From: a virus
Taxonomy: Duplodnaviria > Heunggongvirae > Uroviricota > Caudoviricetes
Strand: one strand, 5' to 3'
DNA length: 64,000 nt
IMG/VR virus record: IMGVR_UViG_3300013800_000001
Location: 22,065-86,064 of that record
Position numbers and translations under genes: made by a program. The notes under the pieces are model-generated. The model was not told where the DNA came from and ran no database searches. It saw only the letters and a program-made list of their open reading frames with translations. This document shows positions 1-64,000 of this stretch, one piece after another (within the stretch, counting starts at the first letter, position 1; the number at the start of each line of letters is the position of its first letter).

Positions 1-90
1 TATAGCCTTCCTTACATGAGATATTTCATTTTTTGTGTAACACTTTTTTCCACTACAATTCATTGCTTTTATAGGATTAGTAATGTATCT

Positions 91-120
91 AATATACACT
101 ATGATTTTCCATTTGTCAAG
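91..120 (-). promoter_or_regulatory. Conserved phage promoter motif (TTGACA-N17-TATATT), reads leftward out of the window
   Basis: Reverse complement reads cTTGACAaatggaaaatcatagtgTATATT. It shares the 17-nt spacer with the other copies. Confidence 0.6.
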
Positions 121-134
121 TGGAATAAAAATTG

Positions 135-207
135 CTCCAACGGAAGGACTCGAACCTTCAACCATCGCCTTAACAGGGCGCCGCTCTGCCAATTGAGCTA
201 CACTGGA
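135..207 (-). tRNA. tRNA-Asn(GTT)
   Basis: Hand-folded cloverleaf. Acceptor TCCAGTG/CGTTGGA, T-arm GAAGG-TTCGAGT-CCTTC, anticodon loop CTGTTAA. Confidence 0.75.
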
Positions 208-218
208 ATATTTCCCTG

Positions 219-289
219 TTCTCCCGCCTGGAATCGAACCAGAATCTCTCGGGCTTCAACCGAGCGCTCAACCACTGAGCTACAGAAGA
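219..289 (-). tRNA. tRNA-Phe(GAA)
   Basis: Cloverleaf with D-arm GCTCAGTGGTTGAGC, anticodon loop TTGAAGC and T-loop TTCGATT. Confidence 0.75.
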
Positions 290-297
290 TTAGACCT

Positions 298-1041
298 CTA
301 ATCGAGGTCAAGTTTTAAATATCTACCCTGACTGCCTTTTAGAGTAAGCGCCTGGACAAAATGGTACTTCACTCCATCTACTTCTTTTGTCTTATGCACA
401 ACATGGTAATCTCCACCTAGTACATGTTTTACATTCGTGTCCTTAATAGCCTCAAAAAACTTTTCATATGTAGGTTTCGGTGTGACCGTGTCCTTTCTAA
501 ATGGTGGCTTTGAGATAGCAATAACGATCTTCTTATCTGTATCTAACTTCTCTTTCAGCCACTTAATCTGCTCATCTGAGAAACCGCCGTCATTCTGTCC
601 TGTTGGATTATATGAGACTTCTTCAGAGTTCATAACAATTATACGCCAACCATCCTTATCTACACTATAATATTTTGATCCTGATAGATACTTAAACCCT
701 TTATCACAATCATGATTACCGAATCCAAAGTAAACCTGTTTCCCTGATTTATCTACTGCTTTTCGAAGTTTTTTATCATACTTTTTAGCGTCTTTACACT
801 TATTGGAATTGTCACCAAGTGCGATATAAATATCTCCTGGTTGATTCAAGAATGCACTAAAATAAGATACTCCCTTGCTAGGATAAATTATATTGCCCGG
901 CGTTGACTTGCTGTAATCACGCTTTTTTTGACTTCCTGCATGGATATCTGATGTTACGTTTAATGTAAAAGCTTCTACTGATGGTAGGCTAACAAATGCA
1001 AATAAGAGTAACGACATCAAGCCTGTGAATGCTATTTTCAT
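298..1041 (-). CDS. Secreted calcineurin-like metallophosphoesterase (signal peptide MKIAFTGLMSLLLFAFVSLPSVEA). The start is moved to the Met at 1041 because the track ORF runs into a tRNA.
   Basis: Motifs IALGDN, GNHD and GDYHVVH. The hydrophobic N-terminus ends in an AxA-like cleavage site. Confidence 0.6.
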   Translation of the reverse strand: MKIAFTGLMSLLLFAFVSLPSVEAFTLNVTSDIHAGSQKKRDYSKSTPGNIIYPSKGVSYFSAFLNQPGDIYIALGDNSNKCKDAKKYDKKLRKAVDKSGKQVYFGFGNHDCDKGFKYLSGSKYYSVDKDGWRIIVMNSEEVSYNPTGQNDGGFSDEQIKWLKEKLDTDKKIVIAISKPPFRKDTVTPKPTYEKFFEAIKDTNVKHVLGGDYHVVHKTKEVDGVKYHFVQALTLKGSQGRYLKLDLD

Positions 1042-1068
1042 ATAATTTTCGATAATATTTAAACTCTG

Positions 1069-1143
1069 TGAACCATGATGGATTCGAACCATCGACCTTG
1101 AGGTTAAAAGCCCCCTGCTCTGGCCGGACTGAGCTAATAGTTC
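1069..1143 (-). tRNA. tRNA-Lys(TTT)
   Basis: Acceptor GAACTAT/ATGGTTC, anticodon loop CTTTTAA, T-arm GATGG-TTCGAAT-CCATC. Confidence 0.75.
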
Positions 1144-1261
1144 ATATTGATTCACTGATGTGTGGCCGAGTTTTACTGACTTATACCAGTCGTGAGGTAA
1201 TTAGCCTCCTCGGTGCCCGTTAGGACTGCTTCACCCTGCCACGCATCAATGAACCATCTTG

Positions 1262-1334
1262 TGATCTGAGAAGGAATCGAACCTTCAACCTTCTGGTTAA
1301 GAGCCAGTTGCTCTGCCTATTGAGCTACCAGATC
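1262..1334 (-). tRNA. tRNA-Lys(CTT)
   Basis: Acceptor GATCTGG/TCAGATC, anticodon loop CTCTTAA, T-arm GAAGG-TTCGATT-CCTTC. Confidence 0.75.
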
Positions 1335-1340
1335 ATCTTG

Positions 1341-1427
1341 AGGAGAATGAAGGATTTGAACCTTCGTTGCTTTTACACAATACAGTTTTCAAGACTGTTG
1401 CCATCAACCAGACTCGGCCAATTCTCC
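1341..1427 (-). tRNA. tRNA-Ser(TGA), class II
   Basis: 87 nt. Perfect acceptor GGAGAAT/ATTCTCC, anticodon stem ACAGT/ACTGT with loop CTTGAAA, long variable arm. Confidence 0.75.
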
Positions 1428-1478
1428 TGGAGAATGTTCCTATTGGGTATCCCCTAATCGTCACAAACAACCGTTATG

Positions 1479-1562
1479 AGGAAGACAGACTATTCGAAAG
1501 CCATTCCTTGCGGAACCCTTCCCTTAGCACGGGAGTGCAGCGCCTTGCTGCTTTATCTTCCT
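1479..1562 (-). tRNA. tRNA-Ser(GCT), class II, weak T-stem
   Basis: 82 nt. Acceptor (A)GGAAGAT/GTCTTCC(T), D-stem GCAG/CTGC, anticodon loop GTGCTAA, variable hairpin TTCC-GCAA-GGAA, T-loop TTCGAAT on a 4-bp stem. Confidence 0.55.
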
Positions 1563-1623
1563 AAATGAGGGAGTGCTATTAAGCGTCACTCAATCGCTAA
1601 ACATGACAGTACTATCATATTTG

Positions 1624-1695
1624 TTCTAGAGGTACGGATCGAACATACTCATACAGGGTTCAAAGCCCCGTGCCTTCCCATTTGGCTACTCTAGA
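1624..1695 (-). tRNA. tRNA-Gln(TTG)
   Basis: Acceptor TCTAGAG/CTCTAGA, anticodon stem CGGGG/CCCTG with loop CTTTGAA, T-loop TTCGATC. Confidence 0.7.
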
Positions 1696-1730
1696 ATATT
1701 TACAGACTGGAGGTGGAGTACCCAGAGGCC

Positions 1731-1773
1731 GTCGCCTCGCCAGTTCGTCTCTTCCATACGTCTATGGCCGGAC
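1731..1773 (-). other. Two spacer hairpins that share a GACG tetraloop (GAGGC-GACG-GCCTC and CCATA-GACG-TATGG on the minus strand)
   Basis: Both are perfect 5-bp stems with identical 4-nt loops, in the 106-nt spacer between two tRNA-Gln genes. No cloverleaf fits. Confidence 0.4.
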
Positions 1774-1802
1774 TTATACTCCCCCTTCAATCTGCAAATT
1801 TG

Positions 1803-1873
1803 TTTCAGTCCAAGGATTCGAACCTCACTTAACAGCTTCAGAGGCTGCTGTCCTACCGCTAGACGAGACTGAA
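1803..1873 (-). tRNA. tRNA-Gln(CTG)
   Basis: Acceptor TTCAGTC/GACTGAA, anticodon loop CTCTGAA, T-loop TTCGAAT. Confidence 0.7.
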
Positions 1874-1886
1874 AAATGAACTCTGG

Positions 1887-1960
1887 GGTGATCGGAGGGG
1901 CTCGAACCCTCAACGGCTCGCTTCACAAACGAGTACTCTGCCAATTGAGCTACGAACACC
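1887..1960 (-). tRNA. tRNA-His(GTG)
   Basis: Anticodon loop TTGTGAA. Extra 5' G(-1) opposite a C73 discriminator, the His identity signature. D-arm GCTCAATTGGCAGAG. Confidence 0.75.
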
Positions 1961-2148
1961 CCAGAATTCACTTGTGGACAGTGTCGGTAACGATCCGACT
2001 CTTTCTGGTTGCAAACCAGATGTGCTGGCCTTTATCACTAACCGCCCATAAATTGAAGAGTGGCCATCTAGTCCATTCAGGAGCGACCTGAGTTATCCCT
2101 TCGCTCTGCTAGATACCATTGAGGAAGGTGTTCGGCGTCTTCAATTTG

Positions 2149-2229
2149 TGGAGATAGAGAGAATCGAACTCTCGTCCGATAGAGTGCCCTTTCGGGATTT
2201 AACTACCGTCGAAACCATTGCTTATCCCC
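2149..2229 (-). ncRNA. Atypical tRNA-like element (81 nt): acceptor and T-arm present, no canonical D/anticodon arms, contains a CCC-GAAA-GGG hairpin
   Basis: Acceptor GGGGATA/TATCTCC and T-arm GAGAG-TTCGATT-CTCTC are clear. The internal part folds as GGTTT-(11 nt)-AAATC plus a CCCGAAAGGG GNRA hairpin instead of a 7-nt anticodon loop. Confidence 0.4.
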
Positions 2230-2230
2230 G

Positions 2231-2301
2231 CATAGAAACCTGGATTTGAACCAGGACTAAAGGTTTTGGAGACCTTTGTGCTGCCGTTACACTATTTCCA
2301 C
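2231..2301 (-). tRNA. tRNA-Trp(CCA)
   Basis: Anticodon stem AAGGT/ACCTT with loop CTCCAAA, G73 discriminator, T-arm CCTGG-TTCAAAT-CCAGG. Confidence 0.75.
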
Positions 2302-2431
2302 GTATTGCTTTTGCTTCTCGAAAATCTTTAGACTAAAGAAATCTTTAGCATTCCACCTGTTCTGCCACTTCATTTTATGAGGCTTACAGAGTGCACATGA
2401 TCGCTTTTTCTTTTTTAGTCTCTTTCTCATA

Positions 2432-2611
2432 CTACTTTCTTAACTCTAACTGATTCTCATTGAATATATGTAGCAACCCGTCTTTATGCTCTGCTACTAT
2501 TCTCACATCACCCTTTGTGTTGGTAAAAATAGCTACAATAATCGAGTTGAACTTATATCCACTAACTTTCTTTGCTTTATCGCCTATCTTGAATTTTGAC
2601 TTTATCTTCAT
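2432..2611 (-). CDS. Small hypothetical protein (59 aa, MKIKSKFKIGDKAKKVSGYKFNSIIVAIFTNTKGDVRIVAEHKDGLLHIFNENQLELRK) inside the tRNA array
   Basis: Translated by hand. It is one residue under the ORF-track cutoff. It looks like a KOW/SH3-like small domain and sits in a 330-nt tRNA-free gap. Confidence 0.4.
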   Translation of the reverse strand: MKIKSKFKIGDKAKKVSGYKFNSIIVAIFTNTKGDVRIVAEHKDGLLHIFNENQLELRK

Positions 2612-2630
2612 ATATTTCTTTATTTATCTG

Positions 2631-2704
2631 TAATCCTAGTCGGATTCGAACCGACGATAACCTGTCTGAAAAACAGGGGGCTTGGGCCGCTTGCCTATAG
2701 GATC
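2631..2704 (-). tRNA. tRNA-Glu(TTC)
   Basis: Anticodon stem CCTGT/ACAGG with loop TTTTCAG, T-arm GTCGG-TTCGAAT-CCGAC. Confidence 0.7.
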
Positions 2705-2709
2705 ATCTG

Positions 2710-2792
2710 TGGGAGGAGTTGGATTCGAACCAACAATGTTTCCGTGTCACGGTTTTACAGACCGCTTGCTTCACCAATTTGCATATCCGCCC
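2710..2792 (-). tRNA. tRNA-Tyr(GTA), class II
   Basis: 83 nt. Anticodon loop CTGTAAA, long variable arm, T-arm GTTGG-TTCGAAT-CCAAC. Confidence 0.7.
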
Positions 2793-2900
2793 TTTTGGAA
2801 CCTATTGCTAGGCGGCCTTTCACCCTATTGCGTAATGGGACTTCAGTAACGGATATATACGCTAACCGTTAAACCGAAAATGGCTCTTATTAATATTCTG

Positions 2901-2972
2901 TTGGCTTAACTAGATTCGAACTAGTGACCTTAGGATTAGAAGTCCTGCGCTCTTCCGCTGAGCTATAAGCCA
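2901..2972 (-). tRNA. tRNA-Arg(TCT)
   Basis: Perfect acceptor TGGCTTA/TAAGCCA, anticodon loop CTTCTAA, D-arm GCTCAGCGGAAGAGC. Confidence 0.75.
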
Positions 2973-2973
2973 G

Positions 2974-3047
2974 TAGGTTATGAAGGAGTCGAACCTTCAC
3001 TGTATGCATTTTGAGTGCATTGCGTCTGCCAATTGCGCCAATAACCC
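2974..3047 (-). tRNA. tRNA with Leu anticodon CAA but class-I (74-nt) architecture
   Basis: Anticodon stem TGCAT/ATGCA with loop CTCAAAA. A73. No long variable arm. It abuts its neighbours on both sides, so it cannot be longer. Confidence 0.6.
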
Positions 3048-3048
3048 G

Positions 3049-3120
3049 TAGGCAATGTTGGAATCGAACCAACGACTTGAAGTATATAAGACTTCATTTC
3101 TTCCACTGAATTAATTGCCT
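3049..3120 (-). tRNA. tRNA-Ile(TAT), reads AUA
   Basis: Perfect acceptor AGGCAAT/ATTGCCT, anticodon stem GAAGT/ACTTC with loop CTTATAT. Confidence 0.7.
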
Positions 3121-3213
3121 GTACGCAAGTATTCCCCCTCTATCACGATTACCAATCGGGGTCTTTCGACCTAATCACGATAGCTTCACCCGAATAGGAG
3201 GAATACCTACATG

Positions 3214-3285
3214 TTGGTAAGGAAGGAGTTGAACCTTCGACCTTAGCCGTATCAGGACTCTGCTCTACCGTTGAGCTACTCACCA
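3214..3285 (-). tRNA. tRNA-Ile(GAT)
   Basis: Acceptor TGGTGAG/CTTACCA, D-arm GCTCAACGGTAGAGC, anticodon loop CTGATAC. Confidence 0.65.
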
Positions 3286-3455
3286 ATATGGTCATTAGAT
3301 AGGTAAGGATTTGACGAGATGTGAGGCTGTAAAACCTTCTTTAATCTATCCACAGATAGAGCATTACTCGTATAGTCACCTTACATGGATTTCCTACCAG
3401 TATCTTTATCCCAACTGGTTTCAGGCGTTACTATTCCGCCACTATCTAAATCCCG

Positions 3456-3528
3456 TAGTTCCCCTGGGATTCGAACCCAGACTTTAGACATTTTAAGTGT
3501 CTTGCCTCTGCCGTTGGGCTAGAGAACC
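3456..3528 (-). tRNA. tRNA with Leu anticodon TAA but class-I (73-nt) architecture
   Basis: Anticodon stem AGACA/TGTCT with loop CTTAAAA. A73. Short variable loop. Confidence 0.6.
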
Positions 3529-3626
3529 ATTGCAATACCTTTTAATCCTATGTGCGGGGCCTCGATAATATTTATATCCAACCATGGTAACCTCACAAAA
3601 CACATTAACGGAAAAAAAGGATTTTG

Positions 3627-3707
3627 TGCGTTAGGAGAGACTCGAACTCTCAACCCTTTCGGGCACGGTTTCTAAGACCGCTGTGTAAACCGTTCCACCA
3701 CCAACGC
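3627..3707 (-). tRNA. tRNA-Leu(TAG), class II
   Basis: 81 nt. Anticodon stem GCGGT/ACCGT with loop CTTAGAA. Variable arm is a CCC-GAAA-GGG hairpin. Confidence 0.7.
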
Positions 3708-3749
3708 ATAGACTTATCGACTTATCGGCCATCGACGTATTACCATCTG

Positions 3750-3823
3750 TACGCTCTGAGGGATTTGAACCCCCGACTTTCTGGTTCGAAGCCAGACACT
3801 CTAGTCCACTGAGTTAAGAGCGT
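3750..3823 (-). tRNA. tRNA-Arg(TCG)
   Basis: Perfect acceptor ACGCTCT/AGAGCGT, anticodon stem TCTGG/CCAGA with loop CTTCGAA. Confidence 0.75.
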
Positions 3824-3949
3824 ATGTTCCCAGGCTTTCATTGGTACCTGGAGTGAGCCTGACATTAAGGGGTATAGCCCCGCATCTGACGACGCAACGT
3901 ACAACCACAATCCCGTAGTAAGGAAATGTATTCTAGTTACTTAATTCAC

Positions 3950-4046
3950 TAGTGGGGAGGAGCGCAAAGTATTACCAGTGACGCCATTCAACAGGGTACT
4001 CTATTACGCATTTCGCCTGAAGGTTTCGTAATCCCTCCCCCCCACT
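3950..4046. other. Structured spacer element: G-run (GTGGGGAGG) pairs with a C-run (CCTCCCCCCAC) about 80 nt away, enclosing repeated CGTAAT/ATTACG motifs
   Basis: It lies in the longest (about 235 nt) tRNA-free spacer of the array. No cloverleaf fits. Confidence 0.3.
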
Positions 4047-4058
4047 AAAGAACTATTG

Positions 4059-4129
4059 AGCACGATACTGGAATCGAACCAGTATATCAGGGTTTGCAAT
4101 CCTGCACCTAGCCTTTCGGTCAACCGTGC
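4059..4129 (-). tRNA. tRNA-Cys(GCA)
   Basis: Anticodon loop TTGCAAA. U73 discriminator, the Cys identity element. Confidence 0.7.
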
Positions 4130-4151
4130 TTATTTTAAAATAACTTCTTTG

Positions 4152-4225
4152 TAGTCCGTGTAGGACTTGAACCTACAACCTTCGGTATGTAACACCGTTG
4201 CTCTAGCCAATTGAGCTAACAGACC
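4152..4225 (-). tRNA. tRNA-Val(TAC)
   Basis: D-arm GCTCAATTGGCTAGAGC, anticodon loop GTTACAT, T-arm GTAGG-TTCAAGT-CCTAC. Confidence 0.7.
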
Positions 4226-4407
4226 AAATCAGGCAGGAGGGCGGCAATCCCCATCATGACTTACAGTGGGAGGGCTGTATAAGTCCCGCAGTAGAGCCTT
4301 TCTGCATTTCAACCTGGAGCGTCGTCAGGGTAACGATCCCTGTCCTTCGGTTTGGAAAACCACTATGCGTCCATGAACACCTACAACGCTTATTTTTCTA
4401 TCTTGGG

Positions 4408-4481
4408 AGCCTCCACGAGGATTCGAACCCCGGACCTACGCATTACAAGTGCGCCGCTCTGGCCAACTGAGCTATAAAGGC
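4408..4481 (-). tRNA. tRNA-Thr(TGT)
   Basis: Anticodon stem GCGCA/TGCGT with loop CTTGTAA, D-arm GCTCAGTTGGCCAGAGC. Confidence 0.7.
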
Positions 4482-4602
4482 TTATTACTAGAAATCATGG
4501 TTATCAATATGCCGTATTAGAGTTACTGATTACCATGAGCTGTGCCTACACTGGCTGGCAAGGCACTCGGTAGGGCTTCGGAATATGATCATCTCTTCCT
4601 TG

Positions 4603-4675
4603 TTGCGATAGTGAGAATCGAACTCACGTACTCCTGCTTATGAGACAGGCCTGGGGCCACTCCAGATATATCGCT
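4603..4675 (-). tRNA. tRNA with CAT anticodon (elongator Met or Ile2-lysidine type). Position 1-72 is an A-A mismatch.
   Basis: Anticodon loop CTCATAA. It lacks the three G-C pairs of initiator tRNAs. Confidence 0.65.
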
Positions 4676-4861
4676 ATATGATGTGGGCGCCTCGACCGAG
4701 GACACACATCGACTTTATCTATCCCATAAGCTGGGCTACCAACAAAACTCCAAAACTAGTATGTGCCCACATTGGCTTCTGTTAGCTAGACAGCAGCGCT
4801 TGAAGACATGGAGTGAATGTTCGTAAACCCCACTTATGAGATAGATTTTAAAATAACTGAG

Positions 4862-4932
4862 TCAGAGTACTAGGAGTTGAACCTAGGCCGAATCCTTCCA
4901 AAGGACTCGTGCTACCGTAACACTTTACTCTG
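4862..4932 (-). tRNA. tRNA-Pro(TGG)
   Basis: Perfect acceptor CAGAGTA/TACTCTG, anticodon loop TTTGGAA. Confidence 0.75.
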
Positions 4933-5015
4933 AGAGACGGATAGTTGTTTTTTCCAAGCAAGCAGCTAGGTAGGGGCTGCGATCCGTCAATGGGGCTTAA
5001 ACGCCGATATACCTG

Positions 5016-5087
5016 TGAGTCAGCCGAGAATTGAACTCGGGCCTGCTCCTTGAGAGGGAGCCGTCTTCGCCACTTGACTACAGACTC
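5016..5087 (-). tRNA. tRNA-Glu(CTC)
   Basis: Anticodon stem GCTCC/GGAGC with loop CTCTCAA, T-arm CCGAG-TTCAATT-CTCGG. Confidence 0.7.
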
Positions 5088-5190
5088 ATTTTTGGAACCA
5101 GACGTTTATAGTCCGGCGGCTCGTCTGACTTACGTGCTATAGGATGTGCACACCCCAACACTGCCGACGATGCTCTTTGATCAATTCCTG

Positions 5191-5261
5191 CGGGACATGC
5201 GAGAATCGAACTCGCACTTACTGGTAGACAACCAGGCGCGCTGCCACTACGCCAATGTCCC
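5191..5261 (-). tRNA. tRNA-Asp(GTC)
   Basis: Perfect acceptor GGGACAT/ATGTCCC. G73. Anticodon loop TTGTCTA. Confidence 0.7.
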
Positions 5262-5289
5262 ATTTACTTTTTCAATTTACTACTCTCTA

Positions 5290-5319
5290 AGTGTACATGA
5301 TGATTTTCCATTTGTCAAG
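5290..5319 (-). promoter_or_regulatory. Conserved phage promoter (TTGACA-N17-TACACT) driving the minus-strand tRNA array
   Basis: Reverse complement is cTTGACAaatggaaaatcatcatgTACACT, about 30 nt upstream of the first tRNA. Confidence 0.65.
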
Positions 5320-5325
5320 TCCCCT

Positions 5326-5360
5326 TTGTATAAAAGAAAAACCCACCGTAAGATGGGTTC
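5326..5360 (-). terminator. Rho-independent terminator for the upstream minus-strand operon
   Basis: Hairpin AACCCA-ccgtaaga-TGGGTT followed on the minus strand by TTTTCTTTTAT. Confidence 0.55.
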
Positions 5361-5389
5361 GTTCAAAATCATGAAAACGGATTCCGCAT

Positions 5390-5665
5390 CTATTTTTTCT
5401 TTCCTATTGCTTTTTTAACGAGCATCTTATTATCGGTATTGCTACTATTCGGTGAAACGTATGCACCTTTTCCTCCCTTGATGGTCGGCATTGATGCTAT
5501 CGATGGCTTGCTTTTACCTAAGGTGGTCATACCACCGAGAGAACTTTTGGCAAGCTTGCGAGCCCCTTGGACGCCTTTATAGGCAGCCTGCACGGGATGT
5601 GTAGCTCCAAAAGCGGCAGCCTTGCCACCATTGATCATTGATTTGAGAATGTTTTTCTTGTCCAT
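5390..5665 (-). CDS. Hypothetical Gly/Lys-rich protein (91 aa)
   Basis: ORF track. Same strand as the operon. Similar in composition to the next ORF. Confidence 0.45.
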   Translation of the reverse strand: MDKKNILKSMINGGKAAAFGATHPVQAAYKGVQGARKLAKSSLGGMTTLGKSKPSIASMPTIKGGKGAYVSPNSSNTDNKMLVKKAIGKKK

Positions 5666-5703
5666 AATTGAAAGTGTATAAAAGTCCTATTAATTTGTCA
5701 ATC

Positions 5704-6084
5704 CTAACTAGCGTACATCTTGCTTCCTGTATTAGTTCCACGAGCAACTCTAAGGGTATTCTTGAGTGCACGTCTCTTAGCAACATTGGCGCTCATGCGT
5801 CCTAGCACACCACCGGCGGCTAGGCTTCCAATAGTGCCGAGGGTCTTAGCTCCACTGATGGCAGCCTTCTTCCCACTGACATTATCAGAAACATACTTCT
5901 TGGCTGAAGGTGCTACCATACGTTTTGCTATCTTTGAACCAGCGTATTCGGCCAAATCAGTAGCGCCAGATATCCTATTGATTCCTGTAGCTACATCAAA
6001 AGCGAGTCCCTTGCCGGAGGCTTTAACACGTGGGTCATTACTTTTCATGACCTTCTTTAATGCTGCTCTTTTCTGTTCAAACAT
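5704..6084 (-). CDS. Hypothetical Gly/Ala/Lys-rich protein (126 aa), a possible paralogue of the previous gene
   Basis: ORF track. The overlapping plus-strand ORF 5720-6139 is judged antisense noise. Confidence 0.5.
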   Translation of the reverse strand: MFEQKRAALKKVMKSNDPRVKASGKGLAFDVATGINRISGATDLAEYAGSKIAKRMVAPSAKKYVSDNVSGKKAAISGAKTLGTIGSLAAGGVLGRMSANVAKRRALKNTLRVARGTNTGSKMYAS

Positions 6085-6104
6085 AAAAAAAGTATATAAC
6101 AGTC

Positions 6105-6848
6105 CTAAGAATTGTTTTTGTCATAAAGCTCAGGCATGAACCTTCTCAAATATTCGTTAGAAGGATATACAGGAGAGTACAACAAATTCTTGGTAGCTGG
6201 AACGTATATATCTCTATAATCAGGTGCTAATGGTGATCTCATGACGCTACTGCCATTTGAACCATACTCAGCAAAGGACTCAGTGTCCCTCATTCTCTGA
6301 TCAGCATCCATGTAATTGCTAAGGAACTTCTTTAAATACTTGGCGTATTTAGGATCATTCTTTGCTACTTTGTCTTCAAATAAATAGCTATTCCCAGATG
6401 TTCTCCCTCTTTTCACATAGCTGGCATTAGGTTCATCTCTGTTATTAACGTTCTCATCAAGAGAGTGAGTGATCTCATGTCGGAGTGTCCCCACCACTCT
6501 ATCCCCTCTATTCTTTGGGTTTAGTCCATTAGGGTGTACTGTAATCCCACCTTTAGCAGAATTATACTGTCCCATCACAAAAGCCCCTTTGGCTGCGTTA
6601 GACCCTTTGGTGTCTTTTGCTGTTAGAAGCCTAAGAGGCATTTTCTTGATGTATTTCTCTGCCTGTGGGGTATAGGCTGTCTGGTCTAGGACATTTTTCC
6701 TTAGGGTTTCCAATTCAATTGGTTTAGCCTTATATGTCGGTTCTTCATAGGCGTCACTCTTTTTGCTATGCACAAAACCTTTGACGTCACCTTTGACCTC
6801 ATTAATAACTTTCTTCAGAAATTGCTTCTTACTGTCCCAGAAACCCAT
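6105..6848 (-). CDS. Hypothetical protein with an HExxH motif (HEITH), a possible zinc metallopeptidase
   Basis: ORF track. The motif is seen in the translation. No further family call. Confidence 0.5.
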   Translation of the reverse strand: MGFWDSKKQFLKKVINEVKGDVKGFVHSKKSDAYEEPTYKAKPIELETLRKNVLDQTAYTPQAEKYIKKMPLRLLTAKDTKGSNAAKGAFVMGQYNSAKGGITVHPNGLNPKNRGDRVVGTLRHEITHSLDENVNNRDEPNASYVKRGRTSGNSYLFEDKVAKNDPKYAKYLKKFLSNYMDADQRMRDTESFAEYGSNGSSVMRSPLAPDYRDIYVPATKNLLYSPVYPSNEYLRRFMPELYDKNNS

Positions 6849-6886
6849 AGAGTCTTGTTTGTATAACTCTAGGGTAGCAAAGTCCC

Positions 6887-7156
6887 TTAGTTTATAGGGG
6901 CTATTACACCAAGGTCTGAGAGAGTCTCAGCAATGGTATCAAGAAGCATGAGATCATCAGTCTTATCATACTCCTCAATAGCTTTCTGTAATTCAGGGGT
7001 ATCTTCTAATCTTTCAATGTTGTACTTCCCACATAGGTAGCCGATAGCGAATATGTCTTGCGCAAGAAGAATATACTTCTCTTCAGCAGCTTTGTGCACC
7101 ATCTTACGCATATCATTTGATAACTCTTCCTTGCTGCATCTTTGTTTCTTTTCCAT
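6887..7156 (-). CDS. Hypothetical protein (89 aa)
   Basis: ORF track. In the operon. Confidence 0.45.
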   Translation of the reverse strand: MEKKQRCSKEELSNDMRKMVHKAAEEKYILLAQDIFAIGYLCGKYNIERLEDTPELQKAIEEYDKTDDLMLLDTIAETLSDLGVIAPIN

Positions 7157-7248
7157 ATGTTTATATATTACTTAATTATTGGCTTAAATCACCGGGGATT
7201 TTTCTTATTTATCTGTCACACGGTTCAAAGTTTATAACTGTTTATAAC

Positions 7249-7470
7249 TTACTCGTGTGGCGGTTCAATACCTTCCAGCATATACCTCACCATCTCTTCT
7301 GCTTGTGTGTACGTAAAGAGGTTAGTGCCAATAGGTTTATATTCACGCTTATACTCTCCCACTCCCTCGTGGAATTGCTTGAAGCTTATACCTCCATCTG
7401 GGTTAAAGTTCTCAGGTAGTCTCCATTGAAGGAACCGATTTACCATCTTTGCTATTTGCTCTTCATTCAT
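7249..7470 (-). CDS. Hypothetical protein (73 aa)
   Basis: ORF track. In the operon. Confidence 0.45.
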   Translation of the reverse strand: MNEEQIAKMVNRFLQWRLPENFNPDGGISFKQFHEGVGEYKREYKPIGTNLFTYTQAEEMVRYMLEGIEPPHE

Positions 7471-7474
7471 AGTT

Positions 7475-8179
7475 TTATATCAACATTAATGCCTTAATTA
7501 TAGCCTCCTTAAATTCCTTCATATTCCCAGAATCAGAATAGCTCACACCAAGTCCATCGGCTATTTGCCTCAAATTGGCAATCCCCTCGGGAGTGGTCGG
7601 AGCCTTCATTATCTTTCGCCTATTCTCATCATGATCCCCAATGTACAGACAATGCGCATCTCCAAGGCTTTTAGACATCTTTCGTGTCGGGTCCTTAATG
7701 CTCATAATCCTAGGAGTCTCCGTGAGGATAGTTTTTGCAACTTTTTTGATGCCTAGCCTTTTGCAAGTCCTGCGGTAGAACTCCATGTGCTGAATCTGGT
7801 CCTCACCAACGATGACAGCATCACAGTCAGAAAGGATGATATCAGCGGCCATGAGGCAGGGGTACGTAAAGAGTCCGACGTTCCCCTCCCCCTTATCCTT
7901 GAATTGGGTCATCCTTCTGAGGTCTGACATAGGAGTCACACATTGGATTTTAAACGCTAATACCGCTGCGTCTGGATTCTGCATGTAAGCCTTGCCGCCT
8001 AACTCCTCAAGTGTTTCAAGCACATTCACGACATTAATGACCGTATTGCTACCGGTTGTCTCAGCATGGTATTGGGCTACAAGCACCCTTGATTTCTTTT
8101 CTAGAGCCAACTTTAGGCCTCCTAAGTAGTTACCTAGGTGTATGCGTCCAGTCGGTTGTATGCCGTATAAGTATTTCAT
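7475..8179 (-). CDS. trpS-like: Truncated class-I aminoacyl-tRNA synthetase, tryptophanyl-tRNA synthetase-like catalytic core without the C-terminal anticodon-binding domain
   Basis: HIGH-type motif GIQPTGRIHLGNYLG. LRRMTQFKDK and LMAADIIL...VGEDQIQHMEF line up with E. coli TrpRS. KMSKS motif present. Only 234 aa against about 330. Confidence 0.8.
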   Translation of the reverse strand: MKYLYGIQPTGRIHLGNYLGGLKLALEKKSRVLVAQYHAETTGSNTVINVVNVLETLEELGGKAYMQNPDAAVLAFKIQCVTPMSDLRRMTQFKDKGEGNVGLFTYPCLMAADIILSDCDAVIVGEDQIQHMEFYRRTCKRLGIKKVAKTILTETPRIMSIKDPTRKMSKSLGDAHCLYIGDHDENRRKIMKAPTTPEGIANLRQIADGLGVSYSDSGNMKEFKEAIIKALMLI

Positions 8180-8207
8180 ATGGGTATAGTTTCTTTATCT
8201 ATGCCTA

Positions 8208-8237
8208 ATGTTACAGGAACATTTGGTATTTGTCAAG
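8208..8237 (-). promoter_or_regulatory. Variant copy of the conserved promoter (TTGACA-N17-TAACAT) driving the trpS-like operon
   Basis: Reverse complement is cTTGACAaataccaaatgttcctgTAACAT, 30 nt upstream of the trpS-like start. Confidence 0.55.
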
Positions 8238-8239
8238 AG

Positions 8240-9140
8240 GAAAGTCCTATTTTTTGCGAAAAAAATTTTGGCTTATCTGAAGCAAATAATTCAAAAAAAT
8301 GGGGGGTTAAATTTGTAGGGGTGTATGGACTTTCAAAAAATAGAAAATCTCCGTGTTGGTACCCTTCCACCACCCTATTTTCCAGACGGGACTCAGTACC
8401 GAATCACCCCCCATACCCCTATCAGCCTCGTAGTGTCCCCACTGTCCACGCTGTGTGCCCACCCACACTGTGTGCCTCTGCCTCTCACGCCCTGCCACCG
8501 TGCTCTCTACCACTTGATTGGTGTATATAACTATTAACCATACACAAGAGTATGTACATATACAGAGATGAGGCTACAGGTCTCTATCATTGCGATCATG
8601 TGTTCGTTACCGTACGTGGGCGTTGCTACCTGGTGGGGGTAGAGTACGTGGGCGTCACAAGGATGGAGGTCATACGTCAGGTAGTAGGCAATGCATGGTT
8701 CAAGAGAATGCGTCTCAACCTTGCTTACTCTATGACAGTGGATAGGTGAGTGGCTCTGTTGAGGGATTTACCACTTGAGTGGTGTTATGATTTAGGTCGA
8801 TTTAAAATCATGACGAGTGTTTGTGTGTTAGAGAAAAGTTAGAGTCGGTTGCTCTGATAACAGAGAATATCCGACAAAATGCTTGTAATAGGTATTACAG
8901 AGTGGCTAATAAACGCCAGCTGAATCAATCAACTACTTACGAAAGCAAAGACCATATCCACAGCAAACGTGATACATCTCACGAAATATATAATATACAC
9001 TGTGTGACTCGTCTGCTAGATAAGTAAAGACTCAGAGAGCATAAGCCACTGTCAAATGCCTACTACAAGCAAATCTCGCTTTATGCGGGTTAAGCGCTTG
9101 CACCGTAACAACTGCAATATCATCAATCTAAAATAATCCT
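8240..9140. other. About 0.9-kb non-coding region with atypical C/pyrimidine-rich, strand-biased composition and short repeats
   Basis: Repeats: CACGCTGTGTGCC / CACACTGTGTGCC, GTACGTGGGCGT x2, CCACTTGA(T/G)TGGTG x2. Only short, odd-composition ORFs. It lies between divergent transcription units. Confidence 0.45.
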
Positions 9141-9656
9141 ATGCCATTGCATAAAACATATATCCTCATAAAAGACCAACCTAGAATTGGTAAAGAGGCT
9201 GGAGATTACTATAACCATGAGTACTCCAATAGTATTGAAGACCTGCTAGCTCGAGGGATTATTGAAGAAGAAATTGATGAGTCTAAAGAAGTAAATAATT
9301 TTAAAGATAATATTATGTCACAAGAAACAATGCAAGAAGTAACTCCAGTATCACAAAACGACGGACTCAAGAACTTTATCATCGGTAAAGTATGGGCTCA
9401 GTCACAAGACGGTTCACGAGCTGGTTCTATCAAGATTAACCGTTCTCTACCAGCAAAGCTCGTCATCACACCAGGTATGACTCTTTTCCTCACAGCCAAC
9501 AAAAAGCGTGAAGGAAAGCAGGATGCAGATTATAGCGTATCAGTGCTCCTTCCAAAAGAGACTGCTGACCGTCTTATCGCAGCCCAAAACTTGGCAGAAG
9601 CAAACATCAAGAATGTAGAATTTGAGAACCAGAGCCAGGCTCATGGTCAAGAGTAA
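9141..9656 (+). CDS. Hypothetical protein (171 aa)
   Basis: ORF track. First gene of the plus-strand block. Confidence 0.5.
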   Translation: MPLHKTYILIKDQPRIGKEAGDYYNHEYSNSIEDLLARGIIEEEIDESKEVNNFKDNIMSQETMQEVTPVSQNDGLKNFIIGKVWAQSQDGSRAGSIKINRSLPAKLVITPGMTLFLTANKKREGKQDADYSVSVLLPKETADRLIAAQNLAEANIKNVEFENQSQAHGQE

Positions 9657-9756
9657 TACATAACACTCAACATGGGGATTAAAACCTCATGTAGGTGGCA
9701 AATTCGCACTCTAGTAGTGCTTGAGCGTTCTATGGGCATCGTATAAGAGCCCTAAC

Positions 9757-9801
9757 TAAAGCTGTTTTAAGAATTCACCCTCTTTTAACAGCTTTTTTTA
9801 T
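9757..9801 (+). terminator. Rho-independent terminator
   Basis: AAGCTGTT ... AACAGCTT hairpin followed by TTTTTTATT. Confidence 0.5.
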
Positions 9802-9835
9802 TGTCCACAAATTAACAAAAATACGTTTCAAACAT

Positions 9836-10084
9836 ATGAAACTCAAATATATCATGACAGACCAGCGTTACTTCATCATGTTCCCAATCACTCTCAATCA
9901 CGATGAAGTAGCTGCTGCTAATCGTCGTTTGCTCCCAGGAGAAGTCAGAAGTGCTGGATTCGTCAACTTTCGCATGAATGATGATGAAATACTAGAAGCT
10001 GTGCCTTTTGGAAAAAGCATTTCACTCAAGATGGAAGCCCATCCTGATGATGAAGGAATAATCAACAGAGCCATGAATCTCTAA
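9836..10084 (+). CDS. Hypothetical protein (82 aa)
   Basis: ORF track. Confidence 0.5.
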   Translation: MKLKYIMTDQRYFIMFPITLNHDEVAAANRRLLPGEVRSAGFVNFRMNDDEILEAVPFGKSISLKMEAHPDDEGIINRAMNL

Positions 10085-10088
10085 TCAT

Positions 10089-10334
10089 ATGACATACGCA
10101 AAAGCCAAAGAAATGGCCTCAAATGCAGGATACAAACAACCAAAAGAAGTAGCTGAAGCATATGACCATTCTGAGTTCTGGAGATACTTCAGCAAAGCAA
10201 TGAAATGGCCAGAATATCTCCCAGGAACAGATATACCCACATGGTACGTCAAATACCTATCACATAAAGGCCACATACTCACCGGCAACTCTCCTGAAAG
10301 CTGGTTCAAATGGGTAGGATTAACTCAAAACTAA
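10089..10334 (+). CDS. Hypothetical protein (81 aa)
   Basis: ORF track. Confidence 0.5.
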   Translation: MTYAKAKEMASNAGYKQPKEVAEAYDHSEFWRYFSKAMKWPEYLPGTDIPTWYVKYLSHKGHILTGNSPESWFKWVGLTQN

Positions 10335-10345
10335 AATAATAAACT

Positions 10346-11038
10346 ATGGGACTACGATTCGACCACGGGAAGGTAATAATCATTAACATCACAACAAGAT
10401 ATCAATATGAATATCACTGCAAAGAATTAGAAAAACTAGGATACAGATGGCGTAGCAAAGAAAAAATGACAGAAAAGCCACTCTGCGAAGTCAGCCTTCC
10501 AATGGCTTTCTACATAGAAGCAAACAAAGAAGTTGGCTATGGAAGCAGACAATTAACAGAAAATTCTCTATTCAAGCCATTTACGATAGCTCAATTAAAA
10601 AACACTTATCATTCAACAAATAATATTATGCCTCCAAAAACAACACCAAAAGCTTCTGATATCAAAGTAGGAGCCACATTTATCAATCAATATGGACATC
10701 AGGTCACTGTTACAGAGATTTATTACACCCATAAAGAAGTAAGTGGATTCAAATTCAATGACGGTGAAACAGCTGGCCCAGGATGGACATTTAGAAACAT
10801 GAAATTCATCAAAAACCCAGGTCCTACACCAAAAGCACCCAAAGCAAACTTCCTCCTCAAATATGACCTTGATGAAGATCCTATCGAAGAATACGAGACA
10901 ATGAAGCAAGTTGATGACCGCATCAAATATCTTGTAGAAAACGTTCAAGAACTCAAAAAAGAATCAATTGTTATCTATGAAATAAAGAAAAAGCATAGAG
11001 TGACCATCTCTACCCGTATCACCAAAAGAAACGCTTAA
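10346..11038 (+). CDS. Hypothetical protein (230 aa)
   Basis: ORF track. The antisense ORFs inside it are rejected. Confidence 0.55.
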   Translation: MGLRFDHGKVIIINITTRYQYEYHCKELEKLGYRWRSKEKMTEKPLCEVSLPMAFYIEANKEVGYGSRQLTENSLFKPFTIAQLKNTYHSTNNIMPPKTTPKASDIKVGATFINQYGHQVTVTEIYYTHKEVSGFKFNDGETAGPGWTFRNMKFIKNPGPTPKAPKANFLLKYDLDEDPIEEYETMKQVDDRIKYLVENVQELKKESIVIYEIKKKHRVTISTRITKRNA

Positions 11039-11071
11039 ATCAAACAAATAATTAATATAATATATAAATTT

Positions 11072-11545
11072 ATGTCAAAAGCTTACAAAAACCTCACAAA
11101 GCTCCAAGTAGAAACAGCTGAACAAGTGCTTCGAGAAGCTCTCCGAAAAAGAACCAAAGAAATCGCAGACAAAAAAGAAGCAGAAGCTCGAAAGAAGCAC
11201 GAAGCGGCAATGAAGGCAATCATCACAAAAGTAAAGAAATTTACTGATGAAATCATGAAAGATAAGAAGAAAATCGAAAAAGATCCAAACTTCTACCTAA
11301 TACTCGGATCAAATGAATACAGCGATCCAATTCGTGACCTAGACCCAACAAGAGGAGCGCTCACATCAGAAAAACTACTTAATGTCAGAAAGAAAGACGG
11401 ACATCACTACAATGAGTCTGTTTTCACTCCAGACACAACCAAAGAAGAAGAAGTCATCAGAAACTTCATTCTTGAGCTCAAATTGGGTACAGCAGTCATG
11501 GAAGATATCAAGCAAATCATGAAAGTAATCGAATCAATCAAGTAA
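11072..11545 (+). CDS. Hypothetical Lys/Glu-rich coiled-coil protein (157 aa)
   Basis: ORF track. Confidence 0.55.
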   Translation: MSKAYKNLTKLQVETAEQVLREALRKRTKEIADKKEAEARKKHEAAMKAIITKVKKFTDEIMKDKKKIEKDPNFYLILGSNEYSDPIRDLDPTRGALTSEKLLNVRKKDGHHYNESVFTPDTTKEEEVIRNFILELKLGTAVMEDIKQIMKVIESIK

Positions 11546-11555
11546 TTATCCTTTA

Positions 11556-11590
11556 ACAGAGGGCTAGACTAACCTCTAGCCCTCTTAAAT
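11556..11590 (+). terminator. Stem-loop, possible weak terminator
   Basis: GAGGGCTAG-actaacct-CTAGCCCTC hairpin. The downstream tract is AT-rich rather than a clean T-run. Confidence 0.3.
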
Positions 11591-11598
11591 ATAAATAT

Positions 11599-11880
11599 AT
11601 GTTCACAATATTACTCACAGGATTAATCCTCCCTATCATAGTAGGAATAATCATCGGACTAACAATCATAGAAATAATAAAATTTGTTTTCAACAGAAAA
11701 AGTGAAGAAAACTCTTATTTCATAGAAATACAAACAGAAGACAAAAAATACAAAAACTGGATATCAATACACAGAACAACTGCATATGAAGCTATAGAAG
11801 CAGCCGAGAAGAAAGTAAGAGAAAAAACATACAACGAAGGAAACGGCCGATGGTTTATCAGTAAAATAACAAAACTATAA
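11599..11880 (+). CDS. Small membrane protein (N-terminal TM helix)
   Basis: ORF track. Hydrophobic N-terminus ILPIIVGIIIGLTIIEII. Confidence 0.5.
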   Translation: MFTILLTGLILPIIVGIIIGLTIIEIIKFVFNRKSEENSYFIEIQTEDKKYKNWISIHRTTAYEAIEAAEKKVREKTYNEGNGRWFISKITKL

Positions 11881-12123
11881 ATAAATATATGAAATGGCTA
11901 CAAAACTACCTTTGCTACTGGGATCTAAGACATAGACTCACAAAAATAGGCTTAGGAAAAGGTTATATATGTTTCCATTGCTACAAAAAGTTCCCTTACA
12001 AACATTAATCTAAAACTATGTTAATCGAAATAGGACCAAATCTATCAGTAGCACTACAAGGATTCGCTTTTGCTTTAGGATTCGTAGGATTCTGGTGGGC
12101 AATAACTCGCAATTAATAAATAT

Positions 12124-12651
12124 ATGTCAACACGATGCCAATTAGGAATATATCCTAAACAAGGAACACCTATCAAAGATTTTGAAACACTCATTTACAG
12201 ACACTCAGATGGTTATCCATCAGGAGTTTTGCCAGATATTATGCCATTTCTCGTTCACTTCAAAACAAACAGAGGACTTGATGACATTGAATACGCCACA
12301 GCCAGATTAATCCAATACATGACCAATCAAAGCGATGAATCACACCGAGAATGGCAAAAACAATGGATGAAAGAAAATCCTCAAGAAATAAAGAAAAACT
12401 ACGAGAAAGCATTAGAAATGAAAAAAACACAAAAGTTCGGAAATGTCACAGGATTTGGAATATCTAATGCATTACATGGAGATATTGAATATTTCTACTA
12501 TATAAGCCAAGAGACAGTTATCGTATACACAATGGATATATGGCATGGAATAAATAACCCAGCATCAAACATAAATCAAATTGGAACAATACCAATCACG
12601 CTTGACTGGGAAACAGATCCAACATACCTAAAATTAATTCAAAATCATTAA
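12124..12651 (+). CDS. Hypothetical protein (175 aa)
   Basis: ORF track. Confidence 0.55.
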   Translation: MSTRCQLGIYPKQGTPIKDFETLIYRHSDGYPSGVLPDIMPFLVHFKTNRGLDDIEYATARLIQYMTNQSDESHREWQKQWMKENPQEIKKNYEKALEMKKTQKFGNVTGFGISNALHGDIEYFYYISQETVIVYTMDIWHGINNPASNINQIGTIPITLDWETDPTYLKLIQNH

Positions 12652-12656
12652 AATAT

Positions 12657-13028
12657 ATGAAAAATAAGAATGGAGTTCACTACATCTCAAAAAATATCTG
12701 CAAGAAAATAGTCAGAAAACTAGGAAAAAACAGCCCAGATACGACATTTATATTCAATTTATCCAACAATGCAAAAGCAAAAATCGTATATTGCGGAGAT
12801 GTTTCAAATCCAGTATCAGTCTTCAATGAAGCATTTATCCCAGCATATACAGTCAATGACCTACTCATGCCAGACGGAATTTTTGCTCGCTTAATGGACA
12901 AAAAGCTAGAAGATCCAGAAGTTAAGTTCGTCGAAAAGACGTCTACACTCTGCAACATCTTCACCACACTCTGGCACGAAGCCTCATGGAAAGAAGCTGA
13001 AGCCTACCTTAATTCTCTAGTCTCATAA
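12657..13028 (+). CDS. Hypothetical protein (123 aa)
   Basis: ORF track. Confidence 0.5.
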   Translation: MKNKNGVHYISKNICKKIVRKLGKNSPDTTFIFNLSNNAKAKIVYCGDVSNPVSVFNEAFIPAYTVNDLLMPDGIFARLMDKKLEDPEVKFVEKTSTLCNIFTTLWHEASWKEAEAYLNSLVS

Positions 13029-13036
13029 ACATATAT

Positions 13037-13282
13037 ATGAAAGCAATAGTAACAGCAAAATTTGAATTTGATGTAACAGACTGGTACGAAGATGAAAAAC
13101 TAACACTAAAACAAAAAGAAAAACAACTAAAAGAAGATTTATCAGACTTTTCAGTATTCATGCCATTAGCTGAATACAACACACTAAAAGATGTAAATGT
13201 AGATGTAATCCATAAAGTAAAATGTATATGCATAGATAATAAACTAGACAGAAAATGCATAGCTAAAATACATAACTGGTAA
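13037..13282 (+). CDS. Hypothetical protein (81 aa)
   Basis: ORF track. Confidence 0.5.
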   Translation: MKAIVTAKFEFDVTDWYEDEKLTLKQKEKQLKEDLSDFSVFMPLAEYNTLKDVNVDVIHKVKCICIDNKLDRKCIAKIHNW

Positions 13283-13286
13283 TTCT

Positions 13287-13721
13287 ATGAACCAAACAGA
13301 AATCAACAAAAAAACTGAAGATGAAGTAATTAGCCTAAATCTCGCTCAGGAGCTTAAAACACTCGGAGTGACACAAATATCCTACTTTGGATGGATAAAG
13401 ACGTCAGAGGGCAAAATAATGCTCGTAGACGTACGCTACGCAACACCAAAGAATAGCCAAGAGGAATTACTTTGTGCTGCTTACACCAACAAAGACATTG
13501 ATGTATTCCTATCAAAATATCAAGACCAAAGAGAAACATACTACGAAGAAACAGAAATATTCTCAGGATATGAACAAGAAAATGGTTTCTTTTGTGGCAT
13601 GTACAGCCATGGAATTGATAGATTCGCCACAATGGAATACGCAGACAAACCAGGTGATGCTAAAGCTAAAATGCTCATCGAATTAATCAAAAAAGGCCAT
13701 ATTAAAGTAAAAGAACTATAA
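13287..13721 (+). CDS. Hypothetical protein (144 aa)
   Basis: ORF track. Confidence 0.55.
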   Translation: MNQTEINKKTEDEVISLNLAQELKTLGVTQISYFGWIKTSEGKIMLVDVRYATPKNSQEELLCAAYTNKDIDVFLSKYQDQRETYYEETEIFSGYEQENGFFCGMYSHGIDRFATMEYADKPGDAKAKMLIELIKKGHIKVKEL

Positions 13722-13725
13722 AATT

Positions 13726-14142
13726 ATGGAAGAAACAACAAAAAGCCCTGAAAATGAGGCAAAAGAATCAGCACAAACAATAAAAGATGCAGCAAAAATA
13801 CTTAAAGAAGCTGCTGACATAGCAGAAAAGATAAGAAAGGAAATAAATGAAGGAAAAAAAGAAACATTGAAGCTAATTGAAGAAGAAGCCCCTAAATTCG
13901 CTAGATTCATCATTGTCAAAGAAAATCTATTCCAATCAATTATTGCAGATATCCTTACATTCGGAGCTCTTATCGGTGTAATCGCTATCAACTACCAATA
14001 CTTCGAAAACAGCACATTCGGAGCATGGATGTTAGGAATAATGTTCTTTATCATGATTTCAGCAAAAGCTAAGCAAAGAAGCAAAGAAATTATAGGTAAA
14101 GAAAATCTCATTAAATACCTTGAACACCTAAAAAATCACTAA
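13726..14142 (+). CDS. Hypothetical protein with a C-terminal TM segment (138 aa)
   Basis: ORF track. Confidence 0.55.
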   Translation: MEETTKSPENEAKESAQTIKDAAKILKEAADIAEKIRKEINEGKKETLKLIEEEAPKFARFIIVKENLFQSIIADILTFGALIGVIAINYQYFENSTFGAWMLGIMFFIMISAKAKQRSKEIIGKENLIKYLEHLKNH

Positions 14143-14148
14143 AAACAT

Positions 14149-14586
14149 ATGCTTAGATTCAAAATAGGAGACGAAGTAATAGCAAACCATACCGCAACAG
14201 AAGAATACGAATACACAATAACAAAACCAGGATGGAAAGGAAAAGTAATAGACGTAGCAGTAGATGGAGACCCAGACATGATACAGGTTGAAGGAAAAAA
14301 TGATCGTGGAGAAATTGACGATTATCCAGTAAACCAAAACGCATTCGATTTAATTCACTCAACAACAGGAAATATGCCAGAAACACCACAAATCAGCGAC
14401 ATCGCAAAACAACTCAAAAGAAAAGGTCCAAAAAAACCATTCAAAATAACCTTTAAGTTCAATCTAGATGCAGAAGGTGTAGATGAAGAACATGCCTCAG
14501 AAGAAGCCTACAAAAACCTAGAAAGAGCTTTCCCAGGAATAAACACAGATAGATTCACAATAACTGACATACTAGAAGTAATCTAA
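14149..14586 (+). CDS. Hypothetical protein (145 aa)
   Basis: ORF track. Confidence 0.55.
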   Translation: MLRFKIGDEVIANHTATEEYEYTITKPGWKGKVIDVAVDGDPDMIQVEGKNDRGEIDDYPVNQNAFDLIHSTTGNMPETPQISDIAKQLKRKGPKKPFKITFKFNLDAEGVDEEHASEEAYKNLERAFPGINTDRFTITDILEVI

Positions 14587-14594
14587 AAAAACTT

Positions 14595-14954
14595 ATGGAA
14601 GCACAAAACATTAATCCAATAGCTGAAGCACTAAAAAAGAAAGAAGAAGAAAAACTAACAGCAAAAACAGGATTAGGAACTCAACAAATAAATCAAATAC
14701 TCTCAGCATCACAACCATTCACCCCAAACTTTGGAATGGTCAATGGAACATCAGTAAAACTAAATATTGAATTCGTAGCCAAGCAAATCAAAACCCTAAG
14801 AAACAATGCTGGAATGACACAAAGATCATTAGCAAAAATAGCTCATGTTTCACAAGGAACAATTGCTAGAGCCGAAAAAGGAAATGCAGAAGTATCATTC
14901 TACACATTCTGCAAAATAGCCACAGCATTAGGAAAGATAATTACATTAACATAA
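14595..14954 (+). CDS. XRE/Cro-type helix-turn-helix transcriptional regulator
   Basis: Segment LRNNAGMTQRSLAKIAHVSQGTIARAEKG matches the XRE HTH pattern. Confidence 0.6.
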   Translation: MEAQNINPIAEALKKKEEEKLTAKTGLGTQQINQILSASQPFTPNFGMVNGTSVKLNIEFVAKQIKTLRNNAGMTQRSLAKIAHVSQGTIARAEKGNAEVSFYTFCKIATALGKIITLT

Positions 14955-14959
14955 ATATT

Positions 14960-15382
14960 ATGAGCGTAAGAGGACTCGCAATGGGACAAGAAGGAACTGA
15001 AAAGCGAAAGCCTACAACACCTTCTTACTACCCAAAGTACACACCACCAGCGTATACACCAAAAACGGGAGGATGGGGAGGACAATTACTACCAGAAGTA
15101 GAAGAAACAAACTACTACACACCTAGTAAATATGCCTCAACAGACACAAAACAGATTGACATTCTCATCAGAATACCAATGAAAGATATGATTTCTGTAA
15201 CAGATTTCTACGATCCTAAATATGACTACCAAGCAGCTTCATTAGAAGCAGAAGAAATAGCTTACGACAAGCTAGTAGAACTATTAGGAAAAGAGTTTGA
15301 ATCAAAATACACCAGTACATTCGACACCATGGAAGGAGTAACCTTCTATGAAGTAACAGCATTTCTAGTACCAGTTAAATAA
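14960..15382 (+). CDS. Hypothetical protein (140 aa)
   Basis: ORF track. Confidence 0.55.
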   Translation: MSVRGLAMGQEGTEKRKPTTPSYYPKYTPPAYTPKTGGWGGQLLPEVEETNYYTPSKYASTDTKQIDILIRIPMKDMISVTDFYDPKYDYQAASLEAEEIAYDKLVELLGKEFESKYTSTFDTMEGVTFYEVTAFLVPVK

Positions 15383-15395
15383 ACAAAATAAACAT

Positions 15396-15566
15396 ATGAA
15401 TCAAGAGCAAAAAGATAGGAAAGAAATGGATAGAGACCCTCTAGAACGCTTAAATAAAGCAAGAACAAAGAGACTCGAAAAAGCATACTTTCAAAAGCTC
15501 AAAGATGAAGAACTATTCGAAGAAGATAGAGAGATATTAGACGAGCTAGGAATTAACCATTATTAA
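15396..15566 (+). CDS. Small hypothetical protein (56 aa), below the track cutoff
   Basis: Hand translation MNQEQKDRKEMDRDPLERLNK...GINHY. It fills the gap before the ATPase gene. Confidence 0.35.
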   Translation: MNQEQKDRKEMDRDPLERLNKARTKRLEKAYFQKLKDEELFEEDREILDELGINHY

Positions 15567-15581
15567 ATCAAAATATATATT

Positions 15582-16880
15582 ATGCCAAAAACAACAACAA
15601 CCAAAGAAGAAGCAGCAAAAGAAGTAGAATACAATGGAATCAAAGTAGAAAAAGGTGACGGACTAAGCCAATTTATCCCAAAATCAGCAAAAAAATACAT
15701 CGACCACGGTAATATTCTAAAAACTCTAGCAATCGGTATTCGTGATGATATGGCAGTGCTACTCATCGGAGAATCAGGAACAGGAAAAACATCAGCTATT
15801 CGTCACATGGCTCAAGAAACCAACAACGGACTCCGTCGTATCAACCTCAACGGTGGCACAACAGCTGATGAACTCGTAGGACGAATGCTTATCAATGATC
15901 AAGGAACATACTGGGTTGATGGAGTACTCACAGAAGCCATGCGATCAGGAGATTGGATTGTTTTTGATGAAATTAACGCAGCACTCCCAGAAGTTCTCTT
16001 TGTGCTTCAATCAGTCATGGATGATGACGGATATCTAGTTCTCACAGAAAAAGATGATAAAGAAATTGTCCACAAACACAAAAACTTCCGCATCTTTGCT
16101 ACCTGTAACCCACCAGAATATGCCGGTACAAAGGAAATGAACAAAGCATTGCTCTCTCGCTTCGGTATCTGTATCAATGCAGAATTCCCTAAGAAAGAAG
16201 TAGAGCTAGAAATCATTGAGCATCACCTAGGAAAATCAGTAGCCGAATCAGAAATGGCTATCAAACTCGTAGATATGGCTAACGAAACACGTACTCAGAA
16301 GCAAAATGGAAAAGCTGAATACGAAATCAACACACGAGATATCTTGAACATCCTAAAGCTCGCACAAACAATGGAACCAATCCAGGCGGTACAAATGGGA
16401 TTTAGCAACAAATTAGAGCCTACAGACTCAAAAGCATTCCAAACATATGCAACTCTTCATGTACCAAGTTCAAGACAGAAAGCAAAAGCTACACGAACAG
16501 CTATGACAGACACAAATGCTTTTGAAATTGGAAAGAAATATATCTTAGATGCTGATATGCAAAAATGCTACTTTGGCCTAGAAAAGTATACAATCTCTGA
16601 ATTTGACGCCCTAAAAAAGAAAGGACTACTAGAAATTGTTACAGAAAAAGACCAAGACAACGGAATCAAAGGAGATGAGTTCAAAGTAACAGCAACATTC
16701 TACGAGAATGAAGTCCAAGCATCAGAAAAAGACCTAGATATGACACAAGCTGGACAGAAAACAGGAAGTGCAATCACCATCACAGCTGGTGCAAACAAAG
16801 GAAAGAAAGCCATCATAATCCATAACCAAGGCATTCAGGATGCAACAGAACTCCTAGCAACAATCTTCCAAATCAGCTAA
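15582..16880 (+). CDS. MoxR/CbbQ-like AAA_5 (dynein-related) ATPase
   Basis: Walker A LLIGESGTGKTS. Walker B WIVFDEINAA. The CNPPE...LLSRF arrangement is typical of the AAA_5 MoxR subfamily. Confidence 0.8.
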   Translation: MPKTTTTKEEAAKEVEYNGIKVEKGDGLSQFIPKSAKKYIDHGNILKTLAIGIRDDMAVLLIGESGTGKTSAIRHMAQETNNGLRRINLNGGTTADELVGRMLINDQGTYWVDGVLTEAMRSGDWIVFDEINAALPEVLFVLQSVMDDDGYLVLTEKDDKEIVHKHKNFRIFATCNPPEYAGTKEMNKALLSRFGICINAEFPKKEVELEIIEHHLGKSVAESEMAIKLVDMANETRTQKQNGKAEYEINTRDILNILKLAQTMEPIQAVQMGFSNKLEPTDSKAFQTYATLHVPSSRQKAKATRTAMTDTNAFEIGKKYILDADMQKCYFGLEKYTISEFDALKKKGLLEIVTEKDQDNGIKGDEFKVTATFYENEVQASEKDLDMTQAGQKTGSAITITAGANKGKKAIIIHNQGIQDATELLATIFQIS

Positions 16881-16892
16881 CAAAAACTCATT

Positions 16893-18419
16893 ATGAAACT
16901 CGTAGAATTCCAAAAAATAGCAGAGATGCTAGCAAAACAGCATAAAATCACAATTCACGAGGGAGAAAAATGGGCAGCTAACATTGAGCAAAGAAAGATA
17001 TTCTATGTAAAAAACGATATCTATAACCTGCCTGAGGATCATATCCTCGGGCTCTTGCTCCATGAGATTGCTCACATCCACTACACAACCGATGTTAAAT
17101 TACCAGAAGAAAACAAAGAATTGCTGCACACAGCCCTAAATATGATCGAAGATATCGCTATCGAACATATAATCGGAGGAGATTATCCTAATGCAGCAGA
17201 AATCCTTAATTCAACAAAAGATGAAGTATTGGACACTCTCGTAAGATTGCTCCCAAAATTAGAACGATCAGTCCATGAAAAAGCCCTTCTCTATGCCGCT
17301 GCTAGATTTGAAGGAAGAGGATACAAAAACGGAATCGAAGATTATGAAGTACTTGGAAACAAAGTAGCAGACATCATGATTCCTAAAAAAGAAGAAATCT
17401 ACAACAGAGAAGAAACAGAAAGTCTCATGCCAATTGTAGACGAAATAGCCAAACTTCTCGTAAAAGAAGCAGGAGAGCCAACAGACAAGGAAAAAGAAGA
17501 AATGATGGGAGAAGAACAGCATGGACAAGCCAATCCGAACGGAAAGGAAAGTCATCAAAAAAAAGCCTGTCACGGAAATCCTGTAAAACAAGAGATAATC
17601 GATGAATTAAAAGCAGGAAATGGCTGGATAAAAGGCATAGCACAAGAACAAAGAATAGAATTCGTCGATGAAATAGCAGAACAATCAGAAAAAATAGGCA
17701 AAGAAATCAGAAATGTCCTAAAAAGAAACAATGCTATGGAATTTGGCGGAAGATATAGAACTGGAAAGCTAAAAACAAAAAGAATCGTTAAAATAGTTGC
17801 ACAAAAAGACAGAAATCCTTTCTCAAGAAGAATTGTCAAAAGCAACCAAAGCTATGCCTTTTCAGTTGTTATCGACGTTTCGGGTTCAATGTTCAATGAC
17901 TACACCGCACCTGGTGAATACGACAAAGGAAGCTATGCCCTATCTAGTATGTATATGCTAGGAGAAGCCCTTAAAAAAGCCTCAATTCAAAGAAGTCTCA
18001 TCATATTCGGAGAAATAGCAGTCAAAATAAATGACATGAACAAAAAAGAAGTAAGATGGGAAGAAATCTGTGATCAAAAGAAACATGATCAAGCAGAATA
18101 TGGAGGAACAGACATCGCCCAAGGAATGGCTAAAGGCATACTAGAACTAGAAAAAACCAGAGCAGAAAGGAAAATACTCATAGTTCTCACAGACGGAAGT
18201 AGCCATAAACCAGACATGGAAAGAGTCCATGAAATAGGAAAAAAAGCAGGAATAGAACAACTAGGAATAACAATATCTCAAAACGACCTACCAATAGAAA
18301 TCATGAATGAAGTCTTCGGAGAAGAAAAAAACACAATCATCAAAGATGTTCAAGACACAAAACTAATTGGTAAGGCATTTATTGATATCCTTAAAAGATC
18401 TGTAAAGAAATCAGTATGA
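16893..18419 (+). CDS. von Willebrand factor A (VWA) domain protein with an N-terminal HExxH motif, partner of the MoxR-like ATPase
   Basis: MIDAS-like VIDVSGSM...TDGS. HEIAH motif near the N-terminus. Classic MoxR-VWA adjacency. Confidence 0.7.
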   Translation: MKLVEFQKIAEMLAKQHKITIHEGEKWAANIEQRKIFYVKNDIYNLPEDHILGLLLHEIAHIHYTTDVKLPEENKELLHTALNMIEDIAIEHIIGGDYPNAAEILNSTKDEVLDTLVRLLPKLERSVHEKALLYAAARFEGRGYKNGIEDYEVLGNKVADIMIPKKEEIYNREETESLMPIVDEIAKLLVKEAGEPTDKEKEEMMGEEQHGQANPNGKESHQKKACHGNPVKQEIIDELKAGNGWIKGIAQEQRIEFVDEIAEQSEKIGKEIRNVLKRNNAMEFGGRYRTGKLKTKRIVKIVAQKDRNPFSRRIVKSNQSYAFSVVIDVSGSMFNDYTAPGEYDKGSYALSSMYMLGEALKKASIQRSLIIFGEIAVKINDMNKKEVRWEEICDQKKHDQAEYGGTDIAQGMAKGILELEKTRAERKILIVLTDGSSHKPDMERVHEIGKKAGIEQLGITISQNDLPIEIMNEVFGEEKNTIIKDVQDTKLIGKAFIDILKRSVKKSV

Positions 18420-18772
18420 AAAACATAGAAAGATTATCCAATCACATCACAAAGAATGGAACTGACGGAATGATGATTCATACAATACCAGGAACAAACA
18501 ATTGGGTAATCTGCCAAAAAATGGAAGAGGATAAATGGATGTTAACTCTTGCAGACCCAATGGGGAATACAACCTACAACCTGGGTACTGTATCAGACAA
18601 AGACCATATTGCACTCTGGGTAGAAATAACCCGCATGGGCATAGAAAACAAAACAAGCCAGATAAAACAGGTCAATGAACTAAAAAGAACCATCCAAAAC
18701 TTCAAAAGAAGAGAATCATATAGGCATAAAAAGCTTATAAAACTAGAAGATAATCCATTAATAAAGCAATAA
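18416..18772 (+). CDS. Hypothetical protein (118 aa)
   Basis: ORF track. Start overlaps the preceding stop. Confidence 0.5.
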   Translation: MKNIERLSNHITKNGTDGMMIHTIPGTNNWVICQKMEEDKWMLTLADPMGNTTYNLGTVSDKDHIALWVEITRMGIENKTSQIKQVNELKRTIQNFKRRESYRHKKLIKLEDNPLIKQ

Positions 18773-18773
18773 T

Positions 18774-19295
18774 ATGCCTAATTGGTGTCTAAACAACCTA
18801 AAAATTGTAGGAGAAGTAAAAGAACTAAAAAAGTTCGAAAAAAAAGTAGATAAAGAAAACTTCTTAGGGAGCTTCATCCCACTTCCAAAAGAATTAGAAG
18901 AAAGACAATCTCCATCAAAAACAACCAATACAGTCAATCCAACAAAAGAAGACCTAAAAGAAAACATTGAGAAAAATAGACTAAAAAAACTATATGGATC
19001 TGATAATTGGTATGATTGGTCAATAAAGAACTGGGGAACAAAATGGGATATGAACGAAGTATGCCGAGATGATGATGAAGAACTAGATGCTTATGAAGAA
19101 GATGAACAAGAAGAAGTACTAGAAATACAATATGCATTCTCTAGCCCATGGTCTCCACCAATAAAAGGACTAGAATCCATATCAAAACTATTTCCAAATC
19201 TCACATTTCATCTAGATTATTCAGAAGATGGAATGGGATACAGAGGAATATCCAGATTCCAAGACGGAAATACAGAAGATTATTGTATAGACTAA
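18774..19295 (+). CDS. Hypothetical protein (173 aa) with an acidic middle segment
   Basis: ORF track. Confidence 0.55.
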   Translation: MPNWCLNNLKIVGEVKELKKFEKKVDKENFLGSFIPLPKELEERQSPSKTTNTVNPTKEDLKENIEKNRLKKLYGSDNWYDWSIKNWGTKWDMNEVCRDDDEELDAYEEDEQEEVLEIQYAFSSPWSPPIKGLESISKLFPNLTFHLDYSEDGMGYRGISRFQDGNTEDYCID

Positions 19296-19315
19296 AAAAA
19301 CTAAATAGAAAAGAA

Positions 19316-19347
19316 TTAACCCTGCCTACAAGCAGGGTTTTTTTATT
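19316..19347 (+). terminator. Rho-independent terminator ending the plus-strand early block
   Basis: AACCCTGC-ctacaa-GCAGGGTT followed by TTTTTTATT. Confidence 0.65.
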
Positions 19348-19557
19348 GCCCTAAGAAATATAAAGAAACAATCAGTTTTTCTCAATATCCGCCCGAAAAA
19401 AAAGGCGCTCTCACCAAACTATGCGCTTTTTTAGGTTCGTACAACTTACAACCCTCGGAGCTATCTCACAGATATTTTTATAAAAATAAAACAGACCTAA
19501 ATATTTCAGGCCTGCATATTCTCAAAATGACTTTTTTTTCAAAAAAACAAAAGTGCT

Positions 19558-21294
19558 TTATTTCTGCCAGTAATTATTCTCAGATCCTGAATCGCTTGAC
19601 GAATCAGCAGTGTTCTTTGATGCGTCATAGTAATATCTACCGAAAACAAAATCAAAAGTAGCATTAACAGAAATACCCGTCTTACGGTTCTTAACTAACC
19701 AAAGTTTTGCTTGGTTTGTAGGAAGACCATAATCATCTTTTTCTCTCCCAATAAAAAACACTGTATCTGCCTCCTGCGCAATTCCTAAAGAATCTCTAAT
19801 ATCATTCAAATCTGGGTTTTTTGAAGCAGTTTTTCGTACATGAACTGGAAGCATGATAATCAAGCCATGCTTTACGGCTAGTTTTTTCAAAGCTCGAACA
19901 GTATGTGTCACAGAATCAGCTGCGTTAGAGTAATTTCCCTTTGGAGCTCTCAAGAAACCTAAATGATCAATACAAACGACTTTTATTCCCCATTTCAAAA
20001 TGGCCTTTTCAATCACCTGAATCACCCACTCGATATCACCCGTCTCATTGAATCGTGGCATGTATACAGGCGTGTTCAAATCAGCCCCCATTCCCATAAA
20101 CTTCTGCCAAAGCGGTTTTGCCAGAACTTCGTAAGAAAACCACAAAGAGGGCAGTTTTTCATATTGTTCTTGGTTTCCGGTTGAAAGAGTCACTGACCAA
20201 TCTTGAATCAGGGTTGTTTTTCCATGTCCGGATTGACCCGCCACAACGATAAGCTCACCGGCGGAAAAACCGCCTAACAAAGCATCATCAAAAGGCAACA
20301 TTCCTAAAGAATATGTATGATCCGAATCAATAGTTTGCAACTGAGCTACTTCTGACGCGTGAAGCGTTTCTTGTGAATCTTCAGCCTTTTCTTCTTCATC
20401 GTCGCTCAGAGAATCATTGTATTTTCTAGGCGCACTTGAATCGATAGGTGGTTTTTCTGGAGCTGGTCCCCAAGTTTTTGTAGATTGACCTCCCGTAAAA
20501 GTCCTTCCATTTGGATTTTGCGTTTGTTCTCGCTCACTTATCGAATTCCAAATAACTCGTAATTCATAAGAACTCAACGGCGGAATATTTTTTTGGTTAG
20601 CATTCTCAAACATCTGCCAGCCGATTGTCCCCCAAAGACTCGGATGCAGTTTCGCATGAACTTTTCCAGCAAATTTTGTCATCGAATCGTTACGACCACC
20701 TTCACCAACTCCATCATATTCCAAACCGTCTCCATCAACCTTCGGATAAATACTTGTTTCAACAGCAGTCGCAGACCACGGTAGAATATCGCTAGGGCTC
20801 ATTTTTGGTGCCTGGAAGAGTTTTTTCGTAGCATCTGGCATCTGCATATTACTCGCCTCGTAAATCACGCTGTAAGACCCTTTTTGTGTTTTGGAAAAAG
20901 GCGCCACAACATACCCACCTTCTGACCGAACATCGACGCTTGGAAGTATACGAACGGCGTTTTTGAAATCTTTATCGTATTGGAAATAGTAATGTCTACC
21001 GCCTCCACCAGTCGCTACAGTAAAAGTTTTATCTTTGATAAGGGAAAAATCGCCATCTGACTCAACATCAATGACCGTCAAATTAGAAATAGCTCCAGTC
21101 ACAATACCAATCTGGGCATCAGGATAAATCGTCCACCAATTCACCAATTCTTCAGGAGTGGCCTTTCTAGATTGAAATTCTTTCCAAGAAATCAAAGGTC
21201 GCTTATCAAGCCCAACAGGAATCACTGAATAACCCTTCAGCAACAGAAACGTCATGGCGATATTTAGCATTGATGTGTCTTTTTTTTCGCTCAT
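19558..21294 (-). CDS. Bifunctional primase-polymerase (Prim-Pol N-terminus) fused to a DnaB/RecA-fold replicative helicase
   Basis: N-terminal Prim-Pol-like segment (LLKGYSVIPVGLDKRPLISWKEF...VIDVESDGD). C-terminal Walker A GQSGHGKTTL and helicase C-terminal-like region. Confidence 0.75.
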   Translation of the reverse strand: MSEKKDTSMLNIAMTFLLLKGYSVIPVGLDKRPLISWKEFQSRKATPEELVNWWTIYPDAQIGIVTGAISNLTVIDVESDGDFSLIKDKTFTVATGGGGRHYYFQYDKDFKNAVRILPSVDVRSEGGYVVAPFSKTQKGSYSVIYEASNMQMPDATKKLFQAPKMSPSDILPWSATAVETSIYPKVDGDGLEYDGVGEGGRNDSMTKFAGKVHAKLHPSLWGTIGWQMFENANQKNIPPLSSYELRVIWNSISEREQTQNPNGRTFTGGQSTKTWGPAPEKPPIDSSAPRKYNDSLSDDEEEKAEDSQETLHASEVAQLQTIDSDHTYSLGMLPFDDALLGGFSAGELIVVAGQSGHGKTTLIQDWSVTLSTGNQEQYEKLPSLWFSYEVLAKPLWQKFMGMGADLNTPVYMPRFNETGDIEWVIQVIEKAILKWGIKVVCIDHLGFLRAPKGNYSNAADSVTHTVRALKKLAVKHGLIIMLPVHVRKTASKNPDLNDIRDSLGIAQEADTVFFIGREKDDYGLPTNQAKLWLVKNRKTGISVNATFDFVFGRYYYDASKNTADSSSDSGSENNYWQK

Positions 21295-21998
21295 ACGCTT
21301 GTTTTTTCAGCTCTTTTATCAACATCCTCAAATCTCACCAACTTGCAATATCCTAATAATCGGGAAGCAATTCGTTCACCAAAATGTGCCTTAAAATCCT
21401 CTGGTTTTACGTTTGTAGTAAGCAAAAACGGCATATAAGAGTTAAGTCTTTTTTCTAGAAATATCATAAACTTATCAATTTCAAAGTCAGTTAATTTCGT
21501 AGAAGACAAATCATCTAAAAATAACATTCCGTCGTACATTCCTGAACCATTCGTAATTTTGTCCCACGTAGAACTCATTTCTTCAAAAGCATTTCCACTG
21601 GAAAACTCTGTCCTTAGGTTTGAAACGACCTCTGGGTAACTAGCCATATAAGCCACCATCTCTGGGTTTTGCTCGATCAAAAATCTCATAACCGCATATC
21701 CAGCATGTGTTTTACCGCTACCTGCTGGGCCATAAAATATCAATCCAACAATCTTGTTTTTATCAGGTGAAGCAAAAACATCAGCCAAACCCTCGGTGAT
21801 ATTTTTTGTTACATACCCAAGCTCGCTCATCGTGGCATCAGCAAAACGCTCAGGTATCCTGGATTGAACCAGCTCCCGTTTCTTATCCCAAATACCATCA
21901 ACAACCGCTGTGCATAATTCAATCGGTCGTCCTGGATTGTCACGAAACATACGTTCAATCCTCTGGTCTCGTGTTTCAAATAAATAAGATGATGCCAT
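21291..21998 (-). CDS. DnaC/IstB-like AAA+ helicase loader
   Basis: Walker A FYGPAGSGKTH. Walker B MLFLDDL. The size and adjacency to the helicase fit DnaC. Confidence 0.7.
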   Translation of the reverse strand: MASSYLFETRDQRIERMFRDNPGRPIELCTAVVDGIWDKKRELVQSRIPERFADATMSELGYVTKNITEGLADVFASPDKNKIVGLIFYGPAGSGKTHAGYAVMRFLIEQNPEMVAYMASYPEVVSNLRTEFSSGNAFEEMSSTWDKITNGSGMYDGMLFLDDLSSTKLTDFEIDKFMIFLEKRLNSYMPFLLTTNVKPEDFKAHFGERIASRLLGYCKLVRFEDVDKRAEKTSV

Positions 21999-22004
21999 AT
22001 ATTT

Positions 22005-23099
22005 TTATTCTTGATTTTTCAATGCTTCTTGTTCTTTTTCCCATTCTTGCTTAGCAATTCTTGACTCTTCCTCCGCTTTGTCGATGATCGCCTGATATTG
22101 CTTATCTCGAACATCTGACTCTTCCTGGGTGCTGATAGATTTCTGGGCATACAAACCGCCTGACGATTTGGATACGTAGGCTTCAACCTTCGCCAGTTTG
22201 AAAGTGCAGAACTCATACACCGTTCCAACACTCGGTCGGTATGGGTCAGTTTTTCCAGCGTCGTATTTTTGAATCAGAATATTTAACTCTGCAAGTGAAT
22301 ATCTCTCCAGGAGGGCATCGACTGCTTCACGGGTCGGTTTGCGAGCATACGGGTTACTTTTCTTACTAGCAAAATCACCTGGGAATATTTCTTTGAATAA
22401 TCCGATAGCCGCATTTGTAACATTGCCAGTTTTGTCTTCTTCAACCAAAAGGGTAAACTCTTCATCAGTTTTCTTTTTCTTATCGTTTTTTTTACCCGAA
22501 GGGTAAACACTACTGCTATTGTCTACTGCTATGTCTACTGCTACTGTCTTATTAGATGGTTCTATTGTGGGACTCAGATGGTTCATATTCGGGACACTGA
22601 TGTCTGGATTGTGAACCATCTCTGTCCCATTTTTGACACTTCTGGATGGTTCACTTTTGACACTTCTAATTGGATGGTTCACTTTTGACACTTCTCTATC
22701 CTTTTTATCGCTAGAGAGATGTGTCATATTTGAGTCATCTGTATCCACTGAATCGGTAGAGAGATGTGTCATATTTGAGTCATCACTCGACTTCTTATTA
22801 AACCTTTTTTTAGCTTTCGTAATTACGATACAGCTACCGTATGGAGTGCGAAGTGTGGTGATGTACCCCCCAGATTTTAGAGTCTCTAGCCAACGGAAAT
22901 ATGTTGAACGTGAAATGCCTAAATCCTCTTTTACGTCCTCATATTTGATTGGCTTACCCCCCAAAACCTTCCCTTTTTCACTTGTAATTGTAGTGACTTT
23001 ATCTATGAACCACATAAAAAGCCAAACAGCATCGCCCATCTGCTTGCAATGTCTTGAATCTAAAAGATTGTTTGATACTTCAATATAGAATCCTTTCAT
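22005..23099 (-). CDS. Replication initiator / replisome organiser (N-terminal winged-helix, DnaD-like C-terminus) with internal iteron-like repeats
   Basis: N-terminal HTH-like region. Repeated peptides DDSNMTHLS. It sits upstream of the loader and helicase, like lambda O-P or DnaD-DnaC arrangements. Confidence 0.6.
   Translation of the reverse strand: MKGFYIEVSNNLLDSRHCKQMGDAVWLFMWFIDKVTTITSEKGKVLGGKPIKYEDVKEDLGISRSTYFRWLETLKSGGYITTLRTPYGSCIVITKAKKRFNKKSSDDSNMTHLSTDSVDTDDSNMTHLSSDKKDREVSKVNHPIRSVKSEPSRSVKNGTEMVHNPDISVPNMNHLSPTIEPSNKTVAVDIAVDNSSSVYPSGKKNDKKKKTDEEFTLLVEEDKTGNVTNAAIGLFKEIFPGDFASKKSNPYARKPTREAVDALLERYSLAELNILIQKYDAGKTDPYRPSVGTVYEFCTFKLAKVEAYVSKSSGGLYAQKSISTQEESDVRDKQYQAIIDKAEEESRIAKQEWEKEQEALKNQE
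22515..22790. repeat. Iteron-like tandem direct repeats inside the initiator gene (candidate origin of replication)
   Basis: TCTACTGCTA(T)G x3. TGGATGGTTCACTTTTGACACTTCT x2 plus a partial copy and an inverted GTGAACCATC. TAGAGAGATGTGTCATATTTGAGTCATC x2. Confidence 0.55.
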
Positions 23100-23252
23100 A
23101 TCATTTTTATTTTCATAAACAAAAGAGATCAGGGGACAACTCCTGGCCTACGACAGCCAAAAATCCCCTAATCTCTTATATTGATGAAACCTAAATTTTG
23201 TCGTAGTTTGGAGCATATTTTTTCATATTATCTTGAACACGTAACAAATAAG

Positions 23253-23282
23253 ATGTTACATGATTATTTTCTATTTGTCAAG
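23253..23282 (-). promoter_or_regulatory. Variant conserved promoter (TTGACA-N17-TAACAT) driving the minus-strand replication operon
   Basis: Reverse complement is cTTGACAaatagaaaataatcatgTAACAT, about 150 nt upstream of the initiator gene. Confidence 0.55.
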
Positions 23283-23308
23283 AGTCTGAAAAAACCGCTT
23301 TTATGAGC

Positions 23309-23605
23309 CTAATATCGGTTCATTGATGATGTCGGATTTTGAAACATATTCACAACCTCGCTCTTTAGAGACTGTAGGTTTGAAATAAACAGTTTTGGCT
23401 CTACAGAGAGCAAAGACTGGTTGTATTGGTTACGTGTATCACGCAATTCTTGAGTATCTTCGAACTTGAAATAGCCGATTGGTTTTGGCTTAATACCCTC
23501 TACTTGATAGTCTACTCCTAAGAGTGGAAAATGTAATGTCACCAGCGTGGATGCTAGATATAAATCTCTTGTTGAAAACACGGGAGCCTCGTTTTTTGGG
23601 TCCAT
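23309..23605 (-). CDS. Hypothetical protein (98 aa)
   Basis: ORF track. It lies upstream of the replication-operon promoter, so it needs its own promoter. Confidence 0.35.
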   Translation of the reverse strand: MDPKNEAPVFSTRDLYLASTLVTLHFPLLGVDYQVEGIKPKPIGYFKFEDTQELRDTRNQYNQSLLSVEPKLFISNLQSLKSEVVNMFQNPTSSMNRY

Positions 23606-23695
23606 ATAATTTCTCTTATAATATTTTTTAATGGCTATACCAAGCGGTATGCTTGTCTAAATATATATGAGTACCAGCTTTGGCGCTATTGGGGA

Positions 23696-23725
23696 CTTGA
23701 CAAATGGAAAATCATCATATACACT
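23696..23725 (+). promoter_or_regulatory. Conserved promoter (TTGACA-N17-TACACT), first of a tandem pair
   Basis: cTTGACAaatggaaaatcatcataTACACT. Confidence 0.6.
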
Positions 23726-23742
23726 GTAGATACAAATAGGTA

Positions 23743-23772
23743 CTTGACAAATAGAAAATATGGGTGTACGAT
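23743..23772 (+). promoter_or_regulatory. Variant conserved promoter (TTGACA-N17-TACGAT), second of the tandem pair
   Basis: cTTGACAaatagaaaatatgggtgTACGAT, about 30 nt upstream of the sigma region-4 gene. Confidence 0.55.
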
Positions 23773-23803
23773 AGATAGGCAAGTTAAGATGTAAGTATTA
23801 TGT

Positions 23804-24031
23804 ATGTTTCCAATTAAGATAAAGATAGAGGCCGAAAAGGTAGAAAAGGCCTTTAGAGAGCGAAAAGAAATGCTCACGGAAAAAGAAATTGAGGTTATTA
23901 CCCGTTTCTATGGTATAGACGATCGTGTACGACACACACTTGAAGAAATAGCAGCCATGTACCAGGTGACTCGTGAACGAATCCGTCAAATAAAATCGGG
24001 AGCATTGAAAAAGCTCGAAGTCAAGAAGTAA
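23804..24031 (+). CDS. Free-standing sigma-70 (RpoD) region-4 domain protein (75 aa)
   Basis: LTEKEIEVITRFYGIDDRVRHTLEEIAAMYQVTRERIRQIKSGALKKL lines up almost residue-for-residue with sigma-70 region 4.2 (RFGI...TLEEVG...VTRERIRQIEAKALRKL). Confidence 0.8.
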   Translation: MFPIKIKIEAEKVEKAFRERKEMLTEKEIEVITRFYGIDDRVRHTLEEIAAMYQVTRERIRQIKSGALKKLEVKK

Positions 24032-24057
24032 AAAACTCGAATTAACTACGACACATT

Positions 24058-24624
24058 ATGAACGATATCAACCTCACGCCAATTTTGATGAACAAAATGA
24101 AGAGTTATCCTCGCAAAAGAGGGCGTTATAACTCATCAGAACTGTATTTCATCAATAATGGCGATGTTACACCAGAAGAATGGCTTAATCCTAAGGAAAA
24201 AAGCCCTGAAGAAGTAATGAAAATGTGGAACGGTATCGGTGTACATAACCAGCTTGAGGATTTACTCGGCAGGCGTTTTTCGGAGCGCAAAAAAGAGGTG
24301 GTATACCGTGGGATTGTGCTTGTAGGAAAGGCAGATTATGAGCCAGCGCAATATCCAGATGAAGTATGGGAATTTAAGAGCTCTACTAGAAAGATGTCAG
24401 AACCGAAAGAATGGCATAAACACCAGACAAAGCTGTACACGACAATGTTTGATAAGAAAATAGGGAGAGTGTTTCAACCAGTTAAAAATAAGGATGGAAT
24501 GTATTTGAAAAATCTCGGAACGGTCGAACGAGATGACAGATGGTTTGAAGAAGAAATGGAGAAGTTATACCAGTTTCACCTGAAAGTTGAGAAACTTTGG
24601 GAGGAGAAGTTAAAAGAAACTTAG
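24058..24624 (+). CDS. PD-(D/E)xK nuclease-fold protein (putative)
   Basis: Core motif VLVGKADY ... EVWEFK (D ... ExK). Confidence 0.45.
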   Translation: MNDINLTPILMNKMKSYPRKRGRYNSSELYFINNGDVTPEEWLNPKEKSPEEVMKMWNGIGVHNQLEDLLGRRFSERKKEVVYRGIVLVGKADYEPAQYPDEVWEFKSSTRKMSEPKEWHKHQTKLYTTMFDKKIGRVFQPVKNKDGMYLKNLGTVERDDRWFEEEMEKLYQFHLKVEKLWEEKLKET

Positions 24625-24662
24625 AAAGTCAGAAAATATTAAATCGTTTAGCATAAAACTAT

Positions 24663-25091
24663 ATGAATAAGAACAAAGAAAAGGGAATCCGCAGACAGAC
24701 TCTAAAAGACAAGATTATCTTGCTTTTAACAGAGCGAAAAGACTTAACTCGCTTTGATCTAGCAGAAATGCTCAATAAAACACCATTGGAGGTTTCTATT
24801 GCGATTTCTTCACTGAGAAAAGATGGCTTCAAGATTTGGCCGTCAAAAGGTCCTGGAACTCCATATAAGATAGCTCGGTCAGCAAATGACGCTATAAAAT
24901 ACATCGCATGGCGCCGAACACGCTTCTTGGATGTATCACGTCGCATGATTATGACTGAATCAGAACTAGGAGAACAATTCAAAGAACTCGCAAAAAGCCA
25001 CGATGAACTCCTTAAACTCCTAGCACAAAATGATTATGAATTACCAGAAAGCACTCCTAAAAGACTTAAAACAGGACAAAAGTCAGCCTAG
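24663..25091 (+). CDS. Winged-helix DNA-binding protein (putative regulator)
   Basis: HTH-like segment FDLAEMLNKTPLEVSIAISSLRKDG. Confidence 0.45.
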   Translation: MNKNKEKGIRRQTLKDKIILLLTERKDLTRFDLAEMLNKTPLEVSIAISSLRKDGFKIWPSKGPGTPYKIARSANDAIKYIAWRRTRFLDVSRRMIMTESELGEQFKELAKSHDELLKLLAQNDYELPESTPKRLKTGQKSA

Positions 25092-26034
25092 ACAGTATTT
25101 TGATGACGAAGCCATCGCTAGAATGGCTGTATCAATCAAAAATGAGGGTGTCATCAATCCTATTGAGGTAGATGAGGACATGGTTATCATAACAGGAGAA
25201 AGACGTTATAGAGCATCAAAATTGGCAGGATTAACAGAAGTACCGATTAAAATCCTGCCTAAGATGTCTTATAAAGACCGATTTATCCGCCAGGTGCAGG
25301 AAAATATTCACCAGAATACTATGAGCACTTGGGACACAGCTAAAGCGTTCAAGAAAGTAATTGATCTTCTTGTTGCAGATGATCCGAGTATTCAGCCCAC
25401 GCGTAAGTCTGGGAATCCAAAGCAAGGTTACTTTTCTACAGGAGTAAAAGAACTAAATGAATTGTTTGGAATTAGTAAGAGATATATCGAAGAGCTCCTC
25501 GGGCTTATCGGAGAGACGAGTAAAATGAAAAAACTTCTCGATGAAGGTGCTAACACCCATTCTGCCAAAGTTGTCTTACTCCAAAGAGAAAAGGGTAAAA
25601 TGCCTCCTGAATACGAAAATGATATTCGAAACCTGGTTCTGAATCAAAAGGATTTGCCACGGGATGGACTTGGACACATCATTTACGGAGTCAAAAGGGC
25701 TTACAGGTATGGAGAGCATAATGCTATTAGAGAGCTTCTAAGCAAGGACTTTAATGGATTGACAGGAAAGCAAGTGCTTAAAATAGTGGAAAGCCTTATC
25801 CCTAGCGAAGAAAACCGTATTAAAGGCCCAGCCGATGCAGTAGATAATATCTCTAATAAAGTATCAGAACTAGTAGATTTGCTAGACAAATATCCGTTTG
25901 ATGGATTTGATCAATATCACAAACCATTAGCTGGAAGAAGTTTGATGTCACTAGGCCTGTATCTACAGGGGTATCTAAAGGAAATGGACATGTCAGATAT
26001 GCCGAATAAAGATAAGTCGAAACTCTTAAAATAA
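25030..26034 (+). CDS. ParB-like nuclease domain (ParB/Srx N-terminus plus HTH) protein. The start may instead be the Met at 25123.
   Basis: GVINPIEV...IITGERRYRASKLAGL...VP matches the ParB N-terminal domain. The track start overlaps the previous ORF by 62 nt. Confidence 0.65.
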   Translation: MIMNYQKALLKDLKQDKSQPRQYFDDEAIARMAVSIKNEGVINPIEVDEDMVIITGERRYRASKLAGLTEVPIKILPKMSYKDRFIRQVQENIHQNTMSTWDTAKAFKKVIDLLVADDPSIQPTRKSGNPKQGYFSTGVKELNELFGISKRYIEELLGLIGETSKMKKLLDEGANTHSAKVVLLQREKGKMPPEYENDIRNLVLNQKDLPRDGLGHIIYGVKRAYRYGEHNAIRELLSKDFNGLTGKQVLKIVESLIPSEENRIKGPADAVDNISNKVSELVDLLDKYPFDGFDQYHKPLAGRSLMSLGLYLQGYLKEMDMSDMPNKDKSKLLK

Positions 26035-26040
26035 AACTTT

Positions 26041-27162
26041 ATGGAAAATAGCACTACACCAAGAAAGGAGCCATATATAGAAAAGGATGATTTAGCCTTT
26101 TTTAATGGGGTTATTGAAGATTTCTTAGGGCAAAGAACAACCATTGTAATGCTTCCATTTTCCTTAAAGTCTATAGAAGGTTTTGAAGGAGATGATATGT
26201 GGAATGAGCTAAAGAAGCAAGCAGTTATCTATTATAGAGATGTAAAAGAAGAGCTTCCTAGCAACTCAAAACCACAGGATTATAACAGAGTAGGAGCTGC
26301 ATCAATCTCTGGGTATGAGGGTATCGTTAATATGGCAGAAAGGATTACATCTATCGTAGATGAGGTAGTTGAAGAAGAAGAAGAAATAAAAGTATTTGAC
26401 AATGCCTTTGACAAAATTGTCCTCCCTAAAGGATTTAAGGAAAAGATAATAGAAGTGACCTCACAGTTGAAGGAAAGCAAGAAGATATTCGAAGAATGGG
26501 GATTGAATGACAAGATTAAAAAAGGAAAAGGAGTCAATTTGTTATTCAGTGGAGAGTCAGGAACAGGAAAGACTTATTGCGGAGAAGTGATTGCTGAATA
26601 CCTAGGGACAAAAGCAGAGATTATCTCTGTGTCAGATATTGAAGATAAGTACGTAGGACAGTCAGAAAGGAACGTCAGTGGAATATTCAAAAGGCTAAAA
26701 GGAGGCAGTGTGGTCCTTATTCTAGATGAAGTAGATAGTTGGTTAAGCTCACGAAGCGGGTCAAAACAACACCATGAGAACAAGCTCACGAACCAGTTCT
26801 TAATTGAACTAGAGCGTCATAATGGTATCGTTGTTATGACTACCAACCGTCCAGTGAAGCTAGATAAGGCTCTACAGCGCCGAATTGACCTTAATATGCA
26901 CTTCCCGTTTCCGAATCAAGAAGCTAGAAAAAAGATTTGGGAATATATAATCCCAGAAAAGATGCCTAAAGATGGAGAGATTGACTTCGATAAAATATCA
27001 GAGGCTAGACTCAATGGAGGTAACATCAAGAATGCCATTCTCACGGCAGCCAGAAAGATGGTGATAAAAGATGTAAAGCTCACTACAGATATTATTCTAG
27101 AGTCAGTTAAAGAAGAAGTCGCAGAAATAGAACAAGTCGCTAATTCGAAAGATCATTCATAG
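26041..27162 (+). CDS. Classical AAA family ATPase (FtsH/Vps4-type ATPase domain) with a unique N-terminal region
   Basis: Walker A SGESGTGKT. Walker B LILDEVDS. Second region of homology (SRH) TTNRPVKLDKALQRRID. Confidence 0.8.
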   Translation: MENSTTPRKEPYIEKDDLAFFNGVIEDFLGQRTTIVMLPFSLKSIEGFEGDDMWNELKKQAVIYYRDVKEELPSNSKPQDYNRVGAASISGYEGIVNMAERITSIVDEVVEEEEEIKVFDNAFDKIVLPKGFKEKIIEVTSQLKESKKIFEEWGLNDKIKKGKGVNLLFSGESGTGKTYCGEVIAEYLGTKAEIISVSDIEDKYVGQSERNVSGIFKRLKGGSVVLILDEVDSWLSSRSGSKQHHENKLTNQFLIELERHNGIVVMTTNRPVKLDKALQRRIDLNMHFPFPNQEARKKIWEYIIPEKMPKDGEIDFDKISEARLNGGNIKNAILTAARKMVIKDVKLTTDIILESVKEEVAEIEQVANSKDHS

Positions 27163-27165
27163 TAT

Positions 27166-28863
27166 ATGAAAATAATCGCTGAAAAAACTAAATACCATCG
27201 TTTTGCCTTTTATTACGACTATTCTCCAGAAAGGGTTGAATTTTGCCGAAGCTTGAAAGAATCTTTTGGATGGGCAAAGTTCTCTTTTGAAACGGAAGGC
27301 GAATTAAAGAGATGGCTTTTCAGCGACTCGTTGTTTATTCCTGTTATCAAAGAACGGTTTCCAGAAGTACAGATAGACGAACAGGTTGAACAATTAGTAA
27401 TGCAAGAGCAGAAGTGGGCCAATGAGCTTATAAAGCAAGAGAAAAAGATAGATGAAATCAGAAAGAAAGTAGACACCAGATTTGACGTAAGAGGCCTGAA
27501 ACGGGACCTGTATGCTTACCAAAAGGTAGGAGTAGAGTTTCTTACAGCCTCTGGTGGTAGAGCCATCATTGCTGATGCTCCTGGCCTCGGTAAGACAGCT
27601 CAATCTTTGGCTTTTATTAAGCATTCTAAGTTCAAAAGAACGCTTATTGTTTGTCCTGCTTCTGTAAAATTCTCTTGGCAGAATGAAGTGTCTAAGTGGA
27701 CAAATCTATCATCTGTAGTGATTGACAGCAAAACTGATCTATCAAGTGTTGATACTGATGTGAACGTGTGGATTATCAATTATGACATCCTCAAAAAGCA
27801 TTACGGTCAGTTATCTAAAATACGTTTCGATTGCATGGTAGGAGACGAAGTGCAAATGATTAAAAGTACAAATGCCCTTAGGACAAAGGCTTTCCGATCA
27901 ATATCTCGTGACATTAAGTCTGTGGTATTGCTTTCTGGAACGCCATTGCTCTCAAGACCATCTGAACTATTCTCCCTTCTAAACATTGTAGACCCTAATA
28001 CATGGAATAACTGGTATGATTTCGCTCGTAGATATTGCGCTATGAAACAAACACACTGGGGAATGGATACGTCTGGTGCATCTAACATTGAAGAGCTACA
28101 CGCTCGTATCAAGCGTTATTTCATCCGCCGAGATAAGTCTCAGGTGCTCAAAGAGCTCCCTCCAAAGACATTTATTACTATTCCGGTTCAGCTAAGCTCT
28201 GAGTACAACAAACAATACAAAGAAGCATCAAAGAACCTCGCTACGTATCTTAGACTTTATGCGGGTAAACAGCCTGCAGATATCGCTAAAGCTATGGCAG
28301 CTGAGAAACTCACTCAGTTGAATGTTCTCCGCCATCTCAATGCTATGGGTAAGGTAAAAGTGGCTATAGAACTGATAGAGTCAATCCTAGAAGCTGGTGA
28401 AAAGGTTCTCATATTCTCTTCATTTGTTGAGCCATTGCTCGAATTGCAGGATAAGTTTTACAGCGAATCAGTGATGATAACTGGACAAACTCCTGTTCAA
28501 GATAGAGGCTTCATTGTTAATTCTTTTCAGAATGATCCAAACGTAAAAGTATTCTTAGGAGGAATCAAGAGTGCTGGTGTGGGTATTACCCTTACAGCCG
28601 CCTCTAATGTTATTTTCCTTGATTATAGCTGGAATCCAGCTGACCATCAGCAGGCTCAAGACCGTGTGCATAGACCAGGGCAAGTAGCTAATTCTGTGAA
28701 TATCTATCAGCTAACTGCTATTGATACGATAGATGAAGACTTGAAAGAAACGCTTGACCGAAAACAGGGCATATTTGACCAGGTTATAGAAGGAAAGAGG
28801 GCTGTTAAGAAAGAAAAGAACGCCATGGACTCAGCTGTGCAGCGTGTGCTGGATAATTACTAA
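27166..28863 (+). CDS. SNF2-family (Swi2/Snf2) helicase
   Basis: Motifs LYAYQKVGVEFL, ADAPGLGKT, DEVQMIK, and helicase C-terminal QDRVHRPGQ. Confidence 0.85.
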   Translation: MKIIAEKTKYHRFAFYYDYSPERVEFCRSLKESFGWAKFSFETEGELKRWLFSDSLFIPVIKERFPEVQIDEQVEQLVMQEQKWANELIKQEKKIDEIRKKVDTRFDVRGLKRDLYAYQKVGVEFLTASGGRAIIADAPGLGKTAQSLAFIKHSKFKRTLIVCPASVKFSWQNEVSKWTNLSSVVIDSKTDLSSVDTDVNVWIINYDILKKHYGQLSKIRFDCMVGDEVQMIKSTNALRTKAFRSISRDIKSVVLLSGTPLLSRPSELFSLLNIVDPNTWNNWYDFARRYCAMKQTHWGMDTSGASNIEELHARIKRYFIRRDKSQVLKELPPKTFITIPVQLSSEYNKQYKEASKNLATYLRLYAGKQPADIAKAMAAEKLTQLNVLRHLNAMGKVKVAIELIESILEAGEKVLIFSSFVEPLLELQDKFYSESVMITGQTPVQDRGFIVNSFQNDPNVKVFLGGIKSAGVGITLTAASNVIFLDYSWNPADHQQAQDRVHRPGQVANSVNIYQLTAIDTIDEDLKETLDRKQGIFDQVIEGKRAVKKEKNAMDSAVQRVLDNY

Positions 28864-28874
28864 AGAAAAAGCGT

Positions 28875-29483
28875 ATGGCTACTGCAAAACTAAATATGTC
28901 GAAAAAAGAAAAAATAGAGGAATTTAATAGATTGAGTACTTTCAAAGATCCTAGATATAAAGAACTGGTAGAGTATATTCTTTCTGACCTAGAAAGTAGT
29001 GTATCTGGTTCTGGTGAAGGTAAGTCTGAAAAACCTAGTGTTTCTTCTATTGCTGTTGCACTAAAAAGAAAGAATGGGGATGTACCCAGTATTGAATCAA
29101 TAAAAAAGGCTATAGAAGAAAAAACACATATTGTCCCTTCTAACATTTATGCCAGGAAGTTACAGAATGCTAATCAGAGGCATCCTCACTGGGGAATTCC
29201 TCAACCACCTAATAAGTTAACGATAAATGCTTATCAATCAGGTGGAAGTGGTGTGATGATGGGCACCACACAGGTTAAAAAACTTCAGTCTTATGATGAA
29301 CTGAAAAAGAAATACGAAAAGTTGGGGTTAGAGCCAAAAGGTAAGAAAATAAGTGCCCTTCACTATGATGAATGGGCAGAAATACCTTCTAAACCTTCAT
29401 ACATTGAAGATAAGGAAGTATTGAAAGATTTTATATTGAGGAAGGAAGGTAACTACGATAACTACGATGTAGCTAGTTTCTAG
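28875..29483 (+). CDS. Hypothetical protein (202 aa)
   Basis: ORF track. Confidence 0.55.
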   Translation: MATAKLNMSKKEKIEEFNRLSTFKDPRYKELVEYILSDLESSVSGSGEGKSEKPSVSSIAVALKRKNGDVPSIESIKKAIEEKTHIVPSNIYARKLQNANQRHPHWGIPQPPNKLTINAYQSGGSGVMMGTTQVKKLQSYDELKKKYEKLGLEPKGKKISALHYDEWAEIPSKPSYIEDKEVLKDFILRKEGNYDNYDVASF

Positions 29484-29485
29484 GC

Positions 29486-29515
29486 CTTGACAAATGGAAA
29501 ATCATCATGTACACT
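29486..29515 (+). promoter_or_regulatory. Conserved promoter (TTGACA-N17-TACACT) upstream of the LemA gene
   Basis: cTTGACAaatggaaaatcatcatgTACACT. Confidence 0.65.
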
Positions 29516-29546
29516 TAGGATGTTAAATAATTAAAAAAATAATGAT

Positions 29547-30134
29547 ATGAAAATATTAGGAATGGCTTTGGGAGGCATTTTTTCCCTTGTATTTGTAGTA
29601 ACAGCGATAGGAATACTTTGGTATATAGGAGCATATAATTCTTTGGTAAGCTCATATGAAAATGCAGATACAGCATATGCTGCTATTGAGACCCAGTATC
29701 AAAGACGTTTTGATCTAGTACCTAATCTTGCAACCGCCACTAAGGCTTTTCTACAGCAAGAAAAAGATGTGCTTGGAGAAATTGCAAGAGCTCGCACTCA
29801 ATATGCTGGTGCTAAGAGTGGTTCAGCAGACCAGATTGAGGCTATGGGAAGTTATAGCTCAGCTTTGGCCCGTCTGATGGTTATTGTAGAGAATTATCCA
29901 GAGCTTAAATCAGATCAGACTGTGCGTGACTTGATGACAGAATTAGCTGGAACTGAAAATAGAATCAATGTAGCACGAGATAGATATAATGAGGCTGTAC
30001 GTTCATACAACGTATCTATAAAGTCATTCCCTAAGAATATGATTGCTAAGAGATTAGGGTTTGAAGAGAAGCTTATGTTTGTATCAGAAAAGGGTGCTGA
30101 AAAAAGCGTTAATATCAATCTAGATACAAAATAA
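29547..30134 (+). CDS. LemA family membrane protein
   Basis: N-terminal TM helix and LemA-like core (YQRRFDLVPNL...ENYPELKSDQ...RDRYNEAV). Confidence 0.7.
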   Translation: MKILGMALGGIFSLVFVVTAIGILWYIGAYNSLVSSYENADTAYAAIETQYQRRFDLVPNLATATKAFLQQEKDVLGEIARARTQYAGAKSGSADQIEAMGSYSSALARLMVIVENYPELKSDQTVRDLMTELAGTENRINVARDRYNEAVRSYNVSIKSFPKNMIAKRLGFEEKLMFVSEKGAEKSVNINLDTK

Positions 30135-30135
30135 T

Positions 30136-30687
30136 ATGAATACCAGAATAACAATAATATCTATTCTGTGTGTCTCTATAATATTTCTTATTATAGCTTC
30201 AGTTGGTAACTCAACCCCAACTGTACCAGAGCACATGAAAATGGATGATAGACCAAAGTCTACAGATATCCTAGGGCAGAATATTCCAGACGTGGTTGGA
30301 TATGTGAATGATGAAGCAAAACTTATAGATGAAATCCAAGAAGTACAAATAAAGCATAAAATACAGGTGTTTTCAGAAGAATCAAGCAAAGGAGAAATGG
30401 CTGTAGTTACCGTTAATTCACTGAATGGTCTCTCGGTCGAAGAGTTTGCCATCAGGCTTGCAGAGAAGTGGCAAGTTGGGAAAGAAGGTAAAGACGATGG
30501 CATTATCATTATCATAGCCAAAGCAGAACGAAAGGTTCGCATTGAAGTTGGAAGAGGAACAAATATAACTGATGCTCAAGCAAAAGGGGTTCTTGATGAT
30601 GTAATGATACCGAAGCTTAAAGAAGGAGATTGGGCTGGAGCAGTAGACTCTGGTGTAGACGCACTAATTAATCTAGCTAGTGAATAA
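30136..30687 (+). CDS. TPM (TLP18.3/Psb32/MOLO-1) domain protein with an N-terminal TM segment
   Basis: TPM-like core (EMAVVTVNSLNG...IIIIIAKAERKVRIEVGRG...AQAKGVLDD). LemA-TPM adjacency is a known bacterial gene pair. Confidence 0.65.
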   Translation: MNTRITIISILCVSIIFLIIASVGNSTPTVPEHMKMDDRPKSTDILGQNIPDVVGYVNDEAKLIDEIQEVQIKHKIQVFSEESSKGEMAVVTVNSLNGLSVEEFAIRLAEKWQVGKEGKDDGIIIIIAKAERKVRIEVGRGTNITDAQAKGVLDDVMIPKLKEGDWAGAVDSGVDALINLASE

Positions 30688-31126
30688 ATATATGGAATAT
30701 AAATTTGGAGAAATATATACAGATAAGCCGATGGTAGATGATACTGTCCAGCTACAAAAAGGCCTTCCGCTTCCAGTGGTTCTTTGTGAAGAAACAGGAG
30801 TGAGAATGCTGAACATTGATGCAGATGAAATCCAAAGAGGAGATCTTCAATTCATAAAAAGCCTTGGTTTGACTATCTCTAACCCAGATACAGACAGGCC
30901 AATTGCACTCGGAGTTGATTTTCTAGAAGACTCATGGGGTGAGCGTATCAACGATTATTTGAACAACGAAGATGATGATGACGATAGTGACTTCTTCGGT
31001 GGAGATGACGATGATGATGACGATAGCTTCCTTGGCGGTTTCGGAAGTGGAGGCTTCAGTGGTGACTCATTTGGCGGATTTGGTGGCGGGTTATTCAGTG
31101 GAGGTGGCGCTAGCGGGGATTTCTAG
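30680..31126 (+). CDS. Asp/Gly-rich low-complexity protein (148 aa)
   Basis: ORF track. C-terminal DDDDDDSFLGGFGSGGFSG...GGGASGDF resembles the tails of YgcG/TPM partners. Confidence 0.4.
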   Translation: MNKYMEYKFGEIYTDKPMVDDTVQLQKGLPLPVVLCEETGVRMLNIDADEIQRGDLQFIKSLGLTISNPDTDRPIALGVDFLEDSWGERINDYLNNEDDDDDSDFFGGDDDDDDDSFLGGFGSGGFSGDSFGGFGGGLFSGGGASGDF

Positions 31127-31127
31127 T

Positions 31128-31337
31128 ATGTCGAAGAATATAAAAGACTTGTATGAACACAGTAGACTTGATTTCGTTTCTGAGGATGCACAACATAGAG
31201 TTTGCTGGAATCAGAAAGAAAAGAAATGCTGTGATTGTAAACCTCATGACAATTGCCTTCTTCCAGAAGAGGATGCAGAATCACGTAGTTTTTTAGAATG
31301 GCTTGAAATAGAGAGATTGAGAAAAGATAATAAATAA
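31128..31337 (+). CDS. Small Cys-rich protein (70 aa). It is the distal in-frame part of track ORF 30972-31337.
   Basis: ATG at 31128 avoids overlap with the previous gene. CCDCKPHDNC cluster. Confidence 0.3.
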   Translation: MSKNIKDLYEHSRLDFVSEDAQHRVCWNQKEKKCCDCKPHDNCLLPEEDAESRSFLEWLEIERLRKDNK

Positions 31338-31349
31338 TATGAAAATCAT

Positions 31350-32666
31350 ATGTTAACATTACCAATTATTTTAGCAATATGCGGTGGAGGAATAGTAGTC
31401 CTCATCTGGGCTTTCCTAGCCACATATAAAGTTGTCGGTACAAACGAGGCTCACGTTATAGTGTTTATGGGTCGTGGACGTAAGATTAAGTCGCCTGTAG
31501 CCAATGATGGTGTAGAGGGGAAGACTTCTTACTTCTACATTCCATTCTTGATGAAACGGTATATCATGCCTCTCACCAACGTGAAGCTTGATATCAACGA
31601 AATTCATCTAAATGATGTAGAAATGGCACCATTTAAGTGTGATGTAGTGACCTGGCTTCACATCGAAGACCCTGTCAAGGCAGCAGAACGTCTTGATTTT
31701 AGCGAAGAAAACGTATTTATTTCACTTCATCAAGATTTGTCAGCCATTGTTCAGGCCATTGCTCGTGCGTCAGCCATGAAACAAGAAATCCTTGATATCA
31801 TGCGTGATCGTGCCACTTTTGCTCAAGGTGTAAGTATAGAAGTAGATGGCGTTCTAAAGTCATGGGGAGTGCAGCTCGTAAACCTCGAAATTAACGAAAT
31901 TCGGGACCAAGACGACTCTCAGATCATAAAAGGGTACGAAAGTATTCGTAAAGCGACTATTGCGTCTAAAGCCCGTATTGAAGTTGCTACGCGTAATCGT
32001 GAAGCGATTCAAGCTGAACAGGAAAACCTGCAGTTGGCTGAGATTTCAAAGGCAGAAGCTGAAAAGGCTTTTATTACAAGCCAAATTCTTCGAGATAAGT
32101 CTATTGGTATCAGTACTCAGGAGAAAGATCAAGATATTGCTGTTGCTGAAGCTATCACAAATGCCAAGAAAGTGGCTGCTTTGAAGGTGACGACAGTTGG
32201 AGAAGCTAATGTTACCAAGGAGGCTGCTATTGTTGAGGCTGAAGGACGTGGAGAAGCAATCCGTATTCAGGGAGAAAAAGAGGCTAATGTTGTTGCCCTG
32301 AAGGGTAAGGCCGAAGCTGATGTTGTCTCTCTTACTGGTAAAGCCGAGGGAGAAGCAATTGAAGCTAAGGGTCTTGCTGAAGCTCTTGCAAAAGATAAGA
32401 TGGCAGATGCTCTTGTTAAATTCAATGAGGCAGCCACTGGTATTGAAAAGATCAAAGCATGGGTTGAAGTGCAGAAGTCATTTGCTGAAGCATACGGCCA
32501 GATGGCTAAAAATGCTGATATCAAGGTTGTTACTAGCGGTGAAGGCGGAAATATCCTCGGATTACCGATGAACGCTCAAACTGGAGGTGACTTAGGCCAA
32601 ATGATTGAGGCAATGGGTGGGTTTGGAAAGATTAAAGACATGTTCACAGGAACAAAGTCTGAATAA
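31350..32666 (+). CDS. SPFH/band-7 flotillin-like protein
   Basis: N-terminal TM helix, band-7 domain, then a long Ala/Glu/Lys-rich coiled coil with AEA/EAK repeats typical of flotillins. Confidence 0.75.
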   Translation: MLTLPIILAICGGGIVVLIWAFLATYKVVGTNEAHVIVFMGRGRKIKSPVANDGVEGKTSYFYIPFLMKRYIMPLTNVKLDINEIHLNDVEMAPFKCDVVTWLHIEDPVKAAERLDFSEENVFISLHQDLSAIVQAIARASAMKQEILDIMRDRATFAQGVSIEVDGVLKSWGVQLVNLEINEIRDQDDSQIIKGYESIRKATIASKARIEVATRNREAIQAEQENLQLAEISKAEAEKAFITSQILRDKSIGISTQEKDQDIAVAEAITNAKKVAALKVTTVGEANVTKEAAIVEAEGRGEAIRIQGEKEANVVALKGKAEADVVSLTGKAEGEAIEAKGLAEALAKDKMADALVKFNEAATGIEKIKAWVEVQKSFAEAYGQMAKNADIKVVTSGEGGNILGLPMNAQTGGDLGQMIEAMGGFGKIKDMFTGTKSE

Positions 32667-32681
32667 CAACAGATGTCTGTA

Positions 32682-32710
32682 TAAAGCCCACCATTCGGTG
32701 GGTTTTATAT
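32682..32710 (+). terminator. Rho-independent terminator
   Basis: AAGCCCACC-attc-GGTGGGTT then TTATATT. Confidence 0.65.
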
Positions 32711-32750
32711 TGGGCTTCTGGTAAGCTAAATTCATATTAAAAAATTCATT

Positions 32751-32963
32751 ATGAAGATAACATTTCAAGCAGATCCGGAGGATCCAGTGTACCCAATTAT
32801 GCACGGCAGGACTCCTGCTGCTAAAGAATTTAACAAAAGAATGAAAAAGTTTTGGAAGGACGGTGTCTTTGACAAAACAAACTTTTCAGAGTTCATCACT
32901 ACTTCTCTTATGGAGATGTTGATAGATGACTATAATTTAAGGCATAAAAAAGCCAATAAATAA
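32751..32963 (+). CDS. Hypothetical protein (70 aa)
   Basis: ORF track. Confidence 0.4.
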   Translation: MKITFQADPEDPVYPIMHGRTPAAKEFNKRMKKFWKDGVFDKTNFSEFITTSLMEMLIDDYNLRHKKANK

Positions 32964-32973
32964 CTTCAAAACC

Positions 32974-33210
32974 ATGAAGCCTAAAATGAAGCCGAAGCCA
33001 AAGAAGGATAATGTTTTCGGAACAACTAAGAAACTTAGCCCTAAGACTAAGAAGAAGATTGCTCCACTTGAATCATTTTGGAAGAAAAAGCTAAAGAAAG
33101 CCATGTTATCTGACAACTCAGATGTTTGGGTAGCTGGTTTTATTACAGGGTCATTCCTGGTGTTATCTATTGCCTTTGCCGTATTTGAATCAATAATAAG
33201 GAGTCGTTGA
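32974..33210 (+). CDS. Small basic protein with a C-terminal TM helix (78 aa)
   Basis: ORF track. Confidence 0.45.
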   Translation: MKPKMKPKPKKDNVFGTTKKLSPKTKKKIAPLESFWKKKLKKAMLSDNSDVWVAGFITGSFLVLSIAFAVFESIIRSR

Positions 33211-33236
33211 CTCGTGAACTGAATACTTAAAGACGT

Positions 33237-33533
33237 ATGATAGAAGAATTAACAGGGATTAAATTAACTCATGCTACAGCTGGTTTTCTAGGAGGTTTGA
33301 CAGCTTACCTCGTAAATCCACACATGCATTGGAGAGACGGAGCAGCATTAATGATTATTGGAGGAGTATCATCATATTATCTGATACCAGCCATTTCTGA
33401 ATATTTTACACTTTCTATAGCTACAGCTAGCTTTATTGGCTACGCTGTTGGGCTCATAGCTCAGGGTTTTATACTGAGAGCTAAAGAAAAGATTATAGAA
33501 AAACTCGTATCACGAGTAGAATCGCAGATTTAA
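33237..33533 (+). CDS. Small multi-TM membrane protein (holin-like topology)
   Basis: ORF track. Two or three hydrophobic segments. Confidence 0.45.
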   Translation: MIEELTGIKLTHATAGFLGGLTAYLVNPHMHWRDGAALMIIGGVSSYYLIPAISEYFTLSIATASFIGYAVGLIAQGFILRAKEKIIEKLVSRVESQI

Positions 33534-33586
33534 CGGTCTGACTTCTAGGCTTAAACGCTTAGAGTTAGTTCATTAAACCGGTTATA

Positions 33587-33652
33587 TGGGGGGATAGTTG
33601 GAAAACTCTTGACTCTTGTCACGAGTCGTAGGTTCGATCCCTACTCCCTCAA
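33587..33652 (+). ncRNA. Plus-strand tRNA-like element without a variable loop or a proper D-loop (anticodon-like loop TTGTCAC, GTC)
   Basis: Perfect T-arm GTAGG-TTCGATC-CCTAC. Stem-loop GACTC-TTGTCAC-GAGTC. Acceptor TGGGGGG/TCCCTCA with two G-U pairs. Only about 66 nt. Confidence 0.35.
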
Positions 33653-33677
33653 CCTAACCAACAACATAGAAAAGGAG

Positions 33678-33863
33678 ATGAGAATTGTGGAATGCCCTCG
33701 TTGTAGCGCAACCATGCTCTCATCTCAACACATAGAGACAGAGCAACTTGGTGCGGTAACTATCCGTACTGTTACTCATAAGGCAGAGTGTCCTAAATGC
33801 TCAGCCATGATAAAGACTATTCTGCCAACCGTAACTCCCATTTTAAGGATAAAGGGGAAATAA
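33678..33863 (+). CDS. Zinc-ribbon protein (CPRC...CPKC, 62 aa). Start moved to the Met with an AAAGGAG ribosome-binding site.
   Basis: Internal ATG of track ORF 33609-33863. A Shine-Dalgarno sequence lies 6 nt upstream. Confidence 0.45.
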   Translation: MRIVECPRCSATMLSSQHIETEQLGAVTIRTVTHKAECPKCSAMIKTILPTVTPILRIKGK

Positions 33864-33865
33864 AA

Positions 33866-34045
33866 ATGCTGATCTGCCCTAAGTGTGACCACCCAATGCA
33901 ACTGCGTGGAGGTATCGATGTCATCTGCGACGAATACGAGTGCGACTGTGGCCTGGAAATCAAGGCCCCCAAGAACACCGTCAAAGTCGGCGATCATCGT
34001 CAATTCAACCTCCCCCTGGTACAGGGTGCGAAAATCAACCCATGA
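33866..34045 (+). CDS. Zinc-ribbon protein paralogue (CPKC...CDC, 59 aa) in a GC-rich island
   Basis: Internal ATG of track ORF 33797-34045 with a ribosome-binding site AAAGGGGAAATAAAA. Local GC is about 55% against about 38% around it. Confidence 0.45.
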   Translation: MLICPKCDHPMQLRGGIDVICDEYECDCGLEIKAPKNTVKVGDHRQFNLPLVQGAKINP

Positions 34046-34079
34046 GCATCTCGAAAGGAGGTGATCCTTTTCTACGGCA

Positions 34080-34110
34080 GGGCGAGCCGTTAAATCGCCC
34101 CTTTTTCTTA
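34080..34110 (+). terminator. Rho-independent terminator
   Basis: GGGCGA-gccgttaaa-TCGCCC then CTTTTTCTT. Confidence 0.6.
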
Positions 34111-34195
34111 CTTGACCGTTTTGCTCCATGATGAGAAAATTAAGACACTAAAAGTACTTTGAAAACTGAGTGTCTAGTCATGTTATGTCACACAT

Positions 34196-34612
34196 ATGTC
34201 ACGTATTTCAAAAGTCAAGTTAATGTCATTATTAAAGGATAATATTAGAAGCATGATTGCTAATCACGAGCAACATCGTCTAGGTAAAGTCCTTACCATC
34301 ATTGATGCTTCCATCAGTGATCCAGAACAGAGAAAAGGTCTCAAAGACCTAGTGAAAGAAGCATTTTGGGCAGAAGTTTACTTCTCTCAACATCTTCCAA
34401 ACCTAATAGAGCAATTCGTAAATAGATTAGGTATCTATGATATATACCAATCTAGTAAACAAGAAAGAGATTTCAAACTGGGGTCACTTCGTGTATCAGA
34501 TGAAGATAGACTAAATCCGTCTTACATAGAGGATTTCTTCCCTGAACTACATATTCAAGAAGATCCAGGAGTTACATCAGGTGAGGCAAACTCACCGAGT
34601 AGCAAAAACTAA
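34196..34612 (+). CDS. Hypothetical protein (138 aa)
   Basis: ORF track. Confidence 0.5.
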   Translation: MSRISKVKLMSLLKDNIRSMIANHEQHRLGKVLTIIDASISDPEQRKGLKDLVKEAFWAEVYFSQHLPNLIEQFVNRLGIYDIYQSSKQERDFKLGSLRVSDEDRLNPSYIEDFFPELHIQEDPGVTSGEANSPSSKN

Positions 34613-34837
34613 TCTAATCAGTAGATTAGGCACTCAGCTTTAAGAGCTATTTTTATACAAGAAAGACATTTTTAAGAGTTAGTTAGAAGTTAAGACCCGT
34701 ATCACGGTATGGGCAGTAATATTTAACATCAACCTCTGAAACACAATGCATTTCACAAAAGGTTATTACATAGGTTAAGAAGAAAAAGGGCTAAGTTTAG
34801 GCTGTTTTTCGAACAAGGATTAGGATGCTTTGATTTA

Positions 34838-35056
34838 ATGGTGTTCTTTGCAATATTATCAGTGATTGTCATGTTTCTTACCCTTTTATTTCCAGAAGAA
34901 GCTATGGCAGACCCTAAAAGTCGTTTCGAGCTCTATCAACAAGAACATCCTATTGAGAGGAGGAAATATCAGCCTCCTACACCAAAAACTGAGGAAAGCA
35001 TATCCATTGATGAATATCATAAAAAGTTAGAAGAAAAACGCTTAAACAAGCAATAA
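34838..35056 (+). CDS. Small protein with an N-terminal TM helix (72 aa)
   Basis: ORF track. It lies directly upstream of the M23 peptidase gene. Confidence 0.45.
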   Translation: MVFFAILSVIVMFLTLLFPEEAMADPKSRFELYQQEHPIERRKYQPPTPKTEESISIDEYHKKLEEKRLNKQ

Positions 35057-35064
35057 AGTAGATT

Positions 35065-35736
35065 ATGTACCCACTGAATAAATGGCTTTTATACCCTAGA
35101 GGATATAGATTCGGACAACCGACTTTTTATAGTGACTTTCACCTTGGTTTGGATGTAGTATGTCCGTCTGGAACTGAAATTATTGCATGGGATGACTTAG
35201 TGGTTTCTAATGCTCTGGTTGGTGCACAAGGAGGAAATACTATATGGGTGAAATCAGATGGAAAGCTGTTTCGTCTGATGCATCTTTCAAAACCTGGTAA
35301 AACAGGAACATATAAAAAAGGACAGGTCATAGGATATACTGGTAACACTGGTGCAAGCACAGCTCCGCATTTGCACATAGATATATCTAAGAATGGCAAT
35401 CTAGAGCTTAATAATCACGCTAATTTCATAGACCCAGAGGAATACTTTAAACAACTCAATGACAATAATATGGAACTCACAAAAGATCAGAAGAATGAAT
35501 TAGCAAAGTTAGGCTTTGACTTTGGAAACAATCTTAACTCATCAGAGCTTGATAAGCTGATTAAGAAAGCTGTTGATCTTCAAGAAGAGCCTGATCCAGT
35601 TTGTCCACCTGCCGAAAACTGTGATATATACAAGCAGCAGATAATTGAGAAAGATGCCGAAATAGCTGGATTGAGACCAAAGGCAGACGTAGGGAATCGT
35701 TTTATCGAAGTATCTAAAATGGCAAATAGCCTTTAG
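35065..35736 (+). CDS. Peptidase M23 (LytM-type) family protein
   Basis: HLGLDV ... GNTG...APHLHID motifs. Confidence 0.75.
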   Translation: MYPLNKWLLYPRGYRFGQPTFYSDFHLGLDVVCPSGTEIIAWDDLVVSNALVGAQGGNTIWVKSDGKLFRLMHLSKPGKTGTYKKGQVIGYTGNTGASTAPHLHIDISKNGNLELNNHANFIDPEEYFKQLNDNNMELTKDQKNELAKLGFDFGNNLNSSELDKLIKKAVDLQEEPDPVCPPAENCDIYKQQIIEKDAEIAGLRPKADVGNRFIEVSKMANSL

Positions 35737-35757
35737 AAGAGAAAAATTATACACTAT

Positions 35758-36045
35758 ATGAATATACTAGGTACAAATAAGCCCGTTACTGAGCCTAGTT
35801 TCTTCGCACTTCTTGTCAAAACAATTAATGTTAAGTTCTTGCATCTCGGCGTTTACACTTCAGTAGACGCCGCTTTTAGTGCTGCAATCGACCAAATGAA
35901 GGATCTTCCTTTCTATAACAGTGCAGATGCCGTTGAAATAGAACTATGGAATAGTGTGTCATTAAGTGAAATTGAACCTCCAAAGGATATTAAAAAAAGT
36001 GAAAAAGTAGATTCTAAGATAATAGAAAGGTCAACAAATGGCTAG
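35758..36045 (+). CDS. Hypothetical protein (95 aa)
   Basis: ORF track. Confidence 0.45.
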   Translation: MNILGTNKPVTEPSFFALLVKTINVKFLHLGVYTSVDAAFSAAIDQMKDLPFYNSADAVEIELWNSVSLSEIEPPKDIKKSEKVDSKIIERSTNG

Positions 36046-36054
36046 AAATGGGGG

Positions 36055-36084
36055 CTTGACAAATGGAAAACTAGGGTGTACACT
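36055..36084 (+). promoter_or_regulatory. Conserved promoter (TTGACA-N17-TACACT)
   Basis: cTTGACAaatggaaaactagggtgTACACT. Confidence 0.6.
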
Positions 36085-36111
36085 TAATTTACATTTAAGT
36101 AGTAAAAAAGT

Positions 36112-36426
36112 GTGATTATGTTGGAGAACCTCTTTAGAAAAGAAACAAGAACAGTCAGAGACGTTGCTATAAGCAGTCTTTGTGAAGTGATTAAGGACTA
36201 CTCTGAGTGGTACGACGAGAAAGGTCTTTATTTGCCACCTAATTTTGCTACTGATCCTGCAGGTTGGTGTGAGGCCCTCCACAAAATGAAGGAAGCTTTT
36301 ATGCTACTTAGAAATGCAGAAGACATGGATGACATTGAAGGGTATGAAAAAGACATTGTTGAAGGCTTAACCCTGTTTGGTGAAAATCTCATGTATATGA
36401 ATGATCCTAAAAAAGAAAACAAATAA
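36112..36426 (+). CDS. Hypothetical protein (104 aa)
   Basis: ORF track. Confidence 0.5.
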   Translation: MIMLENLFRKETRTVRDVAISSLCEVIKDYSEWYDEKGLYLPPNFATDPAGWCEALHKMKEAFMLLRNAEDMDDIEGYEKDIVEGLTLFGENLMYMNDPKKENK

Positions 36427-36937
36427 CTCTATGTATAAAAACTACGACAACTGCATATGTGATCCACTCGAAGCGTGGGAAAACAAGTCATATTGTTATG
36501 CCAAGAACTGTAAGAATATTATTAGTGCCAGAGACAGAACTAATAACTCTATACGCCTTTTGATTGGAACATTTATAATTGCTTCATTCTTTGTATTTTA
36601 CCCCCTAATTCATAATTTCTTTATTCTAAATAAGAGTATTTCTGATTGTCTGTGTGATAAACCTCATTCTGTTGTTGTACCGGTTACTTTTGTATTAGGA
36701 GGAGTAACGATGACCTTATCTTTTGTGGCTATTATGGATCTTATGAATAAAAGAAGGGCGATAGCAATAAGGCTAAATGAGCTGAAAGAAGAAGAAACAG
36801 TAAATAATTCACCTAAGAAAAGAAAGCGTATGCCAAGGATATTTAGATACTCTCTATACACGATACTGGTGCTATCACTATGGAAAGTATACACCAATTT
36901 GGAGCCGATAGTAATTTATTTTTTTAACAGACACTAA
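36401..36937 (+). CDS. Membrane protein (several TM segments, 178 aa)
   Basis: ORF track. Confidence 0.5.
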   Translation: MILKKKTNNSMYKNYDNCICDPLEAWENKSYCYAKNCKNIISARDRTNNSIRLLIGTFIIASFFVFYPLIHNFFILNKSISDCLCDKPHSVVVPVTFVLGGVTMTLSFVAIMDLMNKRRAIAIRLNELKEEETVNNSPKKRKRMPRIFRYSLYTILVLSLWKVYTNLEPIVIYFFNRH

Positions 36938-36938
36938 T

Positions 36939-37091
36939 ATGAACTTCTCAGAAAAATTAACAAAAGTGGAGAGCGAGCTAAATGAAATAACAAATGGGTC
37001 TATGTCATTCATTAAAAATCACAAGAAGTTGCTTCTTACAGTTGCTGTAGTGTACCTGGTGTACAAGTTTCTTTTTGGAGAAGAGGAATAG
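36939..37091 (+). CDS. Small protein with a C-terminal TM helix (50 aa), below the track cutoff
   Basis: Hand translation MNFSEKLTKVESELNEITNGSMSFIKNHKKLLLTVAVVYLVYKFLFGEEE. Confidence 0.3.
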   Translation: MNFSEKLTKVESELNEITNGSMSFIKNHKKLLLTVAVVYLVYKFLFGEEE

Positions 37092-37092
37092 T

Positions 37093-37353
37093 ATGTCAAA
37101 AAGCCCTTATTACTCAGAAAAACAGCTAGAGATTGATAGTATTCTACGATCATCACTCAAAGAAGACGCACCAAGCGACGTGATAGACACTATTATGACC
37201 ATTGTTGGGGATGCTGAGAATAAGGGCTCAGTGAGCAGTGAGGTAGAAAAAGGCGAAACAATAGATTCAATAAAGCTTCGTCTTTTGGATGAGAAGGATT
37301 GGAGAAAGAGAGCAGCTTTATCTGCCATGATAATTTCTAAGTCGCTTGAGTAA
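37093..37353 (+). CDS. Hypothetical protein. The ATG at 37093 is in frame with the track's TTG-initiated ORF 37075-37353.
   Basis: ORF track. Start adjusted to the first ATG. Confidence 0.45.
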   Translation: MSKSPYYSEKQLEIDSILRSSLKEDAPSDVIDTIMTIVGDAENKGSVSSEVEKGETIDSIKLRLLDEKDWRKRAALSAMIISKSLE

Positions 37354-37576
37354 AGCAAAAAGTGAGTTTTGTTCTTTACCTTATAGGAGGATGAATGTCA
37401 ATATTAACTAGGGAATGGCGTTCCCGAGTGTCTAGGTAGTAGTTTAAACAATATACTATGAAGCAACATCAGTTTCAGCCAAATTGTGAGTGATGAATAG
37501 TGAGTTTGATGAAGGGAGGCAAGGCAAAGAGTCCTTTTGGGGTAAAGAGCAAAGCTCATTTTAGTAAAAAATTATT

Positions 37577-37876
37577 ATGAAAAAATTCGATAAGTACACA
37601 GAAGAGCAAGATGGGAGAGTAAAGCTGACAAGCGCTCAGAAAGAAGAAATAAAAATACGCTATGCGGCTGGTGGAGTCTCTTGGAAAAATCTTGCAGAAG
37701 AGTATCATGTGAGTAAGAGATTGATAGGATTTATAGTAAATCCAGCTACTCTTGAGAAGGTATCAGAAAGGGTAAAAACTAGCTGGAAAACCTATCAGGC
37801 TACTAAAGAGCAAAGGAAGCTCATAATGCGTAAGTACAGAGCGAAAAAGAGAAGTTTAGGGTTAGCGTCAGGATAA
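37577..37876 (+). CDS. Hypothetical basic protein, possibly HTH DNA-binding (99 aa)
   Basis: ORF track. Segment GGVSWKNLAEEYHVSKRLIG. Confidence 0.45.
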   Translation: MKKFDKYTEEQDGRVKLTSAQKEEIKIRYAAGGVSWKNLAEEYHVSKRLIGFIVNPATLEKVSERVKTSWKTYQATKEQRKLIMRKYRAKKRSLGLASG

Positions 37877-37988
37877 TTTGTATGTCCATTCATGCACAAG
37901 GGGAATATGAAAAGTTTTGAAACTTCTTTTCTATAGCCTTGTGCAGTAGTGGATATATCAGTATAAACAATCATTAAATCAAAAACAT

Positions 37989-38453
37989 ATGAAAGCATTA
38001 GGATATATTTTGTTAATAATAGGGGTATTCTTCGGAATATCAGTAGCAGCCCTTGGCTTAAAGGCTCTTTTCTTTCCACTTCATGTGGCTGAAAAAGAGG
38101 TTCAACTTGGACATGATGTTGTTGATAAAACATTGGACGCTGATAATGCCATCTATAACTACGAATGGTTCAAGAGGCAGAAAGAGCAAATTGATGCTAC
38201 TAACAAGAAGCTACAGATAGCAGATGAGGCTGCTGCATCTTTTAGCGAAGAAGCTGGACCACGTAAAGATTGGACATTTGAAGATAAGAATGAGTCTGCC
38301 CGTCTACATGCCATATCTCAAGGTATTGAGAGCCAGTTGAAAGATATGATTGCTGAATATAATGCTCGCACCAAGATGGCTAATCGTAATATCTTTGAGG
38401 ATGGGATTCTTCCTGATTTCATAGATGCTACAACCTTTATCTTTAAGCAATAA
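37989..38453 (+). CDS. Membrane-anchored protein (N-terminal TM helix, 154 aa)
   Basis: ORF track. Confidence 0.5.
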   Translation: MKALGYILLIIGVFFGISVAALGLKALFFPLHVAEKEVQLGHDVVDKTLDADNAIYNYEWFKRQKEQIDATNKKLQIADEAAASFSEEAGPRKDWTFEDKNESARLHAISQGIESQLKDMIAEYNARTKMANRNIFEDGILPDFIDATTFIFKQ

Positions 38454-38457
38454 CCAT

Positions 38458-39036
38458 ATGAAAAAGTATATATTTCGAGGAGGATTTCTTTTCCTATTAC
38501 TGGCCACATTAACTGGTTGTTCTGCAAATTCTGACGTAAAGCAGTCTTCAGGGAATATAGAGCAGAATCATACTGAAGAAAATCAAAAGAATCTTGTAAA
38601 GAATCAGCCTCCAGTAACATTAGATTGGTCATTGGAGAGAGAAAACATCAATAAGCGCACCAGTCTTTGGAACGATGCCAATAAGATCAGCTATATCTAT
38701 CTAGTGAATTATGGTAAAGTGATGGCTTTTTACACCCTAAAGGGGAAGGTATCATCAGTGAATAGTCATATTACTAATGACTCCCAACTAAGTTGGAAAT
38801 GTGTAAATGCAGACGGTACATATGCAACAAATGAGGGGTGTAGTGGTTTTGGGCAAAGACAAGTAGATGGGATTATTCCATCACCAGCAGAGGACGGTAG
38901 CTATGGAACGAATGGTGATGCTATTTTCTTTTTCACTACTGAAGGGGCATATGTTGAGTGGGCTGGAGATTACATGCTGGCTGATCAGCCACTGAAGCTT
39001 ACTACCCAACCAGAGCTCATTAGAGAGATTAAATAA
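38458..39036 (+). CDS. Lipoprotein (signal peptide with lipobox LTGC). Start moved to the Met at 38458.
   Basis: MKKYIFRGGFLFLLLATLTGCS. The track ORF began 33 nt earlier, inside the previous gene. Confidence 0.55.
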   Translation: MKKYIFRGGFLFLLLATLTGCSANSDVKQSSGNIEQNHTEENQKNLVKNQPPVTLDWSLERENINKRTSLWNDANKISYIYLVNYGKVMAFYTLKGKVSSVNSHITNDSQLSWKCVNADGTYATNEGCSGFGQRQVDGIIPSPAEDGSYGTNGDAIFFFTTEGAYVEWAGDYMLADQPLKLTTQPELIREIK

Positions 39037-39048
39037 TAATCTAATTAT

Positions 39049-39222
39049 ATGGATATAAAAGAAGCAAAGGAAAAACTAAGTAAGGCTCACGGAGATGATG
39101 ATGCCTACCACGCTCTTTTTGATAAAATTATCGAGATGAGACTTGAAGAGCTAGATAAAGAGTTTATGGATGAAATGAAAAAGATCTATGATGAGAGTAA
39201 TTGTTGCCGATTTTACGCTTAA
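39049..39222 (+). CDS. Small hypothetical protein (57 aa)
   Basis: Hand translation MDIKEAKEKLSKAHGDDDAYHALFDKIIEMRLEELDKEFMDEMKKIYDESNCCRFYA. Confidence 0.3.
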   Translation: MDIKEAKEKLSKAHGDDDAYHALFDKIIEMRLEELDKEFMDEMKKIYDESNCCRFYA

Positions 39223-39233
39223 TAGATAACTAT

Positions 39234-39524
39234 ATGGAGTGCATAACATGTGAAGGAAATGGATTTACGTCAGAACATGCCCCAGCTGGTGTGCACGGAG
39301 GAGATGGAGAGTGTTTGGTGTGTCCAATACAAGTTGGATGCGAAGATTGCCAAGGTACTGGTCATAAACCCATAGAGGATGTTGTAGATAACATGGTTCG
39401 TGACTTCACAAAAGTGCACCCTATGCCAAAAAGTGAGGCCAGAAGAAGGCTAAATAGTCTTATAGAGGCAGTTAGAGAAGAAAGAAAAGGGTGCTATGAG
39501 TGTGGGTCTGTAACCGGTAAGTAG
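39234..39524 (+). CDS. DnaJ-type zinc-finger (CxxCxGxG repeats) protein
   Basis: CITCEGNG ... CLVCP ... CEDCQGTG ... CYECG. Confidence 0.5.
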   Translation: MECITCEGNGFTSEHAPAGVHGGDGECLVCPIQVGCEDCQGTGHKPIEDVVDNMVRDFTKVHPMPKSEARRRLNSLIEAVREERKGCYECGSVTGK

Positions 39525-39534
39525 ATAAAAGCCT

Positions 39535-39849
39535 ATGACAATTAAAGAAACAATCGAGAAAGCTATTGAAGGAGGGTATTTAGGCGGTAAATCCTTTGCT
39601 AAATACAGAAACAAATCAGGTATTATCGTCTATGAGGTAGAAGATTATGTTACCCCAAAGCCTACTATGACTATATCCGAAGCATTTCTTGACCCACTTT
39701 TCTGGAAATCACTCGGTAAGGCCATGTCATGGGGTGAGGTCAGGCCAGACGGAGTAAACTACAAACCAGAATGGTTATGGCGTTGGCATCTTTTTATTGA
39801 CCACCTTGCTAAAGGAAAAAATCCTAAATCATTTTTTGAAAATCTGTAA
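39535..39849 (+). CDS. Hypothetical protein (104 aa)
   Basis: ORF track. Confidence 0.5.
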   Translation: MTIKETIEKAIEGGYLGGKSFAKYRNKSGIIVYEVEDYVTPKPTMTISEAFLDPLFWKSLGKAMSWGEVRPDGVNYKPEWLWRWHLFIDHLAKGKNPKSFFENL

Positions 39850-39867
39850 CCGGTAAATAAAAAATAT

Positions 39868-40392
39868 ATGTCTAAGAAATCATATAAAGAAATAGAAGAA
39901 AAAGCAGAGAAACTTCGAGGTAAGACTATCAGGGATTTTGTAAAAATAACTGAATGGAAAGACGTTGAGAGGGCTATGAAGTATTGGTATCCAGGAACAA
40001 GAAAATCTGTAATGGGACGTTATAAAGAAATATTCGAGTGGCTAAAGACAGTGCCTCGTATAACACCTAAAGATAAAAAGGACTTTCTTGAATTTCAGTT
40101 GTGTGATGAATTATTTTGGTCTGCTCAGAGGGGAAAGGTAGACGAAGATGACTTTCGCCAATGTTACCACGTAAACTCAACGAAGTTCTCTTGTTCATTT
40201 AGGCCTTGGAAAACAATTGCAAACTTAGAGGTTAAGCCTATCTATAGGGAAAATATTCCACGTCCTGATATGATTGCAATGATGCTTTGGGAGATTACAT
40301 TCTACGGATATCATGAAGAAGAAATTGATAAACTGGGTAAGGATCTCAATAAGTCAGTGAAGGATATTAAAAAATCGTTGTCTAAGAAGTAA
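39868..40392 (+). CDS. Hypothetical protein (174 aa)
   Basis: ORF track. Confidence 0.55.
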   Translation: MSKKSYKEIEEKAEKLRGKTIRDFVKITEWKDVERAMKYWYPGTRKSVMGRYKEIFEWLKTVPRITPKDKKDFLEFQLCDELFWSAQRGKVDEDDFRQCYHVNSTKFSCSFRPWKTIANLEVKPIYRENIPRPDMIAMMLWEITFYGYHEEEIDKLGKDLNKSVKDIKKSLSKK

Positions 40393-40412
40393 TAATCGAT
40401 AAACGTAACAAT

Positions 40413-41453
40413 ATGGCAAAACGAGAACAAATCGAAGAAGATGGCACATCATTAGAGGATGCCTTGAAGAAGCTTAGAAAAGAGTACGGCCCTGGTGTTA
40501 TCTTGAGTTCAAAAGATATTCCTACCAATATTGAGGCTATCTCAACTGGATGTTTTGCCTTGGATAACCTCCTAGGGTGTGGAGGACTCCCTAAAGGAAG
40601 GATTATCGAGATATTTGGAGAGCCATCCGAGGGCAAATCAACACTTTGCTTGTTTTTGACTGCTCAAGTCCAAAAATCAGGTGGAACAGTGCTCTATATA
40701 GACGCTGAGAACGCGTATGATGCGTTCTACGCCAAGAATATGGGTGTAGACACTGATAAGCTCCTTATCTCACAACCATCGACCTTAGAGGAGACTTTTG
40801 ACACGGTTCGTGCAATGGCTGAAACGAAGAAGATTGATCTCATTGTTGTTGACTCTGTAGCTGCATTGGTGCCGAAAAGTGAGTTGGAAGGTGAAGATAT
40901 GCTAAAAGAGACCATGGCACTGCAGGCTAGACTTCTTGGGAAAGCCCTTAGAATCGTCACAGGACCTATTTCTAGGAGCAATACAGTGGTTATCTTCATC
41001 AACCAGACCCGTTCTAAAGTAGGCATTGTATGGGGAAATCCAGAGACTACACCAGGAGGTAAGGCTTTGAAGTTCTTTGCATCTGTAAGACTTAAAGTCT
41101 CAAAGGGAGATAAGATCTTTGGAGCGAATAAAGATGAGCAGATAGGGAATACAGTCAAGATCACAGCGGTTAAGAACAAAGTAGGTCTCCCGTTTAGAAA
41201 AGCAGAGTTTGATCTGTATTACGGTTCAGGAGTAGACCTCGTAGCAGATACAATAGATACGGCTGAAGAATTAAAGCTCATCAAGAAAGAAGGAATGACT
41301 TATTTCTCAGGAGATACAAAGATAGCAGTTGGACGAGAGAAAATGATAGAAGCTTTAAGAAATGATAAAAAACTATATGCAGAAATCCGTAAAAGCGTCG
41401 AAAAAGCCCTCCAAGCCAAAAAAGAAGGTCCAAAAGAAACAGCCGGAGCTTAA
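40413..41453 (+). CDS. recA: RecA-family recombinase
   Basis: ALDNLLGCGGLPKGRIIEIFGEPSEGKSTLCL (Walker A). FINQTRSKVG (L2-like). Size fits. Confidence 0.9.
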   Translation: MAKREQIEEDGTSLEDALKKLRKEYGPGVILSSKDIPTNIEAISTGCFALDNLLGCGGLPKGRIIEIFGEPSEGKSTLCLFLTAQVQKSGGTVLYIDAENAYDAFYAKNMGVDTDKLLISQPSTLEETFDTVRAMAETKKIDLIVVDSVAALVPKSELEGEDMLKETMALQARLLGKALRIVTGPISRSNTVVIFINQTRSKVGIVWGNPETTPGGKALKFFASVRLKVSKGDKIFGANKDEQIGNTVKITAVKNKVGLPFRKAEFDLYYGSGVDLVADTIDTAEELKLIKKEGMTYFSGDTKIAVGREKMIEALRNDKKLYAEIRKSVEKALQAKKEGPKETAGA

Positions 41454-41550
41454 TCATATTCCAACAAAGCTGAGAAAGCTGATTGGTACGAGTGTCAATG
41501 ACTACATTAAAGTCCTTGGCATAGGGAACTATAAGGTCAAAACATTCTAT

Positions 41551-41859
41551 ATGAAAAAGGATGTTGAAGTACCTGGTGATAGCAGCGTATTGGCTTCAAT
41601 GAACGTTGATATGCGATATCTTAATGCCAATCTATACATTTACCCATCAATGATTAGGAATTGGAACCAGAAGATAATGGATGATGAGGATATCAAAGAT
41701 GCAATCGCCCATGAGATATCTCACATTGCCACTAATCATATGTATATGCTGGCTACATCAATCTATAAGGACGAAGGCGAGATGAAAGATGCTTGGGAGT
41801 CTCTAACTACAGTTATTGGGCGACTAGTCCATGAGATAGATTCACATAGAAAAAAATAA
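41551..41859 (+). CDS. Small HExxH-motif protein (AHEISHIATNH), a putative zincin-like domain. Start moved to the first ATG after the recA stop.
   Basis: Distal part of track ORF 41362-41859, which overlaps recA in another frame. Confidence 0.4.
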   Translation: MKKDVEVPGDSSVLASMNVDMRYLNANLYIYPSMIRNWNQKIMDDEDIKDAIAHEISHIATNHMYMLATSIYKDEGEMKDAWESLTTVIGRLVHEIDSHRKK

Positions 41860-41860
41860 T

Positions 41861-42415
41861 ATGACATTTGTTTCACTTCAACAATTATCTTACTTCCTCA
41901 ATAAGTACAAAATGACAGGCAGAATAGCCGATTTTGGAGGTACAGACAAAATAGGATCAGAAATAGTCAAACAAATGCTTAGTTTAAGGGATGTTACTGT
42001 CCGTCAAGGTGAGCCAGGAGCTGAGAAGAATTTACTATTGTCAGGAGAACCGAAAAAGAAGGTCCCTACATACCATGTTCTTGATTATGATAATGGTGTT
42101 GACCTGCTAAAGCCTATCCCTGGTGAGAAGTTTGACGGAGGTCTTTGTATGGACTTACTAGAACATACAAGCAACCCGTTCATAGTGGCAGATAATATTT
42201 CTGATTCATTAAAGAAAGGCGCTATTCTTTTTGTGACAGTGCCGTGGGTATGGGAGATTCACCACTATCCAAATGACTACTGGAGATTTGCTCCACAGGG
42301 ACTTGAAGAGATATTCCCTAAAATGAAGGTATTATCTATGGAAATGATTAGAGATAAGTCTGACATAGAAGAACTCCCGAGACATAGATTAGTAGCAGTA
42401 TTCAAAAAGAAGTAA
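41861..42415 (+). CDS. Putative class I SAM-dependent methyltransferase
   Basis: ADFGGTDKIGSE (motif I-like), LCMDLLEH and ILFVTVP segments resemble methyltransferase type 11. Call is weak. Confidence 0.4.
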   Translation: MTFVSLQQLSYFLNKYKMTGRIADFGGTDKIGSEIVKQMLSLRDVTVRQGEPGAEKNLLLSGEPKKKVPTYHVLDYDNGVDLLKPIPGEKFDGGLCMDLLEHTSNPFIVADNISDSLKKGAILFVTVPWVWEIHHYPNDYWRFAPQGLEEIFPKMKVLSMEMIRDKSDIEELPRHRLVAVFKKK

Positions 42416-42417
42416 TT

Positions 42418-42714
42418 ATGAAAGGTTACGATATTGATGGTGTTTTGAGTTTAGGCATAGAGCCATCAGGTGAATATGTTGTTATATCTGGGAGAACTAT
42501 GGCTGAGTATGATGAATTAGTGAAATATCTTGCTCAAAAAGCCCCTGTATACATAAGATGCACAGGTGAATATGGTGATAGGAAAGATGCTGGAAAATTT
42601 AAGGCAAAAATGATCAATATACTTGGAGTAACAGAGTTTCACGAAGACGATCCTATCCAGGCAGAAATCATAAAAAAAGCCTGTCCAAAGTGCCAAGTAG
42701 TTATGCACAAATAG
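42418..42714 (+). CDS. Hypothetical protein (98 aa)
   Basis: ORF track. Confidence 0.5.
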   Translation: MKGYDIDGVLSLGIEPSGEYVVISGRTMAEYDELVKYLAQKAPVYIRCTGEYGDRKDAGKFKAKMINILGVTEFHEDDPIQAEIIKKACPKCQVVMHK

Positions 42715-42718
42715 AAAA

Positions 42719-42748
42719 CTTGACAAATGGAAAATCATCGTGTACACT
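42719..42748 (+). promoter_or_regulatory. Conserved promoter (TTGACA-N17-TACACT)
   Basis: cTTGACAaatggaaaatcatcgtgTACACT. Confidence 0.65.
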
Positions 42749-42823
42749 AAAAAAGTAAGTATTGGTGTGGTCGATCCATCTAACAAAGTAAGAAAGTCTA
42801 ATTAAACGATAAAGTATAAATAT

Positions 42824-43558
42824 ATGAGCGACTTAAATATTTTCGATAGTGCAGCCCCACAGGCTGGTGAATTCTTCAAGTTCAAAGAAGTCGGTGATTC
42901 TCTTCAGGGTACATACATTGATGTCCGAAAAGTGATGGATAGCTTTGGTAATCAACAAACTATCTACGTGATTCAAGATAAGGATGGTAAAGTTTGGAAT
43001 GCAGGATTTCGTGATTCCCAAGTATTCATTCATGAAAGAATGAGTGGTATTCGCTTTGGGCAGATTATTGGATTTCGATTTGATGAAAACCGAGAAAGCA
43101 AGAAAAAGCCAGGTACAATGGCTAAGATTATTCGTGTATATGCTGACCCTAAATTCGTAAATACAGAGTGGTTGGAACAGCAAAAAGAGCTAGAGTCAAA
43201 GTTTGGTGCCACAGCTCCAGCTTATTCAGCTCCTGCTCCAGTTGCTGACGTACCATTCGAAAGCAATCACTTCGAGAAAAATGATACACCTTCAATCAAC
43301 ATGGACCCGTTTTCAGTCCCTGCTGATGCATCTCCTGTTTCAGGAGCATTGCCTACAGATAGCGCAGTTTCAGGTAGTGAACAGCCTAAAAATGATGCTC
43401 TCGATGCAGTTAGACAATTAGCTCTCACCAAGGGTCTCACTCATCAGGCCATGACTCCTATTGAGGCAGATGCTGCAATTGAAGGATTCGCAGAAATGGA
43501 TCTTAATGAAGAAAACCTCACTAAGATCATCATCAAGCTAACTAGCTTCAGTAAATAG
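42824..43558 (+). CDS. Hypothetical protein, possibly an OB-fold ssDNA-binding protein (244 aa)
   Basis: ORF track. It lies between recA and sbcD. The Ser/Pro/Ala-rich acidic tail is suggestive only. Confidence 0.5.
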   Translation: MSDLNIFDSAAPQAGEFFKFKEVGDSLQGTYIDVRKVMDSFGNQQTIYVIQDKDGKVWNAGFRDSQVFIHERMSGIRFGQIIGFRFDENRESKKKPGTMAKIIRVYADPKFVNTEWLEQQKELESKFGATAPAYSAPAPVADVPFESNHFEKNDTPSINMDPFSVPADASPVSGALPTDSAVSGSEQPKNDALDAVRQLALTKGLTHQAMTPIEADAAIEGFAEMDLNEENLTKIIIKLTSFSK

Positions 43559-43567
43559 GTTTTCTAT

Positions 43568-44566
43568 ATGAAGGTATTAATTCTAGGTGATCCACACTTC
43601 CGAGCTGAAATGCCTTATTCGTCCTCTCTTCCTGATGGGAGAAAGGACGAATGGGAGGGGGTTAAAAATACTCTCCTTGAAGAGGCAAAGAAATGTGATG
43701 CAATCGTCCTGATGGGTGATAACCTAAACTCAAGAAATAATCCTTCTATAGTGCTCAGGGAATTCGTCGAATTCTTAAACGGGTTCGGCGAAAAACCTGT
43801 GCATATACTCATAGGTAATCATGAAAGACAGGGCTCTAATACAGCATTAGATTTCCTAGATAGAGTCAACCATCCTAACTGGAATGTTTACTCAGAAATA
43901 TCAGAACGTCAGATTGGAGATGGAGTACATGCTACATTTGTCCCTTATATGACACCAGCCCTACTCGGTCTTGGAACGAAAGAAGAAGCAGAAGGTCACA
44001 TCAATGGTCTAAATCAATCAGATATAGCATTTTTTCATCATGCCATTACTGGTACGTCAAACACAGAATTTTTTGATGAGATAATGATAGATCAATCTAA
44101 GTTGAAGTTTGGATTCACGTTTGGAGGTCATGTCCATAAGCATGAAAAACTAGCTGACAATGTTATAGTGACTGGAAATTTAATGACTCATGAGGTTGGA
44201 GAACACGAGAAATTTGCATGGATATGGGATAGTAATACTAATAAGGCAGAGGAGATAAAACTCCCAGTCAGGGGTATATACAAATTCGTGTGGGAAGAAC
44301 AGACAGAACAGTCCACAGAAATACCGATGAATTCAATAGTAAAGTGCTATGTCACTGACAAGAAAACGAATATAGAAGACGTAAAAACATTCCTTGAACC
44401 GTTTGACGCATCACTGATAGTCGAGCAGTACCCTTCAGAAAGACAGAAGGTTCATGTGCAAGATGGAGCCTTAGATACATCTATAGAATCGATGTTAAAG
44501 GTATATGCTGAGGCAAAGGGAGTTGATTATGCAGATTTAATGGGTGGTTTAGAGTTAATAAAGTAA
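43568..44566 (+). CDS. sbcD: SbcD/Mre11-like metallophosphoesterase nuclease
   Basis: LGDPHF, MGDNLN and IGNHE phosphoesterase motifs. Size and a downstream SbcC partner. Confidence 0.8.
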   Translation: MKVLILGDPHFRAEMPYSSSLPDGRKDEWEGVKNTLLEEAKKCDAIVLMGDNLNSRNNPSIVLREFVEFLNGFGEKPVHILIGNHERQGSNTALDFLDRVNHPNWNVYSEISERQIGDGVHATFVPYMTPALLGLGTKEEAEGHINGLNQSDIAFFHHAITGTSNTEFFDEIMIDQSKLKFGFTFGGHVHKHEKLADNVIVTGNLMTHEVGEHEKFAWIWDSNTNKAEEIKLPVRGIYKFVWEEQTEQSTEIPMNSIVKCYVTDKKTNIEDVKTFLEPFDASLIVEQYPSERQKVHVQDGALDTSIESMLKVYAEAKGVDYADLMGGLELIK

Positions 44567-44570
44567 AAAT

Positions 44571-44900
44571 ATGTTTATTACAAAAGAGATTGTTATACCA
44601 GCCACTCCAGAAAAGACAATATCAAAGAGTGTCAGAATCTGCGATATATGCAAACAAGAGGGTAGTACTGTAGTATGTGTTCAGTGTAGAAGAGATGCCT
44701 GTAGTAATTACACCAAAGACTGCTCTACATACGATTCTAGAGATCATGGTGATTACCCTGATAGATACTGTAAAATCTGCCACAATATAAAATTCGAGAA
44801 GTACAAGCAAGAATATCTTGATATTGAGCAGGAAGCGGAAGATAAGTACCAAAAGCTGAATGAGAAAATAACTGAAGAATCATTATTAATTAATACATAA
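44571..44900 (+). CDS. Cys-rich zinc-finger protein (109 aa)
   Basis: CDICKQ...CVQC...C...YCKICHN. Confidence 0.5.
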   Translation: MFITKEIVIPATPEKTISKSVRICDICKQEGSTVVCVQCRRDACSNYTKDCSTYDSRDHGDYPDRYCKICHNIKFEKYKQEYLDIEQEAEDKYQKLNEKITEESLLINT

Positions 44901-44904
44901 TATT

Positions 44905-45144
44905 ATGCAACTCCCAAAAATAGACATTGACGGCGCCTACAAAGGTATTGACTCAGCTTTTAGAGAAAGACTCACAAAGAGCGATCTAAAGCATTTTCAG
45001 AATGGTTACAACCAAGCTGTAAGTGACATGGCAGAGCTTGAAAGAAAGGAATTCGATAAAAAAACTCCAGGAGATGGATGTTGTAATGATGAAAGAGCAG
45101 AAGAAGTCAGTGAAACAATTGCTATAAGAGTGATATTAGTATAA
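44905..45144 (+). CDS. Hypothetical protein (79 aa)
   Basis: ORF track. Confidence 0.45.
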   Translation: MQLPKIDIDGAYKGIDSAFRERLTKSDLKHFQNGYNQAVSDMAELERKEFDKKTPGDGCCNDERAEEVSETIAIRVILV

Positions 45145-45148
45145 TCCA

Positions 45149-45292
45149 ATGATAAAGAAACTCCTCAAAAAAATACTAGATATATTCTATGAACAGTGCC
45201 CTGAATGCGGGGAAAGATTATATCAAGAGTTTTACTCAGATAAGGTTTATATAGCTGTCTGTCTTGAGTGTGGTTACGAGAAAAGGATATGA
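45149..45292 (+). CDS. Small zinc-ribbon protein (47 aa, CPECG...CLECG)
   Basis: Hand translation. The ATGA overlap with the next gene's start is typical of phage operons. Confidence 0.3.
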   Translation: MIKKLLKKILDIFYEQCPECGERLYQEFYSDKVYIAVCLECGYEKRI

Positions 45293-45576
45293 AAAAAGAA
45301 AAAAACGTATTATATTCAAAAAAACCACAAGACTTCAGAGTAGATGGGTATTATAGATTTGTACCTACATGGTTTTCTTATGATAACCGTCCGGAAAAGA
45401 TAAGCCCTTTGATGTTTAAGTTTCTTTCTATGTTGCCCTCCTATCGGATAAATCCGTACAACGGATATCTGATCAAGAAGACTAAATACACTGGTCCTGA
45501 AGACTTTTCAGACTTCAAATATAACCCTCACGAGAAGACAGACTGGTTTCTTAAAAAAGAATTTGGATTTGAATAA
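45289..45576 (+). CDS. Hypothetical protein. The ATG at 45289 lies within the GTG-initiated track ORF 45268-45576.
   Basis: ORF track. Start adjusted. Confidence 0.45.
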   Translation: MKKEKNVLYSKKPQDFRVDGYYRFVPTWFSYDNRPEKISPLMFKFLSMLPSYRINPYNGYLIKKTKYTGPEDFSDFKYNPHEKTDWFLKKEFGFE

Positions 45577-46159
45577 TATGCAAAAAGAAAAAGAGATTTC
45601 ATCTCATCAGTTTAAAGACGTATACGAAAATCTTGGAATCAGTCTAGAAAGTCTAGGATGTATTATGTTGGAAGTAGAGCCAACTATTGAACTGCTGAGG
45701 ATAGGAAACAAGCTAGAACAAGAAAAATGCCTTTACTACGCCAAAAATAAGAAGCTTTTTTGGGTAGATGGTTTTGTAGGTAAGAAGCCCCATGTATCAT
45801 TACTATATGGGCTTCTTGGTGTTGGTGAAGATATAAAGCCATATGTAGACAGGGTTTTAGATGGATGGGATTTGAAAGAGGTTGAAGTTGAAAAGATAGG
45901 CTTCTTTCCATCACCATACCCAGATGAAGAATATAAGTGTATTGTGGCTCACGTTAAAATTACTCCGAAATTAATGGAGGGCCATGAGCGTCTTGAACTC
46001 TTGCCTCATATAAACACGTTCCCAGGATATAAAGCCCACTTTACTCTTGCTTACGTGAATAGTGATGACACCGGTATAGACGTGATAAAAGAGTTTTCAT
46101 CCCTTGAAGGAAAGAAGTTCTCTACCAAAGGTTTGAACTACGGAGGTAACAAAAAGTAA
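45563..46159 (+). CDS. 2H phosphoesterase superfamily protein (LigT / cyclic phosphodiesterase / Acb1-like)
   Basis: Two H-x-T/S-x motifs: PHVSLLYG and AHFTLAYV. Confidence 0.6.
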   Translation: MDLNNMQKEKEISSHQFKDVYENLGISLESLGCIMLEVEPTIELLRIGNKLEQEKCLYYAKNKKLFWVDGFVGKKPHVSLLYGLLGVGEDIKPYVDRVLDGWDLKEVEVEKIGFFPSPYPDEEYKCIVAHVKITPKLMEGHERLELLPHINTFPGYKAHFTLAYVNSDDTGIDVIKEFSSLEGKKFSTKGLNYGGNKK

Positions 46160-46170
46160 AAACAATCACT

Positions 46171-46470
46171 ATGGAGGTGAATAACAGCAGTCTAGATAAG
46201 TATAGGCTTTCGAAGCTATTAGATGAGATGAACAAAGACGAATACGATATGACTGATTACAAGTCAAAAGTGAAGGATGTTTGCTTTATTTGCGGTAAAA
46301 TATGCAATCCAAAGAAAGATTATAATTATTATGTGAGGAATGGAAATGCTTGTCAGGTTAGATGCTTTAATTCAAAAATAGCCAAGCATAACGAAGAAAT
46401 GCGGATCAAAAAGGAAATAAGAATAGGTGAGTGGAAGGATAATGCTAAAAAAAGAAAAATAAAGATATGA
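46171..46470 (+). CDS. Hypothetical Cys-containing protein (99 aa)
   Basis: ORF track. Confidence 0.5.
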   Translation: MEVNNSSLDKYRLSKLLDEMNKDEYDMTDYKSKVKDVCFICGKICNPKKDYNYYVRNGNACQVRCFNSKIAKHNEEMRIKKEIRIGEWKDNAKKRKIKI

Positions 46471-47009
46471 TAACAGTAGGATTAGACCTTTCACTAACAA
46501 AAACAGGATATGCGATTGTCGATTCAGATGGCAATGTTTTAGCATCTGGAGTCATAAAGTCGAAACCATCCGGTGACAAACCTATTAATGAGGTGAGACG
46601 TATTGTAGATATATCTGAGACTATAATGGAGAAAATAGATGAACACTGTCCGTCAGAAGACCCAGCAATGGTAGCTATCGAAGGGCTGGCATTCATGGCA
46701 AAAGGGACATCATTGGTACAGCTATCTGGCCTAAACTACCTAACTCGCATACTCTTGAGCCAGTTTGAATGGCCATTCATCATTGTTGCCCCGACATCTT
46801 TGAAAAAGTTCATCACTGGTTCAGGAAAGGGCGACAAAGATATGATGTCAATGCAGATATATAAAAGGTATGGCTTTGAAGCATTAGACAACAATGAAGC
46901 TGACGCATATTCTCTAGCTGTATGTGCATTAGCAGTACTAGATAAGCCATTAATAGAGCTAGGTGTCCCTCAAAAAGAGGTATCAACATTATTAAAAAAA
47001 CAATTATGA
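46467..47009 (+). CDS. RuvC-like Holliday junction resolvase
   Basis: N-terminus MITVGLDLSLTKTGYAIVD matches the RuvC/YqgF fold start. A downstream acidic residue lies in EADAYSLA. Confidence 0.65.
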   Translation: MITVGLDLSLTKTGYAIVDSDGNVLASGVIKSKPSGDKPINEVRRIVDISETIMEKIDEHCPSEDPAMVAIEGLAFMAKGTSLVQLSGLNYLTRILLSQFEWPFIIVAPTSLKKFITGSGKGDKDMMSMQIYKRYGFEALDNNEADAYSLAVCALAVLDKPLIELGVPQKEVSTLLKKQL

Positions 47010-47158
47010 ACGATCAACCAACCCCAGATGAGACAAATCTAGTGTTACCAATTATTTGCCCGTCTTGTTCGCATGAGATTGAACTTTCAATGCTATTTGA
47101 ACTCTTACCTCCTAAGACAAACAATGTTGAAGTAAAAGACGCTATTGTAGAAGCCTAA
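47006..47158 (+). CDS. Small protein (50 aa, CPSCSHE)
   Basis: Hand translation. ATGA overlap with the resolvase stop. Confidence 0.3.
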   Translation: MNDQPTPDETNLVLPIICPSCSHEIELSMLFELLPPKTNNVEVKDAIVEA

Positions 47159-47172
47159 AACAATAGAAATAT

Positions 47173-47619
47173 ATGAATAATGAAGAAAAAAATGTATATC
47201 CTAGGTCATTACAGCCTGATTTAAAGCCTGTTATTTCTGCGCCTGTAGTAGAAGAGGCTCCAAAAAAGGTAGAGAAAAAAGAGTTATGTTCTCATAATTA
47301 TGTTCCATATGAGCTTGTTTCATTTGAAGAACCTGATCGTTTTACCAAAAAGTATATAACAGAGTCTGCCGTATGTATTGACTGCGGATACTTTAAAAAA
47401 ATACTTAATAGTAAAAAACAGGCATTTTTTGTACAAGGATCTGAATCAGTAATAGGTTCATCTGGATCTGGAGGATCTGGAGGATCAGTAGGACATTCAT
47501 ACGGCGGTTATCCATATGGAGTTAGGATAGCAAATCCTGGAAATTCAGGTCAGTTGTCTAGATTATCATCAAACAGGACGAATTTTTCTTCACATAGATA
47601 TACGACTACAATATGGTAA
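47173..47619 (+). CDS. Hypothetical protein with a Gly/Ser-rich segment (148 aa)
   Basis: ORF track. Confidence 0.5.
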   Translation: MNNEEKNVYPRSLQPDLKPVISAPVVEEAPKKVEKKELCSHNYVPYELVSFEEPDRFTKKYITESAVCIDCGYFKKILNSKKQAFFVQGSESVIGSSGSGGSGGSVGHSYGGYPYGVRIANPGNSGQLSRLSSNRTNFSSHRYTTTIW

Positions 47620-49736
47620 CTCTAAAACACCTACAAATAAATGACTTTCTAAGTCACAAAGAAACAGAGATATCATTTGATAATAATGAGAAGATTCTTA
47701 TAGATGGAAACTCTGGATCAGGGAAAAGCTCTATCTTTGATGCAATTGTATGGGCTCTTTATGGTGTTGGAAGAGCTGATAACCGATCACTAGTCCGCAA
47801 GGGAGCAAAAGAGGCTAGAGTAAAGCTTTCTTTAAAAAAAGACGATGAAGTAATCGTTGTTTTTAGAAGCGTATCTGATAAAGGAAAGCACACTATTGCT
47901 ATCTTTACTGAACAGCCTGATGGGTCACTTCTTTCATACCCCCTTTCTGGTGTACGTGAAATACAAGCGTGGATAGAAAGAGACCTTATTGGTGCTAGCT
48001 ATCTACTTTTTGTGAATAGTATCGCCTATGTTCAGGGGAACTCAGATAGTTTTGTCTCTCAGGGAGCACCAAAAAGGAAAGAGCTTCTTTTAGAGATTGT
48101 TAAGGCTGATGACTACCAGAAATACTACGAAAAGTCACGTCAGACGCTTCAAAAACTAGAAAGTGAGCTTATGCTACTATCTGGACAGTATGGAGAGCTA
48201 GATAGGCATTTTAAGTCTATATTCAGTCGTCGTGGGGACAAAGTAGAACAAGAAAAGATAATAAGAAACTCTCAGAAGTATATTGATGGCCTAGAGCCTG
48301 AATTAAAGTCACTAGAAGATGAAAGATCATCATTACTGGTTGCTCTTTCAGAAGCAGAGTACATCGAAAGAGACATAGCCAGTATTCAGAGTGAAGGTGC
48401 TTATTTGAGGAAAGAATTAAGTGAAAGACTAGAAAAGATAAAAGAAAAGCCTATTCTTTTGCCTTTGCTTGAGCTTATACCAGAGAGGGAGAAAAATATA
48501 GAAGAAGCAAAAGATAGGCTTCTATATTTAAGGGATTCTTTGAAATTTGTTTCTGATATAGAAGCAAAAAGGAACGAGTTCTTGAGTCGTAAACCGAGTG
48601 TTGATGAATTTAACATAAAGGCGATAAGTGACATGTTAGATCAAGTTAAGGTACTAGAACAAGAACCTACTTGTCCTAGTGGAAATTCATGTCCATATTC
48701 TGGGAACCATGCTCCAAAGATAGCTAGTCTTAAAGAAGATATTAAGATTCGTAATGCCACGCTTTTAGAGCAAACAATGGCTCTCGCTAATTGGGAAGCT
48801 GATAAGGCCAGTCTTCCTCCTAAACCTGATATAGAGACCATTCTAAGCGACATAGATCACACCGAGAAGCTCATAAAAAAGCTAGAGGCAGAACTAGAGG
48901 ACGTCCTTTCTATCAGGAAAAAGATAGAAATGATAGACCAGGTTGCTACAGAGATACCTTCATTGAAGGCTGATATATCAGCTAACGAAATTAGGTATGC
49001 TGAATTGAAAGAAAAGCAAGAAAAGTCTGATTTAGAAACAAATAAAAAACAGTCAGATATAGTCTCTAAAAGGATAGATGAAATACGGTCATCAATAAAT
49101 GAGGCAAGCAACGCTATTACAATGGCAAAAGCTACTATTGAGACCATTACAAGGGATGAAGAGGAGATGAACGATATCAAAGGAAAGATTGATGATATCA
49201 AGAAGAACAGAATGCCAGTTCTTGGAGATAACATCAATAAAGTTCGTCTTGTTAAAGAAGCATTTGGAGAGAAAGGAATAAAAACTATGGTAATTGATTA
49301 CCTTCTTAGTTCTCTAGAGGACAAAGTTAACTCTATACTAAGCAGACTTTCTGACTTCCAGATAAGATTAGACACTCAGAAAAAGTCGGCTGACGGTGAA
49401 AGTATCATTGAAGGACTCTTTATTACAGTTTGCAATGAAATCGGTGAAGAAATGCCATTTGAGGCTTATTCTGGCGGAGAAAAGGTAAGAATAATATTTG
49501 CCATATCAGAGGCTCTTGCATCTCTAAGTAGTAAAAACATTGGATTTAGACTTGTAGACGAAGCTGTGTTAGCGCTTGATGATAATTCTTTAGAGTCATT
49601 CATGGATGTAGTTGGAACATTGCTCACAGATTTTGATCAAGTGATGTTCATTTCACATATTCAAGGTGTAAAAGACTTGTTTGAAAAGAGAATAAAAGTG
49701 AAAAAGCATAATGCTATTTCTAGGATAGAAAAATAA
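47613..49736 (+). CDS. sbcC: SbcC/Rad50-like ABC ATPase
   Basis: Walker A GNSGSGKSSIFDAI. Long coiled coil with a CxxC zinc hook (CPSGNSCPYSG). C-terminal signature/D-loop (SGGEKV...LVDEAVLALD). Confidence 0.85.
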   Translation: MVTLKHLQINDFLSHKETEISFDNNEKILIDGNSGSGKSSIFDAIVWALYGVGRADNRSLVRKGAKEARVKLSLKKDDEVIVVFRSVSDKGKHTIAIFTEQPDGSLLSYPLSGVREIQAWIERDLIGASYLLFVNSIAYVQGNSDSFVSQGAPKRKELLLEIVKADDYQKYYEKSRQTLQKLESELMLLSGQYGELDRHFKSIFSRRGDKVEQEKIIRNSQKYIDGLEPELKSLEDERSSLLVALSEAEYIERDIASIQSEGAYLRKELSERLEKIKEKPILLPLLELIPEREKNIEEAKDRLLYLRDSLKFVSDIEAKRNEFLSRKPSVDEFNIKAISDMLDQVKVLEQEPTCPSGNSCPYSGNHAPKIASLKEDIKIRNATLLEQTMALANWEADKASLPPKPDIETILSDIDHTEKLIKKLEAELEDVLSIRKKIEMIDQVATEIPSLKADISANEIRYAELKEKQEKSDLETNKKQSDIVSKRIDEIRSSINEASNAITMAKATIETITRDEEEMNDIKGKIDDIKKNRMPVLGDNINKVRLVKEAFGEKGIKTMVIDYLLSSLEDKVNSILSRLSDFQIRLDTQKKSADGESIIEGLFITVCNEIGEEMPFEAYSGGEKVRIIFAISEALASLSSKNIGFRLVDEAVLALDDNSLESFMDVVGTLLTDFDQVMFISHIQGVKDLFEKRIKVKKHNAISRIEK

Positions 49737-49766
49737 CTTGACAAAAGCCAACTTAAAAAATACACT
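49737..49766 (+). promoter_or_regulatory. Conserved promoter with a degenerate spacer (TTGACA-N17-TACACT)
   Basis: cTTGACAaaagccaacttaaaaaaTACACT, about 10 nt upstream of the deformylase gene. Confidence 0.55.
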
Positions 49767-49774
49767 AAAAATAT

Positions 49775-50479
49775 ATGGAAAAAGATCCCAACACATTAGA
49801 AGTCTTTGCTGCTGAAGACGTAAAAATGGAAGATGTGCCACCAGGCACTCCAACTTCAGCAACTCAAAATGAAGAGAAACTTCCTCAAGACGAGATAGAA
49901 AAGAGACAGAAGATAATGACTGAGTATACTCGCCTCATGGCCAGATACGTTGCTCCTCATAATAACAAGTCTCGATTTGTTAAAACAGAAGACCTAGATA
50001 GACTTCTAGCTGATGGGAAAGACCTAGTAGCTATGTGTGGATTACCTAGAGGTCTTTATGGAGGGATTGCTGCACTTGCGCACTCACAAATAGACGATAA
50101 AGATCCTCTTAGATTCTTCGTTCTCCCTAGTGGTATGGTTATTATTAACCCTATCGTGCTTAATCACACCAAAGTTACTGTAATGAAAGAAGAGGGTTGT
50201 CTAACATTCCCAGATAACGAAATAAAGAAAGATGTTCCAAGATACAACAAGATTACTGTTATTTACCAGACATTAGAGAAGCCTACAAACGTAGATGATC
50301 CTGTTATTTCTAAGCCAAAAGTTGAGGGTATGGCCGGAGGAATGGCTCATGTATTTCAGCATGAAATAAGCCATTTAAATGGATGTCAAGTATACGACGA
50401 AGATTTTAAACCAGAGTCTTGTGAGGGTCTTGGGGAAGGTCTCATTCCTGAAGAAGATGTAAAAAAATTATATGAGTAA
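49775..50479 (+). CDS. def: Peptide deformylase with an N-terminal extension of about 70 aa
   Basis: Motif II EEGCLTFP. Motif III QHEISHLNG. GIAALAHSQ resembles motif I. Confidence 0.8.
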   Translation: MEKDPNTLEVFAAEDVKMEDVPPGTPTSATQNEEKLPQDEIEKRQKIMTEYTRLMARYVAPHNNKSRFVKTEDLDRLLADGKDLVAMCGLPRGLYGGIAALAHSQIDDKDPLRFFVLPSGMVIINPIVLNHTKVTVMKEEGCLTFPDNEIKKDVPRYNKITVIYQTLEKPTNVDDPVISKPKVEGMAGGMAHVFQHEISHLNGCQVYDEDFKPESCEGLGEGLIPEEDVKKLYE

Positions 50480-50657
50480 ACGGCAAACAGTAGGAGAGTC
50501 AGATGTAGCAGTACATATAAGATACGCCGAGAAACAGATTATTGATCTTATAGGAGCAATACTATCAGATAAGGAGCAAAGAGATCATGCAAAAAAGGCT
50601 GCATCGTACATCTTTACAGAAACTCTAAGGACTTACAAAGGGATTGATAAAAAATAA
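50472..50657 (+). CDS. Hypothetical protein (61 aa)
   Basis: ORF track. Confidence 0.4.
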   Translation: MSKRQTVGESDVAVHIRYAEKQIIDLIGAILSDKEQRDHAKKAASYIFTETLRTYKGIDKK

Positions 50658-50669
50658 TGAAATAATTAT

Positions 50670-51047
50670 ATGAACAGCTCACAGTCAATAACGTACGATT
50701 ATATCGAAGAATACGATCAATTCATGAATAGCTTCAGAAAGACTGAAGTTAGCGGTGAAGAAGTAGGTGAGTTTATTATGAGAATGACTGGACATTACAT
50801 TCGATACAATATCCGGTACAGCGACTCTATCAGACTATTTTCAGCTGTTAAGTCAGACTTTCAGAATAGACTTGATAGTAATGGAAAGCCTATGTCTAGT
50901 GCCAAAGCTCAAATGTTGGCAGATTCAACACCAGAGGCTGCAACATATGAAATAGCTAGAATCCATGTACAGAACTTAGAGCAGATTATAAATAGTATGA
51001 AGTCACTTCAGAAAGGAGTTCTGACAGAATACGCAAACTCTAAATAA
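50670..51047 (+). CDS. Hypothetical protein (125 aa)
   Basis: ORF track. Confidence 0.5.
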   Translation: MNSSQSITYDYIEEYDQFMNSFRKTEVSGEEVGEFIMRMTGHYIRYNIRYSDSIRLFSAVKSDFQNRLDSNGKPMSSAKAQMLADSTPEAATYEIARIHVQNLEQIINSMKSLQKGVLTEYANSK

Positions 51048-51079
51048 AACCCCTTAAAGACGTATTAAGATTATCAAGT

Positions 51080-51586
51080 ATGAGGATTGATAGATCATGT
51101 AAGATTTGCGGTAGCGTTTTTGAAGCCATCAAAACAACCCAATTCTTTTGCTCTCGAAAGTGCTTTAAAAGAGACTATTATATTCGAACAAAGGCAATTA
51201 CGGTAAAGAAAAAGCAGAATCCAAGCTTCCCACAGAAAAAATGCGGATTTTGCCTGGAGATTTCTCAGCTTGATTTTGATCCTATGACACATCCAAGCCT
51301 GTATACAGGATGGTGTTGCCCGTTCTGCGGTACTCACAATAAGATAGTCTTGCAGTATCAAGGAAAGCCTGGATCAAGACAAAGTATAATAGATATATAT
51401 CTGCAATCCGAGTCAAACTTTCCGAACAATACTCTTGTACAGACTCATATAACAGAATACAAAACATACCATATACCGATTCATAATCCGGCAGAAGGTA
51501 ATGATTCTATACTGGTGTTAACGTGTGAGCTAATGAATATCCTAGAGATTCAGAAAGGAAACAGAAAAAAGATAGTGTTTTCTTAA
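51080..51586 (+). CDS. Zinc-ribbon-containing hypothetical protein (168 aa)
   Basis: CKICGSV...CSRKC and CCPFCG clusters. Confidence 0.5.
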   Translation: MRIDRSCKICGSVFEAIKTTQFFCSRKCFKRDYYIRTKAITVKKKQNPSFPQKKCGFCLEISQLDFDPMTHPSLYTGWCCPFCGTHNKIVLQYQGKPGSRQSIIDIYLQSESNFPNNTLVQTHITEYKTYHIPIHNPAEGNDSILVLTCELMNILEIQKGNRKKIVFS

Positions 51587-54500
51587 TACCACCCGTTCTC
51601 ATCATGGAATCTCAAAGCCATTGATGGTGAGCCATAGCGCTCTTTAATGTATCTCAAACCAGCGGCGATCTGAACATTAGGATCGTCGCTTTTTTGTGCT
51701 CCATATCCTCCCCATGTACTATCTAAGAATTGGAATAAACCGAAAGCTGTAGAGTTAGGATTTTTTACATTGTGGCGGAAAGAAGATTCTCTGTTTACAA
51801 GTTCAAGAAGAGCGTTAACCTCATTTTGTCCAAAGTAGTCTGCCCCAGACTGGGCTACTAGTATCTTGTTTCTTTCTATGTCAGAATTTCCAGTTGTCTG
51901 AACAGCAGCTGGAGCTGGCTTGATAGATTTAGCCACTGGCTCCATAGCATCAGCTATATTAGCGTAATCTCTAGGTCCTTTATATCCTTTAATAGGCACT
52001 GGGCGTGGCTCAAGTCGTAATGTACTTGGACCTGTCTTTTTTACAGGTTTAACTGGAGCAGGCTTATTCTCAACCTTTGGCTGAACTGGCTTAGGCTCCT
52101 GTGGTTTTGGTTTCGGCTTATTAAATGTTAATTCAGTTGTCTTTACCTCTGGTTTTGGCGAGTTTTGGTTCACAAAAACTGTTTGCTTTGGCTTAATAAA
52201 GCTACTAAGAGTGTCACTGACTTTATTTCCTATAGAATGGCCAATAGATGAGGCTTTCTGCTTAAACCAGTCTCCAAATCCTCCGGCACCATCATGATAT
52301 CCAGGCCCTCCTCCTCCATCGTTTTTACTTTGAGATAGAATAGCATCGTATTTCTTAATTTTATCAAGAATATCTTTGAAGTTACCCTGAATCATTTCTG
52401 GTGTTTGCCATGATGGGGCTGGGTTCTCTGGATCTGGATTGTCGATTTCTTGCTGTAGTCTCTCTATTTTAGCCTTTAATTCAGGAAGAACTACCTTTGC
52501 TTCTTCAACAGCTTGCATCTCCTTGCTCTTCTGCAAAGCAGACTTAACATCAGCTACCATAGCTTCTTTTTCAAGCTTCTCGAATATACTGAAAGGAATA
52601 GAAAGCTTCTTAGCCTTCGGGTTATTTTCAGTTAATCTCTTGTTCATGTATTGCAATAGACCTGGATTTTCTTTTCCAGCTCCAATAAACAAACGCTTGA
52701 TATCACGTACTGAAGCAGCTCCAGTCATTGGAAGATCTGATGCAACACCAGCTAGAAGATTTTCTCCCTGAGTAAGGTTTCCGATCATGTTGTCTTCTTG
52801 GTACCATGGGGTTACTCGCATTCCATTTGCAAGTTCTGGTGTTTCCAGTCCCAATGCTGCTTTTTCACTATCAGTCATTCCTCCACCTTCTTCGGTAGGA
52901 TTATCTTTCAATTGCTGTCTTCTTTCGCCGTAAGCCTTCATTTCTGCATCTCTATCTCCAGCAGAACGAGCATTAACAATATTCTTATTCTGCTTTATTT
53001 CACGTCCAGCAGCATTAACCTCACTGGCAAAGTAATTGTTCCAGAAATCATCCCCCCATGGATGAATAGTAGAGGTAAATTTAGCAAGAGTAGGGTTATT
53101 CTTGTATTTAGGTCCAAACATGTGGGTGAATACTTCATCCATAGTCTTGGCATTGTAAAAAGCTGGGAGATTTTCTTTGTCTTTAAGACCTTCTTCAATG
53201 CTACGGTAAAAGCTATTTGACTTAACAGCAGGCATTTCTATAGGAGCATCATTAGCTTTTAAGCCAACTCCAAGCATCTCTGAAGAACGCTTTTCCATTT
53301 CTCTTATAACATTCTCTTTTACATCTTTGATGATGTTACCAGGGACACCTTTTGCTGCAAGATCGAACTGAACCATCTTCTCTACATCTTGGATAGCCAT
53401 TTTGTGAGATTTGACGTTATCTTGCATATATCCACCCTTCGCATTTTCAATAGCAGAAACAGCTTCTGGGATGAAACTATCAGTTAATCTTGATATTTCG
53501 TCCAATTCTTTAGAAGAAACAACTCTCTGAGCCTTTGTATTACTATTCTTTTTGAGTGAGGGGAGCTCAACCTCTGCAGTAGCTGTAATTCTTTCTGTAA
53601 GGGGATCAACAACTGGAGGAGTAATAGTTTCCATCACTTTCTCCTGAACTGCCTGAGGAGCACTGATTTCAGCTGTTTTTTGAGCTGTAGGGCTCTCAAA
53701 CGGCAAAGTGTTATCAGATGTACTTTTAACTGGTAAAACTGCCTCCTGAGGCATAATATGCTCTTCTACACCACTTACAGGTGATTTCTTCAGCTTGCTA
53801 ACCAAAGGCATGTCTAAAACAGCATTTCCAGCTCCTTGAGCCTGTAATGCTCCACTTTCGAGGTATGTCTTAGTGAATTGAAGTTTTAGCTTTGTAGCAA
53901 GACTGGCTTCACCGCTATTTACAGCTTCTACTAGGATATTTAGACCGTCTCGCATGGTTAGATTATCCTTCTGCTTGAATATAGCCTGAGCCTGAGAATC
54001 CTGAAGGACAATTCCAAACTTTTCAAGGAATCCTTGTTTCAGGGTCTCTGGACTAGAAGTATCAATAACATCTTCAATATCCTTAACCAATGATCTTGTT
54101 GTCTGTTGAGGTACAGCAATCTTTTCTGTCTTCGGTGTTTCTTTTACAACAACCTTTGGTATATATTCAGATGCTGGATGAACAACATTCTTTCTCATCT
54201 GAGCAATTGCCTCAGACTTTTGTTTAGCACCCATAGCACTATTAACCTTAGCAATATGCATAGAAATGGGGCTTTTTTCTCCTTGATTTCTCATTCTGTC
54301 TCCTAAGTTCTTGCTATACTCCCAGTTTGAGTCTTTGACATTCAAAGGAATAAAAGGATTCTTGCTTTCTAATGTCTCCATTGTGGCTCTAGGGTCAAGG
54401 TTTGCCACCAAAACGCTAATATCATCCTTTTTCATAGCAGTAGCAAGCTGATCTTTGTGAAGATCAATTGGACGCATACCTTTCTTTCCGCCTGTTTCTT

Positions 54501-57216
54501 TGTATTGTTTTACTAATTCATGCTGGTTAAAGGCTGTATGTCCTTTACCTGTAGCAAGATTAAGACGGAAATCACTAGCTACCCATCCAAGTGGGACTAG
54601 TTCTTTTGCTCCTGTAGTAGGGTTTTTGACAACACCAAATGCCTGAAGAGCGTTTTCAGGATTAGGATCCGGTGCGTAGTTGCCAAGTTCAATGTCTTTT
54701 TGCTCTATGAGCTTGTTTTTCATGCTCCAAAGGGGAGCAGTATCTGTACGGTCAACCAATAGGATGTTTGGAGAAGCATTTCCAGCAGCACGTTGATCAA
54801 AGAAATACTTAGCATTTTCCTTGTTTATCTTCAAAGCGGCTCCAGTAAGGGCTATATCTCCATTCGGATATTTTCCTGATGCTGGTGTGCCATCATTATT
54901 GAAGGAGTTCTTCATGAATGACTCATCAATAGAGTCAACAGCCTGCTTAGCAATAGGTGGATTCATGAATCTTTCTTGTTCATTGAAGCGTCCCTGTATA
55001 TTGCTCTTGCTAAAAGATAACAAGTCATCCATATCAGCCTTATTGCGCAGCTCTTTTGATAATCCTCCCTTATAAAGCTGACGAGAAGCTACTGTAATTC
55101 TTTTTATCTCATTTAAGGCTGTCTGAAGATCCATGCCATCCCCATCAAACTCGACCTCAGTCGGATTCTTTCTCTCAGTAAAGCCTTTACCGAATTGTGT
55201 TTCTAATTCAGCATCCTTTTCTTTTAGCAGTCTACTTCGTGAACGACGAGCAGACATTGAAAGACGCTCTAGACCTTTTAGTTCAGGGACTTGAGCTGAT
55301 TCGATACCTGACTCAAGGTTACTTGAGAAGCTCTTAAAATCACCTAAAGTCTTTTGCTGAGCGAATTCTGGAGTTGTTTTACCAAAGAAGAACCTTTTCC
55401 AAACATTTTCTATAGCAGTTTCTTTAGCCTTCTGAATAAGTTCTGGTGAATGAGCAGATGCTGGTAGAGCAGCCCCTGGCTTTACAGCAGGAAGCAATTC
55501 TGGAGCATAATGGCTGAGTGAAGCATAAGATGCATTATTAACAGCCTCTTCAAAGGCCTTAATGCTTGGAGCTTCGTATTTCTTTCCACCTAGAGCTTTT
55601 ACATCATTAAAACCAGGTGCTTTATATGAACTAGCACCATGTAGAGCTCCGAAAATAACACCATTTGTAATGGCATCCAATGGATCATCTGGATTAGCTA
55701 GGTAAGTAAGTGTCAATGGCATCATTACTGCTCCAGCCGTTCCTTTTAGTGTTGATGGGAGAATACCTCCAGTTGCTCCAAGAGCGAGGTCTTTAAACAT
55801 GTTTCCGATAACACTCTCCTGGTCTGTTTCCATCTGTGTTCCACTGAGGGTACCTGGGTTGAACTTGTTAGCTACAAACTGGCTAGCTTGTCCAAAAGCT
55901 ACGTTACCTAGTCCGAACTTCCCAGCTCTTATAGCAGATTCTGGTGTAAGTAAGTTTCTAAGATAACTAGGTGCACTATTAAGAGATTTAAAGGTAGTTG
56001 CTTTTGGAGCAATATTAAGCGCTCCTTCAGCTGCTACTCCAGCTCCTTCTGTTAGTGAGGCGACTCCTTCTGCTGCTTTAAAACCATTAGCTAGAGCTTT
56101 TGTAGAAGATAGACCTTTATATGCTGTTAAAGCTCCTTTAGCCATCCCTACCCCTCTTAGAGCACTATTTACAAGACCATATCCAAGCATGAATGAGGCT
56201 GCTGTACCAGCAACTTGTCCAATCTTTCCTGTAAGCCATGCTGCTTTACCTTCATTATCGTCTTGTTCGTATGGAAGAAATCCGAGCGTTGCAGCAGAAC
56301 CAAATCCTTTGATAAATTCACGAACCGTATCAGGTAGGAACCCTTCTCCAAGATTCTTTGTAGCATTAGGAATCTCAGCCATAACATCCTTAAAACCAAC
56401 TGGCTTAGGCTTTGACCATCTATCTCTTGCTTCACGAGCAATTTCAATTCCTGATTTACCTTCCATATCAGAAACAAGCCCTATTTCATTTGGCTGTGGA
56501 ATATCTGTAAGGTCTCTGTTTTTCCACTGCATAGCCATTGCTCTAGCATCTGCAAGAGAAATATCTCCATGAGCATAAAGTGTGTATGGAATAGCCTGGG
56601 CTCTTGTCTTCTTATCGTTTTGGTCATAAGTCAAAAGCTGTCGGTTTGCAAGAGTATCAGCGCCTCCTAAAGAAAGAGGCATAATGTGATCAATCTGGTA
56701 CATGAATCCAGGACGTCCATTCTTTATAGCCTGGTCTGCTATGCTGTTGTTGCCACGTATTGTCTTTACTAGCTTCTTTGGATCAGTTAAATCTTGCACA
56801 AACTGTCCATTAGCGTCTCCTGATATGTTACGAATAACAGGCTTGTTTGGAGTTCCCCATGAAAGTTTCTCTTCTCCATTATTAATAGACATAGGTGGCA
56901 TAAACTCACCGTAATCAGATGGAATCTGGATAACATTCTTAAAACTGGTATCTTCTGGTGGTAAAAATGACTGTCCAGTCTCTACACCCATTCCATCATT
57001 CAGAAGTCTTCCATATTGTGATATTCCAGCATTTTTTGCAATTCCATATTGAGGTGTACCTGGGATAGCTGGTGCTGCTGGCGCAAACGGTGAAGCACCA
57101 CTAGATCTTAGTTGAGCTAGATTTTGGTAAGTAGTGCTTGGGGTATATCTGTAGCTACTTTTTGGCATTACAGGCCCAGTGCTCTGATATTGGTCATTGT
57201 TTGCAATGTTTGCCAT
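51583..57216 (-). CDS. Giant virion-associated protein (1877 aa) with a C-terminal lytic transglycosylase (SLT-like) domain and an N-terminal HNH-like motif
   Basis: C-terminus RESSF...AFGLFQF..TW (SLT E-S / GLxQ motifs). N-terminus QIDHIMPLSLGGADTLANRQ. Length and position next to the structural genes. Confidence 0.75.
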   Translation of the reverse strand: MANIANNDQYQSTGPVMPKSSYRYTPSTTYQNLAQLRSSGASPFAPAAPAIPGTPQYGIAKNAGISQYGRLLNDGMGVETGQSFLPPEDTSFKNVIQIPSDYGEFMPPMSINNGEEKLSWGTPNKPVIRNISGDANGQFVQDLTDPKKLVKTIRGNNSIADQAIKNGRPGFMYQIDHIMPLSLGGADTLANRQLLTYDQNDKKTRAQAIPYTLYAHGDISLADARAMAMQWKNRDLTDIPQPNEIGLVSDMEGKSGIEIAREARDRWSKPKPVGFKDVMAEIPNATKNLGEGFLPDTVREFIKGFGSAATLGFLPYEQDDNEGKAAWLTGKIGQVAGTAASFMLGYGLVNSALRGVGMAKGALTAYKGLSSTKALANGFKAAEGVASLTEGAGVAAEGALNIAPKATTFKSLNSAPSYLRNLLTPESAIRAGKFGLGNVAFGQASQFVANKFNPGTLSGTQMETDQESVIGNMFKDLALGATGGILPSTLKGTAGAVMMPLTLTYLANPDDPLDAITNGVIFGALHGASSYKAPGFNDVKALGGKKYEAPSIKAFEEAVNNASYASLSHYAPELLPAVKPGAALPASAHSPELIQKAKETAIENVWKRFFFGKTTPEFAQQKTLGDFKSFSSNLESGIESAQVPELKGLERLSMSARRSRSRLLKEKDAELETQFGKGFTERKNPTEVEFDGDGMDLQTALNEIKRITVASRQLYKGGLSKELRNKADMDDLLSFSKSNIQGRFNEQERFMNPPIAKQAVDSIDESFMKNSFNNDGTPASGKYPNGDIALTGAALKINKENAKYFFDQRAAGNASPNILLVDRTDTAPLWSMKNKLIEQKDIELGNYAPDPNPENALQAFGVVKNPTTGAKELVPLGWVASDFRLNLATGKGHTAFNQHELVKQYKETGGKKGMRPIDLHKDQLATAMKKDDISVLVANLDPRATMETLESKNPFIPLNVKDSNWEYSKNLGDRMRNQGEKSPISMHIAKVNSAMGAKQKSEAIAQMRKNVVHPASEYIPKVVVKETPKTEKIAVPQQTTRSLVKDIEDVIDTSSPETLKQGFLEKFGIVLQDSQAQAIFKQKDNLTMRDGLNILVEAVNSGEASLATKLKLQFTKTYLESGALQAQGAGNAVLDMPLVSKLKKSPVSGVEEHIMPQEAVLPVKSTSDNTLPFESPTAQKTAEISAPQAVQEKVMETITPPVVDPLTERITATAEVELPSLKKNSNTKAQRVVSSKELDEISRLTDSFIPEAVSAIENAKGGYMQDNVKSHKMAIQDVEKMVQFDLAAKGVPGNIIKDVKENVIREMEKRSSEMLGVGLKANDAPIEMPAVKSNSFYRSIEEGLKDKENLPAFYNAKTMDEVFTHMFGPKYKNNPTLAKFTSTIHPWGDDFWNNYFASEVNAAGREIKQNKNIVNARSAGDRDAEMKAYGERRQQLKDNPTEEGGGMTDSEKAALGLETPELANGMRVTPWYQEDNMIGNLTQGENLLAGVASDLPMTGAASVRDIKRLFIGAGKENPGLLQYMNKRLTENNPKAKKLSIPFSIFEKLEKEAMVADVKSALQKSKEMQAVEEAKVVLPELKAKIERLQQEIDNPDPENPAPSWQTPEMIQGNFKDILDKIKKYDAILSQSKNDGGGGPGYHDGAGGFGDWFKQKASSIGHSIGNKVSDTLSSFIKPKQTVFVNQNSPKPEVKTTELTFNKPKPKPQEPKPVQPKVENKPAPVKPVKKTGPSTLRLEPRPVPIKGYKGPRDYANIADAMEPVAKSIKPAPAAVQTTGNSDIERNKILVAQSGADYFGQNEVNALLELVNRESSFRHNVKNPNSTAFGLFQFLDSTWGGYGAQKSDDPNVQIAAGLRYIKERYGSPSMALRFHDENGWY

Positions 57217-57219
57217 ATT

Positions 57220-59991
57220 CTATCTAAATGATTGGCTGAGAATGTTAGATGCGTACATAGATCCTATATTTCTAGCAAATTGATCTGGTGTAAATGCTAC
57301 TGGATTAGCTCTATCTGATGTAGAACTAGTTGGGTAAAGAAGAGCATGAACTGCATTTGTAGGTGAGTCTGGAGTATTTCCTTCATCTTGAATATATCTT
57401 AGATACACAGCATAGATAGCTCTAGCGATTGATTCGTCTAGCGAGTTATCAGTCTTAGTCGCTACTGTCTTCAAGAACTCCTGTTCAGATGGAGCAGCTT
57501 TTGGTCCACCAAACCAGCCTCTTGGTGCCAGTGTCTGTACAGCTTCAATAATCTGAGGTGACTTGCTAGAGATATTTGAGCCTACTTGTTCAGCTAATCT
57601 ATCAGCGATTTCACTTGCTGAAGACTGTCCGAGCATTACTGTATTAGGGTTATTTGCTCCAGTTAGAGATAGGTTAGCAAACTGTCTAATAGCCTCTTCA
57701 GCTATTTTCTTCTTTCCTTCAAATGTAATTCCTGGATTTGCGTCTGTACCTGGTGTAATAGGGGCGCTTAGGTAATTTGAAACGCCAGCCGTGTATGCTT
57801 GGATGATATTAGCTGGTGAAATAGATGGGTCAAGAACAGCAAACTTTTGAATAGTATCAACCAAGTTTGTACCTGGCATTACCATGTTGTTATTATCTAC
57901 TACATGACCTTTCAACTTCTGGTATTGCTCAATATATCCACCCTGAGCTAAGGCTTTTGCATTATCTGTCACAACCTTAGTGTGAGCATCAATCATTTCT
58001 TGTTCCATAGCCTGCTTCTGCAGAGCTTTTAGAGGGGCTTGCTCTACAGCTGTATACATATCTGCCAAAGCTGCTGAGTACATCTTATACTGCTCTTCAG
58101 TAATAGCATTTTGTCCTTTGAGGTCATTTTCGTATGAGGTAAGCGCTGTCTGGTAAAGGTTTGATACATGATCAAGTCCTGTAGCGTGTTGAGTAACAGC
58201 ATCATTCAAATATCCGATGTAGGTCTGATTCTGACGTCCTCTCAATGTATATAGGTAATTCAACTGAGCATTTGCTTTAGAGGCATTTGCTGGATCTGAC
58301 ATATCAGTATTATCCATTGATTCTTCAATGAATCTATCAATTTCCTTATCTGTCTGATTCAAATACTGGTCACGTGCCTTTATATAGGCAGTAACATTTG
58401 TTGGGAGCATAGCGCCTTCTTCACGAAGTCTAGACTCTTCTTTCTGTAGATCCCCAACATCATATTTATCCCATAGACTTTTCTGATTTTCAACCATTGC
58501 TTGCGTCATTGATTTACCCTTTGTTAGAGGGTTATTTGGGTCCATTATCTGATTCATGGCAAACATTCCAGCACCCGTGTTGGCATTAACAGCTGCCTGA
58601 GCTGCTGCAGCAATGCCTGAGTATCCAGCCGGTGAACCAGATGGTGAATAATATCCAGCTACTTGACCCTGCCCGATAGTATGTCTGTTAACCTTTTCGT
58701 CTTTGCCCCAGTTACTATCAACAACTGTTATTGACCCGTCTGGGTTAATAGATTCTACAATAGCAACGTGACCATATGGGTCATTTGTAGGAATAACAGC
58801 AATAGAACCGACTGCTGGAACATTTGAATTTATCTGACTTACTTTTTGTTCGTAAGAATCTCCAAATACACCTACTCCTAGGTAATCATTAACAAAGGCT
58901 CCGCATTGTCCTCCTAAAGCTCCAATTGGAACATCTTTTAATGATTTTGCAGCTGCAAATAGGTTATTAGCCTGGTTTTGTTGCTGAAGTGCAATATCTT
59001 GTGCTGGAAGTTCTCCTCCCTGTTGCTGAGATGGATTTGATGGATCTGGGACTGATTCTGGAGTTGGTTGATTTAGGTTTATTGGAGCAGCTGGTTTTGG
59101 AGCTGGATTAGATTGGGCAACTGAAAAAGTCCCCGTAGCTCCTCCTGGATTTCCTCTTGTGATAAGACCCACACCTGAATTATTTTTTGGAAATAGCGAT
59201 TCGTATGTCGGTACGTTTTTTGTGACACTCAGACCAGGGATAATCTTGCTAGCTTGTGGCGCTGGAAGTGGCTTCAAGAGTGTAGGTGTAGTAATTTGAG
59301 CCGGTTGACGTGTCTGAGCAATAGTCATCGGCTGGTTCATAACAGGAATAAGCGGACCCTGTGGACTAACACCGGCGGCTGTATTCTGTGTCGGAAGTCC
59401 TTTAAAAAGACCCTGTATATCAACTGGCTGATAACCTGTTGGAGCAGCTGGTGTTGCTGGTTTTGGTGCAGAGCCACTCTTCATAGCATTAAGCAACGCT
59501 ACGTTCTGAGAAGCGGTCCCTGAGTAGTTAGAAATACCCTTCTGGGCGGCCAATTTTGCTCGACTGCTATAAGAACTATCTTGTCCAGTACTATTCAAGA
59601 ACTCAACAATTCCACCACTTCCTCCTGCTCCATCGTGGTATCCAGGGCCTCCTCCACCATCTGCTGGAAGTCTTTTTCCATACTTAATACGAGGGGTAGG
59701 TATTCTTTTAAATACTACTATTGGACGTGATCCTTCTGGAGTAATCTGTATAGGTTCTGATTCTCCTGACGGCATCATATTATATGACGAATCCATCATC
59801 CCTGGGCCACCAGCACCATCACTATTGGCTATATTCAGCTTATTTACAATACTAAAAATCTTCTTCGCTTTTGCACGAGAAGTACTTCCTACTGGTGAAG
59901 TTAGGGCCTCTTGTATTAACTTTGCGGTTTCTGGTCTCCGCATCATTGATTTCAGAACTTCGCCCTTAGTTGTCTGGAAAAAATCACTCAT
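57220..59991 (-). CDS. Large virion-associated protein (923 aa) with a central CHAP (cysteine/histidine amidohydrolase/peptidase) domain
   Basis: GQCGAFVNDYLG ... GHVAIVESI ... DSNWG matches the CHAP Cys/His core. Confidence 0.75.
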   Translation of the reverse strand: MSDFFQTTKGEVLKSMMRRPETAKLIQEALTSPVGSTSRAKAKKIFSIVNKLNIANSDGAGGPGMMDSSYNMMPSGESEPIQITPEGSRPIVVFKRIPTPRIKYGKRLPADGGGGPGYHDGAGGSGGIVEFLNSTGQDSSYSSRAKLAAQKGISNYSGTASQNVALLNAMKSGSAPKPATPAAPTGYQPVDIQGLFKGLPTQNTAAGVSPQGPLIPVMNQPMTIAQTRQPAQITTPTLLKPLPAPQASKIIPGLSVTKNVPTYESLFPKNNSGVGLITRGNPGGATGTFSVAQSNPAPKPAAPINLNQPTPESVPDPSNPSQQQGGELPAQDIALQQQNQANNLFAAAKSLKDVPIGALGGQCGAFVNDYLGVGVFGDSYEQKVSQINSNVPAVGSIAVIPTNDPYGHVAIVESINPDGSITVVDSNWGKDEKVNRHTIGQGQVAGYYSPSGSPAGYSGIAAAAQAAVNANTGAGMFAMNQIMDPNNPLTKGKSMTQAMVENQKSLWDKYDVGDLQKEESRLREEGAMLPTNVTAYIKARDQYLNQTDKEIDRFIEESMDNTDMSDPANASKANAQLNYLYTLRGRQNQTYIGYLNDAVTQHATGLDHVSNLYQTALTSYENDLKGQNAITEEQYKMYSAALADMYTAVEQAPLKALQKQAMEQEMIDAHTKVVTDNAKALAQGGYIEQYQKLKGHVVDNNNMVMPGTNLVDTIQKFAVLDPSISPANIIQAYTAGVSNYLSAPITPGTDANPGITFEGKKKIAEEAIRQFANLSLTGANNPNTVMLGQSSASEIADRLAEQVGSNISSKSPQIIEAVQTLAPRGWFGGPKAAPSEQEFLKTVATKTDNSLDESIARAIYAVYLRYIQDEGNTPDSPTNAVHALLYPTSSTSDRANPVAFTPDQFARNIGSMYASNILSQSFR

Positions 59992-60016
59992 AACCTCAAT
60001 ATTAACAGGGTACTAT

Positions 60017-60448
60017 CTATTTTTTATTTAAATACATCATTGGGTTCATATATCTGCCGTACGCATCAACTATTCTATAATCTAAGTGCGTTCCATCACC
60101 ATGGCCACTCTGGCTGTATGTCGCTCCAGTATTACCCATCGTTGCTATCTGTGTCCCAGTCCCAACCTGCTCCCCTGGTCTTACACCAATGTTTTGGAGG
60201 TGGTGAAACTGGTGGGTATTGCCATCAGCGTCCTTTATTTCTACAGTGTTACCGAAGTTATTCTCACCATGTGCGTGGCCATCATCTACTTTAGTAACGA
60301 CTCCATCGGTACTTGAAGGTATAGGAGTACCCATGTCATTTGCAAAGTCAACACCTTGATGATGTTGTTCCATTGAAGTAGGATCTCCATAATTAACAGT
60401 TAAGTTACCTAATTTTTTAAATACCTCTTTTGGGTTAGGCCCTCTCAT
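60017..60448 (-). CDS. Peptidase M23 family protein
   Basis: HQGVDF ... GTHLDYRIVD (HxxxD / HxH motifs). Confidence 0.75.
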   Translation of the reverse strand: MRGPNPKEVFKKLGNLTVNYGDPTSMEQHHQGVDFANDMGTPIPSSTDGVVTKVDDGHAHGENNFGNTVEIKDADGNTHQFHHLQNIGVRPGEQVGTGTQIATMGNTGATYSQSGHGDGTHLDYRIVDAYGRYMNPMMYLNKK

Positions 60449-60452
60449 ATTT

Positions 60453-61805
60453 TTATAGACTACCAGGGAGTTTTATTTTTCCTGTCTTGTAATTTAAGCT
60501 ACCACCTTTTTGCTTTGCTGCGTACTCTCTCTTTGATAGACCTCCTCGGCCACTGCTCGAAGATGATGAAGAGCCTCCACTTGATGCTCCAGTTCCGTAT
60601 TTTGCATCATATTCTCTTTGTGATAAACCACCCCTATCAACTTTTTGAGGAACTGGATTTGTGAGGCTTGATGTTGTTCCTGTAGGAATACTTCCTACAC
60701 TAGGGTCTGGTGTTATCTGATTGAATTGTGTTCCGGCAGAAGTGCCTGAATCTGCCCCAGAAGTAGGCTTAATAGCCCCTAACTTTACTAGAGCACTATA
60801 GTTAGCTGATTGAGCTTTTAGAGGTGTATTTAAAGACTGATACTGTTCTTTAGCGGCTTGAATATCTAGAACTCCAGTATCTGAAGGCTTAACTGGCATA
60901 GCAATTTCGTTACCGTATTGGTCACGGACAATATTGGCTGTATCAACATTACCCTGATTAGCACCTAAGTTATTACCAGTCATATATTTCTGGTAAAGAC
61001 TACTACGATAGTTTCCGTTCTCGTCTAGAACACTAGCAATATTCTTTTGAATATCAGCATCAGACATTGTAGGGTATTTTGCTTTTAATGCAGCAACGCT
61101 CATATTGTTTCTTATCTCATCTGAAGGCAATAATCCCCACCCTTTAGCTTTTTCTGGATCAGATGCGACAAGAGCCTTAATCTGCTCTGGAGTAGCAAAC
61201 TTCATGTAGTAATCCTGCATAGAAGCATCCTCCTTTGTTTGGCCTTCTGTCCGAATAGCCTCATCAGCTCTACGGGCTTTAGCAAGATATGAGTCTATAG
61301 CTTCATTCTGAATACCACTTCCTTCTATTCCTTGCTGATTATACTGATTTCTCATGCTTTGAACCTGGTCCCATGCCTGAAAAGCATCATCAGAAAGAGA
61401 AACATTTAGATTTGTCTCCAGGGCTTTTTTAAGGTTTTGCCAGTTATAATTTGCAGCTTCCTGTTCTTGCTGTGTACTAGCATTTACTTGCTGTTGAATA
61501 ACGTCAAAATAGGCTGTACTAAGCTTATCCATAGCCGCCTGATACTCTGGTGTCCCTGGCACTAACTGTGGTGTGAGCTGTTTAAAAGCCTCATCTGGAA
61601 GATTATAAACAGTAAGATTCTGCATACTAGCAGGAAGCATACCATTAGGGATGGCATGAGTACGGCTCTTATTATATTTTTCTAGAATAGTCTTGGCCTC
61701 ACCTGAATTGATCTTGCTACCATAGCCTTTTAAAAAGTCACTAGTAACACCTTGATCTTTCAGGTATTTGATATTTGCCTTACTTTCTTCTTTTGAGACA
61801 GCCAT
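60453..61805 (-). CDS. Virion structural protein (450 aa) with a C-terminal Gly/Ser-rich tail carrying a tandem GGLSxREYxAK repeat
   Basis: ORF track. RGGLSQREYDAKYG / RGGLSKREYAAKQKG repeat. Confidence 0.55.
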   Translation of the reverse strand: MAVSKEESKANIKYLKDQGVTSDFLKGYGSKINSGEAKTILEKYNKSRTHAIPNGMLPASMQNLTVYNLPDEAFKQLTPQLVPGTPEYQAAMDKLSTAYFDVIQQQVNASTQQEQEAANYNWQNLKKALETNLNVSLSDDAFQAWDQVQSMRNQYNQQGIEGSGIQNEAIDSYLAKARRADEAIRTEGQTKEDASMQDYYMKFATPEQIKALVASDPEKAKGWGLLPSDEIRNNMSVAALKAKYPTMSDADIQKNIASVLDENGNYRSSLYQKYMTGNNLGANQGNVDTANIVRDQYGNEIAMPVKPSDTGVLDIQAAKEQYQSLNTPLKAQSANYSALVKLGAIKPTSGADSGTSAGTQFNQITPDPSVGSIPTGTTSSLTNPVPQKVDRGGLSQREYDAKYGTGASSGGSSSSSSSGRGGLSKREYAAKQKGGSLNYKTGKIKLPGSL

Positions 61806-61810
61806 ATTTT

Positions 61811-62485
61811 TTATTGCATGAAATTCTGAGCCATATCATCTCTGACCATGGTCGGGTGGATAATATCTTCACTATCATCATCGTGGTATCTACGGGCTAT
61901 ATCTGAATATATATCTTCCATCATATAATTTCCGTATGCTAGAGAAGAGATATAAAAAGCCATCAGTTGGCTATCTTTTTTCAACTGATCTATAAAGCTA
62001 GCAGGTATACCAGTCTGGTCTGCGTTTTTTTTCATTAGAGATAGAAACCCATCAGTCACCTCAGTTGCGAGGTCTTCTGCTTTTTCATCTATAGGTTTTC
62101 CATAACGACTCTTGAGTTGGTGTGAGCTAAAACGTAAAGGCTTGCTTGTACCATCGTCATGGATTGCATATTCTGGACCTAAAATTGAAAAATCAGCTAG
62201 AATACCCTCCATAATATTTCCACTTTTATCTGTAGATGGGGTTGAAATTACCATTGCGCTCCTTAGGGCTTGTTCAAGTTCATCTCCAAATGCAGCGTCT
62301 AAAGCCATCTCAGACTCAAAAGGCCTAATTGTATGATCATTTTTATCCAAAAGCCAATAGTTTTCACTATCTCCTCCGTCAGAGAACTTTACTAAAGCAT
62401 GATCTCCCATAAAATAAGGAGAACCATCCTGAATTGGGGTGGAATTAGGCATCATTGGAGTATTTTCTAGAGAATTTTGTTCCAT
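61811..62485 (-). CDS. Hypothetical structural-module protein (224 aa)
   Basis: ORF track. Confidence 0.55.
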   Translation of the reverse strand: MEQNSLENTPMMPNSTPIQDGSPYFMGDHALVKFSDGGDSENYWLLDKNDHTIRPFESEMALDAAFGDELEQALRSAMVISTPSTDKSGNIMEGILADFSILGPEYAIHDDGTSKPLRFSSHQLKSRYGKPIDEKAEDLATEVTDGFLSLMKKNADQTGIPASFIDQLKKDSQLMAFYISSLAYGNYMMEDIYSDIARRYHDDDSEDIIHPTMVRDDMAQNFMQ

Positions 62486-62513
62486 AATTGTTTCTATAGT
62501 ATCATCGTCCTAT

Positions 62514-62897
62514 TTAGACTATCGATTTTGCAAAGTTTTCACTAATTGTTGCTGTATCAGAAACACTAATGTATTTAGTGCCAGTCATAGTAACTGATTC
62601 TGAAACGGTAACGGCATCAAACAAATCTATTCTTGTTCTCTTATCTATAGTAACTCTTTCAGTAACGTGAATAGTTTCAAAAAGAGTATTGGCAACGCCT
62701 AGAAATACTATAGCAGAACTATAAATGAGCTGCGAACCTTGATAAACAGTTAAATCACCAGAGGTTAAATCGGCATCAAAACTAAGCCTATAAGTGTTGC
62801 CTGAAACAATACCTAGACTAGTCTGATATAAGGCAGGTGGAAAAACATGTATGAAATGTTCTGTTACCGCAATTGATTCGTATACTGAAAGATTCAT
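62514..62897 (-). CDS. Hypothetical structural-module protein (127 aa)
   Basis: ORF track. Confidence 0.5.
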   Translation of the reverse strand: MNLSVYESIAVTEHFIHVFPPALYQTSLGIVSGNTYRLSFDADLTSGDLTVYQGSQLIYSSAIVFLGVANTLFETIHVTERVTIDKRTRIDLFDAVTVSESVTMTGTKYISVSDTATISENFAKSIV

Positions 62898-62902
62898 ATA
62901 TT

Positions 62903-63418
62903 TTATTCAGGAGAGTCCATATTGCCTGGTATAAAGACAATAGCAGTCTGGTTTAATCTACAAAGCTGTTTTGATGAATCACGCCATGATACTCGTATTT
63001 CTCTCGCAATAGGAGGACTTGGGTTGCCTTTTCTGTCATTAGAGTGGACTTTTAGTATAGATACGCCCTTTGTGACTGTTCCTTCTAGTTCATAGAAGTC
63101 TTCGTCATCAAGAGCTACAAAACACTTCATCAGAGAACCTCTCTGAGTACGTGTTGCTATCGCAATAGGATTTGAATAGTTCTCAAACTCTTCGCTGAGA
63201 AGCAACTGCTGGGTATCAGCTCGAAAGAATATAGGCTCTCCTTCATCGGTATTACCGGTGAGGAACTCTTTTACAGGATAATTGTCTACAGTCTCCTGAG
63301 AAGTAATTGGTTTTAAACTGACATTATCAATAGCTAAAGATGCAGAAACACCGCTTCCTTTGAAAACAAGGACGTCTCCTGAACTATCTGCTACGAAATT
63401 AATGTCTATATTTTGCAT
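62903..63418 (-). CDS. Hypothetical structural-module protein (171 aa)
   Basis: ORF track. Confidence 0.5.
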   Translation of the reverse strand: MQNIDINFVADSSGDVLVFKGSGVSASLAIDNVSLKPITSQETVDNYPVKEFLTGNTDEGEPIFFRADTQQLLLSEEFENYSNPIAIATRTQRGSLMKCFVALDDEDFYELEGTVTKGVSILKVHSNDRKGNPSPPIAREIRVSWRDSSKQLCRLNQTAIVFIPGNMDSPE

Positions 63419-63420
63419 AA

Positions 63421-63987
63421 TTATGATGTATATTCTACTTGTCCATTATCATATTCCCACCCAGTTCCAACTTCCCATGAATCTGCACTGCCTACGAAAC
63501 TCCCATTTGTAACCATTTCTGATCCAAGTACAGCATCTCTAGCTACAGAGAAAGATGTTGATGTCAGCTTTTCTGAATCGTCAGACATATATCGCTGAAA
63601 TTTGGTAGCAACTACATTTGTGTGAACATAGAAGTTTTCATCAGCAATAGAATATTCTATACATACATCAGGAAGAACCTTCCACAGAGATCCATCATTA
63701 TTATAAAGCGTTACATCACCTATAGTAGCAAAGACACTTAATCCTTTTGCACCCATAGCACATGCCTCTAATCCTGCTCTTGTTGCTCCGTTAATATATC
63801 TCTCGACTTTTCGTGACAAAAGCTCTGGAGTCTTTCCGCTAGTAGAGTACATTCCTGAGTAATGCATGAAGAAAAGCGACCCTTTTAGCTTTGTATAGCC
63901 ATTTACAGAACAACATCCTATTCCCATATCGAATCCTTCTAAAGTGAAGTCATTCCATGTCATCATGTTGTTTCTGTTGGCTATCAA
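63421..63987 (-). CDS. Hypothetical structural-module protein (188 aa)
   Basis: ORF track. Confidence 0.55.
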   Translation of the reverse strand: MIANRNNMMTWNDFTLEGFDMGIGCCSVNGYTKLKGSLFFMHYSGMYSTSGKTPELLSRKVERYINGATRAGLEACAMGAKGLSVFATIGDVTLYNNDGSLWKVLPDVCIEYSIADENFYVHTNVVATKFQRYMSDDSEKLTSTSFSVARDAVLGSEMVTNGSFVGSADSWEVGTGWEYDNGQVEYTS

Positions 63988-64000
63988 AAGGATATTTCCA

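Follow-up and report, generated by a model that had tools for sequence, protein, structure and literature searches.

Eleven putative sigma-70-type promoters with a two-layered spacer consensus in an uncultured phage

The window, by which we mean the entire 64,000-nucleotide stretch of DNA analysed here, originates from an uncultured phage of ~100 kb, and 11.3% of it is non-genic. Extension with Logan contigs carried the right end 4.8 kb past the window edge, and the left end lay inside the window. No cultured relative was found by megablast with 8 kb of sequence (no match) or by tblastn with the SbcC-like and primase-polymerase proteins, where identities reached about 30% at most, and an SNF2-based search for relatives returned distant, unrelated loci only, all devoid of the motif described below. 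The lineage is widespread in metagenomes, where hundreds of homologues were detected. A Shine-Dalgarno-like motif was present in 0 of 75 genes, which points to a host from an unusual lineage, whose own promoters may not follow sigma-70-type rules. Assignment of the host through RecA homologues, cluster names and the literature gave no result.

Apart from the tRNAs, the most prominent repeat family of the window is a promoter-like motif. The original prediction had placed ten copies of it, all of which were recovered with their coordinates and strands; an eleventh, overlooked copy was found at 5673-5701(-) (TTGACAAATTAATAGGACTTTTATACACT). The sites and two further features relevant to them are as follows.

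91..120, (-): copy 1, C TTGACA AATGGAAAATCATAGTG TATATT
5290..5319, (-): copy 2, exact consensus, heading a 26-tRNA array
5673..5701, (-): copy 3, TTGACA AATTAATAGGACTTTTA TACACT, with no C at -36 and a non-consensus spacer
8208..8237, (-): copy 4, C TTGACA AATACCAAATGTTCCTG TAACAT
8333..8360, (+): AAAAATAGAAAATCTCCGTGT, resembling the spacer but lacking usable hexamers at -35 and -10
23253..23282, (-): copy 5, C TTGACA AATAGAAAATAATCATG TAACAT
23696..23725, (+): copy 6, C TTGACA AATGGAAAATCATCATA TACACT, upstream member of a tandem pair
23743..23772, (+): copy 7, C TTGACA AATAGAAAATATGGGTG TACGAT, downstream member of the tandem pair
23804..24031, (+): gene for a 75-aa region-4-only protein, a candidate trans factor, first gene after the tandem pair
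29486..29515, (+): copy 8, exact consensus, heading an operon for LemA, TPM phosphatase and Band-7 proteins
36055..36084, (+): copy 9, C TTGACA AATGGAAAACTAGGGTG TACACT, heading an operon that reaches RecA
42719..42748, (+): copy 10, C TTGACA AATGGAAAATCATCGTG TACACT, heading an SbcD-like, RuvC, SbcC-like operon
49737..49766, (+): copy 11, C TTGACA AAAGCCAACTTAAAAAA TACACT, with a non-consensus spacer

Every one of the 11 sites falls in the non-genic part of the window. Each points at the gene or tRNA array that follows it, in line with the orientation claimed for the listed copies. Copy 2 precedes the first tRNA (Asp, beginning at 5261) by ~29 nt and is itself preceded by an intrinsic-terminator-like hairpin (5339-5360(-)). 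At the other end of the array, copy 1 is found immediately beyond the last tRNA (Asn, 134-207) and is directed out of the left edge of the window. Copy 4 heads an operon at 7475-8179(-), the first gene of which is class-I tRNA-synthetase-like, copy 5 stands at the head of the replication operon, with its DnaD-like and DnaC-like loaders and primase-polymerase/DnaB helicase, and copy 7 precedes the region-4-only gene by 31 nt. In two cases the start codon is very close to the -10 box: the ATG of a 91-aa gene (5665) is 7 nt past that of copy 3, a leaderless geometry, and the ATG of a deformylase-like gene (49775) is 8 nt past that of copy 11, which is near-leaderless. No site was found among the late genes, either in the tail module (51.6-64 kb) or in the following 4.8 kb (about 17 kb in total).

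An exact TTGACA and a spacer of exactly 17 nt are present in 11/11 sites, in agreement with what had been stated for the ten listed copies. The -10 box was less uniform than originally described: TACACT was confirmed in six of the ten listed copies, and over all 11 sites the boxes are TACACT (seven), TAACAT (two), TATATT (one) and TACGAT (one). Position 2 is A and position 6 is T in every site, which conforms to the sigma-70 pattern TAnnnT. A C directly precedes TTGACA in all ten listed copies and is absent from 5673-5701(-). In a generic sigma-70-like scan, these 11 sites scored highest. The 29-mer consensus gave four matches at up to three mismatches (each with 0 or 1) compared to 0.00 expected from 100 shuffles, and TTGACA-N17-TACACT gave seven matches at up to one mismatch, all seven exact, compared to 0.41 expected. 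The 8-mer CTTGACAA occurs exactly 10 times (3.5 expected), always at a listed site and nowhere else in the window, and would therefore be a highly specific promoter marker. The longer motif ACAAATRGAAA was matched 18 times at up to one mismatch (6.7 expected) and nine times exactly; eight of the exact copies are inside the putative promoters, and the ninth (ACAAATAGAAA, 42707-42717), the sole exact copy outside one, adjoins copy 10.

The conserved stretch has sharp limits near -37 and -7, which fits selection on the promoter itself. Upstream of it, positions -37 to -41 tend to GGGGA or GGGGG, and no conserved A/T tract (UP element, -40 to -60) was seen at the sites. The scan found an extended -10 TGn at -15/-14 in none of them; a TG adjoins the hexamer at -14/-13, one position off the canonical element. 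The motif contains no dyad symmetry. Sigma-54, extended -10 and dyad-operator readings were inspected by eye and fitted poorly, and no second class of intergenic motif was seen.

The original prediction had also described seven near-identical spacers, which was slightly generous: six (sites 119, 5318, 23281, 23697, 29487 and 42720) are within two mismatches of AATGGAAAATCATCATG. Sites 23744 and 36056 have only the first 9-10 nt of the spacer in common with it, and sites 5701, 8236 and 49738 only AA(T/A). Two promoters lack the spacer motif and constitute a class of their own, leaderless in geometry; as these presumably work without it, the motif does not seem to be needed for promoter function as such.

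Comparison with related phages separated the spacer into two layers. Eight relatives, with primase-polymerase proteins 61-83% identical, carry the same class of site at orthologous positions, in the form C-TTGACA-AAwRGwAAr-N-GGGTR-TAnAnT, and the positions invariant across the family are exactly the sigma-70 hexamer positions. In the proximal half of the spacer (-35 side), identity between genomes is 0.69-0.70, compared to 0.26 for random sequence. In the distal half (-10 side), it is 0.32-0.36 between genomes and 0.47-0.51 within them (permutation p<0.0005). This half reads ATCATCRTG in the window phage and GGGTA in the relatives, and at orthologous promoters it has been made uniform genome by genome; the orthologue of copy 8 in relative L203 (position 2230), for example, differs in the distal spacer. 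More distant relatives show a genome-specific consensus over the full length, C TTGACA AGT...AAATGTGC TATACT. In IMG/VR, the exact 20-mer had no match, and the 15-mer CTTGACAAATGGAAA gave at least 117 single matches, of which 22% were promoter-like. This lies within the 8-29% obtained with two scrambled controls and indicates that AATGGAAA after a -35 box is no general sub-element of phage promoters. The two-layer pattern offers a natural experiment on what promoter spacers encode.

The hexamers, spacing, placement and conservation in eight relatives support the promoter reading of the original prediction well; its second factor reading the spacer is a possibility. Judging from the DNA sequence, the eleven sites are probably promoters for the host RNA polymerase with its primary (sigma-70/sigma-A-type) sigma factor. 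We infer that transcription starts at the sites, that the host holoenzyme reads them, and that they are used at early or middle times. The predicted units, all of them non-structural, would be the 26-tRNA array, the tRNA-synthetase-like operon, the replication operon, the region-4-only operon, and four successive co-directional operons with membrane, recombination and repair functions. Taken as a whole, the sites would provide a ready map of 11 transcription units for this lineage.

In such promoters, sigma region 4 would read C-TTGACA and region 2 would read TAnAnT, with the 17-nt spacer setting the geometry, and selection on promoter performance would have conserved the spacer in two layers. 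In the proximal half, AAwRGwAA (-29 to -22) would extend the -35 element; this extension would be ancestral and common to the family, and would probably be recognised by the polymerase or work by way of the shape of the DNA. Positions -20 to -13, the distal half, would drift between phages, with concerted evolution keeping each genome uniform. If the polymerase alone reads the spacer, the finding amounts to a neat but unremarkable family of phage promoters.

The set is of a known sort, that of phage promoter sets with an extended consensus. The early promoters of T4 have "additional regions of consensus" outside the sigma-70 elements and drive pre-replicative genes and tRNAs, as do the sites described here (PMC2988021). 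They also resemble the window phage (as do those of T5 and T7 A1) in the many near-identical copies, excellent sigma-70 hexamers and consensus beyond the canonical elements. However, the window phage lacks their A/T-rich UP element, having a G/C-rich upstream flank (GGGGAC) instead, as well as a canonical TGn (the TG being at -14/-13); its -10 box, TACACT, is conserved but departs from the canonical hexamer, the additional conserved positions occupy the spacer on the -35 side, and its host lineage does not use Shine-Dalgarno sequences.

A tentative alternative, which we consider rather unlikely, is that the spacer serves as an operator within the promoter. A phage DNA-binding protein, perhaps the XRE-type HTH protein encoded at 14595-14954 or another early protein, would bind positions -29 to -13 at about 8-9 of the 11 sites and repress or activate the promoters at a fixed time, with site and protein co-evolving in each genome. 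Such a protein would account for a proximal half that is conserved in the family yet is no general promoter feature, and for the distinct, leaderless class of the two motif-less promoters. The coordinated change of the distal half, which counts against the polymerase-only reading, is likewise expected from co-evolution with a trans factor, and a distal half uniform within genomes at orthologous promoters has a counterpart in the stoperators and repressors of Cluster A mycobacteriophages (PMC6550527, PMC9283540). The XRE HTH gene is conserved in a neighbouring block, and one extra ACAAATAGAAA adjoins promoter 42720. In addition, the hexamer-less sequence at 8333..8360 is situated in a 0.9-kb non-coding region and is kept in relative L040 as well as in the window; it may be an additional site for whichever factor recognises the spacer.

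Against an operator, no protein has been linked to the spacer site, the site is without dyad symmetry, essentially no free-standing copy exists apart from the promoters, and there are phage promoter sets with an extended consensus for which no second factor is known. Seven or eight genomes are also too small a sample for covariation of site and protein. The comparison with stoperators is also incomplete. Those of L5 and Bxb1 are asymmetric sites of 13-17 bp present in many repeats, and, like the sites here, they are oriented with transcription, overlap the early promoter and have a genome-specific consensus (PMC9283540, PMC6550527). However, stoperators mostly lie away from promoters, where they stop elongation, whereas all copies but one here are inside promoters; and they have a cognate repressor, whereas none was identified for the window sites.

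The product of the first gene after the tandem pair is a free-standing copy of regions 4.1/4.2 of a primary-type sigma factor (PF04545, Sigma70_r4, E=1.3e-11, residues 24-71 of 75). Its helix VTRERIRQI is identical to that of the E. coli and S. aureus sigma factors and is invariant in 7/7 relatives, with overall identity of the protein at 59-90%. In the window and these seven relatives the gene is located in the early control region adjoining the replication genes, and in none of them beside terS or the late operon. An exhaustive search showed metagenomes to contain many free-standing region-4 proteins, 66-120 aa in length; a word-index search with the 75-aa protein gave two matches. A 188-aa neighbour was considered as a sigma region-2 partner (a split sigma) and was rejected, as it matches phrog_1706, "CRISPR/Cas system associated"; its single-sequence AlphaFold model (pLDDT 39.8) was unusable.

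The original prediction had suggested the region-4-only protein as one possible reader of the spacer. This runs counter to its intact recognition helix, that of the -35-reading region of primary sigma factors, from which it is predicted to bind TTGACA rather than the spacer. An action on these promoters through the -35 hexamer, by contrast, can be envisaged, although it appears improbable. The protein would either compete with the holoenzyme at C-TTGACA, giving feedback or host shut-off, or dock on the polymerase beta-flap in place of region 4 of the host sigma; in both versions the flanking AAwRGwAA would give a preference for phage promoters. The invariance of the helix, the position of the gene directly after the tandem promoters, its constant location in the early region, the perfect TTGACA in every promoter of the class and the abundance of such free-standing proteins are in line with this. 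On the other hand, an isolated region 4 reads the hexamer and not the spacer, and the gene relies on the same promoters for its own expression. Moreover, in the distant relatives with genome-specific spacers TTGACA is equally perfect, and inspection of the surrounding +/-10 kb revealed no region-4-only gene, which suggests that such a protein may not be needed.

Known phage regulators provide partial parallels. LtrA-type late activators of Gram-positive phages contain a Sigma70_r4 domain and are proposed to recognise a specific promoter (PMC3753634). Both LtrA and the region-4-only protein are small phage proteins with a sigma region-4-like HTH, but LtrA has limited similarity to region 4 and is encoded beside terS, whereas the region-4-only protein is a close copy of a primary sigma (E=1e-11, Pfam) encoded in the early region. 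Since small proteins of the LtrA family activate late operons (PMC3753634), this parallel would point away from the promoters described here. The middle promoters of T4 (MotA box and AsiA) also have a phage-specific element near -30 read with the host -10, but the MotA box replaces the -35 hexamer, whereas here the -35 is perfect at every site and the extra element lies downstream; no homologues of MotA or AsiA were seen.

It is conceivable, though again improbable, that the promoters and the free-standing protein form one system, in which the protein recognises C-TTGACA with its AAwRGwAA flank. The outcome may be promoter shut-off by competition with the holoenzyme, or a seat on the beta-flap; with the latter, a polymerase whose sigma reads other signals may be able to use classical -35/-10 promoters. 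The lack of Shine-Dalgarno sequences, and hence an atypical host, suggests the beta-flap version. If true, either version would represent a mode of phage transcription control so far undescribed.

Apart from the tRNAs, no repeat family in the window is as prominent as this one. Even so, a role other than that of a promoter, be it in mobility or recombination, in packaging or replication, or as an RNA structure or terminator, is very unlikely, given that RNA folding of the motif shows no excess over shuffled sequence, with z-scores between -0.14 and +1.34, neither target duplications at the flanks nor associated genes are present, conservation is limited to -37 to -7 with the hexamers in exact register, each copy is oriented with the next gene, and the family-wide invariants coincide with the sigma-70 hexamer positions.

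Eleven promoter-like sites occur in the window and are named here by the start of the -35 box (119, 5318, 5701, 8236, 23281, 23697, 23744, 29487, 36056, 42720 and 49738). The ten copies listed in the original prediction were all found at their coordinates and on their strands, each with the perfect -35 hexamer and exact 17-nt spacing claimed for it (C-TTGACA, 17 nt, TAnAnT). The eleventh, which had been overlooked, has the same architecture and is located at 5673-5701 on the minus strand (sequence TTGACAAATTAATAGGACTTTTATACACT). The count of seven near-identical spacers proved slightly generous: six spacers, not seven, lie within two mismatches of AATGGAAAATCATCATG, while those of two further sites have only the first 9-10 nt in common with it and those of three sites only AA(T/A).

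The repeat is far above chance level. In the window, the 29-mer consensus has four matches (0 or 1 mismatch each) against 0.00 expected, TTGACA-N17-TACACT has 7 exact matches against 0.41, and ACAAATRGAAA has 18 matches with at most one mismatch against 6.7. The 8-mer CTTGACAA was found exactly 10 times (3.5 expected), in every case at one of the ten listed sites. No other non-tRNA repeat family in the window is as prominent, and in a generic sigma-70 scan the eleven sites score at or among the top. No RNA folding of the promoter sequences was detected (z-scores -0.1 to +1.3).

The source phage is uncultured and has a genome of ~100 kb, of which the window is a part. No nucleotide match of the window to cultured phages was found, and protein identity to cultured phages is only ~30% or lower. 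The window carries the following features:

134-5261, minus strand: 26 tRNA genes
23804-24031, plus strand: gene of the region-4-only protein
51.6-64 kb, minus strand: tail and lysis module
in the window: tRNA-synthetase-like gene
replication operon: DnaD-like loader, DnaC-like loader, primase-polymerase/DnaB helicase
further genes: ParB, AAA and SNF2 proteins, LemA, Band-7, RecA, SbcCD, RuvC, deformylase

By a simple gene map, 11.3% of the window is non-genic; all 11 sites fall within this fraction, and each is aimed at the next gene, as had been predicted. Site 5318 (minus strand) lies ~29 nt ahead of the first tRNA in the array, immediately past a terminator-like hairpin. Between the replication operon and the rightward genes, sites 23281 (minus strand), 23697 and 23744 (both plus strand) make up a divergent control region; sites 29487, 36056, 42720 and 49738 stand at the heads of consecutive co-directional operons. 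The tail module and the 4.8 kb past the window contain none of these sites. On the basis of this anatomy and placement, the promoter reading is well supported, and the eleven sites are best taken as predicted sigma-70/sigma-A-type promoters of the non-structural genes.

Weak generic sigma-70-like sites were also counted in three 20-kb chunks (window positions 1-60000), giving 29 against 50.4 in shuffled sequence, 37 against 51.5, and 52 against 54.6. Their number is not above the shuffled one and is clearly lower in two of the three chunks; outside the promoters of the window, CTTGACAA is absent (0 against ~3.5 expected). Both observations hint at avoidance of spurious promoters.

The sites belong to a known kind, the phage promoter sets with an extended consensus, of which the T4 early promoters are the textbook case (PMC2988021). 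Unlike the latter, they lack an UP element and the canonical TGn, and their -10 hexamer, a conserved TACACT, departs from the consensus.

Homologues of the primase-polymerase and RecA are plentiful in metagenomes, and the DNA of eight related phages served as the comparison set. Primase-polymerase identity is 74% for L040, 72% for L158/L203, 67% for L122, 64% for L159/L160 and for L161/L048, and 61% for L162; relatives fetched through RecA show RecA identities of 78% (L202) and 72% (L204). Another of the recovered phages, L039 (primase-polymerase 83% identical), was too close to be informative because its control-region DNA is ~93% identical. The same promoter class was found at orthologous places in all relatives recovered, namely ahead of the region-4-only gene, the replication operon, LemA and the SbcD operon, with the family consensus C TTGACA AAwRGwAAr nnnn GGGTR TAnAnT.

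This comparison divides the spacer into two layers. In the half next to the -35 box (proximal, -29 to -21), identity between genomes is 0.69-0.70, against 0.26 for random sequence. In the half next to the -10 box (distal, -20 to -13), it is 0.32-0.36 between genomes and 0.47-0.51 within them (permutation p<0.0005). The window and L039 have ATCATCRTG as distal half and most relatives GGGTA, with GGGTG retained at window sites 23744 and 36056. Orthologous promoters thus bear the typical distal half of their own genome, a pattern of concerted evolution. Promoter conservation has sharp limits at ~-37 and ~-7, which is more readily explained by selection on the promoter than by passive conversion tracts.

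Probably, the host polymerase alone reads these promoters, and the spacer pattern would have arisen from selection plus concerted evolution. The proximal motif CTTGACAAATGGAAA is present in many unrelated viral contigs, where a -10 box is found at 17 nt in only 22% of cases. This value is within the range of two scrambled controls (29% and 8%), and the motif is therefore specific to this phage family. A universal polymerase preference for it is not supported, while a preference of the phage's own host polymerase is possible. That host appears to be atypical: none of 75 genes is preceded by a Shine-Dalgarno-like motif (GGAG, GAGG, AGGA, AAGG), and among 63 genes with ATG starts at or beyond position 5300, T stands at -1 in 95%, which suggests Shine-Dalgarno-independent translation initiation. 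In the same 63 genes, A is enriched at -5/-6 and G is depleted upstream of the start. The stop codons in the window are TAA (50), TAG (16) and TGA (4).

A phage factor that binds the spacer is a less likely reader, though several observations are in its favor. Promoters 5701 and 49738, which lack the spacer motif, both have an ATG 7-8 nt past the -10 box (5665-5701, minus strand, and 49738-49777, plus strand; leaderless or nearly leaderless mRNAs are predicted), so that the motif marks a subclass and is not needed for promoter function. Spacer-like AAAATAGAAAATCTCCGTGT (8333-8360) lies without usable hexamers in the 0.9-kb non-coding region 8240-9140 and is kept in L040 along with TACCGAATCACCCCCC. 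An extra exact copy of ACAAATAGAAA (42707-42717, plus strand) abuts the upstream side of the -35 box of promoter 42720, and as a result the unit ACAAATRGAAAA is repeated with a 16-nt period. Moreover, a distal half that differs from genome to genome is reminiscent of Cluster A mycobacteriophages, in which stoperators and repressors co-evolve. However, the spacer has no dyad symmetry, almost no copies of its motif occur away from promoters, and no binding protein was identified.

The original prediction had named the region-4-only protein as one example of a spacer reader, a role that its sequence does not favor. This 75-aa product of the first gene past the tandem promoters matches Pfam Sigma70_r4 (PF04545, E=1.3e-11), and its best PDB matches are region 4 of the primary sigma factors S. 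aureus SigA and E. coli RpoD, with which it shares the recognition helix VTRERIRQI. Judged by its sequence, it corresponds to region 4 of a primary sigma factor in free-standing form, and with this helix intact its predicted target is TTGACA, not the spacer. Homologues are encoded in the early region of L039, L040, L158, L159, L161, L162 and L204, and the helix is invariant in all seven at an overall identity of only 59-90%. Possible roles of the protein are competition at these promoters, docking on the beta-flap, or activation of another promoter class, as with LtrA-type proteins (PMC3753634). That it acts here through the -35 hexamer is nevertheless improbable: in distant relatives (primase-polymerase ~40% identical), TTGACA is equally perfect and is followed by a genome-specific spacer (AAATGTGC ahead of TATACT), and no gene for a region-4 protein turned up within +/-10 kb. 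A repeat with no promoter role is scarcely credible when set against the anatomy and placement of the sites.

A 188-aa neighbor of the region-4-only protein was considered as a region-2 partner and rejected. Metagenomes contain many free-standing region-4 proteins of 66-120 aa, and the search with the 75-aa protein also retrieved four metagenomic proteins of unusual architecture (P0243, P0244, P0247 and P0252; 589-1692 aa) with 6-9 tandem sigma region-4 domains.

Several other loci were recorded. Between tRNA-Ala and tRNA-Trp, an 84-nt Rfam tmRNA match (2146-2229, minus strand; 60.1 bits, gathering score 47) without an ARAGORN call is probably a tRNA-like element or an extra long-arm tRNA. Region 8240-9140, C-rich in part and situated between divergent gene blocks, contains islands kept in L040 (CTATTTTTT, TGGGGGGT, AAAATAGRAAAATCTCCGTGT, TACCGAATCACCCCCC) and has no Rfam match at the gathering threshold. 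Candidate roles for this region are a genome end or packaging site, an origin, or an uncharacterized RNA. The adjoining block 9141-19295 (plus strand) comprises ~25 small genes with strong AT skew (+0.28 to +0.38) and low GC (0.34-0.38), includes an XRE HTH gene (14595-14954) and a MoxR-AAA/VWA gene pair, has no CTTGACAA promoter inside it, and terminates at a bidirectional terminator (19318-19339). Within the DnaD-like loader gene (22005-23099, minus strand), tandem copies of TGGATGGTTCACTTTTGACACTTCT at 22619-22695, two identical and one degenerate, look like replication-origin iterons placed within an initiator gene. Finally, genes for Acb2/Tad1-hairpin and Tad2-like domains, possible anti-defence genes, adjoin RuvC in L202 (17101-17629) and L204 (17116-17620); the matching position in the window is occupied by small unannotated genes.

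Follow-up and report, generated by a model that had tools for sequence, protein, structure and literature searches.

The window, that is, the whole 64-kb stretch of phage DNA that was analysed, carries near its beginning a tRNA array whose genes are all on the minus strand, as are the other features given below with coordinates. The G+C content of the phage is 39%, and no relative above about 35% protein identity was found among GenBank phages. Default ARAGORN and Rfam RF00005 were concordant for 26 tRNAs between about 134 and 5261. In total, the array holds 28 tRNAs, serving all 20 amino acids, and one 84-nt tmRNA-like RNA. The original prediction counted 27 genes; tRNA-Ala(TGC) and tRNA-Gly(TCC) were missing from its inventory. 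Just before the array, a terminator-like hairpin with a 9-bp stem and a T run (5339..5360) marks the end of the upstream gene. By sequence motif, a promoter-like site, TTGACA-17-TACACT (5290..5318), precedes the first tRNA by 29 nt. It is part of the motif cttgacaaatggaaaatcat, which is seen again at 91..119, where a second promoter-like site, TTGACA-17-TATATT, would serve the next transcription unit. The tRNAs, called by both ARAGORN and Rfam except where stated, begin with tRNA-Asp(GTC) (5191..5261), tRNA-Glu(CTC) (5016..5087), tRNA-Pro(TGG) (4862..4932), tRNA-Met(CAT) with an A1xA72 mismatch (4603..4675), tRNA-Thr(TGT) (4408..4481), tRNA-Gly(TCC) (4315..4389), tRNA-Val(TAC) (4152..4225), tRNA-Cys(GCA) (4059..4129), and tRNA-Arg(TCG) (3750..3823). 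The leucine and isoleucine genes come next and are described below. After them are tRNA-Arg(TCT) (2901..2972), class II tRNA-Tyr(GTA) (2710..2792), about 87% identical to the tRNA-Tyr of Bacillus Tsarbomba-like phages, tRNA-Glu(TTC) (2631..2704), tRNA-Trp(CCA) (2231..2301), tRNA-Ala(TGC) (1975..2047), tRNA-His(GTG) (1887..1959), tRNA-Gln(CTG) (1803..1873), tRNA-Gln(TTG) (1624..1695), tRNA-Ser(GCT) (1478..1561), class II tRNA-Ser(TGA) (1341..1427), tRNA-Lys(CTT) (1262..1334), tRNA-Lys(TTT) (1069..1143), tRNA-Phe(GAA) (219..289), and the final gene, tRNA-Asn(GTT) (135..207).

The tRNA-Gly(TCC) is non-canonical, has an encoded CCA, and was obtained only by ARAGORN with -ps95, being detected neither by default ARAGORN nor by Rfam. 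It shows G1-C72, C2-G71, G3-C70, and U73. Where tRNAs usually have U8/A14 and U54/A58, it has A8/U14 and, in its T loop AUCGUUA, A54/U58. The same T loop is found in tRNA-Ala(TGC), which has G3·U70. Two serine tRNAs had been listed before, and both stand; the second is the weak class II tRNA-Ser(GCT), which has a 4-bp T stem and was detected only by ARAGORN with -ps85. The tmRNA-like RNA (2146..2229; ARAGORN and Rfam) is not a tRNA but a match to RF00023 at about 60 bits (60.1), limited to the tRNA-like domain. Its acceptor stem is 7 bp long and includes G3·U70; also present are A73, the boxes GGUUUCGAC and GGAC, a T arm, and a short helix with a cap, and it lacks a tag reading frame. Anticodons CTA, TCA, and TTA do not occur in the array even with relaxed ARAGORN thresholds, in agreement with the earlier statement that suppressors are lacking. 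Also set within the array are a metallophosphoesterase gene of 247 aa (298..1041; PF00149) and two small ORFs of 59 and 47 aa (2287..2611; gene calls on locus L429, transferred to the window). An RtcB RNA ligase gene lies directly downstream of the array in locus L429.

Three leucine tRNA genes were confirmed by ARAGORN, Rfam, and covariance-model alignment. The first, tRNA-Leu(TAG) (3627..3707), is class II as predicted; its variable arm measures 13 nt, and its D stem has 3 bp (gtg gaacggttta cac). The other two are class I, tRNA-Leu(TAA) (3456..3528) and tRNA-Leu(CAA) (2974..3047), and their predicted sizes of 73–74 nt and positions were exact (RF00005 scores of 56.2 and 56.5 bits, respectively). 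The tRNA-Leu(CAA) is adjoined on both sides, with 1-nt spacers, by tRNA-Ile(TAT) (3049..3120) and tRNA-Arg(TCT); tRNA-Ile(GAT) is at 3214..3285. ARAGORN and Rfam also support the position of tRNA-Ile(TAT), which had been regarded as uncommon. This isoacceptor is common in phages: in the viral loci examined, Ile(TAT) was counted 31 times and Ile(GAT) 13 times. The covariance-model alignments gave anticodon loops of CU-CAA-AA and CU-UAA-AA. Therefore, the objection that the register could be off by one fails. As noted originally, both tRNAs lack the long variable arm and keep A73. The tRNA-Leu(CAA) has G1·U72, A73, a 3-bp D stem GCG/CGC, a D loop CAAUUGGCAGA, a 5-nt variable loop ACAGU, and a T loop UUCGACU. 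The corresponding elements of tRNA-Leu(TAA) are G1·U72, A73, GCC/GGC, CAACGGCAGA, AAAGU, and UUCGAAU. They share a leucine-type D arm made of the 3-bp stem, a C13·A22 mismatch, A14, and A15, and this leucine-type body also includes G18G19-C-A-G-A and U48. Identity marks of other isotypes, namely G3·U70 and an extra G-1, are absent from both. Lys, Gln, and Glu are likewise served by U34/C34 pairs in the array, as leucine is by TAA/CAA.

In a sample consisting of the window and nine GenBank phage loci, the leucine signature marked 19 of the 20 class-I-sized tRNAs with leucine anticodons; of the remaining 105 class I tRNAs, a single one had it (Fisher p = 3e-20). Among 546 tRNAs outside the search-pattern selection, it was carried by 23 of 32 leucine tRNAs, whose anticodons were TAA, CAA, TAG, CAG, GAG, and AAG, versus 1 of 514 others. 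The leucine-type body recurs in unrelated phages, among them cyanophage P-SSM7 and Erwinia Hena2, in class-I-sized tRNAs for each of the six leucine anticodons, and in almost no other isotype. With anticodon-masked isotype HMMs, the LeuI profile scored 43.7 bits for the CAA tRNA (next isotype, 28.3) and 53.2 bits for the TAA tRNA (next isotype, 30.1). This lead of 15–23 bits, which assigns both tRNAs to the class I leucine family, comes from home-made profiles, and LeuI was trained mostly on tRNAs retrieved by a pattern to which the window tRNAs also conform. A CUN-only model built from 20 class I leucine tRNAs lessens the circularity and also ranked the two window tRNAs first (47.2 and 43.5 bits), with a lead over tRNA-Lys(CTT) of only 6–10 bits. 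Over 112 diverse members of the class I leucine family, the cloverleaf was 98.8% paired, compensatory changes were found at 19 of 20 pairs including the 3-bp D stem, and the covariation score was 0.92 versus 0.21 for shuffled sequences. Among the matches listed, the search pattern was abundant in IMG/VR and GTDB genomes, and C13, U48, and A73 occurred in all or nearly all matches although the pattern did not impose them. In the listed GTDB matches, this architecture mostly belongs to single chromosomal genes of Actinomycetota: one tRNA only is present at 109 of the 120 listed genome loci, and in many Actinomycetota among them the lone gene is tRNALeu(UAA). The implied rarity of such tRNAs was wrong for phages: many GenBank phages annotate a class-I-sized tRNA-Leu and the listed IMG/VR matches are abundant. 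Judged from sequence, the CAA and TAA tRNAs are members of a widespread, already catalogued arm-less kind of leucine tRNA. Because they are real and belong to this kind, the two are, almost certainly, leucine tRNAs of the ordinary sort, not recoding devices.

UUR codons mean leucine in the window phage. Of its leucine codons, 18% are UUA and 13% are UUG. In the helicase gene, the one gene used for this test (13 UUR columns), UUR codons stand where 77% of homologue residues are leucine, versus 76% for CUN (p = 0.65). We consider it likely that the pair are genuine type I leucine isoacceptors, expressed, leucylated by the host LeuRS, and reading UUG and UUA; expression and leucylation by the host enzyme are inferred. 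The two tRNAs would be transcribed within the phage tRNA operon of about 5 kb and then processed. The host LeuRS would put leucine on both, and the pair would decode UUG and UUA in infection beside the phage class II tRNALeu(UAG). Leucine identity would come from the tRNA body rather than from the variable arm or the anticodon, through A73, U8-A14, A15-U48, the 3-bp D stem with its 13·22 mismatch, and the G18G19-C-A-G-A D-loop geometry. PMC6614811 gives the identity set of E. coli LeuRS as A73, U8-A14, A15-U48, G18G19, and U54-A58, and both tRNAs retain these elements. According to the same paper, Streptomyces coelicolor has a type I tRNALeu(CAA) that its single LeuRS leucylates in experiments, with a kcat/Km of 6.25 s-1 uM-1 versus 14.2 s-1 uM-1 for type II. 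The paper also reports that the E. coli and S. purpurogeneiscleroticus LeuRSs failed to charge this tRNA in vitro; therefore, tolerance is not universal among bacterial LeuRSs.

It is very unlikely that the two tRNAs go unused on the ribosome, whether as decaying pseudogenes or as decoys or sponges that occupy host nucleases directed at tRNAs. The array does contain a decoding-incapable tmRNA-like element with a TLD only, the downstream RtcB gene is compatible with a tRNA-damage setting, and host defences cutting class II variable loops are described for tRNATyr (PMC13096335). However, conservation with compensatory changes over more than 100 members extends to the whole cloverleaf, the T loop, A73, and the canonical 7-nt anticodon loop, including its U33 and A37, and the anticodons are limited to leucine codons in U34/C34 pairs. 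Pairing of 98.8% is not expected to persist in pseudogenes, and a leucine-specific body tied to leucine anticodons would be superfluous in a pure decoy. Even less likely, the pair would be genuine leucine tRNAs depending on a phage-encoded or phage-modified LeuRS rather than the unaided host enzyme. Type I tRNALeu is not charged by every LeuRS (PMC6614811), and the visible part is 64 kb of a genome of about 99 kb. On the other hand, no LeuRS-like ORF was found within the 64-kb window, whose only ORFs above 700 aa encode the tape-measure protein, a peptidase or lysin-domain protein, and an SbcC-like protein. Small, unrelated phages with such tRNAs have no synthetase annotated in the regions examined. 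The least credible reading is mischarging or recoding, with a non-leucine amino acid making UUA/UUG reassigned or ambiguous in infection: the missing textbook variable arm, the rejection of type I tRNALeu by some LeuRSs in vitro (PMC6614811), and the labels 'tRNA-Undet' or 'tRNA-OTHER' given to identical tRNAs in some GenBank records speak for it, but the body signature goes with six leucine anticodons and essentially no others, class I Leu is the top masked profile by the margin given above, A73 is kept without marks of other isotypes, UUR is not avoided and stands at leucine-conserved columns as often as CUN, and many Actinomycetota among the matches listed have a lone chromosomal tRNALeu(UAA) of identical architecture. 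The original prediction offered two branches, and the one in which LeuRS tolerates class I leucine tRNAs is retained on the signature, profiles, identity elements, S. coelicolor precedent, and codon meaning, while mischarging or recoding is not.

The preferred reading, that of ordinary leucine tRNAs without the long arm, can be compared with known systems. Canonical bacterial class II tRNALeu, such as the window Leu(TAG) and T5 tRNA-Leu(UAG), has several features in common with the type I pair: a D stem of 3 bp, A14-A15, A73, and N-A-G-A directly after G18G19. In contrast, it has a 13–15-nt variable arm, and G13 where type I has C13. The D arm of the CAA tRNA, UG GCG CAAUUGGCAGA CGC, differs from that of the class II tRNALeu of Streptomyces phage Wakanda, UG GCG GAAUGGCAGA CGC, at position 13 and one D-loop nucleotide. 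Animal mitochondrial tRNALeu(UUR) is likewise class I, UUR-reading, and provided with A73. However, it is served by its own dedicated mitochondrial LeuRS and, as stated in PMC6614811, is not charged by ScoLeuRS. The D/T loops of mitochondrial tRNAs are degenerate, but those of the phage tRNAs are canonical, with G18G19 and UUCGAAU. In mycobacterial tRNA clusters, the cluster-encoded tRNALeu(TAG) has a short variable loop and the housekeeping isoacceptor a long one, and tRNAIle(TAT) is confined to the clusters (Behra et al. 2019, PMC6582537). These clusters are chromosomal, unlike the phage-borne window array, and the short loop is mentioned there in passing.

The type I tRNALeu(CAA) described from S. 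coelicolor (Fan et al. 2019, PMC6614811) resembles the window tRNAs in its leucine anticodon, 5-nt variable loop, U8-A14, and D/T elbow. There, too, type I exists beside class II tRNALeu, in one cytoplasm with a single LeuRS. On the other hand, the window copies are phage-borne in a genome of 39% G+C, and the host is probably non-actinobacterial. Both window UUR isoacceptors are type I, whereas the S. coelicolor UAA isoacceptor is given as type II. G1·U72 is present in both copies in the window, and leucylation is experimental in S. coelicolor and inferred here. Class-I-sized tRNA-Leu is annotated in cyanophage P-SSM7, P-RSM6, Lactobacillus LP65, Bacillus P59, Cronobacter S13, Erwinia/Salmonella Kolesnikvirus, Acinetobacter YMC13/03/R2096, Myxococcus Mx1, Streptomyces Wakanda, and Pseudomonas Boevelstad. 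The GenBank phage tRNAs have, like those of the window, the D-arm signature, a 5-nt variable loop with terminal U48, A73, and often G1·U72, and the TAA tRNA is 78–88% identical to them over positions 8–64. As in the window, they are often beside Ile(TAT) and Arg(TCT), for example in P-SSM7. Their phages belong to unrelated lineages, with no DNA or close protein similarity to the window outside the tRNAs, and some have class I leucine tRNAs only, whereas the window phage keeps class II Leu(TAG). Short-arm leucine tRNAs are already known from many phages and actinobacterial chromosomes, and the window pair are not oddities.

The two short leucine-anticodon tRNAs were placed by Rfam at 2974–3047 (tRNA-Leu(CAA), minus strand) and 3456–3528 (tRNA-Leu(TAA), minus strand), the same coordinates as in the original prediction. 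Both anticodons are confirmed, and the loop register is not off by one, because ARAGORN and the Rfam covariance-model alignment put them in canonical 7-nt loops, CU-CAA-AA and CU-UAA-AA. The long variable arm is indeed missing. Each tRNA has a stemless 5-nt variable loop, ACAGU in the CAA tRNA and AAAGU in the TAA tRNA. Therefore, neither is a canonical class II tRNALeu, whose variable arm is stem-bearing and longer than 10 nt; the arm of the array's own tRNA-Leu(TAG) (3627–3707, minus strand) is 13 nt. The ARAGORN cloverleaf of the CAA tRNA is GGGUUAU UG GCG CAAUUGGCAGA CGC A AUGCA CUCAAAA UGCAU ACAGU GAAGG UUCGACU CCUUC AUAACCU A, and that of the TAA tRNA is GGUUCUC UA GCC CAACGGCAGA GGC A AGACA CUUAAAA UGUCU AAAGU CUGGG UUCGAAU CCCAG GGGAACU A. 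Both carry G1·U72, U8, A14, A15, U48, a 3-bp D stem and, as expected, A73. Position 13:22 was flagged as non-canonical in both by the covariance-model alignment. The 3-bp stem, the 13·22 mismatch, A14, A15 and G18G19-N-A-G-A make up a leucine-type D arm, and by its sequence the D arm of both short tRNAs is of the tRNALeu type. The identity set of E. coli LeuRS consists of A73, A14, A15-U48, G18/G19-U55/C56 and U54-A58 (PMC6614811). All of its elements (A73, U8-A14, A15-U48, G18/G19-U55/C56, U54-A58) are kept in the CAA and TAA tRNAs.

Sequence collections were scanned with the pattern GGCAGA-N9-CTYAAAA-N14-GTTCGA, which combines the leucine-type D loop, the UAA/CAA anticodon loop and class I spacing. 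It matched at least 120 loci in IMG/VR and at least 120 in GTDB contigs (one genome per species). Roughly 70 of the 80 genome records listed are Actinomycetota, with Nocardioides, Nocardia, Mycobacterium, Gordonia, Arthrobacter, Microbacterium and Corynebacterium among them. Among the matches listed, 109 of 120 genomic loci hold a single tRNA, often on a megabase contig; therefore, these are presumably the cell's own tRNALeu. Features that the pattern did not impose were nearly constant among the matches listed: C13 in 114/118 viral and 124/124 genomic copies, A73 in 118/118 and 123/124, and U48 in all of both. The variable loop has 5 nt in every viral and genomic copy among the matches listed, and it ends in U48 in all 260 signature-bearing family members analysed. 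G1·U72 is enriched in phage copies (77/118) compared with chromosomal ones (18/124), again among the matches listed. The type I tRNALeu architecture is thus far from rare in bacteria and phages.

The family alignment was almost gapless and comprised 112 diverse and distinct members, of which 67 are viral, 32 are genomic, 11 belong to GenBank phages and two to the window. U8, A14, A15, G18, G19, A20a, A22, A35, U48, G53, U54, U55, C56, G57, A58, C61 and A73 are invariant in it. Standard pairs fill 98.8% of its pair cells, and double (compensatory) changes occur in 19 of 20 pairs, the three of the D stem among them. For these 112 members, covariation scored 0.92, against 0.21 after shuffling and at most 0.16 with the partners slid. 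The class I leucine family is made up of selected tRNAs, not of decaying copies.

The leucine specificity of the tRNA body was examined with a signature consisting of U8, a complementary 3-bp D stem, the D loop C-A-A-N(1-3)-G-G-N-A-G-A/U and class I size. Stem complementarity was required since a plain string signature of the D arm also matched ordinary 4-bp D stems (GCUC...GAGC). Over the window and nine GenBank loci, the signature appeared in 19 of 20 leucine-anticodon class I tRNAs versus 1 of 105 other class I tRNAs (Fisher p = 3e-20). A larger test was carried out by adding 240 loci of the collection scans and discarding every tRNA selectable by the search pattern, which left 546 class I tRNAs. 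The signature was carried by 24 of them, namely 23 of 32 Leu tRNAs versus 1 of 514 others, the exception being an Asn tRNA. The anticodons of the 23 were TAG (6), CAA (6), CAG (5), TAA (4), AAG (1) and GAG (1). One body shared by six leucine anticodons and by hardly any other is what would be expected of an identity that LeuRS reads independently of the anticodon.

An isotype test was performed with one profile HMM per isotype, trained on 914 ARAGORN-called tRNAs of the comparison loci with the window excluded and the anticodons masked. The models were home-made and not those of tRNAscan-SE. The method is crude yet informative, since the own isotype obtained the top score for about 15 of the other 24 window tRNAs. 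The CAA tRNA scored 43.7 bits with the class I Leu model and 28.3 with the next isotype (Lys), and the TAA tRNA scored 53.2 and 30.1 bits, respectively. With the class II Leu model the CAA tRNA reached 22.7 bits, the top score among the class I tRNAs of the array. Because most of the class I Leu training tRNAs had been gathered with the pattern that the window tRNAs also satisfy, a control model was built from only 20 CUN-box class I Leu tRNAs, which the pattern could not select. The two window tRNAs ranked first and second with it, at 47.2 and 43.5 bits, followed by Lys(CTT) at 37.2 bits.

The CAA and TAA tRNAs are best explained as ordinary leucine isoacceptors of type I architecture. On this reading, a common transcript would span them and the other genes of the array, the host LeuRS would charge them through their body elements, and they would then read UUG and UUA. 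We infer their leucylation in the host of this phage; one class of LeuRS has been reported to reject a type I substrate. Mischarged or recoding tRNAs had been offered as the alternative to a tolerant LeuRS, and decoy RNAs or dependence on a phage synthetase can be added to it. For recoding, the window SNF2 helicase was aligned with 100 homologues of 55–91% identity, a small sample from a single gene. Leu makes up 77% of the homologue residues in the UUA/UUG columns (n=13), followed by Ile, Met and Phe, versus 76% in the CUN columns (n=35; Mann-Whitney p = 0.65). The UUR columns are thus Leu as often as the CUN columns, which speaks against mischarging or recoding as far as one gene with 13 UUR columns goes. 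In the window, 18% of Leu codons are UUA and 13% are UUG; the share of AUA among Ile codons is 33%, and that of AGA among Arg codons is 47%. Nothing in this small, one-gene sample suggests reassignment, ambiguity or avoidance of UUR codons. Mischarging or recoding, decoy RNAs and a phage synthetase, taken together, are unlikely.

The tRNA-Ile with the UAU anticodon had been described as uncommon as well, which does not hold for phages. In the viral loci gathered via the leucine pattern, Ile(TAT) was found 31 times versus 13 for Ile(GAT). Arg(TCT) was found 52 times in these loci, and Ile(TAT) and Arg(TCT) occur together in 23 of the 83 multi-tRNA loci. In the window, ARAGORN and Rfam agree that the UAU-anticodon class I tRNA coexists with tRNAIle(GAU). 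Ile(UAU), whose isoleucine identity is predicted, is unusual for bacteria and standard in phage tRNA sets along with Leu(UAA) and Arg(UCU).

Between 134 and 5261, default ARAGORN and Rfam found the same 26 tRNA genes, every one of them on the minus strand, and relaxed ARAGORN thresholds added Gly(TCC) and Ser(GCT). Therefore, the predicted array is real, but its count is not 27 genes; it holds 28 tRNAs, serving all 20 amino acids, and one tmRNA-like RNA. The tRNA-Gly(TCC) (4315–4389, minus strand), missed by default ARAGORN and by Rfam, carries every acceptor mark of glycine identity (G1-C72, C2-G71, G3-C70, U73), and its CCA is encoded. In its tertiary pairs it departs from the norm, with A8/U14 and A54/U58 where tRNAs usually have U8/A14 and U54/A58. 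Its T loop AUCGUUA is common to tRNA-Ala(TGC) (1975–2047, minus strand). The tRNA-Ser(GCT) (1478–1561, minus strand) is a weak class II candidate with a 4-bp T stem, obtained by ARAGORN only at -ps85; Rfam did not recover it, even with E ≤ 10 as the cut-off. The second Ser of the original prediction is probably this gene. The whole array yielded no suppressor anticodon (CUA, UCA or UUA), also with ARAGORN relaxed to -ps75, in agreement with the earlier reading. U34/C34 isoacceptor pairs are present for Lys, Gln, Glu and Leu, which fits a deliberately complete decoding set. The sole CAT-anticodon tRNA (4603–4675, minus strand) has an A1xA72 mismatch atop the acceptor stem and is without the three G-C anticodon-stem pairs expected of an initiator; elongator Met, initiator and Ile2 are the candidates.

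A promoter-like site, TTGACA-17-TACACT, lies at 5318–5290, 29 nt before the array start and after a terminator-like hairpin, and a near-identical motif follows the last tRNA (91–119, minus strand). The array is thus bracketed by a near-identical 35-nt promoter-like motif (acttgacaaatggaaaatcat...) at 5290–5318 and 91–119 (minus strand), of which one copy would drive the array and the other comes after it. Directly downstream of the array, just past window position 1 (5464–7342 of L429, a longer locus of the same phage), lie genes for a further metallophosphoesterase and for an RtcB RNA ligase. A 'tRNA ligase' adjoins the tRNA cluster in Prochlorococcus phage P-SSM7 (L001) too. Both together suggest that tRNA repair is tied to the tRNA set.

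The proteins encoded in the window include a tape-measure protein, a primase, an SbcC-like nuclease and two kinds of helicase, SNF2 and DnaB-like; the G+C content of the window is 39%. No close relative was found among GenBank phages; megablast matches of the array DNA were only tRNA-sized and protein identity was at most about 35%. The phage is a member of a large metagenomic family with 55–91% identical helicases and contigs of up to about 100 kb. Many homologues of the SNF2 helicase (27166–28863) are 730–950 aa long, compared with about 565 aa (P0028, P0053, P0056, P0057, P0060, P0071, P0109 and others), and bear intein-splicing, HNH or LAGLIDADG Pfam domains. It thus seems that this gene has been invaded by inteins several times within the phage family. 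The search of IMG/VR for loci related via the phosphoesterase embedded in the array found none. Five contigs carry 56–77% identical homologues of it, and the 10-kb flanks of four (L423–L426; L427 was left out) contain no tRNA genes by ARAGORN. The 56% identical homologue lies on a cellular 338-kb JGI contig (L426) amid fmt, def, priA, uvrB and cysS, and one helicase homologue (P0087) is labelled Candidatus Roizmanbacteria. Both are weak hints at the host lineage.

Rfam also matched a tmRNA-like RNA of 84 nt (2146–2229, minus strand) with a tRNA-like domain (TLD) only. Its acceptor stem, GGGGAUA/UAUCUCC, contains G3·U70 and is followed by A73. The conserved boxes 5' GGUUUCGAC and 3' GGAC are present, as are a 5-bp T arm and a 6-bp helix that ends in a GAAA hairpin cap. 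The RNA contains no tag reading frame and has no room for one. A pattern scan of IMG/VR yielded at least 112 further elements of 69–89 nt (mode 79 nt; L304–L422), in which pairing was counted directly. Among the matches listed, all 112 have 7/7 acceptor pairs, 5/5 T-stem pairs, G3·U70 and A73; positions 5–7 covary with 66–68 in 15 variant combinations; the central helix has a mean of 5.7 consecutive pairs, against 0.6 in shuffled sequences; and most of the elements lie in loci without tRNA genes. The literature search found a single precedent, a 'TLD only' sequence in mycobacteriophage DS6A, for which the authors reporting it proposed an inhibition of trans-translation by SmpB titration (PMC4131195). 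The TLD-only RNA may be more novel than the short Leu tRNAs. Several inter-tRNA spacers (minus strand) fold into long closed stems with branched interiors that are far more stable than dinucleotide shuffles: 1144–1260 (z = -6.0), 1696–1801 (z = -5.4), 3121–3212 (z = -4.7) and 5088–5189 (z = -2.8). Rfam matched none of these four. They may serve as processing stems of the RNase III type, or they may be stable small RNAs comparable to those of phage T5, whose record (NC_005859) lists several 'stable RNAs with unknown functions' between tRNA genes and is the nearest precedent.

For the phage itself the result matters little: two ordinary leucine tRNAs that decode UUR join a tRNA set serving all 20 amino acids. 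The wider use is that a supposedly rare architecture is abundant in viral and genomic collections, with phages of enterobacteria, Firmicutes and cyanobacteria among its carriers. It leads to the question of which LeuRSs accept an arm-less tRNALeu and why phages prefer that form. The distribution leaves room for one doubtful answer. Phages of hosts in which every tRNALeu is class II (enterobacteria, Bacillus, cyanobacteria and perhaps the host of this phage) might carry arm-less tRNALeu on purpose, as substitutes that escape tRNA-targeting defences keyed to the arm. G1·U72 might then be a tuning for charging by E. coli-type LeuRSs, which reject the actinobacterial type I form in vitro.

Type I tRNALeu has been characterised in Streptomyces coelicolor, where a type I tRNALeu(CAA) exists beside four type II species and a single LeuRS leucylates both types, the one experimental case of leucine charging of a type I form (Fan et al. 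2019, PMC6614811). This enzyme is sensitive to the length and not to the sequence of the variable loop and requires the U8-A14 pair; the type I tRNALeu was not charged by the LeuRSs of E. coli and S. purpurogeneiscleroticus (PMC6614811). Bacterial type I tRNALeu was termed rare and seen in Streptomyces (PMC6614811). A short variable loop was also remarked on in passing for the tRNALeu(TAG) of mycobacterial tRNA clusters (Behra et al. 2019, PMC6582537), to which tRNAIle(TAT) is confined in those bacteria (PMC6582537). Our literature search for phage class I tRNALeu found no paper on the phage copies as such. Phage T5 was considered as a classical precedent and ruled out, its sole tRNA-Leu(UAG) being class II with 85 nt.

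In GenBank phages, BLAST with the TAA tRNA retrieved 42 records with 78–88% identity, ungapped over positions 8–64, and almost all of the annotated records listed say tRNA-Leu. The identical class I tRNA-Leu(TAA) of Erwinia and Salmonella Kolesnikvirus phages is labelled tRNA-Leu, tRNA-Undet, tRNA-OTHER or not at all (EU710883, FQ482083/NC_015292, MH426725 and others), and the tRNA-Undet copy has a tRNAscan-SE score of 53.4. Annotation pipelines treat class I tRNA-Leu inconsistently because they meet an arm-less leucine architecture. Annotation together with ARAGORN confirmed 73–78-nt tRNAs with anticodon TAA, CAA, TAG or AAG in the Prochlorococcus phage P-SSM7, Bacillus phage P59, Lactobacillus phage LP65, Cronobacter phage S13, Acinetobacter phage YMC13/03/R2096, Erwinia phage Hena2 and related Salmonella phages, Streptomyces phage Wakanda, Myxococcus phage Mx1 and Pseudomonas phage Boevelstad. 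The Ser and Tyr tRNAs in the arrays of these phages retain their long arms. In P-SSM7, the neighbours are those of the window CAA tRNA, Ile(TAT), Arg(TCT) and Leu(TAA). The D arm of the CAA tRNA, UG GCG CAAUUGGCAGA CGC, differs only at position 13 and one D-loop nucleotide from that of the class II tRNALeu of Wakanda, UG GCG GAAUGGCAGA CGC.

Follow-up and report, generated by a model that had tools for sequence, protein, structure and literature searches.

A miniaturized phage tryptophanyl-tRNA synthetase that keeps the core of its anticodon-binding domain and probably charges tRNA-Trp

The window analyzed here, a 64,000-nucleotide stretch of phage DNA, carries an ORF whose 234-amino-acid product is confidently identified as a homologue of bacterial-type tryptophanyl-tRNA synthetase (TrpRS). 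From the residues and modules that it keeps, the protein is probably a miniaturized but complete TrpRS that would charge tRNA-Trp during infection. The window belongs to a tailed phage, with a tape-measure protein that has a transglycosylase end, a UvsX-like recombinase, and a PrimPol-DnaB helicase; it also encodes a DnaD-like loader, ParB, an SNF2 helicase, and a CHAP-domain protein. The reference for residue positions was Salmonella TrpRS aligned with the mini-TrpRS family, and since this enzyme has 334 residues, as in E. coli, E. coli numbering (Ec) is used throughout. Conservation counts refer to 90 short family members, with 39 full-length relatives as the comparison set. The gene and its main sites are as follows:

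7475 to 8179, minus strand: TrpRS coding sequence, 234 aa, class Ic bacterial type (ORF list, homology, and model)
8129 to 8140, minus strand: HLGN, the HIGH-type ATP-binding signature, residues 14 to 17 (Ec T17 to N20; alignment)
7841 to 7843, minus strand: Asp113 (Ec D135), helix aspartate bonded to the Trp indole nitrogen (90/90; role from PMC12135181)
7781 to 7792, minus strand: Q130-H-M-E133 (Ec Q152/E155), readers of discriminator G73 (Q 73/90, E 80/90)
7667 to 7681, minus strand: KMSKS signature, residues 167 to 171 (K, M, and K 90/90; the serines 89/90 and 88/90)
7589 to 7606, minus strand: anticodon-recognition loop K192-A-P-T195-T196-P197 (Ec R222 to S227; alignment; T195 87/90)
7508 to 7510, minus strand: Lys224 (Ec K274), contact to anticodon base C35 (88/90; role from PMC12135181)

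The ORF runs uninterrupted from ATG to stop. Every TrpRS block quoted by the sequence-only reading is in it (HLGN at 14 to 17, LRRMTQFKDK, LMAADIIL, VGEDQ, and KMSKS at 167 to 171), the catalytic residues are kept on alignment, and that reading's identification of a small phage TrpRS holds. The protein matches Pfam PF00579 (class I W/Y synthetases; E=3.7e-30), and among solved structures it scores best against bacterial TrpRS enzymes (3prh, 1i6k, 8i1w, and others; E ~1e-25), residues 5 to 203 aligning to 6 to 229 of Bst TrpRS in the PDB sequence match. The NCBIfam model TIGR00233 (trpS) scores it at 113.6 bits, below the equivalog cutoff of 176.75. An AlphaFold2 model built from a 130-sequence alignment has a mean pLDDT of 94.9 and a pTM of 0.89, and Foldseek superposes it on Bst, E. 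coli, M. tuberculosis, and human mitochondrial TrpRS with a query-normalized TM of ~0.84. A library of viral structures held no counterpart, the top matches being giant-virus TyrRS.

At 27 to 31% identity (TM 0.84), the fold is common to the phage protein and the bacterial enzymes of E. coli (TrpS) and G. stearothermophilus, as are HxGN, GEDQ, KMSKS, the indole-binding Asp, CP1, the G73-reading Gln/Glu pair, and the anticodon-site Thr and Lys. Unlike E. coli TrpRS, it is phage borne, lacks Ec 285 to 334 together with 12 surface loops, and has T and P in place of D226 and S227; overall, it is ~30% smaller than bacterial TrpRS. Cyclodipeptide synthases have a class Ic-like Rossmann fold without HIGH/KMSKS and take aminoacyl-tRNAs as substrates. 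Membership in that group was rejected, as the phage protein keeps the two ATP-binding signatures intact.

The phage protein is shorter than every cellular TrpRS and scores under the NCBIfam cutoff, as would a decaying gene fragment or the product of an assembly or frameshift artefact. We give such an origin almost no probability, and the conservation data already refute it. Two contigs, one of 99 kb from JGI and one of 3.9 kb assembled independently from a different read set, encode the identical 234-aa protein. When the last 85 residues of five full-length relatives, or residues 271 to 334 of Salmonella TrpRS, were used as tblastn queries, the window gave no match at E<0.1. The alignment with the full-length relative P0085 (315 aa) reaches residue 266 of that protein just where the phage ORF ends, and the downstream ORF at 7249 to 7470 has neither TrpRS similarity nor a family match. 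A frameshifted or split gene was rejected on these grounds, as none of the frames of the window holds a remnant of the C terminus. Moreover, ~106 homologues share the end point across 35 to 76% identity with invariant catalytic residues, and the predicted fold is confident. The sequence-only reading had named a frameshift or sequencing error restoring a full-length ORF as its own refutation; no frameshift restores a longer ORF, and the identical copies, the lack of a remnant, and the family-wide short length show the truncation to be genuine.

Where the protein has been shortened differs from what that reading proposed. The ORF had been taken to stop about 100 residues early, and the product is indeed 100 residues shorter than E. 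coli TrpRS, but only 50 of these are C-terminal (Ec 285 to 334), the other 50 being spread over 12 internal trims (Ec 1-3, 31-34, 55-57, 73-77, 85-86, 116-120, 168-172, 182, 201, 213, 228-240, and 262-268). In the E. coli TrpRS-tRNA(Trp) co-crystal, the aminoacylation domain comprises residues 1 to 85, 140 to 183, and 299 to 334, the last segment being a helix of that domain, CP1 comprises 86 to 139, and the helical anticodon-binding domain comprises 184 to 298 (PMC12135181). Against this map, the claim that the C-terminal anticodon-binding domain is missing proved wrong: about two-thirds of the helical domain is kept, including T195 and K224, with equivalents of Ec 184 to 284 present except for loops 228 to 240 and 262 to 268. 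The remnant is modeled as a strand and three helices (183 to 191, 197 to 210, and 220 to 233). What has been lost is the end of the last anticodon-domain helix and, as the largest single loss, the C-terminal helix (Ec 299 to 334), which is absent across the mini-TrpRS family; the phage alignment ends at about Ec 284. The Rossmann fold and CP1 are present in the model, CP1 lacking only Ec 116 to 120. All solved bacterial TrpRS structures have that helix in the aminoacylation domain, and its loss may affect folding, domain motion, and catalysis.

In the E. coli enzyme, the anticodon is read by loop R222 to S227 and K274, with the Y270/G271 backbone reading C34, whereas Q152 and E155 read G73 and R106 and R158 contact the acceptor-stem backbone (PMC12135181). 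The phage protein retains both acceptor-stem arginines (R89 for Ec R106 and R136 for Ec R158), and in the anticodon site T195 and K224 match Ec T225 and K274. Residues 285 to 334 supply none of the tRNA contacts described in PMC12135181, and the contacts seen in that co-crystal map to retained segments, except for the water-mediated contact of Glu119 in the deleted 116-to-120 loop. Of the four side chains with which E. coli TrpRS reads the anticodon, two are changed (D226 to T and S227 to P). Because of these replacements and the deletion of the loop before the C34-reading backbone, anticodon reading may be weaker or different.

Conservation across the short members covers both catalysis and tRNA recognition. 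The HxGN residues are kept in 89 (H), 89 (G), and 87 (N) of the 90 sequences, and GEDQ, which is G125-E-D-Q128 in the phage protein, is likewise conserved, Ec Q150 being present in 90/90. Within the G73-reading pair, Ec Q152 is the residue that stacks on G73 and E155 the one that reads it. The acceptor-backbone position R106 is basic in 86/90 (68 R and 18 K), and R158 is kept in 73/90. Among the anticodon-site residues, Ec T225 reads C35/A36, and a Lys at Ec K274 is found in all 39 full-length relatives; among the short members, Thr replaces Ec D226 in 71/90 and Pro replaces Ec S227 in 49/90. Mean column entropy is 1.30 bits over segment 192 to 210, compared with 0.9 to 1.3 bits for the catalytic segments and 2.58 bits for the variable region 31 to 69, so that, judged by the family alignment, conservation in the anticodon-loop segment matches that of the catalytic core. 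In a subgroup using genetic code 25, the G73-reading pair shifts jointly (Q to P and E to H), as expected if tRNA recognition is the selected function.

These data bear on the idea that the enzyme is blind to the anticodon and recognizes the acceptor end alone, charging the phage tRNA-Trp or any G73 tRNA or minihelix. In its favor are a length 100 aa below that of E. coli TrpRS, the replacement of Ec D226 and S227 and the deletion of loops 228 to 240 and 262 to 268, and the co-orientation of the gene with an array that holds tRNA-Trp. We nevertheless regard it as quite improbable, since about two-thirds of the helical domain is present with the T225 and K274 equivalents nearly invariant, the anticodon segment is constrained as much as the active site, and most carriers lack a nearby tRNA-Trp. 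The TTPEG anticodon loop also occurs in the closest full-length cellular enzymes, those of the Patescibacteria sequences P0081 and P0085; the substitution is thus older than the truncation and is probably compatible with ordinary function, provided that these are the sole TrpRS of their genomes. Removal of the whole anticodon domain from Bst TrpRS, furthermore, lowers its rate ~1e5-fold and abolishes most Trp/Tyr specificity (PMC5272822). Given how such a loss cripples the enzyme, it is understandable that the mini-TrpRS kept the domain core and CP1 and lost loops and the terminal helix. The earlier suggestion of charging without anticodon proofreading is accordingly not indicated, T195 and K224 being kept, although the D226 and S227 equivalents differ.

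The genomic neighborhood of the gene includes the following features:

2231 to 2301, minus strand: tRNA-Trp(CCA), G1:U72, G73 (ARAGORN; Rfam 61.9 bits; sequence read)
134 to 5261, minus strand: 26 tRNA genes, downstream of the TrpRS transcription unit (ARAGORN and Rfam)
5704 to 7470, minus strand: four small ORFs (73, 89, 247, and 126 aa) in the TrpRS-to-array interval (ORF list)

The tRNA-Trp, which the sequence-only reading placed next to the synthetase gene, is on the same strand but lies 5.2 kb away inside the 26-tRNA array. The four small ORFs in between have no Pfam or PHROG match and no homologues beside the mini-TrpRS genes of other phage lineages. The bacterial G73 of this tRNA is consistent with the retained Q130 and E133, so far as the sequences can tell. 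Pairing of the enzyme with the phage tRNA-Trp is possible but not obligatory: tRNA-Trp was found within 10 kb of the mini-TrpRS gene only in the window phage and in Mahaphage L001, which has one copy 200 nt downstream of the gene and another 2.1 kb upstream. The 10-kb flanks in other lineages hold tRNA-Tyr, -Ile(TAT), -Arg(TCT), or -Met, or no tRNA, and no tRNA-Trp. An obligatory partnership was rejected on this basis; the enzyme must be able to use host tRNA-Trp, and a dedicated enzyme-tRNA pair is not the general rule. A Trp-rich phage proteome was rejected as well, as Trp makes up 0.99% of residues in the long ORFs of the window and 0.6 to 1.6% in other carriers; the window phage does not overuse Trp, so no special demand is evident.

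Phage-encoded TrpRS enzymes are not without precedent. Those of phages AP1 and HF2 have been shown experimentally to charge phage tRNA, and no truncation is reported for them (PMC12636597). They go with tRNA-Trp(UCA) and RF1 in code-4 phages (PMC12636597), whereas the window has tRNA-Trp(CCA) only and long ORFs under the standard code; such TrpRS:tRNA-Trp(UCA) pairs of TGA-recoded phages are also cited in PMC10746230. None of the 26 tRNAs of the window has a UCA anticodon, and ORFs of up to 1877 aa are open under code 11. With no UCA suppressor and long ORFs open in the standard code, a role in code change is inapplicable in the window.

A search of 5.8 billion proteins returned ~80 clusters of 228 to 260 aa and 44 to 100% identity ahead of the first full-length TrpRS, and a further ~30 divergent short members came from an exhaustive HMMER scan covering 1.84 billion representatives. 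A neighbor-joining tree built on 240 sequences, 109 of them short, puts 106 of the short ones in one clade, which includes the 237- and 239-aa genes of LR756501 (735 kb) and LR756502 (642 kb), two genomes that exceed all other published phage genomes in size. The closest full-length relatives among the matches listed are cellular Patescibacteria TrpRS enzymes (309 to 318 aa, e.g., P0081; ~44% identity), which are also the best scoring. They have in common with the phage enzyme the TTPEG loop, a KSLGD extension after KMSKS, and a shortened 228-to-240 region; unlike it, they keep the last 45 to 50 residues and have a longer CP1 and longer Rossmann loops. Their genes, in contrast to the phage copy, sit among housekeeping genes such as those for SecG and RNase J; on its 744-kb genome contig, that of P0081 has RNase J on one side and housekeeping genes on the other. 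These sequence relationships are best explained if the phage family arose once, from a Patescibacteria-type TrpRS. Genome and metagenome pattern scans showed no mini-type gene in species-representative genomes among the matches listed, which were mostly cellular full-length TrpRS at 33 to 41% identity. Although phage synthetases were already known (PMC7162821), the literature on truncated or phage TrpRS yielded no description of a conserved, single-origin family of ~230 aa.

All examined carriers of a mini-TrpRS look like phages. Those of ~27 to 47 kb encode holin, GpA terminase, Rep_O, NinG, ERF/YqaJ, and SSB, and the remainder are IMG/VR viral contigs, Mahaphages (640 to 735 kb), and the phage of the window (at least 99 kb). 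Carriers of the P0055 protein recur at ~41 kb in many samples, which suggests complete genomes of such size. One short member is on a small contig binned as Moranbacteria. The P0074 and P0079 genes have an in-frame TGA where relatives have Gly (QPT-G-RLH and SL-G-DD), so those phages use code 25, the code of Gracilibacteria and Absconditabacteria (PMC10746230). These observations jointly point to an origin of the mini-TrpRS in Patescibacteria, and the hosts are probably there too; published Mahaphages have been assigned to Bacteroidetes hosts (PMC7162821). When the ORFs lying up to 4 kb from the gene at 11 loci were compared all against all, no neighbor was common to different lineages, and the gene thus behaves as a mobile accessory gene. 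A partner supplied in trans was rejected on the same comparison. GroES and GroEL are also encoded on the carriers L011, L012, and L179.

By homology, the preferred reading would work as follows. The enzyme would form a homodimer through the retained CP1 module and would activate Trp with ATP by means of HLGN, KMSKS, GEDQ, and the indole-binding Asp113. Trp would then be transferred to tRNA-Trp bound across both subunits, with R89 and R136 holding the acceptor arm, Q130 and E133 reading G73, and the helical-domain remnant of three helices and a strand reading the anticodon through loop residue T195 and K224. The substrate would be host tRNA-Trp and, in the window, also the phage's own G73 tRNA-Trp. 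Both the chemistry and the tRNA binding are inferred from conserved residues and the predicted fold. The likely outcome would be the phage's own supply of Trp-tRNA(Trp) in infection, so that its translation would depend neither on how much host TrpRS there is nor on the state of that enzyme. Given that toxins of the HipT type target TrpRS (PMC10627512), it is plausible that this self-supply would matter in cells whose TrpRS is in short supply, shut down, or under attack. The explanation is at its weakest on biological purpose, the use of a TrpRS to ~40-kb phages included.

The last of these circumstances can be made specific by supposing that the protein is a counter-defense replacement or decoy for host TrpRS that would sustain translation or absorb an inhibitor when, for instance, HipT-type kinases that phosphorylate TrpRS or TrpRS-directed antibiotics hit the host enzyme, a scenario that we think improbable. 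The HipT toxin of E. coli HipBST specifically targets TrpS, according to the abstract of PMC10627512. The mini-TrpRS gene stands among early or accessory genes in small phages and moves among unrelated phage genomes without conserved neighbors; in L179, it is ~0.9 kb from an Acb2/Tad1-like anti-defense gene and in L178 near an ART-PolyVal gene. Yet the KMSKS serines, the would-be kinase targets, are conserved, and the presumed hosts have no known TrpRS-targeting system. Counter-defense refines the preferred explanation and offers no alternative chemistry.

GluQRS/YadB and enzymes of the PoxA type are truncated synthetase paralogues without an anticodon-binding domain that have acquired a non-canonical acceptor. 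By this general precedent, and with its ATP and Trp sites intact, the mini-TrpRS might make Trp-adenylate for a non-translational use, whether a small molecule, a non-tRNA acceptor, or dinucleotide-polyphosphate synthesis, but we consider this very unlikely. The residues contacting G73, the acceptor backbone, and the anticodon are conserved, no partner gene such as one for a carrier protein or biosynthetic enzyme is conserved, and the family is nested among genuine TrpRS enzymes. The Trp-derived small molecule offered by the sequence-only reading finds no support. Membership of the GluQRS/YadB/PoxA type itself was rejected, as the anticodon-domain core and its key residues are retained and conserved. 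The anticodon-blind, non-tRNA-acceptor, and artefact readings are thus all disfavored, by conservation, the absence of partner genes, and the family-wide length.

We know of no characterized natural synthetase as small as ~230 aa. A natural class Ic enzyme of 306 aa without a large C-terminal tRNA-binding region can be likened to the mini-TrpRS. As cited in PMC12636597, that enzyme is active, as the phage TrpRS would be, but has another specificity, a cellular housekeeping role, and a different missing part. The TrpRS catalytic domain (204 aa) and Urzyme (130 aa) of the Carter laboratory are likewise reduced and catalytic, and the phage enzyme contains the Urzyme plus CP1; those constructs, however, are engineered, lack the whole anticodon domain, and lose ~1e5 in rate together with Trp/Tyr specificity, whereas the phage enzyme is natural and keeps the domain core (PMC5272822). 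The mini-TrpRS therefore bears directly on experimental work with TrpRS modules and urzymes. If active, it would push the lower size bound of natural class I synthetases down to ~230 aa, compared with ~310 to 330 aa for cellular TrpRS, and would mark the C-terminal helix and surface loops as dispensable and CP1, the anticodon-loop Thr and Lys, and the G73 readers as needed.

We can advance a bolder proposal only tentatively, and on balance doubt it: that the 228- to 260-aa proteins are the smallest natural free-standing specific aminoacyl-tRNA synthetases known, doing without the C-terminal helix of the catalytic domain, and that their pared-down anticodon site, with TTP for TDS, may tolerate anticodon variants, freeing phages of Patescibacteria, including those with code 25, from host TrpRS. 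Were this true, the family would be a natural experiment on the minimum protein for a specific class I synthetase and a compact scaffold for orthogonal translation, small enzyme-tRNA pairs being useful in genetic-code expansion. It is unusual that ordinary-sized (~40-kb) phages, and not huge ones alone, repeatedly carry a synthetase, and the links to Patescibacteria-type TrpRS and to phages that read TGA as Gly offer a handle on the little-known phages of that radiation.

In the window, the TrpRS gene is the first of a five-ORF leftward unit heading to the tRNA array, and one candidate expression signal precedes it:

8208 to 8236, minus strand: promoter-like site TTGACAAATACCAAATGTTCCTGTAACAT, 29 nt upstream of the ATG (10/12 against the sigma-70 consensus)

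A consensus promoter had been proposed at 8208 to 8237. The TTGACA-17-TAACAT arrangement is there, at 8236 to 8208 on the minus strand, but generic sites of this kind are at chance level, with 9 sigma-70-like sites of the same quality in the region against 9.5 expected from shuffled sequence. The site does have an extended frame, TTGACAAAT...TGTA, in common with a phage promoter-like motif, TTGACAAATGGAAAATCATCATGTACACT, and on this sequence resemblance we treat it as a putative promoter. That extended phage-specific motif occurs 7 times in the window against 0.06 expected and, unlike the generic sites, is significant.

The tRNA array of the window, its 26 genes coding for tRNAs that leave glycine without a tRNA-Gly, holds a tmRNA-like element beside tRNA-Trp(CCA):

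134-5261, minus strand: set of 26 tRNA genes, covering 19 amino acids
2146-2229, minus strand: tmRNA-like element of 84 nt with a match to Rfam RF00023, directly 3' of tRNA-Trp

The element scores 60.1 bits (E=5e-21) against the tmRNA model RF00023, and ARAGORN makes no tmRNA call for it. Its 5' end resembles that of tmRNA (GGGGAUAAGCAAUGGUUUCGACGG), an acceptor stem with G3:U70 and a T-arm are present, and a hairpin of about 30 nt is all that remains of the messenger and pseudoknot part. The element may be a mini-tmRNA, consisting of the tRNA-like domain alone.

Further tRNA genes lie near mini-TrpRS genes elsewhere. An unusual tRNA-Ile(TAT) is among the 26 tRNAs of the window, and the same tRNA, at 7513-7589 of L178, directly follows the mini-TrpRS gene of that 40-kb phage, which is unrelated to the window phage. 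In the Mahaphage L001, two genes stand after the mini-TrpRS gene:

L001 4815-4985 (735-kb phage): tRNA-like gene, then tRNA-Trp(CCA)

The tRNA-like gene, next after mini-TrpRS, is 91 nt long and has an anticodon call of four bases (ttac). The downstream tRNA-Trp(CCA) carries discriminator A73 in place of the bacterial G73, whereas a second L001 tRNA-Trp, upstream of the mini-TrpRS gene, has G73.

In two other phage contigs the mini-TrpRS reading frame contains TGA codons:

L017 8001-8720: mini-TrpRS gene with in-frame TGA
L180 10001-10714: mini-TrpRS gene with in-frame TGA

These codons fall at conserved glycine positions, and the phages therefore read TGA as glycine (code 25). Code 25 is the code of Gracilibacteria and Absconditabacteria.

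Some mini-TrpRS phages, on contigs of about 28-41 kb, have homologues of GroES and GroEL as well; such a pair is uncommon in phages of this size.

L011 14076-16643: GroES and GroEL homologues
L012 13905-16472: GroES and GroEL homologues
L179 5922-8952: GroES and GroEL homologues

Within the window, a promoter-like 29-nt motif, TTGACAAATGGAAAATCATCATGTACACT, occurs in 7 copies against 0.06 expected by chance:

5290-5318 and 5673-5701, minus strand: promoter-like motif copies
23697, 29487, 36056, 42720 and 49738, plus strand: promoter-like motif copies

The copies precede gene blocks and the tRNA array. A diverged version of the same motif makes up the promoter-like site ahead of the TrpRS gene. 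Three further features were recorded in and around the TrpRS transcription unit and to its right:

6105-6848, minus strand: 247-aa ORF of the TrpRS transcription unit
8240-9140: intergenic stretch, about 900 bp long, that separates the divergent TrpRS unit from the rightward genes
15582-18419, plus strand: MoxR-type AAA+ ATPase (AAA_5, CbbQ_C), then von Willebrand A domain protein

The 247-aa ORF matched no family in Pfam or PHROG and contains an HExxH motif (LRHEITHSLDE); it may encode an undescribed metalloprotease. The intergenic stretch is without a long ORF in the ORF list, has no Rfam match at gathering thresholds and includes a segment, at about 8330-8510, whose minus strand is markedly G-rich. 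The plus-strand genes are a typical MoxR-VWA chaperone pair within a phage genome.
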